Notes under the pieces: model-generated
What the model saw: the letters and a program-made list of their open reading frames with translations, nothing else
What the model was told of the DNA's origin: nothing
The model's database searches: none
Translations under genes and position numbers: made by a program
In this document: in pieces, positions 1 to 64,000 of the stretch
Numbering within the stretch: the stretch's first letter is position 1
Layout of the letters: every line of letters starts with the position of its first letter
Source: Mobula hypostoma
Taxonomy: Eukaryota
DNA length: 64,000 nucleotides
Reading direction: 5' to 3'
Assembly (NCBI RefSeq): GCF_963921235.1
Contig: NW_026948187.1
Coordinates: forward strand, 5,890,001 to 5,954,000

Positions 1-13469: not shown

Positions 13470-14250
13470 GAGATTCAGTCTGTGTCTGACCCCGTGAGCC
13501 TGTGATGGGATGGTGTGGATGGAGCTTCACTCTGTGTCTGACCCCGGGAGTGTGTGATTGCATGGTGTGGAGGGAGATTCACACTGTGTCTGACCCCGGG
13601 AGTGCGTGATGGGACTGTGTTGAGGGAGATTCACTCTGTGTCTAACATCGGGTGTGTGTAATGGGATGGTGTGGAGGGAAGTTTAATCTGTCTGTCCTCG
13701 GCTGTGTGTGATCGGACGGAGTGAAGGACGCTTCAACTTCATGTCTAACCACTCCAGTGTGTGATAGGATGGTGCGGAGGGAGCTTCACTCCGTGTCTCA
13801 CCCGGGAGTGTGTGATGGAATGGTGTGCTGGGAGCTACATTCTGTTTCTAACCCCGGGAGTGTTTGATGAGACGGTGTCGTGGGAGCTTCGCTCTGCGTC
13901 TGACCCGAGGAGAGTATGAAGGGAGATTGGAAAGGGGACTTCACTCTGTGTCTGATCCCCTGTGTGTGTGATGGGCCGGTGCCGCGGGAGCTTTTCTGTC
14001 TGTACTCGGGTGTGTGTGAAGGGAAGGTGTGGAGGGAGCTTCACTCTGTGTCTGACCCCGGGAGTGCGTGATGGGACATTGTGGGGGGAATTTCACTCTG
14101 TGTGTGACCTCTGGAATCCGTAACGCGATAGTGTGGAGGGAAATTCAATGTGTCTGATTCCGACTGTCTATGATGAGAGTGCCTAATTTTGTTTCTCACC
14201 CCGGATGTGTGTGATAGGACGATGTGGAGGGAGCTTCACCCTATGTCTGA
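13470..14250 (+). repeat. 52-bp minisatellite filling intron 1 of paralog A
   Basis: Visible degenerate array. Confidence 0.9.
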
Positions 14251-14321
14251 CATGCTCTGTCCCCAGCTGAACCTGATGTGGAAATTAGTTTCAAGACCAT
14301 CTTTGAGCCTTCTATCTGGAT

Positions 14322-16445
14322 ACCTCTCGTCTTCCCTCGCATCACTGATAAAAGGCCGACTTCACTTAACCTATTCTCATCAGGCATTCTCCCCCGTCCA
14401 GCCAACTTCATCTGCACCCTTTCTATGGTTTTCATATCCTTCCTGTATTCAGGCGACCAGAACTGAGCACAGTATGGTTGACCAACGCCCTATATAATTG
14501 CAAAATTACTTCTCGGCTCTTAAACTCAGATCCACGATTGATGAAGGCCAACCCACCGTATTTTTCCTTAACCACAGATTCAACCTGCTTTGCGACCTAT
14601 GGAGTCGGTTTCCAAGGTCCCTCTGATCATCGACACTGCGCAGAGTCTCTCCATTAATGCTATATTCTGCCATGATATTGGACCTACAAAATGAACAAAC
14701 TCGCACTTTTCTGAGTTCAACTCCATCTGCCACTTCGCAGCCCAGTTTTGCATCCTATCAGTGTCCCGTTCTATCTTCTGCCAGCCCTCCGCACTATCCA
14801 CAGCACCTCCAACCTTTGTATCATCAGCAAATTTACTAACGCATCCCTCCACTTCCTCATCGAGGTCATTTATAAAAATCATTACTAAGTTTTTTGAACG
14901 TTTCGTCAACTATGGTTGACCAGATTCACAACAGCCTTTGTACACCACGCATATTCTACCCCACCATGACGTCCATGTCTCATTGGAACGTACCTACTCA
15001 GAACCCCAAGCAGATAACCCATGAACATTTGCCACATTTCTTCCGTACCTTTCCCGAGAACATCTGTTTCCGATTTATGCTTCCGAGTCTCTGCCTGATA
15101 GCCTCATATTTCCCCTTACTCCAATTAAACATTTCCCTAACTTGTCTGTTCCTATCCTTCTCCAATTCTGTGATATAGTAGATAGAATTGTGACCAAAAC
15201 CTCAGAAAAGCTCTCCCACTGAGATACCTGACACTTGACCAGGTTAATTTCCAAAATCAAATCCATTACATCCTCTCCTCCTGTAGGCTTATCTACATAT
15301 TTCGTCAAAAAACCCTCCTGAACACACCTAACAAACTCTACCCCTTCTGAACCCCTCAATCTAGTGAGATTCTAATCATTGTTTGGGAAATTAAAATCTC
15401 CCACCACAACAACCCTGTTATTATTACTCCTTTCCAGAATCTGTCTACTCAGATTCCTAGAATATGGTTGGTGCGGCTGTAACGAAACTCAATTCCCCTC
15501 GGGATCAGAAAAATATATCTATCTATCTATCTATCTGCTCCTCGATGTCCCTGTTACGATTGGGTGGCCATTAAAAAAAGAAACAAAAAACACCCTGTAA
15601 AGTTATTGACCCCTTCCTATTCTTAACTTCCACCCACATAGATTCTGTCGACAACCTCTCCGTTACTTCCTCCTTTTCTGCAGCCGTGACAGTATCTCTG
15701 ATCAACAGTGCTACGTCCCCACCTCTTTTGCCTCCCTCCCTATCCTTTCTGAAACATCTAAAGCCTGGCACTTGGAAGTAGCGATTCCCTCCCCTGCACC
15801 ATCCAAGTCTCTGAAATGGCCACAACATCGTAGCTCCAAGTGCTGATCAATGCTCTAAGCTCATCCGCTTTACTCATAATACTCCTCGCATTAAAATAGA
15901 CACATTTCAAACCATCGGTCAGAGCGCGTACCTTTTCTATCATCTGCCTATCCTCCCCTTCGCACTTTCTCCAAGCTGTTTTCTATTCCTGAGCCAACCT
16001 CCCTTTCCTCCGTCACTTCGGTTTGGTTCCCACCCACCAGAAATTCTAGTTTAAACTCTCCCCAAAAACCTTAGCAAAACTTTCCGCCAGGATATTGGGC
16101 CCTCGCGGATTCAAATGCATCCGCTCAGTTTTGTACAGGTCACACCTGCTCCAGAAGAAGTCCCAGTGATCCAGAAGTCTAAATCCCTTCCCCCTGCTCC
16201 AATCCCTCAACCAAGCATTTATCCTCCACCTCATTCCATTCCTATACTCGCTGTCCCGTGGCACAGGCCGCAATCCCGAGATTACTACCTTTGATGTCCT
16301 GTTTCTTAACTTCTTTACTGACTCCCTGTAGACTTTGTTCAGGACCTCCTCCCTTTTCCTACCTGTGTTGTTGGTACCAGTATGTACCACGACCTCTGCC
16401 TGTGCTCCCTCCCACTTCAAGTTATCGTGGACGCGATTAGAAACA
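14322..16445 (-). mobile_element. CR1 LINE, internally deleted: ORF1 SGNH-esterase domain, APE endonuclease, RT end
   Basis: VVVHTGTNN..VVISGL (ORF1); YFNARSI..AISETW; KFADDTK. Confidence 0.92.
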
Positions 16446-16619
16446 CCCTGGACCCTGGACTATCAGATGGACTCCTGACCTCTCGATCAACTACGTCGCG
16501 GCCCCTTGCACTCTCTCTGTAACTGTGACACTCTACTCTGCGTTCCGTTATTGACTTACCTTTCTCTACTGCAATGAAGTGAACTGTATCTATGGATGTA
16601 ACTGGGACCTCTCTTGTCT

Positions 16620-17210
16620 GTGATGTTTACAATTGATCTGGATGAAAATGCACTTGGGTGAGTTACCAGGTTTGCGGATGTTACGGCGAGAGTTGGTGTT
16701 GTAGAGAGTGGAGTGGACTGGCAAATAATTCAGTGCGATATGATCATTTGGAGAGCGTGCCGATGGAATTTGTCCGGACACGACTGAAATGTTGCAAGTT
16801 GGTAGGTCAATAGATAGAAATGGCAAAAGATTAAATCCATGACCCTAAACAGTGTTGATGCACAGATGGATCTTGGGGTCCATGGTCATAGCTCCCTCAA
16901 CGTGGCTGCACAGTTTGATGGGGTGGTTAAGAAGATTGATGGTATTCTTGCCTTTGTTAGTCGGGGCATTGAGTACAAATGTCAGGGTCTGATACAATAA
17001 TATTATGTAATCACTAGTGAGGCTGCATCAGGCGTATTGTCTACAGATCTGGTCACCACATTATCAGTGGGATTTCAAGGCGTTAGGCAGCCTCCGGAGA
17101 GGTTTAACAGGACGCTGCCTGGATTCTATGGCATGTGTTACAACGAGAGGTCGGACACCCGGGTTGCTTCCTCTGGAGCGGAGGAGGCTCAGGGGAAATC
17201 TGACTGATCT
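16620..17210 (+). mobile_element. Degenerate CR1 RT 3' fragment
   Basis: YCLQIWSPHY..ERRRLRG. Confidence 0.75.
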
Positions 17211-17407
17211 CTGGAATCCGTCAGACACCTGTCAATCTTTCCCTAGTCAAGGAATTTAGACTCTCAGCGACGACGGCTGACAATAGCTGAGATTGAGAGA
17301 GGGAGAGTTGACCGTGGTGGAAGGAGAGAGCGCGGATGGTGGGTGTAAGGGAATCCCAGTGGGAGTCACGGCTGAATTCACGCACACACTGAATGGTCTC
17401 TCTACAG

Positions 17408-17524
17408 GTGTGCAGAAACAGGAGTCGAAAGAGAACATCGGAAATAGACGGTACCATAAGATCTGCCTAATCTGCATAGTTACGTCCATCTGTATCGCGA
17501 TAGTGACCGGGGTCTCGATCCATG
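17408..17524 (+). pseudogene. Paralog A TM exon (VQKQESKENIGNRRYHKICLICIVTSICIAIVTGVSIH)
   Basis: tctacag / gtgagt boundaries, 117 nt, homolog of 47652-47768. Confidence 0.88.
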
Positions 17525-17944
17525 GTGAGTCGAACGGGCTCCGGGAGGAGTCAGACCGTGAAGTAACAGAGTGGAATGAAGCGTGAACGTAAAACACCAC
17601 AGTGACACGGTCAATCCGGTCAACGTGACATTGACAGACGATTCACCGTGACACCAACGCGTACCTCACCGTGACACCGACACGCCCCTTACTGTGAAAC
17701 TGACACTACCCTCACGTTTACAGGTACAGAACACCCACCATGACACCGTTACGCCCACACTGTGACACCGACTCGCACCCCACAGTGACGCCGAATTTCA
17801 TCGCACCGTGACACTGAGACTTCCAGCACCGTGACAACAGCACGCCCAACATCCTGACAACGACTCTCCCCAAATCGTGACACTGTCGCTCACCTCACAG
17901 TGAAACCTATGCCGTCCTCACTGTGAAACCGACACGCTCCGTAC

Positions 17945-19300
17945 CTATAGGCCAGTTAGTTTAACATCTGTATTTGGGACAATGCTTGAGGCTATCATTA
18001 AAGAAGAAATAGCGGGGTGTCTGGAACGAAATGGCTGCTTCAGGGATATGCAGCATCGATTCAGCAAAGGCAGATCCTGCTCTACAAACATCTTTCAGCA
18101 TATAACGAGCGCAGTGAACAGAGGGGAAGGGATGGACGTTACTTACTCGGATATCCAGAAAGCGTTCGATGGGGTGCCGCACAAAATACCTATCAATAAG
18201 ATACGCAGTTGGGTGTGATGTATTAGCATGGATCGATGATCGGTTAACTAATGGAAATCAGGAGTTGGGATACAGGACTATTACTCTGGTTGACAATCAG
18301 GGGTGAGCGGTGTGCGGCAGGGGTCGGTACTGGTTCGCAACTGTTCACGGTATACATTAACGATCTGGAAGAGGGGATCAAGTGCTACATAACTAAGTTC
18401 GCTGATGATACTAAATTGCGACGAAAAGGGAATTCTGCAGAAGATACAGGGAGAGTGCAGAGAGATAGGATAAATGAGTGGGGAAGGGACTAGCAGATGG
18501 AGTCCAATGTTGGTAAATTGGAGGTCTTCCACTTTGGAAGGAAAAAAGCGGAAGGGAAGATTATTATTTAAATGGTAAAAGATTACAACATGCTGCTGTG
18601 CAGAGGGACTTGGGAGTGCTTGAGCATGAATCTCAAAATGTTGGTTTGCAGGTGTAGCAAGCTGGCAAGAAGGCAAATGGAATATTAACCTTTATTGCTA
18701 AAATGATTGAATTCAAGGGCAGGGTGGTCATGCTGCAACTGTACGGGGTACTGGTGAGGCCCCACCCAGAGTACGGCGTGCAATTCTGGTCTTCTGACTT
18801 GAGGAAGGATATACTGGCTTTGGAGGCGGTGAAGAGGAGGTTCAGCAGTTTGATCCAGAGATGAGGGAGTTAAACTTGATGGGAGACTGGGACTGTACTC
18901 GCTGAAATTCAGACGGAATAGAGGAGATCTTCGAGAAGCATATAAAATTATGAAAGGGATAGTAAGATAAAGGTAGGGAAGCTGTCCCACTGTTAGGTGA
19001 GACTAGATCTAAGGGGCATAGACTTAAGATTCTGGATTAAGTATGGAGATGAGGAGGAAATGCTTTTCCCAAATAGTGGTGAATCTCTGGAATGTTCTGC
19101 CCATTGAAGCAGTGGCTACCTCAGTAACATATTTAAGGCAAGGTTGGATGGATGTTTCCAGAGTAGGGTAATTAAGGGTTATGGGGCAAAGGCAGGTAGA
19201 TGGAGATGAGTCCATGGCCAGATCAGCCATGATCTTATTGATTGGCGGAGCGGACAAGACGGACGGACCTGCCGACTCCAGCTCCTGTTTCTTGTGTTCT
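17945..19300 (+). mobile_element. CR1 LINE RT fragment with 3' tail
   Basis: QHRFSKGRSC, KAFDGVPH, KFADDTKL. Confidence 0.9.
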
Positions 19301-19675
19301 TACACCGACAGATCACACACCGTGAGACCGACAACCCCGTCACCGTACTACGGTCACGTTCCGCATCGTGAACCGACAGTCCCTTCACCGCGACAGCAAC
19401 GCGCCCCACACCGTGACACCGATAATACCCTGATCGTGACACCGACAGGAAAATCAACGTGACGCCGACACGTCGCTCACAGAGATGCTGACAACGCCTC
19501 AGTGTTTCACCGACACGCTACTCAACGTATCACTGACAGACAGGGAAACATGACTCCAAAACGCCACTCACCATGACACCGACACAACACTCACCATGAC
19601 ACCTACACGTCACTCACCGTGACGCCGACACTCCACTCTCTGTGACAGGAACACACGACTCACTATCACTCTCAG

Positions 19676-19983
19676 TATTACAGATTCGTCAATCTCTGAG
19701 CACCTGCGAGCGTGACTACCAGGAATTTTGGGAACAATATCAGGAGATGAACAGGACCCAGTGGCAATGTGGACTTGAGGAAAATGAGTTGAACTCATCC
19801 CCTGAAACCAGCAAAACAGAGAATACCCGCCTGGCTGTCTCCCGAAGCATATGTCTCAAGAATATTTACGTTCCCAAAAATAACCTATAGATCCTCGAAC
19901 GTAAATTGTCTGCACTTGAAAATGAAAACTCCTTCCTGAACACACATCCCTCAGACTTGAGTCAAAAGCAATCCAATCTCCGG
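19676..19983 (+). pseudogene. Paralog A neck exon, with internal stop and truncated by CR1
   Basis: ctcag acceptor; LQIRQS...CLKN...LSAL matches the gene B neck; TAG at 19888. Confidence 0.82.
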
Positions 19984-21440
19984 TAAAAGGCGAGGGAAAA
20001 GATTGCTGAACCTCTGGCTAGGATCGTTGTGCCCTCGTTTTCTACGGGAATATCACGGGAGGTTTGGAGGGAGACGAATGTTTTCCCCTTGTTCTAAAAC
20101 GCTAGTAGGGATAGCACGCGTAATTATAGACCAGTGAGCCTTACATCTGTGGTGGGAAAGCTATTGGAAACGATTCTTAGAGATAGGATCTATGGTCATT
20201 TAGAGAAACATGGTCTGATCAGGAACAGTCAGCATGGCTTTGCGAAGGGAAGATCGTGTCTAACAAGCCTGACAGAGTTCTTTCAGAAGGTGACCAGGCA
20301 TATAAATGAGGGTAGTGCAGTGGATGTGAGCTACATGGATGCTAGTACGGCATTTGACAAGATGCCACACGGTAGGTTTAATCAGAAAGTCAGAAGGCAT
20401 GGGATCTAGGGAAGTCTGGCCATGTGGATTCAGAATTGACTTACCTTCAGAAGGCAGAGGGTCGTGGTGGAGTTAGTACATTGGGATTGGAGGGTTGTAA
20501 CCCGTGGTGTCTCACAAGGACCGGTTCTGGAACCTCCACTTTTCGTGATTTTTTAACGACTGGATGTGGGTGTAGAAGGGTGGGTTGCCAAGTTTGCAGA
20601 CTGCGCAAAGTTTGGTGATGTTGTGGATAGTGTAGAGGATTGTCTAAGATTGCAGAGAGACGTTGATAGGATGCAGAAGTGGGCTGAGAAGCTGCAGATG
20701 AAGTTCAACCCGGAGAAGTGTGAGGTGGTACACTTTGGAAGGAGAAACTCCAAGGCAGAGTACAAAGTAAATGGCAGGATACTTGGTAGTGTGGAGAAGC
20801 AGAGGGATCTGGGGGTACGTGTCCACAGATCCCTGACAGTTACCTCACAGGTAGATAGGGTAGTTAAGAAAGCTAATAGGGTGTTAGCTTACATAAGTTG
20901 AGGAATAGAGTTTAAGAGTCGCGAAGGAATGATGCGGCTCTATAAAATTTGGAGTACTGTGTCCAGTTTTGGTCGCCTCACTATAGGAAGGATGTGGAAG
21001 CATTGGAAAGGGTAGAGAGGAGATTTACCAGGATGCTGCCTGGTTTTCGAGTATGCATTACGATCAAAGATGAAGGGGGCAAGTGTTTTACTGTTTGGAG
21101 AGAAGGAGGATGAGAGGACACATGATAGAAGTACACAAGTTATTACAAGCAATAGATAGAGTGGACAGCCAGGACCTCTTCTCCAGGGCACCACTGCTCA
21201 ATACAAGAGGACATGGCTTTAAGGTAAGGGGTGGGAAGTTCAAGGGGGATATTAGAGGAAAAGGTTTTACTCAGAGAGTGGTTGGTGCGTGGAATGCACT
21301 GCCTGAGTCGGTGGTGGAGTCAGCTACACCAGTAAAATTTAAGAAACTGCTAGACAGGTATATGGAGTAAGTTAAGGTGGTGTGTTATATGGGAGGAAGG
21401 GTTTAAGGGACGGCAGAACATTGTGGGCCGAAGGGGCTGT
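19984..21440 (+). mobile_element. 5'-truncated CR1 inserted in the neck exon of paralog A
   Basis: SLTSVVGKLLE, QHGFAKGRSCLT, FNPEKCEV. Confidence 0.92.
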
Positions 21441-21444
21441 GAGG

Positions 21445-22790
21445 AAGACGCTTCAGTCGGTCTGAACCAGGGACTGTGTGATGGGACGGTGTAGAGAAAC
21501 CTTGAATCTTTTTCTATACTCGCGAGTGTGTGATGGGACGGTGTAGAGAAACCTTCAATCTTTTTCTATCCTCGCGAGTGTGTGATGGGACGGTGTGGAG
21601 GGCGATTCACCCCGTCTCTGAACTCGGGAGATGAGATGGGACGGTGTTGGGGGAGCCTCATTCTGTGTCTGACCCCGGAAGTGTGAAATAGGACGGTATC
21701 GAGGAACCTTCACTCTGTGTCTGACTCCGCGTATGTCTGATGGGACGGTGCGCAGTTGGCGACACCTAGTGACTGACACCGAGAGTGCGTGTTCGGACAG
21801 TGTGGAGTAAATTTCACTTTGAATCTGATCCAGGGTAGTGTATGATGTGGCGGAATGGAGGAAGCTTCGTTCTATGTCTGAGGGCGAATATGTGTAATGT
21901 GGCAGTGTGGAATGAGGTTCGCCTGTGCGAATCCAAGACATCTTGATCGAACAGTGCGGAGGGAGCTTCTCTCAGTGTCTGACAAAGGGACTGTGTGACG
22001 GGACGGTGAGGAAGGAGTTTCACTCTGTGTCTGAACACGGGGGTGTGTAATAGGACAGTGAGCAAGTAGCTTCACTCTGTTTCTGACCCCGGGAGCGTAT
22101 GATGGGACAGTGTGGAGCGAGCTTCATTCTGCGTCTGACCCCGGGAGTGTTTGAGTGTATGCTGTAGTCGGAGCTTCACCCTGTATCTAAACCCATGCGG
22201 GTTCGATTGGACTGGGTGGAGGGAGATCCATTTTTTCCTTGTTCCTGATTTCCAGATCAAACGTATTCCAAGATTTCGGTTCGGAAAGAAAGACCGTTGT
22301 CATTTCAAATCCACGTCTGCAACATCCTACGAGAGAGCGAAAGAACAATGTTCAAACTTTGATTCAAGGCTTCTTGAAATTAATTCAACCGAGGAAGAGG
22401 TATGTTTCAGACCGTGAGAATATATATCCACACCAATCACAAACTTGGGGTCAGACGCAGAGTGAATCTGCCCTCGCGCCGTCCCATCACACACTCCGGG
22501 CGTCAGATATAGAGTGAATCTCCCTCCACACCGTCCCATCACACACTCCCTGAGTCAGGCACACAGACTGAAGCTCCCTCCCCACTGTCTCATCACACAC
22601 TCCCGGGGTCAGAGACAGAGTGAATTTCCCTCTGTCCCGTCTCTTCTCAAACTCCTGGGGTTAGACGCCGAGTGAAGCTGCCTCCACACTGTCCCTTCAT
22701 CACGTACCCTGGATCAGACATAGAGCGGACATTCCTCCACACCGTCCCTTCATATACTCCCGGGGTCAGGGACAGAATGAGACTCCTGCT
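21445..22790. repeat. 52-bp minisatellite arrays in opposite orientation either side of paralog A CTLD exon 1
   Basis: G-rich strand 21445-22230, C-rich strand 22440-22790. Confidence 0.85.
22256..22399 (+). pseudogene. Paralog A CTLD exon 1 (frameshifted)
   Basis: KDRCHFKSTSATSYERAKEQCSNFDSRLLEINSTEEE then gtatgt. Confidence 0.88.
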
Positions 22791-22821
22791 GAAACTGATT
22801 AAAATATATTAAATTTCACAG

Positions 22822-22886
22822 ACCTTTGTTTCCAACGTTGACCGCTCTGAATACAGAACATACTGGATCGGAAAATGTAAAGACGG
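22822..22886 (+). pseudogene. Paralog A CTLD exon 2 (TFVSNVDRSEYRTYWIGKCKDG)
   Basis: tttcacag / gtgagg boundaries, 65 nt. Confidence 0.85.
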
Positions 22887-23456
22887 GTGAGGATTGACTG
22901 AATAGTTCCTGTGGTGTGGGAGACTGACATAGATCTGTTGGGAGTCAGTGCAAATGGTTTGGTGAGGGACATTGGTGTGCGCGGAGACAGGTCTCTAGGG
23001 AGAGCGGGTGAATGCGATTAGTTTGCTGATTGAGATAGGCCTGTCAGGAAAGAGTGGACCAGTTATGTTAGTTTGCGGACTTACACAGGACTGCGAGAAG
23101 GGGTGCGGTCTGTGGAAGTGGAGCACTGGGATCAGTTTGGAGACTGTCAGGGTCCGTGGAGTCAGAGCTGGGCAGTGGGCTTAGTTTGGAGACCGGCACG
23201 GGGAGGTGAATGAGGGAGCGGTGTAGTGATATTAGTCTGGAGACGGACACGGGGACGTGGAATGAGGGAGCGGTGTAGTGATATTAGTTAGGAGACGGAC
23301 ACGGGGACATCGGGAGAGCGCGGTGTTGTGAGATTTGTTGGGAGACTGACACGGGACGTGGATAGCTGTGCAGTGGGAATATTTCGAGAACAGTCTCGGG
23401 GCTGTCTGCTGGATGTATTTTGCTTTCTGTTGAAATTGTTCACTCCTTTTTGATAG

Positions 23457-23631
23457 GAAAGCGGCCTCTCATGTCTTGTACGTGACGATGTCTGGAAAGG
23501 TCGAATGCATTGAATGTAAATCGTCCAGCGTGGGTTACCCTTGCAATCGTAAACAACACCGTTTCATCTGCGAGGCGGCTGCACCTTTCCACCCGGATAT
23601 TCCCGAAGAGATCCAGGATCTCCGTCCGTAG
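23457..23631 (+). pseudogene. Paralog A CTLD exon 3 (KAASHVLYVTMSGKVECIECKSSSVGYPCNRKQHRFICEAAAPFHPDIPEEIQDLRP*)
   Basis: tgatag acceptor; homolog of 33502-33700. Confidence 0.85.
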
Positions 23632-25706
23632 CCCATAGAGCCGATTTGAATCAAGCGACAACCCTCTCTTTCTCCTCGGTCTCTCACCACAGGTCTCTTT
23701 CTTTTCCTTTTCAATCTTTTTATTAATTTCATAAAATGAAAACATAACATAGTAATAATACAAATGTAGGAAATACATTTTTGTACTGAAAATGAGTAAT
23801 TGTAAGACCAAATAGTATAAATTGACAAAGCTCCCAATCGTGTAACAGAACAATGAATAATACAGGACAATAAATAAACAAATAAATAAATAAATAAATA
23901 AAAACTGAAGAAAAATCATGAAGAAGAAAAAAGATAGAAAAAAAAACATACGTCTCACTCATCCCTTATCTGCCCTCACCCCGACTTTACTCACTCCTCC
24001 CCCATCGCAATCTTTCTCCAAATCTCGCTCTCTCTTTCCTCTGTCCCTCCTACTTCCTTCTTTCTCCCACCTTATCGAGCCCGTCTCGCTCTCCCTCCTC
24101 TCTCTCACCATCTTTTGACTCCATCCTGTGCCCTTTGATTCTCAATTCCGCGACCCTGGGGCAAAAAAAACTGTGCGCACTCACCCTATATATGCACATT
24201 TGTAAGGTCACCCCTAAACTCCAAGGAGTAATGTCCTGACTTACCCCACCTTTGTTCGTAACTCTGTGCCTCGACTCCTGGCGTCGTCCTCGTCAATCTC
24301 CCTCTGCGCTCTTTCCCGCTCAGTGGCATCTTTCCAACAGCACGGCCCCAAAACTGAACACCGTACTCCCAGCGGCCACGCTGAATTGTCCAACTTCAAA
24401 GTGACCTCCCGTCTCCTGTACTCAGTGTCCTGTCTGATGAAGGTCAGCGTGCCAAATGTCCTGTCTATCTGTATCACATGTTTTCCACAAGAATCACGAT
24501 CTCATTTATTATCTGTGAATTGTACGCCCTGGAATCTGATCTTTTGCAGCATCATCATCGCGCAAAGATGTAAAATTAATGTAAAATACAAAAAGAGATT
24601 TGTAACACTCAGCTATATTGACTCGTATTCATCTCGGGGAAACCCCGTCCGCCTCCCACCTTCTCTCCCGGTTACGTCGGCCGCTGTAAAACTGCACCTG
24701 ATTCAGCTTCCAACATCAATCATCAGCCAGCACACAATGAACGTTTTACCAATTACACTTTATAGATATTACACAGTCTGTGAAATTAATAGAAGTTCAG
24801 TACCAAAAAGGAATAGAAAAGGCGCCAGACTCCCACAATTTCTTCGTGCACACGTTGGAGCTCGGGGACCTCTTCGGGACCACTCTGACCCCGTCGACTC
24901 GCAGCTCGGGACAACACGGTGTGATCAGCCTGAGCTTTCACTGCACGTCCGTCGTCCTCACGGTCTCTCCTCCAACATCCCGCCAAAACCCCCTGGTTCC
25001 TCGCCATATGAGACAGCTTATCCACCCAGGAAAGAATAACATTAACACCCATTGCTTCATTTACTCTATTATCCGGGGGCACCGTGACCCGGTACAATAC
25101 TTGGTTCTTCAGCTTCAACCGAGGCCACTCTTTCAGTAGTAGGGACACTGAGGCCTGCTTCGCCTTCTCCGTCAGAGCCATATTGCCATGTCTAACCGCG
25201 TACCAGATAGTGCCAGTGCTCGGGTCAACACGCAGAGCCGCCCCGACTTCCTGGTGGCTCAACTCCGGCAGCTGTCTGTTCCTCAGAGCAGTCAAGTTAC
25301 AGTACACAGTGGGTAGCGCGCCATCATCAGCCCCCAATTGATCCACTGCCCGATCTGGCCCTATCGGGGCTCCTGCTTCAGGTCGCTCGCAAATTGACCC
25401 ATGACCTTCACTCCCGGGGCAGGGACACTCTCCCACTCCTCATCCGTGACCGACCCCTCATGCGCCCGAAGAGATAAAACATCTGCATCGCTGTTCCGAC
25501 TCCCCGGCCGGTGCTTCAGGCTGAACTCATAGACAGACGAGGCCGCCAACCACCGAAACCCAGTAGCGTCCAATTGTGCCGGGGCCAGGATATAAATGAG
25601 AGGGTTGTTGTTCGTTCTCACCTCAATCTTGGCTCCGTATAGATAGTCGCTCAAGTTGTCCACCACCGCCCATTTCAACGCCAGGAACATCAACTTGTGA
25701 GTATAC

Positions 25707-26055
25707 AAGATTAAAAGATTAAAAAAAAAAACACTTTATTGTCATTTTAACCGTACATCAGCTCTGCGGGGCACAATGAGACAGCGTTTCCCAGGAGCAG
25801 TGCAATCATTACATAACAAACGCAACACTAAATAATAAACATAACAATAAATAGTAAAACACAACAGCCACATGCCAGTTAAAATCCGTTATAAGTGTCC
25901 AGTGCAAGTTAAAAGTCTCCAAAGCAGAGTCAGGTGGAGCAGTTATTTAGCAGTCTGACTGCCTGTGGGAGGAAGCTGTTTAGTAGCCTTGTGATTTTAG
26001 TTTTGATGCTCCTGTAACGTTCGCCTGATGGCAGAAGAACAAACAGTTCTTGCAG
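25707..26055 (-). mobile_element. Rex1/L2-type LINE 3' end inserted in the Gypsy RNase H region; similar fragments at 32150-32620 (+) and 56770-57100 (-)
   Basis: Minus strand reads LLPSGERYRSIKTK..RLLNSFLP plus a short repeat tail. Confidence 0.65.
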
Positions 26056-29000
26056 AGGGTGTGAGTGGTCTTCTCTCAGATGGCGACCAACTTCGGCTGA
26101 CAAACGCCACCGGCCTCAATCCGTTTCCCTGTCCCTGGTACAGGACAGCCCCCAGACCCTCAGCACTGGCATCAGTGTGCAGCACAGACGGCTTCTGGGG
26201 ATCGGCAGCAGCCAGCACGGGGGCCTGTGTCAGCGCCCGTTTCAGAGATTGGAACGCCTCCTCACACTGAGCATCCCACCTCGATCCAAAACGCTCCCCC
26301 GGGTTCAAGTACCCTCCTACCCCCGGCCCTCAGTCTCCCTTCCTCTTCCTCCCCACAGGTGGATAAACACACAACAGCTGGTTCAATGGGTGGCTCATTT
26401 TGCATGTCATTTCACTAATCGCCGGTAATACCCCCAGAACCCAAAAACGAGCGTAAGGCGCGCACCTTCTGGGGTCTCGGACAGCTGGTGACTGCGGCTA
26501 TCTTAGACGGAACAGTGGCCTCTCCATTTCGCGAGATTATGTGCCCGACATGACTGACCGACGTCTTACAGAACTGACATTTATCCAAGGAGAGTTTTAA
26601 CCCTTCCTCCGTCAGCCGACTCAGCACCTTCAGCAGCCGCTCCTCATGTTCCACCAACGTAGATCCAAACACTATCAGGTCGTCCAGGTACACAATACCT
26701 CCAGCAGGTTCATATCCCCCACTGTCCTCTCCATGAGCCGCTGTGAGGTGGCTGGGGCCCCTGATATGCCTTGGGGCATTCGTTCGAAGTGAAAAAAATC
26801 CCAGGGGGCAGAGAAAGGCCGTTTTCTCTTTATCGGTATCACTGATCCGAATCTGGTAATACCCACTCCGCAAATTCAATAGACTAAACCACTGCGCACC
26901 ACTTAAACAGGCCAATACGCCTTCTACCCTCTGGACCGTATACTGGTCGGGGACAGTGAGCCGGTTGAGGGTCCTATAGTCAACGGACATGCGTACCTTC
27001 CCATTTCTCTTCCCTGTCACCACTATGAGGGACGCATGGGGGCTCCGGGATTCCTCGGTAATCCCTGAATCCTTAAACTGCCGCTATAGCTGCCGCACAT
27101 CTTTCACATCTGCTGCGGCCAGCCTTTCTCTAAACGGGGTGTCATTTGTCACCCGGATACTGTGACGAGTGCTATTAGCACATCCCACATCAAACTCGTC
27201 CTGGGAAAAGACATACCCTGGCTTCAACATCTTCTCCACCAGCCTGCTCTTATACTCCGGTGGTACAGTGGAATCTTAAAAACTAAAGGCCTCGGTCAGC
27301 CGCCCCCTGCTCTCCAATAGCGTTCCTCCAGTGGGCCTCACGGGGGCGCTAGACATCACAATAACCGGGAGCAAGTTCGCGAGGGGCATCCCGCGCTTAA
27401 AGGTGACGTCTCTCTCCGTTGTGTTCCTTACCATCACCCCCATCCGCCGTGCTTGTACAGCTGAGGGCCTCTGCAATTCACATCTCACCAGCGCCCCAGC
27501 CGGGAACCGAGACTCCCCTTCCAGGTCGTCTGGGACGTCTCCTAGTAGGGCCTCGCCTGCCAGTACTCCGGGGAATCTGGGGGTCCCCAGCACTAATGCC
27601 AGCTCCCCTGGCCGTATCACCTCAGGCCTCGCCCGAGTTCACCACACCGTCCCTCGTTTGCACTCAGGATCCAGCCCCTGGGGGTCATCCACTCCTTCAT
27701 ACACCGCTCGAAACACTGGGGGTACCCTGAGAGTCTCCAGAAAGTTCTCCCCCGCCTTCTTCTTACAGGCTCCCAAGAGCCGTCGCACCAGAGGGGAGTT
27801 AGTCCCCACTAGCAGGGCAGCGCCACCGGTTTCCACCGGGTGTGGAGAGACCAACACCAGCGTCTCAAGGGCTTCCACCACATCGCCCTCCGAGAATTCC
27901 AATCTCACTGACATGTACCCATCGTGCTGGTAATCCCCGTCAGTTATGCGCCAAATCTCCAGTGTATTAAACGGGGTTACTGGAAAATGCTTCAGAAATT
28001 TGTTACAGAACGACCGGTACAGTAAGGTAACCTGCAATCATGTGTTAAGGATGGCTTTTGCAAAGGTTCCCTCTATCCGCAGGGGCACGCTGGAACGAGG
28101 TCCCAGCAGTCCTAACGGAATTTGGGCTTGTACTTTCGGGGGTCCCATGGCTGATTTCTGGGAACGTGTTCCTCCCGAGACTCCAGTCCGTTCCCTCACT
28201 GAGCCGCTCCTAAGTTTCCCGACACCTCTCCCTTCTTAGTGGCCCGGGGGCCCTCACCCCTCGGAGCATCTCGTCTCTCACAACCCCTCAGCAAGTGACC
28301 CGCTTCCCCACAGCTGTAGCACAACCCCGTCCACTCACAGTCCCGCTGGAAATGCCCCTTCGTCCCACAGTTATACCACCCGCTACCCGCCGCCTCTCTC
28401 CACCAGGAACGCCCGAAGGGGGTACACCCTCCCCCGCCCCCCGGCCATCCCCTCAAGCGGGGGGTCCTTGGATTTCTCTGTTCTCAACCCAGGTACCAAC
28501 TCCTGAACCGCTGAAGACCGTCCCCTGTGGTCCGAGCCCCCCTGTTCGGCCCGAAGCACTCGCCTCCTCCCGCACCTCTCTAATCAGCTGCACTAATGTT
28601 GGAGGGGGGCTTCTCTAATATGACTGCCGGACACTCCAAGCCACCCTGCCATGCTCCCGGGAACCGTAACATTTCTAGCTCATCCTCAACTTCGCCACTT
28701 CGTCCGCCTTCACTACTCCCTCGGCGCCGGAACCCAGTAAGCTCTCCCTCCAGCCGGAAAATGTATTCTGAGAGTTTTTTTTCGCTCTTCCCTGCCCCAT
28801 GTTTTGAAACTCCGCAAAAAGTCGCGAAGGATCTGCTGACAGTCCAAACACCACCTCCAAATCGTCCAAACACTCCATCAGGGAAGCCGAAGGGCGTTCC
28901 GCTCTGAACTCGCAGACTACACTGACCGACCCGCCCCTTCACCAATCGCTGTCTCTTTTCCTCATCCGAAACTGACCACACCTCAAACAACTGGGACGTA

Positions 29001-29580
29001 TCCTCAACCCAGGTCTCATATTCGTCCTCCCCTTCCGGAGTGGGACTGGCTCCCGAAAAAAATTCTCAGCTTTGGGCGGGTCCACTTAACCGTTCTCACC
29101 AGGGAGATAATGGCAGCCTCTAACTCGGAGATCTCACTCCTACCTGGGGGACGGGGCCTGGCCAAGCCTTCCCACTCCACGCCTTCACCCCTGGCTACTG
29201 GCACATCCCCTGGGGCCTCATCTAGCTCCTCCTCACTTTCGTCCTCCGGGAGGGTGTGCAGACCCCACTGTCCTGCCTCCCCCTGGACGTGGACTGTCGC
29301 TGGTAGTTCCAACGTCATGACGTCATGCACTCGTCCGAACCAACATCCAGCTGGACTCCAGTTCTTTTCCACACCTTCTTTCTATAAGTTCTACCTGCCC
29401 GATACCTTTAATCAAACTCAACCCTCGCTCTAGTACATCGGCCGAAATGCGGAAATCCACCCCACTTCGCACGCACGCATGTTTCACCTTTACATCCTCT
29501 AATTCACACCAACTTACAATCTTAACTCGATCCACCTTCGCACTACTTAACGCGACGACTATACAGCTTTAATGAAAATC

Positions 29581-29603
29581 CAAATCCGGGACGGTAGCCC
29601 CCA
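29581..29603 (-). promoter_or_regulatory. Primer-binding site complementary to tRNA-Pro
   Basis: Minus strand TGGGGGCTACCGTCCCGGATTTG next to the LTR end; canonical Pro PBS is TGGGGGCTCGTCCGGGAT. Confidence 0.8.
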
Positions 29604-29955
29604 CTTGTAACACTCAGTTATATTAGCTCGTACATGTCTAGGGGAAATCCCACCCAGCTCCTGTCTCAACGCTTTCCCCGGAGTCGGTTGCCGCCCGAAT
29701 AAATCCCAGACATCAATCATCAGCCAGCACACCCAGTATGTTTTAACAAGTACACTTTATAGATATGACTAAGTTTATGAAATTAATATAAATTCGATAC
29801 AGAAAAGAGGTAATGAGAAAAAGGCGCCAAGACTTATCAAAGTCCAAGTTCTTCGCGCGCAACCGTTGGAGCTCAGTCGATTCCTTCCGACCAGCCGGAT
29901 CCTGTCGACTCACGGCTCGGGATCAGCCGGAGTGATCGACCGGAGCCTCTCCGCA

Positions 29956-30948
29956 TGTCATGGTCCGGATCGGGGTCCGTTTAAATTGAGTTTGTTTATG
30001 TTACGATGCAGACCGTTGATTCAATGTTTTCCCGTGTCCTCGACTTTGCTGATTAGAGGCAATTAACACTCGGCTGAACCGGTGGTTTATAGTCTCCGGC
30101 TTTCAGCCGTTCGGTGCGGGACGCGTGCAAAGTCACGGCGCGCCAATGTTATCTGGCCGGAGCAAGTCTAGTCTCTGCCGAAGCGAGTGCCGGTAATTCG
30201 GCCTTCCTCACCGGAGCAACCCAGTCCAGTTACCCCGCCGAAGCGAGCCTGCAAAGTTTCCTCACTGAGGTGGGTCCGTCAGTTAACCCGCCGGAGGGAA
30301 TCCAGAATCGCTGTCTTCTGTTCCCGGGTCGAGTCGAGAGCTCGGCACAACCCGGAGGTACCAAACACCATGTCTTGTCCTTGCCTTCGTGGGGTAAGTC
30401 CGGCCGTCTTGCCGTTGCCCCGCGGGGAGTCATGTTCTGCCTTGCCTTGTCCATGCCTCCCTGGGGTAAGTCAGGCCGTCTTGACTTTGTCCCGCGGAGG
30501 GTCATGAGCCCCGGCCCTATGTCCTGTACCCAAGGAGGGGTCCCGGCTTTCTGTTCTGTGTATGCATCCATGGTTTCATGTACCTGCTCTCCCGAGACCG
30601 AGGGTCTGTGTTCCGTGTTCCTCCTCTCCCTAGCCCATGTCATGTCCTTGCCTGGTTCTGGGGTCCGAGCCCGAGGCAAGACCCAGGTACTGGGTCCTTG
30701 CCCAGTCTCTGGCTCGGAGTCCATACCCAAGCCTCTTCATGTCCCCTGTAGTTCTGGGAGCCGATTCTGAATCCAAGCCCAGACCCTTGGTCCCAGTCTG
30801 GTCGTAGTCCTGAGTCCGTGTCCAGTTCAGTACTCCTGCCCCTGCCTAGCTCTCCTGGTATCGTACAATTATCTAAACGTAAGTAACCTCTCAAGATGTG
30901 TATTGCATTTGGGTCTACCCTTGCTCCCAATGCCCCGACATTGTGACA
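29956..30948. mobile_element. Solo LTR (993 bp) nested in the Gypsy 5' LTR
   Basis: TGTCA...TGACA termini, 5-bp TSD CCGCA (29951-55 and 30949-53); the other LTR shows the empty site (ctgcacgtcc). Confidence 0.88.
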
Positions 30949-31214
30949 CCGCACGTCCGCCGCCCTCCCCGTCTCTCCTCCGACTCCCCGCCAAACACCC
31001 CGTCACCGGCCATATGAGACAGCATTTTCAGCCGAAACACAACGATACATGAACACCCATTGACTAATAGCACCGTGCTGTCTGTATTAATCCAAGCAAA
31101 TGTTGAGCTAGAGACTTTATCAGCATTTAACATAATAAAGAAGCATTCCCTAGTATAACATAACAAAGAAGCCATTTTAAATTTAACATACGAAAAAGGA
31201 AGACGCCGTGAATG

Positions 31215-31700
31215 CTTATATTGTAAAGGGTTCAAAGGAGGTTCACTGAAATGATTCCAGGATTTAATAGCTTGGCAGATGAAGACGGTTTGAGGACTCT
31301 GGACCTGTACTCGCTGCAATTCAAAATGATGAGGGGTGACCTTATTGAAAGTTTCCGAATAGTGAAAGGTCATGTCAGATTTGGTGCGGAGAGAATGTTT
31401 CCTAATTTAGGCGAGTCTAAGATCAGAATACATAGCCTTGGAATGGAGAGTTCTCACTCAGAAAGGCGATGAGGAGGAATTTTCTTACCCGGAGCTTGGT
31501 AAACCTGCGGAATTCAAACACGCAGGCAGCCGTAGACGACCAGGCATTCCGTATATTTAAGGCATAGTTTGATTTTCTTTTTTCATTATTCCAGGCATGA
31601 ATGTATACCGTGAGATGGTGGGAGATTGGAGCTGAGAGGACAATGGAACAGATAAAATGGCCAGCGGACTTGATTACCTGATTCTACTCCAATGTCGTAT
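31215..31700 (+). mobile_element. CR1 3' fragment
   Basis: MIPG..LYSL..MRGDLIE. Confidence 0.8.
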
Positions 31701-33501
31701 GGTTTTAATTGAAGTTCATCGGTTACTGGGTGACAGCAGCTCAGTGGATCTATAGTGGCCCAACATGTTCATGCAAACACAAAGAAGGTGCCATGTGCCC
31801 GACTGAACAGGACAGGCGTCCACGTTTCCGCACGTCCATTTCCCGGAGTACGGTTAACTGTCACTTTTCTTCTCCGATTCAGAGATATAATTGTTCAATG
31901 CCACATTCCTTCATGGAAAGTCTATCGTTAAAGGACTCCAGCCGAACACTCAGTGCTCTACCGTAAGAGTTCCGTCTCCAGCTCTACTGCTTGTGATGTC
32001 GTCTTTGGTTTGGGATCGTGACGTCTTGTTTGCTTGGAGTCTGAGTCTGAATTAAGTACAGACCTTCTCTGCATTTGGGTTCAACACCATCCATAGCTGT
32101 CTCGATACAGAGGAGTCACAGCTTTAGGAGTTTGGGGGGATGTGCTGTCTCAATGAAGATGAGGAAAATTCTACGGATGTTCGGTGGAGAACTTTCTGAC
32201 TAGCCGCATCGCCGCCTGGAGTGGATGCTGTAACGCACAGAATAGTAACAGGATACAGAGGGTTCCAGCCTCAGCCACCACTCTGATGGGCACATCCCTC
32301 CCCACTATCGAGGACATTTTCAAGAGGCGATGCCTTGAGAAGGCGGCCTCCATCACTGAGGACCCTCCCCACTCGGGGAAACTCTCTGCTCGTTACTACC
32401 ATCAGGGAGGAGTCGCATGAGTCTAAACACCCACACACAACGATTCAGGAACCAGCTTCTGCCCCTGCGCCATCCCATCTTTGAACGCTCGGACACTAAC
32501 TCGACATATTTGCGGTGTTTATTAATATTTGCAATTGACATTAATTGTACATCTTTGTGGGATACTGATGCTGCAAAAGAACATATTCCAGGCTGTAAAT
32601 GTTTCAGATAATAAATCAAATAGCGATGCCGGTGGAAAGTATCCGATACGGATGGACAGGACACCTGGCACGCTGGTCTTCACCAGTCAGGGCGCTGATT
32701 TGGGGAGTTCGGAAATCACTTTCCAGTGGTACAAAACGTGGGGGAGGCCGCTTTGATTTAGGAAAATGCTATTGAACTGGGTAGAGTGTACAGGGAGATC
32801 TACTGGGATATTTCCGGAATTTGGAGGACTGGAGAGATGAAGGGAAGGCTGGGACTTTATTCACGGGAACGTAGTTGTAAATTTACAGAGTTCCATAAAC
32901 ACGAGGGGCACAGACAGAGGGAATAGGCATAGTCTTGTAATCAGGGTTGGGTGATCGAGAACCAGACGGCACAGGATTGAGGTGAGAGTGGGTGGAAAGG
33001 AGAACGAGAGAGAGAGATAAGGGAGACGGAGGGTTTCGAGAGAACGGGGAGGGAAGGGAGAGAGAGCGGTAGGGGGGGGGAGAAAGTGAGAGAGAGTTGG
33101 CAGAGGAAGAGTAGAAAGAGCGAGCAGAGAAAGGGCGAGGCAAAAGGGGGCGGACCGAAAGGTAGAGGGAGTGGAGAAGTGCGGGACGGGGTTGGAATGG
33201 CTAGAAACAAGCGGATCGAAGGGGACTGACATCTGTTGGTGTGTGGTGGGGAGAATCGAGTAGGAGGAAGGGGCAGAGAGCGTGAGGAGGGAGTTTGAGA
33301 GGATGGAGGAGCGATAGTTGACGAAGAGAGAATTGGGAAGTAGAGGGGTAGATACTTGATTCAAATCGGCCCCACTAGCACAGACGGCACAGATTTAGGT
33401 GAGAGAGGGTGGAAAGGAAAACGAGAGACAGGGAGGAGAGAGAGATAGTCAGGGAGATGGAGAGTTCAGAGAGAACGGGAAGGGGGGAGTTGGTCAGTCT
33501 G

Positions 33502-33700
33502 TCACTTGATTCCTGTCGCCTCCATTGGCTGTTGACAGAGATCCTGAATATTTTCAGGAATATCCGGGAACAAAGGTGCCAACTTCTCGCAGATGAAACG
33601 CCGAGCACGATTGCAAGAATTCCTCCCTGGATACGAGCGGCAGTCTCCGCAGTCTGACGTCCCCGAGGACACCTTGTACAGGAGATCCCAGTCTACATTC
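33502..33700 (-). CDS. Gene B exon 9, CTLD exon 3 plus C-terminal tail (NVDWDLLYKVSSGTSDCGDCRSYPGRNSCNRARRFICEKLAPLFPDIPENIQDLCQQPMEATGIK*)
   Basis: ggatag acceptor, C..FICEK motif, TGA stop at 33502-33504. Confidence 0.88.
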
Positions 33701-36700
33701 CTATCCAAGAGGGTTAACAATTTTAACAGAGACAAAGCAGCTCCAGCAGAGAACCCGAACCGAGACCATCCACAAGCCAATCTCATGAAATCGCGCTCTC
33801 CTGTCAGCCTCTGTCAGTGACTCAACCAGCTCATCCACTCTCTCCCCACAGCTCCGTGCCAGCACCCAGAGAGATACCACGTTCCCAATGTCTCCCGACA
33901 ATCAATTGTCAGTTCCCAACTAATGGCACTAACCCCATGTCTATGCACCGTCGCGTGTCTCCCCAAACTATTAGGACCGAACCGCTTTCTCACCACATTG
34001 CTCTGACGGTCCCCATTTGAATCGAACAGCCCCATCCTCTCCCTTCCGATCTGTTTCACTCCCCGAACAAACCCCACTGTCCCACCGTCTCCGCACAGAC
34101 TTGTGGCTGTCCCGAAATGAATCACGCGTCCACACTCCTGCCTCATCCCTGTGTCGTTCGCAGATTAATCCTGTTTCCCATCACTGTTTCCAGAGCTTCG
34201 TCTCAGCCTCCGAACATATCGCTGTACACCCCGCTTTCACCATAGACTCTGGTCCGCCTCCAGACTTATACCACTGGCTCCCTCTCTCCCACATCCGTGC
34301 GTCAGTTCGCAAATTAATCCCATTAACCCACTGTGTGGTCACCGCCCTGTATCGGTCTCCAAACTACTCCAGTTGTCCTACTCTCGCCCCTCAGATCTAT
34401 GTCATTCACCAAACAAATGCCGCTGTTGCTCCCTCTCCTCACAGCCCGGCGACTATCTCCAAAATAATCCCACTCCACCGCGCTCTCCTCACCGACATGC
34501 GTCAGTACCAAAATAAAATAATCCCTGTGTACTGATCTCTCCCCACTGCCCCCTGGCAGTTTCCGAAATATTCCCACTGCCCTGTCCTTCCCCGACAGAC
34601 ATGTGCCGGCCTCAAAATGTTCCCCTTGTACCACACTCTCCCGACAACCACGTACAGTTTCATCGTAAACTAATCCCATGTTCTCCCTTCAGGACTATGT
34701 CAATGCCCAACTCTCACACACAGATCAGTCCAAATCTCACCCGTCTTCGCATTTTCCAATCCAGTATGCACCGTTTCGGTGCACAAGTTTGTGGGATACA
34801 AAGCTCTGTGAAATTAAATTTATTTGATTAATGCCAAGAATCGAAAACTATGTACGGAGTTTCTCTTAGTTGATTACAACATGAATCTGTGATTGGACGG
34901 TGTGGAGGGAGCTTCACTGATTGCCATATCATGTGAATGTATCATGGGACGGTGTGTAGGAAGATTCACTCTGTGTCTGACCCCGAGAAGGTGTGCTAGG
35001 AGTGTATTGTGGGAATAACTCCGTGGCTAAACCTGGGGGACTGATGGGACGGTGTGGAGGGAGATAACTCTATGTCTGAACCCGAGAATGTGTCCTGGGA
35101 GTGTAGTATGGGTGTCACTCTGTGTCTCACCCCGGAAGTGTCTGATGATTCTTGCGAGATCTTCTTGTGATGTGACACATACCGCTTCATCTCTTGAATT
35201 GATTTCAAGCAGCCTTGCATCACGGTTTGAACATTCTCGCATCGCTGTGTAGAAAGATGTTTCAAACGTGGATACGTAATAACACCGGTCTTTATTTGTG
35301 ATCCAGTCCTTGGAACAGGTATGCTCTGGAAATAGGAATAAGGAGTAGTGAATATCACTCCACACCGTCCCATCGCGCACATAGGGGTGAGAGATAGAGT
35401 GAATCTCCCTCCATTCCGTCCCATCTAACACCACAAGGGATCAGTCCCTTCTACCATCATCAATGATGCCCTCACCCGCATCTCCTGCATTCCCGGACTT
35501 CAGCCCTCACCCCATCTTCCCGTCACCACAACAGGGACAGAGACCCCCTTGTCTTCACCGTCCACCCCACCGGACTTCGGATCCAGCACCTTATCCTCCG
35601 CAACTTCAGCCAAATTCAACAGGACCCACTAGGAAACACATCTTTCACTCTCTCCTCCTCTCCGCTTTCCGAAGGGATCGTTACCTCGGCGACTCCCTAG
35701 TCTACACGTCCCTCCCCACGGAGCAGGTCCTGAACAGTGAGTACAGAGAGCTTGGTCGGAAGTTAAACAGCAGGACCTCGTGGATGGTAATCTCAGGATT
35801 GACACCTGTGCCACATGCCAGTGACGGTAAGAATAGGATGCTCTGGCGGATAAACACGTGGCTGAGAACTGGTGTAGTGGGTAGAGTTTCAGATATCAGG
35901 ATCTTTGGGACCTTTTCTGCGGCAGGTGTGACCTGTACAAGAGACGGGTTACACCTGAACTACAGGGGGACCAATATTCTTGCTGGGAAATTTGTCTGTA
36001 CTATTGTGGAGGCTTAAACTAAATCTGCAGGGGGATGGGGATGGTAACCAGAGTGCCAGAGCAGATAGTGGAGCGGGGGTGAAAATAATTGGTGTTAAAA
36101 GTTCATGAAAAGTCACAAACAGAAGGGTTATGTGTGGTTGTAATAATCATCTGATGTGTTCTCTATTTCAAAGCGAGAAGTATTGTGGGGAAGACTGACG
36201 AGCTGAGGGCGTGGATTGACACATGGAATTACGACATAATATCAATTTGTGAAACTTGGCTACAGGAGGGGCAGGACTGGCAGCTTAATGTTCTAGGGTT
36301 CCGATGTTTCAGACGTGATAGAGGCAGAGGAATGAAGGGAAGCGGGTGCGGCATTGCTGGTCAGGGAAAATCTCACAGCAGTGCTCCGGCAGGACAGATC
36401 AGAGGGCTTGTCTACCGAGGCCTTATGGGTGGAGCTGAAAGACACGAAAGGTATGACCATATTAATGGGGTTGTATTATAGACCATCCAATTGTCAGCGA
36501 GAATGGGAGGAGCAAATCTCCAAAGAGATAGCAGACAACTGCAAGAAACATGAAGTTGTGATAGCAGGGGATTTTAGTTTTCCACATATTGATTGTGACT
36601 TCCATACTGTTAAAGGTCTAGACGGGTTAGAGCTTGTAAAATGCGTTCAGAAAGGTTTTCTAAATCAATATTTAGAGCTACCAACCAGAGACGATATAAT

Positions 36701-39700
36701 ATTAGATTTCCTATTTGGAAACGAGTTAGTACAGGTGACGGAAGTGTATGTAGGGGAACATTTTGATTGCACTGTTCATAACACTATTAGTTTCAATTTG
36801 ACCATGGATAAAGATAGATCTGGTCCTCGGGTTGACGTTCTAAACTGGAAAAAGGCCAAATTTGAAGAAATGAGAAAGCATCTAAAAAGCGTGGATGGGA
36901 CAGGTTGTTCGCTGGCAAGGATATGATTGTTACGTGGGAGGCCTTGAAAGGTGACATTTTGAGAGTGCGGAGTTGAATTTCCCTGTAAGGATTAAAGGAA
37001 AAGTGAGTAAGAGTAAGGAAGCTAGGTTCTCGAGGAATATTGGAACACTGATAAAGAAGGAGAGAAGATGTGTTACCTGTATAGGAAACAGGGGGCAAAT
37101 AAGGTGCTTGAGTAATATAAACAAGTGCAAAAAGTACTTAATAAAGAAATCGTGAGGGCTAAAAGAAGACGGGGTTGCTTTGACAGTCAAGGTGAAGGAT
37201 AATCCGAAGTATTTCCACAGGTTTATTAAGAGCAAGAGGATGGTAAGGGATAACATTTGTCCTAATGAAGATCAGACTGGTCGGTTATGCATGAAACCAG
37301 AAGAAATGGGGGAGATTTTAAATATTTTTTTTTGTGTGTGTCGGTATGTAGTAAGGAAACTGACATGGAGTCAATAGAAATCGGGCAAACAACAAATGAG
37401 GCCATGGAACCGATACAAATTCAAGAGGAAGAGGTGCTTGCAATCTTGAGGTATATATCACCAGGACCTGACAGGGTATTCCCTCGGACCTTAAATGCGA
37501 CTAGTGCTGAAATTGCAGGGGCCCTCTCAGATATATTTAAAATGTCGGTATCCACAGGTGAAGTGCCGGAGAATTGGAGGATAGCTCATGCTGTTCCCCA
37601 GTTTAATCAAGGCTCAGAAAGTAATCCCGGAAATTATAGGCTGTTAGTTTTGACATCATTAGGAGGTAAATTATTGGAAAGATGTATAAGAGATAGGATC
37701 TACAGGTATTTGGATAGACGGGGACTTATTAGGGAGAATCAACTTGGCTTTGTGTGTGGTAGGTCATGTTTAACAAATCCACTAGAGGTTTTCAAGGAGG
37801 TTACCTGGAAAGTAGATGCAGGAAACGCAGTGGATGTTGTCTCTATGGACTTCAGTAAGGCCTTTGACAAGGTCCCGCATGGGAGGTTAGTTAGGAAGAT
37901 TCAGTCGCTAGGTATACATGCAGGGGTAGTAAATTGGATTACACATTGGCTCAATGGAAGAAGCCAAAGAGTGGTAGTAGAGAGTTGCTTCTCAGGACTG
38001 TCACTAGTGGTATGCCACAGGGATCAGTGCTGGGTCCATTTTTATTTGTCATCTGTTCAATGTCCTGGATGATAATGTAGTAAGTTGGATCAGCACATTT
38101 GCTGATCATATCAAGAGTGGAGGAGTAGTCGACAGTGAGGAAGGTTTTTAAAGCTTGCAGAGGGATTTGGACAAACTGGAAAAAATGGGCTGAAAAGTGG
38201 CAGATGAAGTTTAATACAAACAAGTGTGAGGTATTGCACTTTGGAAGGACAAACCAAGGTAGAACATTCAAGGTAAATGGTAGGGCACTGAGGAGTCAGT
38301 AGAACAGAGATCTGAGAATACAGATGCAAAATTCCCGAAAAGGGGAGTAACAGGCAGAAAGGATCGTAACGACAGCTTTTGGAACATCAAGTATATAAAT
38401 CAAAGTATTGAGTAATGCATTGGAAAGCGATGGAGAGGTTGTATAAGACATTGGTGAGGCCGAATTTGGAGAATTATGTGCAGTTTTGGTCATCTAATTT
38501 AGGAAGTATATTAATATGGTCCCAAGACTGCAGAGAAGGTTTACGAGGATTTTTCCGGGACTTGAGAAACTTAGTTACAGATAAAGTTTGAATAGGATAA
38601 ATCTTTATTTCCTGGAGGGTAGAAGCATGAGGGGGGATTTGATAGAGGTGTATATAATTATGGTCTATATATATCCATGTATCGAAATTATGATGGGTTA
38701 TGATGGGTATCGGTAGAGTGAATGCAAGGGGAGATAAAAGAAAAAAAAACAGAGGACGTGGGTTAAGGGTGAAGGGGGGAAAGTTCAAAAGGGAATATTA
38801 GGGCTGGGGGGCTTCTTCACTCATAGAGAGGTGGGGGTGTGGAATGAGCATCCAGATAAAGTAGTAAATGCGGGCCTATATATAATATTTAAGCAAATCT
38901 TGCACAGGTACAATGATAAGAGGTGAGGTGTATTGAGCGATATGGTCAAGGCGCAGGTTAGTGGGACTAGACCAAAAAATGATTTGGCAGAGCCAAGAAG
39001 GGCCAGAAGGCCTGTTTCTGTGCCCTAACGTTTCTATGGTTTCTCCAAGCTGTGATACTTCCCAAAGCGGGTGTTACGAAGTACTACATGAAGGGTGTCC
39101 AAAATTTTCTTCGGGCCTTTCGAGTGTTTGATATTTTGTAACAGTAAAAGATGGAAATAAAAAAAAAGTTTTTTTGCCTAAAATACTGTAGAAATGTGTC
39201 GTCTTTAACTTTTTACCTTTTGTAAATAAGATCATCTTTTGGTCGCTTCGCTGTTCACAGTAACAGAAATGTTGAACAGGGATGCCCAAACTTTTGCAAT
39301 GCACTGCAGAGTGAATCTCCCTCCGCACCACCTCGTCACACTCTCCCGGGGTCGGGCACAGAGTGAAGCTCCCTCTACACCATCACAGAAAACCCTCCCG
39401 TGGTCAGTCAGGAAATGACGCTCCCTCTGATCCGTCCACGGTCACATCACACGCTTTTGCGGATAGACACAGAGTGAAGCTCCATCAGCACCGTCCCATC
39501 ACACATACGGGAACAGACACAGAATGAAACTACCTCAGCAACGTTCATCACACACAGGGGAACAGACACAGAATGAAACTCCCTCAGCACCGTTCATCAC
39601 ACACAGGGGAACAGACACAGAATGAATCTCCCTCAGCACCGTTCATCACACACAGGGGAACAGACACAGAATGAAACTCCCTCAGCACCGTTCATCACAC

Positions 39701-42700
39701 ACAGGGGAACAGACACAGAATGAAACTACCTCAGCAACGTTCATCACACACAGGGGAACAGACACAGAATGAATCTCCCTCAGCACCGTTCCATCACGGT
39801 CTCGCGGAGTCACACACCGCGTGATGCTCCTTTCACACCGTCCCGTCACCGAATACAGATTTTAAAAACCCTGCAAAATCCAGGGTCAGACACAGAGTGA
39901 AGCTCCCTCGACACCATCTCATCACACATTCCTGAGATCAGATACGGAATGAAACTACCTCGGCATCACAGACACCGGATTCAGTTAAAGAGTGCAACAG
40001 CCTGCACGCCATCCAATCACACACCTCCTAATGGGTCAGACACAAATTGGGGTTCAATCCACAATGTCCCGTCACACACTCTCGGGAACAGACGAAGAAT
40101 AAATCTCTTGTCACACGGTCCCATGATACTCTCCCGGTGCGAGGCAAAGAATGATGCTCCTTCCACAGTGTCCCATCACACACGACCGTGTTCGCCTCAG
40201 ACTGATGCTTACGATCCATCACCATATCACACACTCCTTTCGACAGACATAGAGTGAAGATCCCTGCGCAATCTAACATCAATTTTCCTGGGGACAATCA
40301 CAGAATGAAGCTCCCTCCACACTACTCCATTACACCCGCCCGTGATCAGATAGGAAATGAAACATTCTTGGCACCTTCACACCGCATACTCCCGTGGGCA
40401 GAGGCACACTCCTTCTACCCCATCACATCGCACAACACATGGGTCAGAAAACGAGAGATGCTCCCTCGCACCGTTCTATCACACACCTCTGTTATCAGAC
40501 GCCGAGCGGAACACCATCCAGCCACGCGTCACTATTCCCGGTATCAGACACGCACATGACCCGACCCCGCTTCCGAAACGCAATCACCGCTCCACCCCCG
40601 CCATTCCTCCCCATCACACGAACACTGTGTGACAAACAGAGTCCCATCATACACACACGGGGTGAGACACAGATTTACGGTCCCTGCATACGGGCAGATC
40701 ACACATTTAAACGGTCAGACGCAGATTGAATCTCTATTTTCTTTGCTTCGGCGGTTGAACGGGGCAGGAGTGCGCAAGCGCATGTAAGTCGGCCCGTGAG
40801 GCAGCGGGAGTATTTAAAAGAGAGCAGTTTGTGGAAATCGGTCATTTTTCTCGGCGGTTGAGCGGGACACGACTGCTCAAGCGCGTGTATGTCGGCCCGT
40901 GAGGCAGCGGGAATCTGTTTTGGAGGACTGAGCGTAGGTGCACGACAGACAGGATCTCCCAGTAGCCACCCACTTCAACTCTGCTTCACACTCCCATTCA
41001 GATATGTCCATACATGGCCTCCTCTACTGCCATGATGAGGCTAAACTCAGGTTGGAGGAGAAACACCTCATATACCGTCTAGGTAGTCTCCAGCCCCTTG
41101 GTATGAACATAGAATTCTCCAACTTCCGGTAATTGCCTCTCACTCCCTTCCCCTATCCCTATGTCTCTCTGCCTATCACGTCTTCATGGCTCAGCCTCCT
41201 TCTACTACCCATTGTGTTTTCCCCTATTCTTTCATCACCTTTCCTGCCTATCACCTCCCTTCCTCGCCTCCGCAACCTGCTTATCTTTCCCCTTAATGGT
41301 TTTTAACCTGGAACTTACTAGCCTTCCCCATCTCACACTCACCCCACCTCCTCTATAGGGCCTCTTCCCCTTCCCTCTACAGTCCTGATGAAGGGATCCG
41401 CTCCGAAACGTCGACCGATCTGTTCCACGGATGCTGAGTTCCTCCAGCGTGTTGTGAATGTTCCTTTGAGCCCAGCATCTGCAGATTATTTTGTGTTTAT
41501 AATTGTATAAGGGCTAAGAGTGTTCTGAAAACAAGCCTGAGGTCCTTGAGTGCCAATGCAAGGAGCATTCGTAACAAGGTGTACGAATTGAATGAACAGA
41601 TAGTTATTAATTAATCTGACAGAGTTGGGATCACAGAGACATGGTTCCAGGGTGACCAAGGATAGGAGCCCAACATTCAGGAATATTCAATATTCAGGAT
41701 AGATGGGAGGTACTACTGCAGTTGTACAAGGCCTTGGTGAGACCACATCTGGAGTATTGTGTGCAGTTTTGTTCCCCTAATCTGAGGAAAGACATCCTTG
41801 CCATAGAGGGAGTACAAAGAAGGTTCACTAGATTGATTCCTGGTATGGCAGGACTTTCATTTGATGAAAGACTGGATGAACTAGGCTTATACTCGTTGGA
41901 ATTTAGAAGATTGAGGGGGGATCTGATTGAAACGTATAAAATCCTAAATGGATTGGACAGGCTAGATGCAGGAAGATTGCTCCCGATGTTGGGGAAGTCC
42001 AGAACAACGGGTCACAGTTTGAGGATAAACGGGAAAACTGTTAGGACCGGGATTAGGAAAAACATCTTCACACAAAGAGTTGTGAATCTGTGGAATTCTC
42101 TGCCACAGGAAACAGTTGAGGCCAGTTCATTGGCTGTATGTAAGAGGGAGTTAGATATGGCCCTTGTGGCTAAAGGGATCGGGGGTATGGAGGGAAGGCT
42201 GGTGCAGGGTTCTGAGTCGGATGATCACCCATGATCATACTGAATGGCGGTGCAGGCTCGAAGGGCTGAATGGCCTACTCCTGTACCTATTTTCTATGTT
42301 TCTATGTTTCTATGAAAGAAAAGGAGCTGGTTAGAGAGGAGATTAACGCAGTAGAAAGGAGGGACATTAGCCTGGAGTATGTGGAATCGATATGGGTAGA
42401 GCTGCATAACACTAAGGGGCAGAAAACGCTGGGTGGAGTTGTGAACAGTCCACCTGACAGTAGTAGTTAGGTGTGGAATGGCATTAAACAGGAAATTAGA
42501 AATGAGTGAAATAAAGGAACAACAGTTATAAAGGATGAGGGTGCTGAGGAAGAGGATTCTTTGGAATGTATGCGGGATGGTTTTCAGAACAAACATCTTG
42601 AGGAACCAACCAGAGAGCAGGCTATTCTGGACTGGGTATTGAACAATGAGGAAAGGTTATTTAGCAATCATGTCGTGCGAGGCCCCTTGGGTAAGAGTGA

Positions 42701-45700
42701 CCAAATATGGTGGAATTCTTCACTAAGACGGAGAGTGACATAGTTAATTCAGGAACAAAGGTTCTGAACATAAAGAAGGGTAACTTTGAAGGTATGAGAC
42801 GTGAATTAGCTGAGATAGACTGGCAAATGATACTTAAAGGGTTGACGGTGGATATGCAATGGCAAGCATTTCAAGATTGCATGTCTGAACTACAACAATT
42901 GTTCAACCTAGTTTGGCCAAAGATTAAGTCAAGGAAGGTAGTGCACCCGTGGTTGACAAGGGAAATCAGGGATAGTATCAATTCCAAAGAAGAAGCATAC
43001 AAATTAGCCAGGAAAAGCGGCTCACCTGAGGACTGGAAAAAATTCAGAGTCCAGCAGAGGAGGACAAAGGGCTTAATTAGGACAGGGAAACACTATGTGA
43101 GAGAATGTCATCAGGGAACATAAAACTGACTGTAAAAGCTTTTTATCGATATGTAAACAGAAAAAGATTGGATAAGACAAATGTAGGTCCCTTATAGTCA
43201 GAAACAGGTGAATTGATCATGGGGAACAAGGACACGGCAGTCCAATTGAATACCTACTTTGGTTCTGTCTTCACTAAGAGGACATAAATAATTTTCCAGA
43301 AATAGCAGGGGACAGAGCGTTTCGTGAGATGGAGGAACTGAGGGAAATACATGTTAGTAGGGAATGGTGTTAGGTAAATTGAACGGATTAATGTCAGATA
43401 AATCCCCAGGGCCAGATGGTCTGCATCCCAGAGAGCTTAAGGAAGTAGCCCAAAGAAATAGTGGATGCATTAGTGATTATTTTTCAAAACTCTTTAGATT
43501 CTGAATTAGTTCCTGAGGATTGGAGGGTGGATAATGTAACCCCGCTTTAAAAAAAAAGAGTGAGAGAGAAACCGGGGAATTATAGCCCGGTTAGCCTAAC
43601 ATCGGTGGTGGGTGAAATGCTGAAGTCAGTTATCAAAGATGCCGTAAGGCTCCCTGCTGGGACCTCAGTTGCTTACAATATGTCAACAAAATCCACACAG
43701 GAGATTAGTGTGCAAATTTAAAGCACACGGTATTGGGGGTAAGGTATTGATGTGGATAGAGAATTGGTTGGCAGACAGGAAGCAAAGAATGGGAATAAAC
43801 GGGACCTTTTCAGAATGGCAGGCAGTGACTAGTGGGGTACCGCAAGGCTCAGTGCTGGGACCCCAGTTTTTACAATATATATTAATGACTTAGACGAGGG
43901 AATTAAATGCAGCATCTCCAAGTTTGCTGATGACTCGAAGCTGGGCGGCAGTGTTAGCTGTGAAGAGGATGCTAAGAGGATGCAGGGTGACTTGCATAGG
44001 TTAGGTGAGTGGGCAAATTCATGGCAGATGCAATTTAATCTGGATAAATGCGAGGTTATCCACTTTGGTGGCAGAACAGGAAAACAGATTATTATCTGAA
44101 TGGTGGCCGATTAGGAAAAGAGGAGGGGCCAGGAGACCTGGGTGTTATTGTACACTGGTCATTGAAAGTGGGCATGCAGGGACAGCCGGCGGAGAAAAAT
44201 GCGAACGGTATGCTGTCATTCATAGGAAATGGATTCGAGTACAGGAGCAGGGAGGTTCTATTGCAGTTGTACAAGGCCTTGGTGAGACCATACCTGGAGT
44301 ATTACTTGCAGTTTTCGTCACCTACTCCGAGGAAACACATTCTTGCCATAAAGTGAGTACAAAGAAGTTTCACAAGATTGATTCCTGGGATGGCAGGACT
44401 TTCATATGATGAAAGACTGGCTCGACTAGGCTTATACTCGCTGGAATTTAGAAGATTGAGGGGGGATCTTATTCAAACGTAAAAAATTCTAAAGGGATTG
44501 GACAGGCTAGATGCAGGAAGATTGTTCCCGATGTTGGGAAAGTCCAGAACGGCTGGTCACAGTTTAAGGATAAAGGGGAAGACTTTTAGGACCGAGATGA
44601 GGAAAAACTTTTTCACACAGAGAGTGGTGAATCTTTGGAATTCTCTGCCACAACATACAGCTGAGGGCAGTTCATTGACTATATTTAAGACGGAGTTAGA
44701 TATGGTCCTTGAGGCTAAAGGTATCAGGGGGTATGGAGAGAAGGCAGTTACAGGCTTCTGAGTTGAATGATCAGCCATGATCATACTGAATGGCGGTGTA
44801 GGCTCGAAGGGCCGAATAACTACTCCTTAGCTATTTTCTCTGTTTCTATGTTTAAATCTCCACCGTCTCAGCACACACTCTCGGGGACAGACACAGAGTG
44901 ACGCTCCCTCCACACCGCCCCTCACACACACCTTGGCTCAGAGAACAGAATTTAGATCCCTCCACAATGTCCTGTCACACACAGCCTTAGTCACACACAG
45001 TGGGAATCTCTCTCTCCATGGCACCGTCACATACTGTAGCGGTCAGACAGGGAAAGAAACTCTCTCAGCACACACGACACATTTCAGAGAGAGAATAATT
45101 CCCCCCCCACCCCCCACAGCTTCTCAACACACCACAGAGTAAATTGTCAGACACAGAGTGAAGCTCCCTCCGCACCGTCCCATCACACACAGAATGAATC
45201 TCCCTCCACACGGTCCCATCCCACAATCCCGAGTCTAACACAGTGTGAGTCTCCCTCCTTACGTCTCATCACATACTCCCTGCCGTGTCACAGAACGAAG
45301 CTCTCCCTGAACTGACTCAACACAGCCCCACTGTGTTCACACACAACGCGACTTTCAACCCACACCCGCCCATGGCACACTCATGGGGTCAGACTCTCTC
45401 CGCAATATCCAATCACACAATGCGGTATCACAGAGAATGAACGTCCCTCTGCACGGTCCCATCACACACTCCCGGAGTCAGACACCGACGCTCTTTCTCT
45501 ACGATCCCGTTGAGACAGAGGCAGAGTGAAGCACTATCCACACCGTCCCATCACTCCTGAATTCAGACACAGAGTGAAGCTCCCTCTGCACCGTCCCATC
45601 ACTCACTCCCGGAGTGAGATACAGACTGAAGCTGTCTCCCCAGGATCCCATCACACACTCCCGGATTGAGTCACAGAGGGAAGCCCCCTCTGCAACGTCC

Positions 45701-48700
45701 CATTACACACTCCCGGGGTCAGTCAGAGACGCTCTCTCTCTCTGCGATCCCATCACTCACTCCCGGATTGAGTCACAGAGTGAAGCCCCCTCTGCAACGT
45801 CCCATTACACACTCCGGGAGTCAGAAACAGACGAAAACACTCCCTCCACGTTCTCATCACACAACACACTCCCTGATTCAGTCACTGAGTGAAGCCCCCT
45901 CTGCAACATCCCGTCACGCTCTCCCGGATTCAGAGTGATAATCTCTCTCCAGGGAGCCATAACACCATGGATTCAGGCGTGGGGTGAAGCTCTCTGGGCA
46001 CTGTCACATCACACTATCCCACTGTCAGACACAAAGTGAAACCTCCTCCACAACGTCCCACCGCACACTCGTGGGTTCGGTGCTAGAGTGCAACTCCTTC
46101 GCGTAGCCCCATCACACACTCACCGAGTCAGACACTTAGTGAATCTCCCGCTATACCATCTCTTCACACACTCTCTATGTTAAGCACAGAGTGACGCTTC
46201 CTCTCACCGTGCCTGCTCGGTCATGAGGAGCGGGTTAAAGAGGGGGATAATGCCTCACCTCTTCTGCTGGTCAACAATTCACAGATCTGAGCTTTGGTTT
46301 CGTTGACAGATCTGTACTTCGTTTGCATCTCAGTGAACTGGTGACGGAGATCAGCGTGCGTTCGGTTAAGATCGATCAGCTCTGAGTTGAGCGCAGATAG
46401 ATTCTTGAGACAGGTTCTCTGAGAGAGATTCAGGTGGGAAGTTAACTCACGATGGTTTCGGTCAGAGGTGATCATAGACTGACGAATCTGTGATACTGAG
46501 AGAGATGGTGAAAGATATTTAGCGTTTACAGTGACACGGGAGTCAGCGTCACGCTACCGAACGGGTCACAGAGAGTGTTGTGTCAGTGTCACGGTGAAGG
46601 GTGTCACAGCGATGGATCTGCTGGTGGCACAGTGAGAGGCGTTGGCGCCACCTTGCGGTTCGTGTCTGTGTCACGCTGAGCTGTTTATAAATTTCCCGGT
46701 GAAGGTGTTATTGTTACAACGGGGTCCGCATCAGTATCGTACAGGGCATGTCCGTGTTGCTGTGTGGTACGTGCCTGTGTCACTGTGATAGGTGTTTTTG
46801 TGCGCCGGCGAGAGGTGTACCGAGTTACTGTGTCTCACTGCGAGAGAACTGTCAGAGTGAGAGACCTGGTGTTGTCACGCTGGGTAGAGTGCCTGTGTCA
46901 TGGTGTTGGGTGTGCCGATCTCACAGAGAGGTGTGTGTCTGTGTCGACCTTGGAGACATATCATGGCCACGGTGTGTGTGACAGTGTCATGCTGAGGTGT
47001 TTGCAGATGTCACCGAGACTTCTATGTCGGCGACACTGTGAAATTAGGTGTTGGTATCACGGTGAGTGGTTTGTCTGTGTCAGAGTTGGGTGCATCGGTG
47101 TTATTTTGAGGGGTTATACCATATCGGTAAGGGGTGTTACAGTGGGTGCGAGCTTTGTCACGGTGCGGAGCTGGACGGGTCACGTTGAGGAACGTGTAGG
47201 TGTCACGGAGTACGGTGCCTCAGTGTCACGGTGAAGGACATGTCGGACTCACTGTGAGGTGTGTTTCGGTGTCGCCTTGGGGAGTGTATCAGTTACACTG
47301 GCAGGGTCATGTCGATGTTAAATTGAGTGGTCCATTTCTGCGTCACGGTGACGCGCGTGTCCCTGTCTCGGTTCAGAGTGCAACTGTGTCACGTTGAACG
47401 TCGTGTTCGTGCGACGGTGACAGGATTATTGGTGTTCTGCTATGTAGCGAGTCGGTGTTTGGATGACTCCTGATTGTGTTACTGTAAAGGCCGTGTCTTT
47501 GTCACGGTTAGGGATGTGTCCGTGGTGAAAAGTTTTTTTTGTCCATGTTACAGTAAGGGGCGTGTCTGTGTCACTGTAGCGTTTTACAATAACAATTTGT
47601 TCCACTCTCTTTATTTGCGGTCTGACTCCACCCGGAGGGCGTTCGACTCACCATGGATCGAGAGCCCGGCCACAATCACGACAAGGCTGGACGTAACTAG
47701 GCAGAGTAGGTAGATCTTACGGTGCGGTCTATTTCCGATGTTCTCTTTTGGTTCCTGTTCGTGCGCACCTGTAGAGAGAGCACAAGACCATAAGACATAG
47801 GAGCAGAAGTACGCCATTCGGCCGATCGAGTTTGCCTTCTCCTCTACCGTTTGAAGTTCGTTTCTCTGACAGAAAGCCCGTCACTAACGGTGTTCACCGG
47901 GGTCGAGGGTGGGACCAGTGATCTTTATCAATTATATCGACTATTTGTAGTAGATTATATAAGTCGCGGTTGGTAAGCCTGCTGACAACACTAACGTCGG
48001 TGCCGAGGTAAACAGTGAAGACATTTACCGCTTACACTGGGATCTCGATTAGCTGGGGAAGAGAGCAGAGCAGTAGCAAATGCGATTTATTTCTCATAAG
48101 AGCGAGCTATAGTAATTCAGAAAGGGAAACAAGGGTACAATGTTCAGAGTGTTCGGGAGAAACCCTGGCGTGTGTTGAATAACAGTGGGACCAAGGGCCC
48201 CACATCCAACGTTCCTAGAGCGTGAAGTGACCGGTGGAGGGATCGGTGAAGGTGTCTGACGCCCCGGCCTTCATCAATCAAGGCACTGAGTACAGGATTA
48301 AGGGGTCACGTTGCAGCTGGACAAGACGTCGGTGAGGCCGCCCTTGGAGTACGGTGTTTAGTTTTGGTCGCCCTGCTATAGGACAGATGTCAATGAGCTG
48401 GACAGATTGCAGAGGGAGATTTACGACGATATTGCCGGGGATCGAGGGATTCAGTTACGGAGATAAGTCGAGCAGGTCGGGACATTAATGCTTGGAGCGC
48501 ACGGGTGACCTTACAGGGGTGTAAACAAACACGTGGGTACACAGACAAGGTGAATGCGTACTGTCATTTTCTTTAAACTTGGAGAACCGTGGACCGGAGC
48601 GCACATGTCTGAGATGATAGCAGAAAGAGATTTAAACTGGGGCACGAGTGACGACTTCCTTTTTTAACCCAGACGGCGTTCCGTATAAGGAACGAGCTGC

Positions 48701-51700
48701 CAGAGGAACTGATGGATGCCGATGCATTAGGACTTGAATTGTCGGGCGTATGGCACGTGACCACTTCAGACTGACGTCATTACTGTGAACTCTGACCTCC
48801 TTGTGCAGTCACTGGCATTTCGGCGGGTGCCGAGGTAATGGGAGGATCTTCATAATCATCGATGAGAATTTCGTCTTTCCGAAGGTTCAGCATTGAGTAG
48901 GTGGATGTGACACCGTCTGGGAAGAAAGAAAGATAATGTGAGAGACAAAGATATAGAAGGAGGAGGAATGGTTACTTCGAGTGCCAGGATTTAGATGCTT
49001 CAGAAAGGACAGGGAAAGAGGCAAAAGAGGTGGAACCTTTGATCAGAGATAGTGTCACAGCTACAGAAGAGCAGGAAGACAAGCAGGAATTGTTTATACC
49101 AAGGGGCTGGAGACTACCAAGACAGTATATGAGGTGTTACTACTCCAAACTTGTCCCTACACCCCATCTCTTGCAACCATTCAGGGCTCCAAATAGGCCT
49201 TCCAGGTGAAACAACACTTCACTTGTCAGTCTGTTGGGGTCGACTATTGCATCCGGTACTCCCGGTGCGACCTCATCTACATCGGTGAAACCCGACGCAG
49301 ATTGGGGGACCACTTCGTCGAGCACCTCCACTCCGTCCGCCACAACAGACATGATCTCCCGGTAGCCACCCACTTCAACTCTGTTTCCCACTCCCATTCA
49401 GATATGTTCATTCATGGCCTCCTCTACCGTTATGATGAGACTAAACTCAGGTTGGAGGAGCAACACCTCATATACCGTCTAGGTAGTCCCCAGTTTCTTG
49501 GTATGAACATAGAATTCTCCAACTTCCGGTAATTCCCTCCCGCTCCCTTCCTCTATCCCTATTTCACTCTACCCCCTACCCCAGCTCCCTTATGGTTCCG
49601 CCTCCTTCTTCTACCACCCATTTATTCAGGGCTATGAAGTCACTGCTTCCGCTCCCCCACCTCTTTGTCTTTCAAATTACTGGTCTTTCAACTGAAGCTA
49701 CAAGCATTCTTCAAATCCTTCCCCATCTTTCATTCTTCAGACCTGACGAAGGGTTCCGGTCCGAAACGTCGACTCATCGTTTCTGACTGATGCTGCCCGA
49801 CCTGCTGAGTTCATCCAGCGTACACACAGGAGATTAGTGTGCAAAATTAAAGCACACGGTATTGGGGGTAAGGTATTGATGTGGATGGAAAATTGGTTAG
49901 CAGACAGGAAGCAAAGAGTTAGAATAAACGGGACCTTTTCAGAATGGCAGGCGGTGACTAGTGGGGTACCGCAAGGCTCAGTGCTGGGACCCCAGTTGTT
50001 TACAATATATATTAATGATTTGGATGAGGGAATTAAATGCAGCATCTCCAAGTTTGCGGATGACACGAAGCTGGGTGGCAGTGCTAGCTGTGAGGAGGAT
50101 GGTAAGATTATGCAGAGTGACTTGGATATGTTGGGTGAGTGGGCAAATTCATGGCAGATGAAATTTAATGTGGATATATGTGAAGTTATCCACTTTGGTG
50201 GCAAAAGTAGGAAAACAGATTATTATCTGAATGGTGGCCGATTAGGAAAAGGGGAGGTGCAACGAGACCTGGATGTCATTATACACCAGTCATTGAAAGT
50301 GGGCATGCAGGTACAGCAGGCGGTGAAAAAGGCGAATGGTATGCTGGCATTTATAGCGAGAGGATTCGAGTACAGGAGCAGGGAGGTACTACTGCAGTTG
50401 TACAAGGCCTTGGTGAGACCACACCTGGAGTATTGTGTGCAGTTTTGGTCCCCTAATCTGAGGAAAGACATACTTGCCATAGAGGGAGTACAAAGAAGGT
50501 TCACCAGATTGATTCCTGGGATGGCAGGACTTTCATATGAAGAAAGACTGGATGAACTGGGCTTGTACTCGTTGGAATTTAGAAGATTGAGGGGCGATCT
50601 GATTGAAACGTATAAAATCCTAAAGGAATTGGACAGGCTAGATGCAGGAAGGTTGTTTCCGATGTCGGGGAAGTCCCGAACAAGGGGTCACAGTTTGAGG
50701 ATAAAGGGGAAGCCTTTTAGGACCGTGATTAGGAAAAAACTTCTTCACACAGAGAGTGGTGAATCTGTGGAATTCTCTGCCACGGGAAACAGTTGAGGCC
50801 AGTTCATTGGCTATATTTAAGAGGGAGTTAGATATAGCCCTTGTGGCTACGGGGATCAGGGGGTATGGAGGGATGGCTGGGGTGGGGTTCTGAGTTGGAT
50901 GATCAGCCATGATCATAATTAATGGAGGTGCAGGCTCGAAGGGCCGAATGGCCTACTCCTGCACCTATTTTCTATGTTTCTATGTTTCTATGTACTGAAA
51001 GTGTTGCTTCTATAACTCTATAGGGTGTTCTTTCTTTGTTTTTTTGTTTTTTTTATGTAGACGGCCCAATAGTAACAAGGACATCGAGGGGCAGATAGGG
51101 GGATAGATTATGGAGAGGTGTAATAATAGCAGTGTTATCGTAGTGGGAGATTTAATTTCTCAATTATCGATAGGCATGCCCTAAGATTGAATGGTTCAGA
51201 TGGGAGAGAGTTCAGTAGGTGTGCTTAAAAAGATTTCTTGAAACAACATGTTGATAAGCCTTCAAGAGGTGAGGCTGTACTTAAACTGGTATTGGAAAAT
51301 GAACCTGGTCAGATGCCAGGTCTCTCAGTAGGAAAGCATTTTGGAGGTAGTGATCACAATTCTATCTCCTTTACAATAGCATTAGAAGGGAATAGGAAAG
51401 CGTTTAATTGGAGGAGGGAGAAATATGAGGCTATCAGGCAGAAAATTGGAAGCTTAAATTGGGAACAGCGTTTCTCAGGGAAATCTACGGAAGAAATGTG
51501 GCAAATGTGAAGAGATACTTGATTGGGTTTTGCGTAGATAGGTTCCAATGAGACAGGGAAAGGATAGTAGCAGCAGGAACAGGGGTGCACAAAGGCTGTT
51601 ATAACTCTATTCAAGAAGAAAAGAAGATGTTACCATAGATTAAAAAAAAACTAGGTAATGATAGAGATCGAGAAGATTATAAGGCTATCAGGAAGGAACT

Positions 51701-54700
51701 TAGGAAATGAATTTGGAGAGCTAGAAGGGACCATGAAAAGGCTTTGGTGGACAGAATTAAGGAAAACCCCAAGGCAGTCTTGAAGAAGTGAAGAGTAAGA
51801 GGTTTAGACGTGAGAGAATAGAACCAAGCAAGTGTGAAACTGGATAGGTGTGCATGGAACCAGAGGAGATAGCAAAGATACTTATTTCATACATTGCTTC
51901 AGTATTCACTACGGAAAAGGACCTTGGCGATCGTAGGGATAACCTACAGCAGACTTGAGCATTTAGATATTATAAAAGAGGATGGGAAACACTTTTTGGA
52001 AAACAACGAGTTAGTAAAGTCACTGGGACAGGAGGAGATGTACCCTAGGCTACTGCGGGAGGCGAGGGAGGAGACTGTTGAGTCTCTGGCAATCATCTGT
52101 ATATCATCCATGGGGACGGGAGAGGTTCAGGAGGATTGGGGGTTTGCGGATGTTGCTTCCTTTTTCGTTAACCCAGGAAAACATAGACCAGTGGGCCTTA
52201 CTTCGGTGTTTGGTTAATTGATGGAGCAGATCCTGAGAGGAAGGATTTATGAACATTTGGAGAGGCATAATGTGATTAGGAATAGTCTGCATGGCTTTGT
52301 CAAAGGCAAGTTGTGCCTTACGTGCCTGATTGAATTTTAGTGAGGTTGTCACTAATCACATTGCTGAAGGAGCATGAGTAGATGTAGTGTATATGGATTT
52401 CGGCATGGCATTTGACAAGGTGCCCAATGCAAGGCTTCTTTAGCAAGTAAGGAGACATAGGATCGAAGGGTGCATTGCTTTGTGGATCCAGAAATAGCTT
52501 TCTCACAAAAAGCAAAGTGTTGTTGTAGAGGGTCATATTCCGCATGGAGGTCGGTGACCAGTGGTGTGCCTTAGGGATCTGTTCTATGACCCCTGCAGTT
52601 TGTGATTTTTTTAATAAATGACCTGCATGAAGAAGTAGATTGATGGGTTAGTAAGTTGGTTGATAATACAAAGGTTGGCTGTCTTCTGGGTAGTGTGCAG
52701 GGCTGTCAGAGTTTACAACGGGACATCGATAGAATGAAAAATTGGGCTGAAAAGTGGCAGATTCAGTTCAACCCAGATAAGTGTGAGGTGGTTCATTTTG
52801 GTAAGTCAAAACTGAATGCAGATTATAATATTAATGGTAACACACTTGGCAGTGTGGAGGATCAGAGGGATCTTGGGGTCCGAGTCCACAGGAAACTCAA
52901 AGCTCCAACGCGGGTGGACTTTGTGGTTAAGAAAGCATATTGTCCTTTTTCAATGGTGGGATTGAGTTTAGGAGCCGAGAGGTAAGGTAGCAGCTATATA
53001 GGATCCTGGTCAGACCCCACTTGGAGTACTGTGCTCAGTTCTGGTCGCCTCACTACAGGAAGGATGTGGAAACCTTAGACATGTTGCAGAGGATATTTAC
53101 AGGGATGTTGCCTGGTTTGGAGTGAAAGCCTTAATGGAATAGGTTGAGTTAACTCGGCCTTTTTTGCTTGAAGCGACGGAGGATGAGAGGTGACCTGATA
53201 GAGGTGTATAAGATGATGAGAGGCATTGATCGTGTTTATAGTCAGAGGGTTATTTATTTTTTTTCTAGAGCTAAAATAGCTAGCACGAGGGAGCACAGTT
53301 TTAAGGTGCTTGGAAGCAGGAACAAAGGAGATGTCAGGGGTAAGTTTTTTTACGCAGCGAGTGTTGAGTGCGTGGAATGGGCTGGTGGCGACGGTGGTGG
53401 AGGCGGATATAGAGGGTATTTTAAGAGACTCCTGGACAGGTACAAGGAGCTCATAAATAGAGGTCTATGGGTAACCCTAGTTAATTTCCAAGATAACGAC
53501 ATGTTCGTCACGGCTTTGTGGGTCGATGGGCCTGTATTGTGCATTAGGTTTCTATGTTTCTTTGTTTCTGTTATAAGAGGTAAGGTTACAAGAGGAAGAG
53601 CGCTAAGGTAATGTAATGGTTAGCACACCGCTCTGCAGTATCAGCGACCCGGATTCAATTCCGGCCGCTGGATGGAAGGATTCTGTACGTTCTCCCCGTG
53701 ACCGCGAACGTGTCGTCCACGTGATCCAATTTCCTCCCACCGTCAGCAGACACACCAGCTGGTAGGTTAGTTGGCCAAATTAAATGGAGGAATGTCCGCA
53801 CCGTTTTTCAAAAGGTAAGCAAATCTAATTTTTCTTTAAAGATGAATCTCAAGGTTGTTTCTGGTATCAATATACAGCGGGCCTTCTGGAGTTTGAAATG
53901 TGTAGGACTGATATGAATGAAAATGTAGATGGATGGGTTGATAGTTTTGCAGACGACAAAAAGAGCGGTGATGTTGTGGAGAGAGTAATACAGAGAACAT
54001 AGAACATAGAATAGTACAGAACATTACAGGCCCTTCGGCCCACAATGACGTGCCGACCCTCAAACCCTGCCTCCCATATAACACCCACACCTGAAATTCC
54101 TCCATATATCTGTCTATTAGTCTCTTAAACTTCACTTGTGTATCTGCCTCCACCACTGACTCAGGCAGTGCATTCCACGCACCAGCCACTCTCAGAGTAA
54201 AAAAAACCTTCCTCTAATATCCCCCTTGAACTTCTCACCGCTTACGTTAAAGCCATGTCATTTATATTGAGCAGCGGTGCCCTGGGGAAGAGGCGCTGGC
54301 TATCCACTCTATCTATTCCTCTTATTATCTTGTACACCTCTATCATGTCTCTTCTCATCCTCCTTCTCTCCAAAGAGTAAAGCCCTAGCTCCCTTAATCT
54401 GTGATCATAATGCGTACTCTCTAAACCAGGCAGCATTCTGGTAAATCTCCACTGTACCCTTTCCAATGCTTCCACATCCTTCCTATAGTGAGGTGACCAG
54501 AACTGGACACAATACTCCAAGTGTGGTCTAACCAGAGTTTTATAGAGCTGCATCATTACATCGCGACTCTTAAACTCCATCCCCCGACTTAGGAAAGCTA
54601 ACACCCCATAAGCTTTCTTAACTACCCTATCCACATGTGAGGCAACTTTCAGGGATCTGTGGACATGTACCCCCAAATCCCTCTGCTCCTCCACACTACC

Positions 54701-57700
54701 AAGTATCCTGCCATTTACTTTGTACTCTGCCTTGGAGTTTGTCCTTCAAAAGTGTACCACCTCACACTTCCGCCACCTCCAACGGGATCCCACCACTAAG
54801 CATATCTTTCCCTCCCCGCCTCTCTCTGCATTCCGCAGGGATCGCTCCCTACACAACTCCCTTGTCCATTCGTCCCCCCGCCCCCCATCCCTCTCCACTG
54901 ATCTCCCTGCTGGCACTTATCCGTGTAAGCGGAACAAGTGCTACACATGCCCTTACACTTCCTCCCTTACCACCATTCAGGGCCCCAAACAGTCCTTCCA
55001 GGTGAGGCATCACTTCACCTGTGAGTCGACTGGGGTGATATACTGCGTCCGGTGCTCCCGATGTGGCCTTTTATATATTGGTGAGACCCGACGCAGACTG
55101 GGAGACCGCTTTGCTGAACATCTACGCTCTGTCCGCCAGAGAAAGCAGGATCTCCCAGTGGCCACACATTTTAATTCCACATGCCATTCCCATTCTGACA
55201 TGTCTATCCAATGCCTCCTCTACTGTAAAGATGAAGCCACACTCAGGTTGGAGGAACAACACCTTATATTCCGTCTGGGTAGCCTACAACCTGATGGCAT
55301 GAACATTGACTTCTCTAACTTCCGCTAGGCCCCACCTCCCCCTCGTACCCCATCTGTTACTCTTTTTAATGCACACATTCTTTCTCTCACTCTACTTTTT
55401 CTCCCTCTGTCCCTCTGAATATACCTCTTGCCCATCCTCTGTGTCACCCCCCCCCCCCGTCTTTCTTCCCGGACCTCCTGTCCCATGATCCTCTCGTATC
55501 CCCTTCTGCCTATCACCTGTCCAGCTCTCGGCTCCATCCCTCCCCCTCCTGTCTTCTCCTATCATTTTGCATCTCCCCCTCCCCCTCCAGCTTTCAAATC
55601 CCTTACTCACTCTTCCTTCAGTTAGTCCTGACGAAGGGTCTCGGCCTGAAACGTCGACTGCGCCTCTTCCTATAGATGCTGCCTGGCCTGCTGCGTTCAC
55701 CAGCAACTTTGGTGTATGTTGCTTGAATTTCCAGCATCTGCAGAATTCCTGTTGTTTGTGTTGTCCACCTCACACTTCTCCGGGTTGAACTCCATCTGCC
55801 ACTTCTCAGCCCACTTCTGCATCCTATCAATGTCTCTCTGCAATCTTTGAAAATCCTCTACACTATCTACAACACCGCCAACCTTTGTGTCGTCTGCAAA
55901 CTTGCCAACCCAGCCTTCTACCTCCACATCCAGGTCGTTAATAAAAATCAAGAAAAGTAGAGGTCCCAGAACAGATCCTTGTGGGACACCACTGGTCACA
56001 ATCCTCCAATCTGAATGTACTCCTTCCACCACCACCCTCTGCCTTCTGCACGCAAGCCAATTCTGAATCCACCTGTCCAAACTTCCCGGGATCCCATGCC
56101 TTCTGACTTTCTGAATAAGCCTACCATGTGGAGCCTTTCAAGTGACTTCCGGAAGTCAATATATATCACATCCACTGAACTACTCTCATCTATATGCCTG
56201 GTCACCCCATCAAAGAACTATATCAGGCTTGTTAAAAACGATCTGCCCTTCACAGAGCCATGCTGACTGTCTCTGATCAGACCATGCTTCTCTAAATGCC
56301 CAGAGATCCTAACTCTAAGAATCTTTTTCCAACAGCTTTCCCACCACAGACGTAAGGCTCACTAGTCTATAATTACCCTGGCTATCCCTACTGACTTTTT
56401 TGAACAAGGGGACAACATTTGCCTCCCTCCAATCCTCCGGTACCATTCACGTGGACAAGAGGACATAAAGATCCTAGCTCTGCCTCAGAGGGCAGTGGAG
56501 GCCAATTCTCTGGATTCTTTCAAGAAAGAGGTAGATCGATCTCTTAAAGTTAGCGGAGTCAAGGGATATGGGGAGAAGGCAGGAAAAGGTTACTGATTGT
56601 GGATGATCAGCCATTATCACAGTGAATAGCGGTGCTGACTCGAAGGGATGAATGGCCTAATCCTGTACCTATTGTCTGTTGTGCATTAGACCACCCATCG
56701 ACATTTGTATTCAGATCATTTGTATATATGACAAAAAGGAGACGTCCCAGTGGAATGTCATAGATACAGATCACATCATAGTAGTAAAAGAGGTAAAAGA
56801 ATAACAGAATGCAGAGTAAAGTGTCACAGTTACAGATAAAGTGCAGTGCAGGTGGATATGAATATTCAAGGGGACACGACGTAGTAGACGGTGATGTCTG
56901 GAGTGCATTATCGTCCTCGGGGACCGTTGCATAGTCTGATAAACGCGGGCAGAAACTGCCTTTGAGTCTGGCGAGGCTTGGTTTCGTATCTTCCCCCGAT
57001 GTGGGAGGGTATGGGTGGGGAGTGGGTGTCGTAAGAACATCGTCCAGGGTGAGTCGGAGTTTTTATTACGGTGACTGCTTCAGCGATGCAGCGGGAAGGG
57101 TGGATGGAGACCTTGGAGGTGAGGCTGCCTGATCTGCACGATTCAAGCTGACTGAGAACAAAGTGCCATAAATGACAGATTGTCACTTGCTGGAAAGAGG
57201 ACAATCAATGGAGCAGAGACACTTAAAACGTGTTAAATATCAGGAGCCGAGTAACAACCTTTTGTTACCCCGATGGCGGTCAGTCAGTGGCACAAGCTGC
57301 CAGAGGTAGTGGCCGAGGCAGATGCATTAGAAACTTGGACACTTGGGAGTATGACACGTGATCTCTTTAGTGTCGGTACTGTGAACTCTAACCTGTTCGT
57401 GCAGTGACTCGCAGTTCGCCGGGTCCCGAGGCAACGGGGGGATCCTCATCCTCATCGATGAGGGTTTCGTCTTTCCCAAAGTTCAGCTCTGAGTAGGTGG
57501 AGGTCAGCCGGTCTGGGGAAGAAAGAGGAGAGGATGAGAGAGAGATTTAGGAGGACAGACCAGTAAAGCATGGTGGAGGGGTGAGGACAGAGAAACGGAG
57601 CAGAGATGCGGGAAGATAGAGTGCGGAAAGAGACGGCTGAGTGGTAGGTATTGAAGGTGAGAGAGAGATGGAAGTGAGGGGGAAGAGTCGAGGAGCCAGA

Positions 57701-59470
57701 GCAGGAGAGTGAGGATGGAAAGGATGAATGGAGTGGGGAGAGATGAGTGAGCGGTTGGAGCGATGGGCGAGAAAATGGGATTGAATGGGGGAGAGAGAAC
57801 GGTGACAGAAAGGAGAAAGACGGAGAGAGGGAGGGAGAAAAGGGAGCGAGAGATGCGTAGGCGAGTGGCAGGGGTGAGAACATCAGCGAAGGAGAAGGTA
57901 AGGGAGTGGGATTGAGAGGGGGATTTGGGACGCTCAGGGGTGCGAGACAATTGGAGCGAAAGAGAAAGGGGACAGTTTAAAGATAAAGGGTTAAGAGGCA
58001 GTGGAGAGCGTGAGGGAGAGAGTGACGGGGTGAATACAGAGAGGAAGAGGGTGTGGATGGGGAGTTGCTCGGAAGATTGGGTCACAGGGAGATGGGGTGT
58101 ACGGGGAATTAGACAGAGATAGGAGGGAGCGAAAGTGGCGGGGAGAAGTGAGCGCAGTGATGGAAAGAGTGCGCGAGAAGAACGAGAGCGGTAGAGAGGG
58201 GCGATATGAAAGAGACTGTGGAAAAGGGGAGAGTGGTGAAAGAGAGTTAGATGGAGAGGAAATGGCAATGGAGACAGCGCGAAGCGTAGAAGGGTAGAAA
58301 CAGTGATAAGGGTAGGGAAAGGGGAGAGAGTGAGGGTAAGAGAAAGAATTAGTGGGCCAGAGAAGAAGAAAAGAAGGTGAGAGCGGATTAGCGTGTGAGA
58401 GATAGGGGGAGAAAGAAGGAGGCAGGGGGAAGAGAGTAGAAACGACGAGAGAGTAGGGTTAGAACACGAAGAGAGTTGTTCACATTTTATAGAGTTCCCT
58501 TTCCTCACTGCCTCTTTCTACTCTCCTCCCTCCTCGCCACCCCTCCCAAGGTGTTTCCTACTCACCGGCCATACCGCAACACTCCCTGCTCTCACTCCAC
58601 GCCCAACCCCCACCACACAGCGCCCCTCCTCAGTGCCCCCAATTTAACACCCTCTCACGGTTCTCCCACCACACCACAAATCCCGTGGCGTTCTCTGCAC
58701 TGACCCCACCCAGAGCAATCTGCTCATCCCTTTCCACAACCCTCCCTCTATGCTCTGCCTCACCCCGCCCCTTCCCAGAGCGCTCCCTCCTCACCGACCC
58801 TCCCATAGAGCTCGTATCTCACCGCCTCCCGCACGCATTGCTTCTGACTTATTCTCAAACAGAGAATCATTAGTGTCAACTGCACCCGTGCCACGAGGTT
58901 TCTCCACAGGAATGGACACATCAGATGAACAAAGTCAAACCAACAAAATGAAACTGACCTTCATCTGTCCGGGGAACGGAGAGGCATTTGATATTCGGTT
59001 CTGCGTACGATACATCAGGTTCAGCTGGGGACAGAAAAGTGAGAGTCTGAAACAGGGTGAGGCTCCCTCCACACTGCCCCGTCAGAAACTCCCGGGGTCA
59101 GACACAGAGTCAAGCTCACTCCATCCCGTTCCATTACCCACTCCCTGGGTCGGCAACAAAGTGAATCTCCCTCCACACCATCCCATCACAAAGACACGGG
59201 ATGAGACACAGAGTGAAGCTCCCTCCCCACCGTTCCATCACACACTCCCGGAGCCAGACACAAAGAGTCTCTCCATCCACCCCGTCCCATCACACACTCC
59301 AATTGTCAGACACTGAGTGTCGCTCCCTCCTCCCCGTCCCGTTACACACTCCAGGGGACAGAAAGAGATTGAAACTCTCTCCTTCCGTCACGGCCCCACT
59401 CACTTCTCGTTGGAAACCGTGAGTCTGGTTTGACGAGCTGAACATTCGCATAAGTCTGGCTGTCCTCCAT
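33502..59470 (-). CDS. Gene B: intact-looking type II TM C-type-lectin-like (NKC/KLR/CLEC-like) inhibitory receptor; join(59470-59404,59024-58959,57512-57393,48916-48797,47768-47652,46495-46259,35325-35183,34805-34741,33700-33502), 377 aa
   Basis: All nine exons have GT/AG boundaries and compatible phases; 67+66+120+120+117+237+143+65+199=1134 nt with no internal stop. Cytoplasmic / TM / neck / three-CTLD-exon layout is that of NK-complex genes. Motifs CSKDW..RCYY, LLEINSRDEA, YWIG, FICEK. Confidence 0.85.
34741..34805 (-). CDS. Gene B exon 8, CTLD exon 2 (SFVSHKLVHRNGAYWIGKCEDG)
   Basis: tttcacag acceptor, gtgaga donor, 65 nt, WIG motif; same size as paralog exon 22822-22886. Confidence 0.88.
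35183..35325 (-). CDS. Gene B exon 7, CTLD exon 1 (EHTCSKDWITNKDRCYYVSTFETSFYTAMRECSNRDARLLEINSRDEA)
   Basis: Classic CTLD N-terminal motif C-x3-W-x6-CYY...C...LLxI; AG/GT boundaries, 143 nt. Confidence 0.92.
35450..35720 (+). mobile_element. Penelope-like fragment
   Basis: HIF..LLLSAFRRDRYLGDSLV matches 54771-55328. Confidence 0.75.
35720..39042 (+). mobile_element. Near-full-length degenerate CR1 (ORF1 end plus ORF2 EN-RT)
   Basis: VISGLTPVP; ICETWL; VIAGDFSFP; KAFDKVPH; tttctatg tail. Confidence 0.92.
39075..39307. mobile_element. Tc1/mariner terminal remnant
   Basis: Reverse complement of the end, CAGTGCATTGCAAAAGTTTGGGCATCCC, resembles a Tc1 TIR. Confidence 0.55.
39308..40730 (-). repeat. 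Degenerate 52-bp minisatellite including a homogenised 49-bp variant (~39490-39790)
   Basis: aacagacac recurs at 39512, 39561, 39610, 39659. Confidence 0.85.
40935..41500 (+). mobile_element. Penelope-like element 3' part (GIY-YIG C-terminus plus pLTR tail)
   Basis: LPVATHFNS..LRLEEKHLIYRLGSLQPLGMNIEF. Confidence 0.85.
41381..41416 (+). ncRNA. Hammerhead ribozyme motif (degenerate stem II) in a Penelope pLTR
   Basis: AGTCCTGATGAAGGGATCCGCTCCGAAACGTCGAC. Confidence 0.55.
41505..44852 (+). mobile_element. CR1 ORF2 (degenerate) with a nested CR1 3' fragment at 41701-42312
   Basis: NARSIRNK endonuclease start; RPHLEYCVQF; two tttctatg tails. Confidence 0.9.
44855..46205 (-). repeat. Degenerate 52-bp minisatellite in the neck-CTLD intron of gene B
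   Basis: Visible array. Confidence 0.85.
46259..46495 (-). CDS. Gene B exon 6, coiled-coil neck/stalk
   Basis: 237 nt, phase 1-1, open; heptad-like Leu pattern, two Cys, N-glycosylation sequons NLS, NLS, NRT, NET. Confidence 0.88.
46520..47600 (-). repeat. Degenerate ~20-bp (CCGTGACACCGACAC-like) tandem repeat in the TM-neck intron; homologous arrays at 17590-17940 and 19305-19660 in paralog A
   Basis: Repeated gtgtcacggtg / caccgtgacac motifs in the same intron of both paralogs. Confidence 0.75.
47652..47768 (-). CDS. Gene B exon 5, transmembrane (AHEQEPKENIGNRPHRKIYLLCLVTSSLVVIVAGLSIH)
   Basis: ctctctacag acceptor, gtgagt donor, 117 nt; basic residues then an uncharged hydrophobic segment (type II anchor). 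Confidence 0.9.
47930..48720 (+). mobile_element. Old CR1 RT fragment
   Basis: Degenerate VRPPLEYGV.FWSP. Confidence 0.6.
48797..48916 (-). CDS. Gene B exon 4, ITIM exon copy 2 (GVTSTYSMLNLRKDEILIDDYEDPPITSAPAEMPVTAQG)
   Basis: Acceptor ctttcttcccag, donor gtcaga, 120 nt phase 1-1, ITIM STYSML; homologous to 57393-57512 including flanking intron. Confidence 0.8.
48968..53570 (+). mobile_element. Older CR1 ORF2 interrupted by a Penelope element (49095-49821) and a younger CR1 (49822-50992)
   Basis: Endonuclease sequence at 48968-49094 resumes at ~50993; ORF 49837-50796 is an open RT C-half (GVPQGSVLGP, KFADDTK). Confidence 0.88.
49739..49774 (+). ncRNA. Hammerhead ribozyme motif in a Penelope pLTR
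   Basis: AGACCTGACGAAGGGTTCCGGTCCGAAACGTCGACT. Confidence 0.55.
53598..53785 (+). mobile_element. tRNA-derived V-SINE (HE1-like)
   Basis: A-box-like gtaatggttagc, B-box ggattcaattcc, V-domain tgtacgttctccccgtgaccgcg...tttcctcccac. Confidence 0.75.
54771..55764 (+). mobile_element. Penelope-like element (open GIY-YIG endonuclease domain) with 14-bp TSD
   Basis: VIYCVRCSRCGLLYIGETRRRLGDRFAEH; TSD CCACCTCACACTTC at 54757-54770 and 55765-55778. Confidence 0.92.
55624..55659 (+). ncRNA. Minimal type I hammerhead ribozyme motif in a Penelope pLTR
   Basis: AGTC-CTGACGA-AGGGTCTCGGCCT-GAAAC-GTC-GACT; stem I AGTC/GACT, palindromic stem III. Confidence 0.7.
57393..57512 (-). CDS. Gene B exon 3, ITIM exon copy 1 (RLTSTYSELNFGKDETLIDEDEDPPVASGPGELRVTART)
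   Basis: Acceptor ctttcttccccag, donor gttaga, 120 nt phase 1-1, canonical ITIM STYSEL. Confidence 0.8.
57520..58470. repeat. GA-rich low-complexity intron (polypyrimidine on the gene B sense strand)
   Basis: Strong purine/pyrimidine strand bias. Confidence 0.8.
58959..59024 (-). CDS. Gene B exon 2 (EPDVSYAEPNIKCLSVPRTDE), degenerate ITIM VSYAEP
   Basis: Acceptor tctgtccccag, donor gtcagt, 66 nt, phase 1-1; same acceptor and EPDV start at 14267 in paralog A. Confidence 0.75.
59404..59470 (-). CDS. Gene B exon 1 (MEDSQTYANVQLVKPDSRFPTR)
   Basis: ATG at 59470, donor GTGAGT; same 67-nt length as paralogous exons at 11193 and 13375. Confidence 0.85.
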
Positions 59471-60830
59471 GCTGTCTCCGATTCTCGGCGTCTCTGAGCT
59501 CAGCGAGGGGATGTGACCGATATCAGAGGCAGCCCCTGTTGACAGCGGAGTCAGACCGACAGAAACAAACACCGGATGAGCAGCTGATAAAGAGAGGAGC
59601 CGAGAGCAGGGGAGGAAGTGCTGGGGAAGAGGGAGATTCAGGGTGTGAGAAGGGGTGGTCTGGAGCGATGGGAGTGGCCGGGGGTAGAGTAGTGAGACTG
59701 GGCAGATACAGAGGGAGGGGAGAGTGAGGGGAAGGTTAGGGCTTGGCGGAAAGAGAGACGTTGGATACAGGGGTCAGAAAGGGAGAGCGGAATGAAAGAA
59801 GGGGAGGGCGAGAAGTGGGAGAGAACGGGGAGAGAATTTAGAGTAGAGAGTGAGAAAACAGAGGGCGAGCTAACGGGGGAAAGCAGGAGAACGAGAAACG
59901 AAAAGGGAGGGGCGGAGGAAGAGGGAGGAGAGATACAGGGAAGGGGCGATTGTGGGGGAAGGAATAAGGAAGTTGGAAGGATATAGGAAGAGAAGGAAGG
60001 AGAGAGAATACAATGGAAAAAGGGGAAGAGTGGGGGAAAACGAGTGAAGAGGGAGGGAGAGACGGACGGGTATGTTGTCTCTCACGCAGAGCCTTTATTG
60101 TCGGAGAGATTTACAACGAACACCAGCCCCCTCTCCCGCTAACCCCAACCTCCAGGTGATTCCTGGTTTGAGTGTCAGCGCTCCCATTGCTCTGCTTATC
60201 GCTGGGGCTTCAGACCGTCTGTGCTCTGGAAACCACGGCCCCGGGACAAACACGCTACACCCACCGAAGTAAGCGAGCCCCCTCCCTCCGAGAATACGTC
60301 AGAGCAATAGATTGCCATTTTAGATTGTGTAACACTTATGAAAGAAAGCGGACATTTAGATCTTGAAGGTCACAGGAAACCAGCGCAGGCTGATCGGTAT
60401 CTGCAGTTTGAATCTCTTCACCCATTGGAGGATAAGCCGGGGGTTGTCAGTGTCAGTGTTTCAGAGAAGTATTGAAAGCTTGCTGCTGCACTGAGTGAGC
60501 TAAATACACAGCTAGAAATAAAAATAGCAAGGACCTCAGCCCAACAGACAGAGTTCAGGAGCTATCTCAAAAACCCTCCATCACTTCCTGTCTGTAATTT
60601 TCTCTCTCTGCGTCCCTCACTCTCCCCTCACTATCTCTCTATTTCTCTCCCAGGAATACCTCCAACCCGCTTCAATTTCGCTACTCTCTGCAACTCTCTC
60701 ATTTTCCTCTTACCCCGCTCCCTCCTCTGCCGTTCTATCTCACTGCTCTCCTCACGAAGACTTCTTTTTATTCTCCCCACGCTTTCTACCCTACGAGAGA
60801 GAGTCAACGTACCTTGTTCCTATTTTCCAG

Positions 60831-60903
60831 CAGGCGATGCGGCGAAACAGCATTTTTACACTCTGATTCAAAGCGTCTGGAAATAAATTCAGAAGTGGAA
60901 GAG
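60831..60903 (+). pseudogene. Orphan degenerate CTLD exon 1 remnant
   Basis: Acceptor cttgttcctattttccag as in A/B; residual HSDSKRLEINSEVEE; internal deletion and donor mutated to ttatgt. Confidence 0.65.
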
Positions 60904-60949
60904 TTATGTGTCAGATACACAGAAGATATATCCACACCGGACTGAATAT

Positions 60950-62740
60950 CCATCCACGCTCTCCCATCACACACTCCCTTGATCAAACACAGAGTGAATC
61001 TCCCTCCACAAAGCCCCATCACACACTCCCGTGATCAAACACAGAATGGAATTCGCTCCACACCGTCCTAGCACACACGCCCGGGGTCAGACACAGAGTG
61101 AAACTCCCTCCACACCGTCCCATCACACACTCCCTTGATCAAACACAGAGTGAAATTCCCTCCACGCCGTCCCAGCACACACTCCCGGGGTCAGACACAG
61201 AGTGAATCTCCATCCACACCCTCCTATCACAAGCTACCGGGGTCAGAGACAGAGAGAATCTCCTTCCACGCCGTCCCATCACACACTCCCGTGATCAGAT
61301 GCAGAGTGAAACTCACTCCACACCGGCCCATCACAGACTCCGAGGGTCAGACACAACGTGATAAACCCTCCACACCGTCCCAGCACAGAGGCTCGTGAAC
61401 AAACACAGAGTGAAGCTCCCTCCACACTGTCCCGTCACACACGCCCGGTGTCAGACACATGGTGAAGCCCCCTCCACACCGTTCCAGAACACACTCCCGT
61501 GATCAAACTCAGAGTGAAACTCCCTCCACACCGTCCCAGCACACACGCCCGGGGTCGGACATAGAGTAAATCTCCATCCACACTGTCCCATCACAAACTA
61601 CCGAAGTCAGAAACAGAGTGAAACTCCCTCCACGCCGTCCCATCACACACTCCCGTGATCAGACGCAGAGTGAAACTCCCTCCACACCGTCCCATCACAC
61701 ACTCCGAGGGTCAGACACAAAGTGATAAACCATCCACACCATCTCAGCACAGACACTCTTGAACAAACACAGAGTGAAGCTCCCTCCACACCGTCCCGTC
61801 ACACACGCCCAGTGTCAGACACATGGTGAAGCCCCCTCCACACCGTTGGTGTCAGATCTGCTGTCTTTCACCCGATATCGATCTCTCATTTCTCAGCTTC
61901 TCTGCGTCTCTGTGTGCACAGGATTATCGTGTGGTTTCACATCACTTCCTCCCAGTGCTGCAAACCCACCACCTCTTCACAGCCCTACGTCTCCTCCTGC
62001 TCCCTCCACAGTTCTACATTTGATCACAAACACAGATTATCTCTGAGACAGGCACACAATTAGAGACTACAGGGACGCTGAAGTGATGCTGAGTGCTGGG
62101 GAGGGAGAGAGGGAGTAAAGAGGGAGATAGGTTCTGTTTCTGAATCTGTTGGTGTATAATGGGACTGTCAGGAGGGAGCTTCACTCTGTAACACCCACAA
62201 CACGCTGGGGGAACTCAGCAATTCGGGCAGCATCCGTGGAACGGTCAGTCAACCTTTCGGGCCGGAACCCTTCCAGCGAGTTCCTCCAGCGTGTTGTAAG
62301 TGTCGTTTTCACCGCAGCATTTGCAGATTATTTTGTGTTTAAACTTTACGGTGTGTCTGACTCCGGGTGTTTGTGATAAGACGGTGCGCGGGAGTTTTTC
62401 TCTGTTTCGGACCCTGTGGAATCTGTGATCGGACGGTGTAGTGAGAGTTTCACTCTGTGTCTGACCCCGGGAGTGTGTGATGGGACGCTGTGGAGAGAGA
62501 TTCACTCTGCGTCTGACCCCGGGAGTGTGTGATGGGACGGTGTGGTGGGAGATTCACTCTGTGTCTGACATTGGAGTGTGTGATGGGACGGTGTGGAGAG
62601 AGATTCACTCTGTGTCTGACCACGGGAGTGTGTGATGGGACGGTGTGGAGGGAGATTCACTCTGTGTCTGACCACGGGAGTGTGTGATGGGACGGTGTGG
62701 AGGGAGATTCACTCTGTGTCTGACCCCGGGAGTGTGTGAT
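60950..62740. repeat. Inverted 52-bp minisatellite arms (60950-61845 C-rich; 62350-62740 G-rich)
   Basis: Visible arrays. Confidence 0.9.
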
Positions 62741-63988
62741 TTCAGTGTGTCAGTGTTCAGGCGAGCTGGAGAGAGTAGCGAAATTGAAGCCGGTTGGAGG
62801 CATTAATGGGAAACAAATAGAGAGATAGTGAGGGGAGAGTCAGGGACGCAGAGAGAGAAAATAATTGACAGAAGCTGATGGAGAGATTTCGAGAGAGCTC
62901 CTGAACTCTGTCTGTTGGGCTGAGGTCCCTGCTATTTTTATTTCTTGCTGTGTATATAGCTCAGTCAGTGCAGTAGCAAGCTTTCAATACTTCTCTGAAA
63001 CAGTGACACTGACAACCCCCGGCTTATCCTCCAATGGGTGAAGAGATTCAAACCGCAGATACCGATCAGCCTGCGCTGGTTTCCTGTGACCTTCAATATC
63101 TCAATGTATGATTTCTTTCATAAGTGTTACACAATCTAAAATGGCAATCTATTGCTCTGACGTATTCTCGGGGGCGGGGGGGTGCTCTTGCTAACTTAGG
63201 TGGGTGTAGCGTGTTTGTCCCGGGGCCGTGGTTTCTAGAGCACAGAGGATCTGAAGCCCCAGCGATAAGCAGAGCAATGGGAGCGCTAACACTCAAACCA
63301 GGAATCACCTGGTTGGGGTTCGTGGGAGAGGGGGCTGGTGTTCGTTGTAAATCTCTCCGACAATAAAGGCTCTGCGTGAGAGACAACATACCCGTCCGTC
63401 TCTACCTCCCTCTTCACTCGTTTTCCCCCACTCTTCCCCTTCTTCCGTTCTTTTCTCTCCCCTTTCTTCTCTTCCTATATGCTTCCAACTTCCACATCCC
63501 TTCTCCCTCAATCGTCCCTTCCCTGCATCTCCCCTCCCTCTTCCTCCGCCCGTATCTTTTCGTTTCTCTTTCTCCTGCTTTCCTCCTTTAGCTCGCCCTC
63601 TGTTTACTCACTCGCTACTCTAAATTCTCTCCCCATTCTCTCCCACGTCTCGCCCTCCCTTCTTTCATTTCGCTCCCCCTTTCTGACCCCTGTATCCCAC
63701 GTCTCTCATTCCGCCAAGCCCTATCCTCCCCCCACTCTCCCCTCCCTCTGTATCTCCCTACTCTCACTACTCTTCCCCCGGCCACTCTCATCGCTCCAGA
63801 CCACCCCTTCTCACACCCTGAATCTCCCTGTTCCCCAGCATTTCCTCCCCTGCTCTCGGCTCCTCTCTTTATCAGCTGCTCATCCGGTGTTTGTTTCTGT
63901 CGGTCTGACTCCGCTGTCAACACGGGCTTCCTCTGACAACGGTCACATCCCCTCGCTGAGCTCAGAGACGCCGAGAATCGGAGACAGC

Positions 63989-64000
63989 ATGGAGGACAGC
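63989..64000 (+). CDS. Start of paralog C exon 1 (MEDS...), continues beyond the window
   Basis: ATGGAGGACAGC and ~1.2 kb upstream are an inverted copy of the gene B start. Confidence 0.7.

What the first reader, a model, noticed from the sequence alone, without database searches (positions are those of the whole stretch)
33502..59470. Hidden intact 9-exon NK-complex-like inhibitory lectin receptor buried in transposons
Seen: nine small exons across 26 kb of LINE and minisatellite DNA splice with GT-AG and matching phases into a 377-aa ORF (cytoplasmic Tyr motifs, TM, coiled-coil neck, CTLD). Established: separate cytoplasmic, TM, stalk and three CTLD exons is the architecture of mammalian NKC genes (KLR/CLEC families), and (S/I/V/L)xYxx(I/V/L) is the ITIM consensus. 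Inference: a lineage-expanded NK/myeloid inhibitory receptor family in a probable cartilaginous fish, where such receptors are poorly characterised.
Basis: partly seen in the sequence, partly recalled or inferred. Interest (0 to 1): 0.85.

Follow-up and report, generated by a model that had tools for sequence, protein, structure and literature searches.

The report
Ray ITIM-bearing lectin-like receptor gene
The nine scattered exons are a real, transcribed devil-ray gene for a membrane receptor of the NK-cell lectin type with two inhibitory motifs; it is already machine-annotated in RefSeq and is one of hundreds of copies in stingrays and mantas.

Summary
Nine GT-AG exons on the minus strand (59470 to 33502) splice in phase into a 377-aa ORF. 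That ORF is 100% identical to a RefSeq protein of Mobula hypostoma named "oxidized low-density lipoprotein receptor 1-like". The gene is therefore not hidden, only uncharacterised.

RNA-like contigs from four runs join E4 to the TM exon and the TM exon to the neck exon at the predicted bases.

The protein is a type II membrane protein with these parts:
- a 141-aa cytoplasmic tail with two canonical ITIMs (STYSEL, STYSML), each on its own 120-nt exon;
- an uncharged TM segment;
- a coiled-coil neck, predicted to form a dimer;
- a compact C-type lectin-like domain with no Ca2+/sugar motifs.

Its nearest sequence and fold relatives are NKC group V receptors: KLRB1, CD94, CD69, CLEC9A and LOX-1.

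The family is large, with 298 clusters at E<=1e-10. Every member whose species I saw comes from four myliobatiform rays.

Inhibitory signalling, NK or myeloid expression and NKC synteny remain inferred. I rate it a new member of a known kind, of moderate interest.

In passing: the tail-to-tail neighbour is a pseudogene, and a head-to-head neighbour shares a nearly identical signalling tail but has a different lectin domain.

The parts
59404..59470 (-). Exon 1: start codon at 59470, 22 codons plus 1 nt, with the non-canonical Tyr motif QTYANV (a YxN type)
   Evidence: Homologous N-termini (MDDSETYxNVKF) occur in family proteins.
58959..59024 (-). Exon 2: 66 nt, phase 1-1, with VSYAEP. This is a degenerate copy of the family's VSYAEL/VSYVEL ITIM (Leu to Pro at +3).
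57393..57512 (-). Exon 3: a 120-nt phase 1-1 ITIM cassette. ITIM 1 is STYSEL, residues 49-54, encoded at 57501-57484.
   Evidence: The 3-nt overhang CAG of the RNA contigs upstream of E4 fits the end of E3.
48797..48916 (-). Exon 4: the second 120-nt ITIM cassette, a duplicate of E3 (62% aa identity). ITIM 2 is STYSML, residues 89-94, encoded at 48905-48888.
   Evidence: It is spliced to the TM exon in contigs of X5, X17 and X24.
47652..47768 (-). Transmembrane exon: basic juxtamembrane NRPHRK followed by an uncharged TM segment IYLLCLVTSSLVVIVAGLSI
   Evidence: Joints are seen on both sides in RNA contigs.
46259..46495 (-). Neck exon: 79-aa heptad-rich stalk with four N-glycosylation sequons and Cys192 and Cys235. 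A minor out-of-frame alternative acceptor lies at 46418.
   Evidence: A parallel coiled-coil dimer is predicted.
35183..35325 (-). CTLD exon 1: C0-C0' hairpin, helix 1 and Cys274
   Evidence: (PDB phmmer E 3e-7 to NKG2D and CD69).
34741..34805 (-). CTLD exon 2: helix 2 and the YWIGKC motif
   Evidence: Conserved in paralogue A and in the family.
33502..33700 (-). CTLD exon 3: shortened loop region with a CxxC, then FICEK, a conserved C-terminal tail (APLFPDIPENIQDLCQQP) and the stop TGA at 33504-33502

Best explanation
This is a functional, transcribed gene of the devil ray Mobula hypostoma. It encodes a 377-aa type II transmembrane C-type lectin-like receptor of the NK-receptor (group V-like) kind.

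Shown:
- the nine-exon structure, with two of the splice joints seen in RNA;
- the Lectin_C domain and the CTLD fold;
- two ITIM-consensus motifs, 40 residues apart, on duplicated cassette exons;
- a TM segment with no charged residue;
- membership of a very large ray-specific family.

Inferred mechanism:
- The protein sits on leukocytes as a dimer held by its coiled-coil neck, possibly disulfide-linked through Cys192 and/or the invariant tail Cys367.
- Its compact, Ca2+-independent lectin-like domain binds a protein ligand rather than a sugar.
- On ligation the two ITIM tyrosines (Y51, Y91) are phosphorylated by Src-family kinases.
- They then recruit the tandem-SH2 phosphatases SHP-1/SHP-2 and damp activating signals, as NKG2A, NKR-P1B, Ly49, CLEC12A and DCIR do in mammals.
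For: Gene model:
- In-phase GT-AG exons give 377 aa.
- The product is 100% identical to RefSeq P0069 and the gene span is identical.

Transcription:
- RNA-like contigs of X5, X10, X17 and X24 join E4>TM and TM>neck at the predicted bases, and depth is zero in those introns.
- A 528-nt X10 contig extends about 392 nt upstream of E4.
- X5 holds 33% of the sampled words of the CTLD region.

Domain:
- Pfam Lectin_C scores 31.1 bits against a gathering score of 22.6.
- PDB phmmer hits are CLEC9A, NKG2D, KLRB1A/B, KLRF2, CD69, LOX-1, Dectin-1 and CLEC12A, at E 1e-11 to 1e-7.
- The AF2 model has pLDDT 78.8. Foldseek finds CLEC9A, LOX-1, CLEC5A, LLT1, CD94/NKG2A, CD69 and NKR-P1 in the PDB, and KLRB1, CD94, CD69, CLEC9A and KLRG1 in Swiss-Prot.
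- No EPN/QPD/WND motif is present in the sequence.

Signalling tail:
- ITIMs lie at residues 49-54 and 89-94, and the TM core is uncharged.
- 114 of 157 family members with a TM segment carry at least one ITIM, and STYSEL is the commonest.

Dimer:
- The homodimer prediction scores 0.56 against a best control of 0.00. The mark was reached by 21 of 30 solved homodimers and 0 of 23 solved single chains. The runs share at least 69% of contacts and the partner pLDDT is at least 69.
Against: - No functional, cell-type or ligand data exist.
- ITIM consensus matches occur by chance, and some ITIM receptors also signal positively.
- The membrane-distal YxN motif (TYANV) and DDYEDP could recruit other adaptors.
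- The E1-E2-E3 and neck-CTLD joints were not observed directly here.
- The runs are only guessed to be RNA.
- The dimer prediction may reflect memory of solved coiled-coil CTLR dimers (caveat).
- The C-terminal half of the CTLD is so divergent that it finds nothing in PDB or Pfam on its own.
- Group II lectins (CLEC4A, CLEC10A, Mincle) are interleaved with group V among the hits.
Confidence: 0.72

Rival explanations
1. It is an endocytic or scavenger pattern-recognition receptor of myeloid or endothelial cells, as its RefSeq name suggests (LOX-1/CLEC-like). On this reading the tyrosine motifs act mainly as YxxΦ sorting or internalisation signals rather than as inhibitory switches.
For: RefSeq names it OLR1-like. 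LOX-1, CLEC9A, CLEC12A and Dectin-1 are among the best sequence and fold matches. All five tyrosines lie in Yxx-hydrophobic or YxN contexts.
Against: - LOX-1 ranks no better than KLRB1, CD94, CD69 or CLEC9A, at about 21% identity, so there is no sign of orthology.
- The duplicated, strongly conserved S-T-Y-S-x-L-N cassette, present in up to five copies in relatives, resembles the ITIMs of NKG2A rather than a sorting signal.
- Massive, fast-evolving expansion is typical of NK-type receptors, not of scavenger receptors.
Confidence: 0.15
2. It is a transcribed but functionally decaying member of a birth-and-death family: an expressed pseudogene, or a copy with a non-binding lectin domain.
For: - The tail-to-tail neighbour is a pseudogene.
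- The E2 ITIM is degenerate.
- An out-of-frame splice variant exists.
- The donors of E2-E4 are weak (GTCAGT, GTTAGA, GTCAGA).
Against: - The 377-codon ORF is intact across nine exons.
- The M. birostris orthologue P0071 is also 377 aa, intact and 85% identical.
- All ten family-invariant residue positions, eight of them cysteines, are kept; they are defined on an alignment that includes this protein.
- The in-frame joints are the ones seen in three or four runs.
Confidence: 0.08
3. It is an activating or dual-function receptor: the YxN motif in exon 1 and the tyrosines recruit Grb2/PI3K or Syk-type kinases.
For: TYANV fits the pYxN Grb2-SH2 consensus (established knowledge), and the motif is conserved as TYxNV across the family.
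Against: There is no charged TM residue for adaptor pairing, no ITAM or hemITAM (no DEDxYxxL), and two canonical ITIMs are present.
Confidence: 0.05

Closest known systems
NKR-P1B / KLRB1 family (mouse, rat, human; NKC group V)
   Same: Type II orientation, a cytoplasmic ITIM, an uncharged TM, a stalk with cysteines, a Ca2+-independent CTLD encoded by three exons, a dimer, and a multigene fast-evolving family. These are the best AFDB Swiss-Prot fold matches (TM 0.60-0.65), and RefSeq uses this name for many ray paralogues.
   Different: Only 18-20% identity. The ray protein has a much longer tail (141 aa) with two ITIMs on separate cassette exons, an 80-aa coiled-coil neck, a shortened loop region with an extra CxxC and a WIGKC cysteine, and a conserved 25-aa C-terminal extension with an invariant Cys.
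CD94/NKG2A (KLRD1/KLRC1)
   Same: Two ITIMs in tandem with a very similar local sequence (from knowledge: NKG2A has VIYSDLNL and ITYAELNL; here STYSELNF and STYSMLNL). A group V CTLD with a reduced loop region. Among the top fold matches.
   Different: NKG2A works as a heterodimer with CD94 and its ITIMs lie in one exon about 32 residues apart. Here the spacing is 40 residues on duplicated exons and a homodimer is predicted. No orthology is shown.
CLEC12A (MICL), DCIR (CLEC4A) and CD72: ITIM-bearing myeloid/B-cell lectin receptors
   Same: Type II, ITIM-bearing, with a coiled-coil or stalk neck. They appear in the sequence and fold hit lists, and RefSeq names many paralogues CLEC12A-like.
   Different: DCIR is a Ca2+-dependent EPN lectin of group II. 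The ray protein has no such motif. CLEC12A has a single ITIM.
LOX-1 / OLR1 (the RefSeq name of this gene)
   Same: Type II, a coiled-coil neck, a group V CTLD and a disulfide-linked dimer. Foldseek TM is about 0.58-0.63.
   Different: LOX-1 is not a better match than a dozen other NKC proteins. From knowledge, LOX-1 has a short tail without ITIMs. The name reflects best-hit transfer, not orthology.
Teleost ITIM-bearing lectin receptors (cichlid cKLR, zebrafish illr; recalled from knowledge, not tested here)
   Same: Lineage-specific multigene families of type II lectin-like receptors in fishes, with inhibitory and activating forms.
   Different: No sequence comparison was made here. The ray family was found only in Myliobatiformes with the searches used.

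Membership tests
C-type lectin-like domain (Pfam PF00059 Lectin_C) | Profile score above the curated gathering threshold | tested here: met
   31.1 bits against a cutoff of 22.6, residues 265-351, covering profile positions 3-107 of 107. Single exons alone gave no hit.
C-type lectin-like domain (Pfam PF00059 Lectin_C) | CTLD fold: two helices, two sheets, a WIGL-type core motif and the C1-C4 cysteines | tested here: met
   The AF2 model (pLDDT 78.8) has helices at 30-39 and 50-60 plus strands. Foldseek E is about 2e-7 to CLEC9A, LOX-1 and CD69, with TM 0.55-0.65. YWIGK, Cys274 and Cys349 are invariant in the family.
Group V (NK-cell-receptor type) C-type lectin-like receptors | Type II membrane topology with an N-terminal cytoplasmic tail, one TM segment, a stalk and one C-terminal CTLD | tested here: met
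   Read directly from the 377-aa sequence.
Group V (NK-cell-receptor type) C-type lectin-like receptors | Loss of the Ca2+/carbohydrate ligands (no EPN/QPD, no WND) | tested here: met
   None of these motifs is present between WIGK and FICEK, in this protein or in the 74-sequence family consensus.
Group V (NK-cell-receptor type) C-type lectin-like receptors | Phylogenetic grouping with NKC-encoded CTLDs rather than with group II or other groups | tested here: inconclusive
   The nearest sequence and fold neighbours are mostly group V. The only full-domain alignments are to NKG2D, KLRB1 and CD94.
Group V (NK-cell-receptor type) C-type lectin-like receptors | Location in a region syntenic with the mammalian NKC (MHC paralogue 12) | not tested
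   Only 10-kb flanks without DNA were available. At least five family members share the 7.46-Mb scaffold. [quoted passage not shown]
ITIM-bearing inhibitory immunoreceptors | At least one (S/I/V/L)xYxx(I/V/L) in the cytoplasmic tail | tested here: met
   STYSEL at 49-54 and STYSML at 89-94. QTYANV, VSYAEP and DDYEDP do not fit.
ITIM-bearing inhibitory immunoreceptors | No charged TM residue for pairing with ITAM adaptors | tested here: met
   The TM core has no K/R/D/E. Nine relatives do have an R or K there, and four of these lack ITIMs.
ITIM-bearing inhibitory immunoreceptors | Phosphotyrosine-dependent recruitment of SHP-1/SHP-2/SHIP and inhibition of activation | not testable with these tools
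   Needs biochemistry or cell assays.
LOX-1/OLR1 orthologue (RefSeq name) | Specific, best-reciprocal relationship to OLR1 | tested here: inconclusive
   OLR1 is one of many near-equal hits, at E about 1e-7 and 21% identity. Paralogues carry ten other CLEC/KLR names. No reciprocal test was possible.

The most novel reading that the evidence does not exclude
Stingrays and mantas have built their own very large, fast-evolving family of paired NK-type lectin receptors. Most are ITIM-bearing, and a few have an Arg or Lys in the TM and no ITIM. The family would play the role of Ly49/KLR/KIR in sensing polymorphic self ligands, perhaps MHC class I. Three features would generate its diversity: ITIM cassette exons whose number varies by duplication or splicing; head-to-head gene pairs whose signalling tails are homogenised by gene conversion while their lectin domains diverge; and a compact CTLD with extra disulfides and a conserved C-terminal tail. 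This would be the first candidate polymorphic NK-receptor system in cartilaginous fish.
Probability: 0.2. Interest if true: 0.7.

Novelty: new member of a known kind. Interest (0 to 1): 0.42.

Why it matters
What NK-like cells of cartilaginous fish use as receptors is largely unknown. [quoted passage not shown]

This gene is a clean, expressed, full-length example of a ray-specific family with hundreds of members that so far carries only automatic and mutually inconsistent names: OLR1-like, KLRB1B, CLEC12A-like, CD209-like or uncharacterized.

It offers concrete reagents and hypotheses: two ITIM cassettes, a predicted dimeric neck, and a compact CTLD. These could be used to test whether inhibitory lectin-type receptors of the NK kind predate bony vertebrates or arose convergently.

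As a single gene it is ordinary. The family-level picture is the interesting part.

Tried and rejected
- Pfam on single exons, and on stop-free frames around them, gave nothing for the CTLD exons and only chance coiled-coil hits for the neck.
- PDB phmmer with the last CTLD exon alone gave only a chance LRR hit, YopM, to the tail PDIPExIQDL.
- My first minimal six-exon model (275 aa) is also in phase. I rejected it as the main form because E4 is spliced to the TM exon in three runs and because the RefSeq protein and its full-length homologues contain E2-E4.
- A search for extra neck exons by homology or by a phase-aware scan found none that was credible.
- The multi-stretch hits of the representative search (P0002, P0008, P0013, P0028 and others) are repetitive or unrelated ORFs, not family members.
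- The look-up of encoding contigs returned gene tables but no DNA, so synteny and dN/dS could not be done.
- Five literature searches found no paper describing this family. One paper read for 'shark' hits had only the surname Sharkey.
- I did not type the spliced protein into any tool. Once P0069 proved identical, it served as the reference.
Full report
**1. The observation**

Reading the minus strand, I first found six exons by eye:
- a start exon at 59470;
- a TM exon;
- a long heptad-rich neck exon;
- three exons with C-type-lectin hallmarks: CSKDW...CYY, YWIGKC and FICEK.

These six already splice in phase into 275 aa. A phase-aware scan for AG...GT segments with open frames then recovered three more phase 1-1 exons between exon 1 and the TM exon. 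They are 66, 120 and 120 nt long.

All acceptors have good pyrimidine tracts and all donors begin GT. The donors of E2-E4 are weak: GTCAGT, GTTAGA and GTCAGA. E3 and E4 are duplicates of each other: about 80% nt identity over exon plus the downstream intron, and 62% aa identity.

**2. Independent support for the model**

An exhaustive HMMER search with the last exon (65 aa) found 48 proteins. Most of them match it at their very C-terminus. A word-indexed search with one of these found 298 clusters at E<=1e-10.

One of them, P0069, is 100% identical to my spliced model over all 377 residues. Its source name is [quoted passage not shown]. Its gene spans 25,969 bp in assembly GCA_963921235.1, the same as 33502-59470. 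So the window is Mobula hypostoma and the gene is already in RefSeq.

Full-length relatives in Hypanus sabinus, Hemitrygon akajei and Mobula birostris show the same order of modules. That order is E1-like MDDSETYxNVKF, E2-like EPDVSYxELNF, one to three STYSELNF cassettes, TM, neck and CTLD.

**3. RNA**

Four small runs of the same species hold exon-sized parts of the locus. These are X5, X10, X17 and X24; they are recorded only as a guess to be RNA.

Laid on 46000-49999, their contigs cover only the exons, and depth is zero in the E4-TM and TM-neck introns. They show two joints:
- 47652>46495 (TM to neck), in X5, X10 and X17;
- 48797>47768 (E4 to TM), in X5, X17 and X24.

Both joints have GT..AG ends on the minus strand.

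The contigs run 3 nt past the start of E4 with the letters CAG. That is the end of E3, but not of E1 (GAA) or E2 (AAG). One X10 contig carries about 392 nt upstream of E4, enough for E3+E2+E1 plus a 5' UTR.

One X5 contig of depth 4 uses an internal acceptor at 46418. This shifts the frame and stops after 17 codons.

One X10 contig differs at 6 of 235 neck positions and continues into a different TM-like sequence, so a close paralogue is also expressed.

I could not lay reads on the other joints, because only one call was allowed.

**4. What the protein is**

- Pfam Lectin_C passes its threshold: 31.1 bits against 22.6.
- The first CTLD exon alone finds NKG2D, CD69, CLEC9A, DCIR, KLRF2, KLRB1 and LOX-1 in the PDB.
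- The whole domain finds the same set. End-to-end alignments are only to NKG2D, KLRB1 and CD94.
- An AlphaFold2 model built on a 74-sequence family alignment has pLDDT 78.8 and the two helices and strands of a CTLD.
- Foldseek ranks CLEC9A, LOX-1, CLEC5A, LLT1, CD94/NKG2A, CD69 and NKR-P1 first in the PDB.
- In Swiss-Prot it ranks KLRB1, CD94, CD69, CLEC9A, CLEC5A, KLRG1 and OLR1 first.
- A few group II or collectin domains are interleaved with these.

The domain is compact. It has 104 residues from the first to the last canonical cysteine, and 87 residues cover 105 profile positions. It has no EPN/QPD or WND motif.

It has extra family-invariant cysteines: WIGKC, a CxxC, one more before FICEK, and one in a conserved C-terminal tail (APLxPDIPExIQxLCQQP). 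The C-terminal exon alone is too divergent to hit Pfam or PDB.

**5. Signalling parts**

The tail has five tyrosines. Two fit the ITIM consensus: STYSEL at 49-54 and STYSML at 89-94. They are exactly 40 residues apart because each sits at the same place in a 120-nt cassette exon.

VSYAEP in E2 is a degenerate form of the family's VSYAEL/VSYVEL ITIM. QTYANV in E1 is not an ITIM; it fits a YxN motif.

The TM core is uncharged. Across 157 relatives with a TM segment, 114 have one to five ITIMs. Nine have an Arg or Lys in the TM core, and four of those have no ITIM. That hints at activating partners but is only a lead.

The neck has four N-glycosylation sequons and two cysteines.

A homodimer prediction of residues 165-377 scored 0.56 against a best control of 0.00. 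That mark was reached by 21 of 30 solved homodimers and 0 of 23 solved single chains. The runs share at least 69% of contacts and the partner pLDDT is at least 69. The interface is a parallel coiled coil through 167-238 with Cys192 facing Cys192, plus tail residues 360-367. This supports dimerisation but does not show it, and it may reflect memory of solved relatives.

**6. Mechanism**

The best reading is an inhibitory, dimeric, Ca2+-independent lectin-like receptor. It would recruit SHP-type phosphatases through two phospho-ITIMs, like NKG2A, NKR-P1B, Ly49, CLEC12A or DCIR. The structure and motifs are shown. The signalling, the ligand and the cell type are inferred.

**7. Family and novelty**

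Every family member whose species I saw belongs to four myliobatiform rays. That covers the 120 best hits and the 20 proteins whose clusters I looked up (58 listed entries). It includes the weakest C-terminal-exon hits.

Sharks, skates and chimaeras did not appear, but the searches would miss distant relatives.

RefSeq names within the family are inconsistent: KLRB1B, CLEC12A/B-like, CLEC2B-like, CLEC9A-like, CLEC7A-like, CD209-like, CD69-like, NKG2A-like, ASGR1-like, OLR1-like and uncharacterized.

I found no paper on the family. A 2023 survey of elasmobranch MHC paralogues says the NKC-equivalent region may be incompletely assembled.

The gene is thus a new, uncharacterised member of a known kind of receptor. 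The family has some unusual traits: cassette ITIM exons, a compact CTLD with a conserved tail, and a huge ray-specific expansion.

**8. Surroundings**

- **Pseudogene.** On the plus strand at about 11.2-23.7 kb lies a tail-to-tail paralogue with two exon-1 copies, a TM exon, a neck and three CTLD exons. Its first CTLD exon has Cys to Tyr and a 1-nt insertion that leads to a stop. No protein is annotated there. It is a pseudogene.
- **Inverted repeat.** Upstream of the gene, 59459-60696 is repeated in inverted orientation at 64000-62763 with 92% identity. A second MEDS... start codon sits at 63989 on the plus strand. This is the head-to-head neighbour P0103.
- **Concerted evolution.** Within each Mobula species the two neighbours have almost identical cytoplasmic tails (123/124 and 121/124) but very different CTLDs (55-59/135). 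Orthologues between species show the opposite pattern: tails 107/124, CTLDs 114-115 of 133-135. That is the signature of concerted evolution of the signalling half.
- **Introns.** They carry reverse-transcriptase, endonuclease and GIY-YIG fragments and 49-52-bp minisatellites.

Noticed in passing
window 11193-23660, + strand: A tail-to-tail paralogue of the receptor gene. It has two exon-1 copies (11193: MDDSETSGNVKF, no Tyr; 13375: MVDSETYVNMNF), a TM exon near 17400-17523, a neck near 19640-19800 and CTLD exons near 22255-22400, 22830-22900 and 23450-23632. CTLD exon 1 has the first Cys changed to Tyr and a 1-nt insertion that gives a premature stop. No protein is annotated there. It is probably a pseudogene. 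A related Mobula-type model (P0027; I did not look up its species) skips the lectin exons.
   Followed up: partly
window 59459-60696 and 62763-64000: A 1.24-kb inverted repeat (92% identity) that holds the two start exons of a head-to-head gene pair. The second gene (P0103, LOC134341561) starts at 63989 on the + strand and runs off the window. The spacer is filled with a 52-bp minisatellite.
   Followed up: partly
P0069/P0103 (M. hypostoma) against P0071/P0110 (M. birostris): Concerted evolution. The cytoplasmic tails of the two neighbours are 99% identical within each species but 86% between species, while the lectin domains are orthologous (about 85%) and only about 42% identical between neighbours. 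This suggests gene conversion of the signalling half within the inverted repeat.
   Followed up: partly
window 46418: A minor alternative acceptor inside the neck exon, seen in one X5 contig of depth 4. It removes 77 nt, shifts the frame and stops after 17 codons.
   Followed up: yes
window 46259-46493 (X10 contig): An expressed close paralogue. The contig is 97% identical to the neck exon but continues into a different TM-like sequence that is not in this window.
   Followed up: no
window 54720-55328 + and 49206-49532 +: ORFs with a GIY-YIG nuclease domain next to reverse-transcriptase fragments, which suggests Penelope-like retroelements in the long introns. The region 49100-50000 has very high RNA contig depth.
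   Followed up: partly
family proteins P0113, P0128, P0135: Relatives with an Arg or Lys in the TM core and no ITIM. They are possible activating counterparts of the inhibitory members.
   Followed up: no
window 1-14300, 21400-22800, 34880-35430, 39465-39797, 45552-45934, 59045-59382, 60940-62740: One 49-52-bp minisatellite family recurs throughout the window in both orientations, including inside the first intron and right next to CTLD exon 1.
   Followed up: partly

What the first reader, a model, noticed from the sequence alone, without database searches (positions are those of the whole stretch)
48797..59470. Modular signalling tail built from symmetric phase-1 cassette exons, each with its own Tyr motif
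Seen: exon 1 TYANV, exon 2 VSYAEP (66 nt), exon 3 STYSEL and exon 4 STYSML (both 120 nt, duplicated with homologous flanking intron at 57300-57390 and 48700-48796). Exons 2-4 are phase 1-1 multiples of 3, so any can be skipped in frame. Inference: ITIM number could be tuned by exon duplication and alternative splicing. Most mammalian NKC receptors carry only one or two ITIMs in a short tail.
Basis: partly seen in the sequence, partly recalled or inferred. Interest (0 to 1): 0.75.

Follow-up and report, generated by a model that had tools for sequence, protein, structure and literature searches.

The report
Ray lectin receptor with stackable ITIM exons
The stretch is the front half of an already annotated devil-ray (Mobula hypostoma) immune lectin-receptor gene whose intracellular tail is built from small in-frame exons, two of them duplicated copies carrying an inhibitory tyrosine motif, and relatives in rays carry from 0 to 6 such exons.

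Summary
On the minus strand, exon 1 (59470-59404), a 66-nt exon (59024-58959) and two 120-nt exons (57512-57393, 48916-48797) have AG/GT sites and join in phase 1. Spliced to five further exons (TM, neck, three CTLD), they give a 377-aa protein. That protein is 100% identical to RefSeq XP_062895678.1, "oxidized low-density lipoprotein receptor 1-like" of Mobula hypostoma.

The two 120-nt exons are an old duplication (307 nt at 75%, flanks included). Each encodes a 40-aa module starting with a MAFA/KLRG1-type ITIM (STYSEL, STYSML). Exon 1 (YANV) and exon 2 (VSYAEP) carry tyrosines but not ITIMs.

Both cassettes are kept in the M. birostris ortholog and in a head-to-head paralog. In 157 annotated family proteins from four stingray and devil-ray species, cassette number runs 0-6, mostly at an exact 40-aa period. 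Three M. birostris genes have annotated isoforms that differ by whole cassettes.

So exon duplication and in-frame skipping are supported for the family.

The scan noted a similar tail elsewhere in this genome (s1-144711). I found no paper describing it. I class it as a new variant of a known kind.

The parts
59404..59470 (-). Exon 1 (coding part): ATG at 59470, 22 codons plus 1 base, motif Q-T-Y-A-N-V (a Y-x-N type motif, not an ITIM). Donor GAA|GTGAGT.
   Evidence: residues 1-22 of P0049; invariant in four Mobula proteins
58959..59024 (-). Exon 2: 66 nt, phase 1-1, motif V-S-Y-A-E-P. Relatives have VSYAEL, VSYVAI or VLYADV here. Pro at +3 is also present in M. birostris. Donor AAG|GTCAGT.
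57393..57512 (-). Exon 3: 120 nt, phase 1-1, a 40-aa cassette with the ITIM S-T-Y-S-E-L (Y51), an acidic run and a Pro/Gly linker. Weak donor CAG|GTTAGA.
48797..48916 (-). Exon 4: 120 nt, phase 1-1, the duplicated cassette with the ITIM S-T-Y-S-M-L (Y91) and an extra Y106 in Y-E-D-P. Weak donor GAG|GTCAGA.
   Evidence: 38/40 residues identical to the M. birostris ortholog
57248..57392 (-). Intron flank downstream of exon 3, homologous to 48645-48796 (76%). An annotated M. birostris variant (P0207) reads through it to a donor that matches about 57266.
48645..48796 (-). Intron flank downstream of exon 4, the duplicated copy of 57248-57392.
47652..47768 (-). Transmembrane exon: 117 nt, phase 1-1. 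Basic N-R-P-H-R-K stretch, then a 19-21 aa hydrophobic span with no charged residue (type II signal anchor).
46259..46495 (-). Neck (stalk) exon: 237 nt, phase 1-1.
35183..35325 (-). CTLD exon 1.
34741..34805 (-). CTLD exon 2 (contains WIGK).
33502..33700 (-). CTLD exon 3, with the stop codon at 33504-33502.
   Evidence: Pfam Lectin_C over residues 265-351
60813..60953 (-). Upstream exon that matches the N-terminal extension of M. birostris isoform X1 (P0158). A possible alternative first exon.
63836..64000 (+). Start of the head-to-head paralog (P0051, LOC134341561): 97% nucleotide copy of the promoter, 5'UTR and first codons. Predicted ATG at about 63989.

Best explanation
The finding is the 5' half of one nine-exon, minus-strand gene of Mobula hypostoma (RefSeq XP_062895678.1). 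[quoted passage not shown]

Its 142-aa cytoplasmic tail is assembled from four small exons. Exons 3 and 4 are duplicates of a 120-nt, phase 1-1 cassette. Each cassette encodes a 40-aa, probably disordered module: a MAFA/KLRG1-type ITIM (S-T-Y-S-x-L), an acidic run and a Pro/Gly-rich linker.

Shown:
- the exon anatomy, the duplication and the single reading frame;
- identity of the product to an annotated protein;
- conservation of both cassettes across two Mobula species and between paralogs;
- a family in four Myliobatiformes species in which cassette number varies from 0 to 6;
- annotated isoforms of three M. birostris genes that include or skip whole cassettes.

Inferred:
- Cassettes are gained and lost by unequal recombination in the flanking introns.
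- Because every cassette is symmetric in phase 1, gain, loss or skipping leaves the TM and lectin domain in frame.
- After ligand binding, Src-family kinases phosphorylate the cassette tyrosines, which then recruit SH2 phosphatases (SHP-1/SHP-2 or SHIP).
- The two ITIMs of this gene lie 40 residues apart and could engage a tandem-SH2 phosphatase bivalently, so copy number sets inhibitory strength.

This gene is most likely a constitutive two-ITIM inhibitory receptor. Regulated skipping of its cassettes is possible (both have GTY AGA donors) but not shown.
For: - Exon coordinates, splice sites and phases.
- One ORF of 377 codons, 100% identical over 377 aa to P0049 = XP_062895678.1.
- Lectin_C domain (31.1 bits against a cut-off of 22.6).
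- Best solved relatives are CLEC9A, KLRB1, CLEC4A, NKG2D, CLEC12A, CD69, Dectin-1 and LOX-1.
- Duplication with flanks and no indel in the exon.
- Ortholog identity per module is e3 33/40 and e4 38/40, in the range of the CTLD exons (80-90%).
- Y7, Y51, Y91 and Y106 are invariant in four Mobula proteins.
- Cassette census is 0:33, 1:69, 2:29, 3:21, 4:4, 6:1.
- 190 of the 206 unique cassettes with a readable motif keep Tyr, and 149 of 206 fit [SIVL]xYxx[LVI].
- Isoform sets of three M. birostris genes show combinations such as ABCsD, ABCD, ACsD, ABsD, ABC and AsD, with lengths differing by 40 aa.
- The TM span has no charged residue.
- The MAFA ITIM SIYSTL has Ser at Y-2: PMC3061320.
- The paralog in the same window has no cassette.
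Against:
- The only hint of expression is that runs X1 and X3 hold about 0.10 of the words of both 2.3-2.8 kb stretches, roughly the exon share.
- Between e3 and e4, dN/dS is about 0.9 (0.5 in the motif half, 1.4 in the linker half). Exon divergence equals flank divergence, so most of the cassette is weakly constrained.
- No cassette-skipping isoform is annotated for this gene or its ortholog.
- Phosphorylation and phosphatase binding are untested.
- S-x-Y-x-x-L also fits the Y-x-x-hydrophobic endocytosis signal.
Confidence: 0.7

Rival explanations
1. The cassettes are mainly endocytic or sorting modules rather than inhibitory signalling units. Each would offer a Y-x-x-hydrophobic signal (YSEL, YSML) for adaptor binding, followed by an acidic cluster, as in the tails of endocytic type II lectins. 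Copy number would then tune uptake or routing of ligand.
For: Every cassette pairs Y-x-x-L with a run such as I-D-E-D-E-D-P-P. NCBI names several family members after endocytic lectins: asialoglycoprotein receptor 1-like, CD209-like and LOX-1-like. That the two motif classes overlap is my own knowledge.
Against: Ser at -2 and Thr at -1 are strongly kept (STYS in most of 206 cassettes), which a plain Y-x-x-hydrophobic signal does not need. The motif matches the MAFA ITIM SIYSTL. Exon-2 homologs in relatives are classical NK-complex ITIMs (VSYAEL, VLYADV), so the family tail is ITIM-rich.
Confidence: 0.15
2. Variation in cassette number is a neutral by-product of unequal crossing-over in a fast-expanding, repeat-rich gene cluster. 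In this gene both cassettes are spliced constitutively, and the many annotated isoforms of relatives are splicing noise or pipeline products without a regulatory role.
For: e3 against e4 gives dN/dS of about 0.9, and exon divergence equals flank divergence. Some cassettes have lost the Tyr (D, F, N or C in 16 of 206). No skipping isoform is annotated for this gene. The window is full of satellites and paralog relics.
Against: 92% of cassettes keep the Tyr. e4 is 95% identical between the two Mobula species. There are no frame-breaking indels in the exon, against about 7 indel events in the flanks. The isoform sets recur in three paralogous genes with the same combinatorial pattern.
Confidence: 0.13
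3. Exons 1-3 and exon 4 onward belong to two gene fragments, or one cassette is a pseudo-exon that a gene predictor stitched in.
For: There is an 8.5-kb intron between e3 and e4. M. birostris has annotated variants that start inside or just before e4 (P0159, P0208, P0207). No read-level check was possible.
Against: The frame runs through all nine exons. The same e1-e2-e3-e4-TM order is annotated in four genes of two species. There are no CTLD exons between e3 and e4. P0207 itself links e3 sequence to e4 in one annotated M. birostris model.
Confidence: 0.02

Closest known systems
KLRG1 / MAFA (type II C-type lectin-like inhibitory receptor)
   Same: Type II topology, one C-terminal CTLD, and a cytoplasmic ITIM with Ser at Y-2. 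MAFA has SIYSTL (PMC3061320). The ray cassettes have STYSEL, STYSML, SIYSML and SIYSEL.
   Different: MAFA has a short tail with one ITIM. This gene has a 142-aa tail with two ITIM cassettes plus three other tyrosines, and relatives have up to six cassettes, each on its own exon. By sequence, KLRG1 is not among the closest solved CTLDs.
NKG2A and CD72 (two-ITIM type II lectin-like receptors)
   Same: Two tyrosine motifs in an N-terminal cytoplasmic tail, about 30-40 residues apart. CD72 also pairs an ITIM with a Y-x-N-V motif, as exon 1 does here (YANV). These motif sequences are from my own knowledge and were not tested.
   Different: In the mammalian receptors the motifs are not duplicated cassette exons, and their number is fixed. 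The NCBI name 'CD72-like' is given to only one family member.
PECAM-1 (CD31) cytoplasmic-domain exons
   Same: The tail is encoded by several small exons that are alternatively spliced, and skipping the exon with an ITIM tyrosine (exon 14) abolishes SHP-2 binding (PMC5664058). The working principle is the same: a signalling motif carried on a skippable exon.
   Different: PECAM-1 is a type I Ig-superfamily protein. Its tail exons are not tandem duplicates of one cassette, and their number does not vary among paralogs.
LOX-1 / OLR1 (the name RefSeq gives this gene)
   Same: Type II receptor with a coiled-coil neck and a CTLD. LOX-1 CTLDs are among the PDB hits, at E about 7e-7.
   Different: LOX-1 is not the best hit (CLEC9A 3.7e-10, KLRB1 about 4e-8). 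The name is an automatic similarity label and no orthology was shown. That mammalian LOX-1 has no ITIM tail is my own knowledge.
Botryllus FcoR/FF allorecognition receptors
   Same: A large polymorphic receptor family in which alternative splicing and allelic change swap ITIM and hemITAM motifs in the tail (PMC12582321).
   Different: These are Ig/Sushi type I proteins. Their splicing acts through intron retention and new stop codons, not through in-frame stackable cassettes.

Membership tests
C-type lectin-like type II receptors (group V/II, NK-complex kind) | C-terminal C-type lectin-like domain | tested here: met
   Pfam Lectin_C: 31.1 bits against a cut-off of 22.6, residues 265-351. 112 PDB CTLD chains match at E<=0.01, the best being CLEC9A, KLRB1 and CLEC4A.
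C-type lectin-like type II receptors (group V/II, NK-complex kind) | N-terminal cytoplasmic tail, a single signal-anchor TM, and a neck before the CTLD | tested here: met
   The best hydrophobic window is residues 143-161, preceded by N-R-P-H-R-K. No signal peptide exon. A 79-aa neck exon follows.
C-type lectin-like type II receptors (group V/II, NK-complex kind) | CTLD encoded by three exons | tested here: met
   Exons 35325-35183, 34805-34741 and 33700-33502.
C-type lectin-like type II receptors (group V/II, NK-complex kind) | Location in a syntenic NK gene complex | not tested
   Only a local cluster of paralogs is seen in the window. Synteny with the mammalian complex was not examined.
ITIM-bearing inhibitory receptors | Cytoplasmic (I/V/L/S)-x-Y-x-x-(L/V/I) motif | tested here: met
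   Y51 S-T-Y-S-E-L and Y91 S-T-Y-S-M-L fit. Y7 (Q at -2), Y29 (P at +3) and Y106 (YEDP) do not.
ITIM-bearing inhibitory receptors | No charged TM residue for pairing with ITAM adaptors | tested here: met
   The TM span I-Y-L-L-C-L-V-T-S-S-L-V-V-I-V-A-G-L-S has no D, E, K or R.
ITIM-bearing inhibitory receptors | Tyrosine phosphorylation and recruitment of SHP-1, SHP-2 or SHIP, with inhibition of activation signals | not testable with these tools
   Needs phosphopeptide binding and cell assays.
Alternatively spliced cassette exons | Symmetric phase and a length that is a multiple of 3 | tested here: met
   e2 is 66 nt, e3 120 nt and e4 120 nt, all phase 1-1.
Alternatively spliced cassette exons | Transcripts both with and without the exon | tested here: inconclusive
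   Annotated isoforms with and without whole cassettes exist for three M. birostris paralogs. None exists for this gene or its ortholog.
LOX-1 / OLR1 orthologs | Closest similarity to LOX-1 among CTLD families | tested here: not met
   LOX-1 chains score E about 7e-7, behind CLEC9A, Ly75, KLRB1, CLEC4A, NKG2D, KLRF2, CLEC12A, CD69 and Dectin-1.

The most novel reading that the evidence does not exclude
Stingrays and devil rays may have evolved an 'ITIM rheostat' in a family of several hundred type II lectin-like receptors. A 40-aa ITIM cassette on a symmetric phase-1 exon would be stacked 0-6 times by exon duplication, then chosen combinatorially by alternative splicing. One gene could then produce receptors of graded inhibitory valency. 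At the same time, gene conversion would keep the signalling tails of neighbouring paralogs identical while their lectin domains diverge. No such system has been described for NK-complex-type lectin receptors.
Probability: 0.35. Interest if true: 0.72.

Novelty: new variant of a known kind. Interest (0 to 1): 0.55.

Why it matters
Mammalian NK-complex lectin receptors have short tails with one or two fixed ITIMs. How inhibitory strength is set is usually discussed in terms of expression level and ligand affinity.

Here a cartilaginous-fish lineage shows the same receptor type with the ITIM placed on a stackable, skippable exon. Copy number ranges from 0 to 6 among paralogs and among annotated isoforms. 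If it is functional, this is a natural dose series for ITIM valency: a simple genetic way to tune inhibitory signalling, and a parallel to the exon-14 switch of PECAM-1.

It also gives a handle on NK-like receptor evolution in elasmobranchs, where such receptors are little described.

Tried and rejected
- The look-up of sequencing runs found only small-share holders of uncertain type. These are suggestive, not evidence.
- A motif scan for WIGL/WxWxDG-type CTLD signatures found nothing, because the CTLD is atypical (WIGK, short loop). ORF listing and homologs located it instead.
- Pfam on single exon peptides gave nothing useful.
- DNA of the M. birostris ortholog and of the M. hypostoma paralog could not be fetched because the sample files are too large. 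Exon-versus-intron conservation between species could therefore not be measured.
- Searches for transcript-derived (Logan) proteins carrying the tail found only RefSeq models.
- hemITAM and ITAM readings were rejected. No acidic triplet sits directly before any YxxL, and the Y91/Y106 pair is YSML...YEDP, not YxxL-x(6-12)-YxxL.
- Literature searches for a prior description found none: shark or cartilaginous fish plus lectin plus ITIM, Mobula plus lectin, and exon duplication plus ITIM.
Full report
**What is there**

- e1, 59470-59404, begins with ATG. It has 67 coding nt and ends at a consensus donor (GTGAGT).
- e2, 59024-58959, is 66 nt.
- e3, 57512-57393, is 120 nt.
- e4, 48916-48797, is 120 nt.

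All have polypyrimidine-AG acceptors and GT donors. e1 ends in phase 1, and e2, e3 and e4 are phase 1-1. The peptides carry Q-T-Y-A-N-V (Y7), V-S-Y-A-E-P (Y29), S-T-Y-S-E-L (Y51) and S-T-Y-S-M-L (Y91). A fifth tyrosine sits in D-D-Y-E-D-P-P (Y106).

**The duplication**

e3 and e4 with their flanks align over 307 nt at 74.9% (E 3.6e-52). The aligned spans are 57555-57248 and 48961-48645.

Identity is 95/120 in the exon, 109/144 in the downstream intron flank and 35/41 upstream. There are about seven indel events in about 195 nt of flank and none in the exon. At the flank rate about 4 would be expected in the exon, so the reading frame of both copies has been protected.

Apart from that, the two copies have diverged almost neutrally. 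dS is 0.28, dN is 0.24, and the flank distance is 0.29. dN/dS is about 0.5 in the motif half and 1.4 in the linker half, on few sites. The duplication is therefore old, and only the frame, the splice sites and the motif core are clearly held between the copies.

**The whole gene**

Five more exons lie downstream on the same strand:
- a TM exon, 47768-47652, 117 nt;
- a neck exon, 46495-46259, 237 nt;
- three CTLD exons, 35325-35183, 34805-34741 and 33700-33502.

The TM and neck exons are also phase 1-1. The nine exons give one ORF of 377 codons.

A HMMER search with the last exon found a family of proteins ending in the same C-terminus. A profile search then returned 381 proteins at E<=1e-10. 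One of them, P0049, is 100% identical over all 377 residues to my spliced model. It is XP_062895678.1, [quoted passage not shown].

So the window is from the lesser devil ray (Myliobatiformes), and the gene with all four tail exons is already annotated.

The protein has a Lectin_C domain (31.1 bits against a cut-off of 22.6). Its nearest solved relatives are CLEC9A, KLRB1, CLEC4A, NKG2D, KLRF2, CLEC12A, CD69, Dectin-1 and LOX-1. It has a hydrophobic span at residues 143-161 without charged residues, preceded by a basic stretch. It is therefore a type II NK-complex-kind lectin-like receptor. The LOX-1 name is only an automatic label.

**Are both cassettes real exons?**

Direct read evidence could not be obtained.

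The indirect evidence is good:
- The M. birostris ortholog (P0058, 377 aa, 85% identical) and a second gene in each species (P0051, P0059) have the same e1-e2-e3-e4-TM order.
- Y7, Y51, Y91 and Y106 are invariant across these four proteins.
- Between the two species e3 is 33/40 identical and e4 is 38/40. This is in the range of the CTLD exons, at 80-90%.
- An odd annotated M. birostris variant (P0207) reads from within e3 through its downstream flank and then splices to e4. That places e3 sequence and e4 in one annotated model.
- Two runs of unknown type hold about 0.10 of the sampled words of both 57300-59600 and 46200-49000, about the exonic share. This is only a hint.

**The family shows the modularity**

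An HMM of the 40-aa cassette, run on 157 fetched family proteins, finds this distribution:

| Cassette copies | Proteins |
|---|---|
| 0 | 33 |
| 1 | 69 |
| 2 | 29 |
| 3 | 21 |
| 4 | 4 |
| 6 | 1 |

- The cassettes typically sit at 23-62, 63-102, 103-142 and so on.
- 263 of 332 cassette hits are exactly 40 aa long.
- A short form of about 21-23 aa also exists.
- Of the 206 unique cassettes with a readable motif, 190 keep the Tyr and 149 fit [SIVL]-x-Y-x-x-[LVI]. The rest mostly have P, C or A at -2, and 16 have D, F, N or C in place of Tyr.

Three M. birostris genes have up to 16 annotated isoforms whose lengths step by 40 aa. Their cassette strings read ABCsD, ABCD, ACsD, ABsD, ABC, AsD, ABs and so on. 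That is combinatorial inclusion of whole cassettes.

NCBI's pipeline normally creates alternative isoforms only from transcript alignments. This is my knowledge of the pipeline and was not checked here.

All hits come from four Myliobatiformes species: M. hypostoma, M. birostris, Hemitrygon akajei and Hypanus sabinus. Whether skates or sharks have the cassette was not settled.

The paralog on the plus strand of this same window (about 11.2-23.7 kb) has no cassette. A close M. birostris relative (P0064, 335 aa) has the e3-type cassette but not the e4-type.

**Which motifs are ITIMs**

Only the cassette motifs fit the ITIM consensus. With Ser at Y-2 they resemble the MAFA/KLRG1 ITIM SIYSTL (PMC3061320).

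In relatives, exon 2 carries classical NK-complex ITIMs (VSYAEL, VSYVAI, VLYADV). In this gene and its ortholog the +3 residue is Pro (VSYAEP, VSYAKP). The paralog P0051 has lost the Tyr (VSDAEP).

Exon 1 is a Y-x-N-V motif, the Grb2 SH2 type as in CD72. That comparison is from my own knowledge.

So "each with its own Tyr motif" is right, but the ITIM count of this protein is two, not four.

**How it most likely works**

Each cassette is a self-contained unit of ITIM, acidic run and flexible linker on a symmetric phase-1 exon. Unequal recombination in the flanking introns adds or removes units. Skipping removes them at the RNA level. Neither event disturbs the TM, neck or CTLD frame.

After phosphorylation, the two ITIMs of this receptor lie 40 residues apart in a Pro/Gly-rich and probably disordered tail. 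They could engage the tandem SH2 domains of SHP-1 or SHP-2, or SHIP.

The donors of e2, e3 and e4 (GTCAGT, GTTAGA, GTCAGA) have a pyrimidine at +3, unlike those of e1, TM and neck (GTGAGT, GTGAGT, GTGAGG). This fits regulated exons but proves nothing.

The main rival is that Y-x-x-L plus an acidic cluster is an endocytic or sorting unit. A second rival is that copy-number variation is neutral churn.

**Comparison with the known**

The principle of a signalling tyrosine on a skippable exon is known from PECAM-1 exon 14 (PMC5664058). Motif switching by splicing is known from Botryllus FcoR genes (PMC12582321). Two-ITIM type II lectins exist (NKG2A, CD72).

What is different here is a tandemly duplicated, uniform ITIM cassette exon in an NK-complex-type lectin receptor, with 0-6 copies across a very large family and annotated combinatorial isoforms.

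I found no paper describing it. The scan itself noted a similar two-cassette tail elsewhere in this genome (s1-144711).

**Verdict**

- Splicing of this particular gene, and its inhibitory function, are untested.
- The gene model itself is already in RefSeq.
- I class it as a new variant of a known kind, of moderate interest.

Noticed in passing
window 63836-64000 (+) against 59623-59459 (-); proteins P0049, P0051, P0058, P0059: The gene has a head-to-head paralog (LOC134341561) with its ATG 4.5 kb away. The tail exons of the two paralogs are 98-99% identical within each Mobula species but only 85-87% between species. Their CTLDs are 42% identical between paralogs and 84-86% between orthologs. 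This looks like gene conversion confined to the signalling half.
   Followed up: partly
window 57264-57455 (-): An annotated M. birostris variant (P0207) maps colinearly through the e3 donor into the conserved 'intron flank' and splices to e4 from a donor matching about 57266. In M. hypostoma that frame has a stop. The conserved flank may therefore be an alternative exon extension rather than neutral intron.
   Followed up: partly
window 60813-60953 (-) and 60811-60996 (+): The N-terminal extension of M. birostris isoform X1 (P0158) maps to an upstream exon here, and the 5'UTR from 59623 is open in frame with the ATG. The same DNA read on the plus strand looks like a decayed CTLD exon-1 relic, so the upstream exon seems to be antisense to a lectin-exon fossil.
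   Followed up: no
window 11193-23655 (+): A second family gene lies on the plus strand, with two exon-1-like copies (11193, 13375), an exon-2-like piece (14223), a TM exon (17395-17562), a neck (19618) and CTLD exons (22205-23655). It has no ITIM cassette. Apparent stops near the CTLD exons were not resolved.
   Followed up: partly
window about 100-4200, 11300-11900, 61000-62800 and scattered: Long arrays of a satellite with a period of about 52 nt. It translates as V-C-D-G-T-V-W-R-E-I-H-S-V-S-D-P and produces many spurious protein matches.
   Followed up: no
window 33502-35325 (-): The CTLD is unusually compact (WIGK instead of WIGL, and a short region where the long loop would be), yet it passes Pfam Lectin_C. 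The same C-terminal tail motif (F-P-D-I-P-E-x-I-Q-D-L-C) is conserved across the ray family.
   Followed up: no
M. birostris proteins P0159 and P0208: Annotated variants start at the Met inside the e4 ITIM (S-I-Y-S-M-L becomes M-L...). They would make a receptor without any ITIM tyrosine but with the YEDP tyrosine.
   Followed up: no
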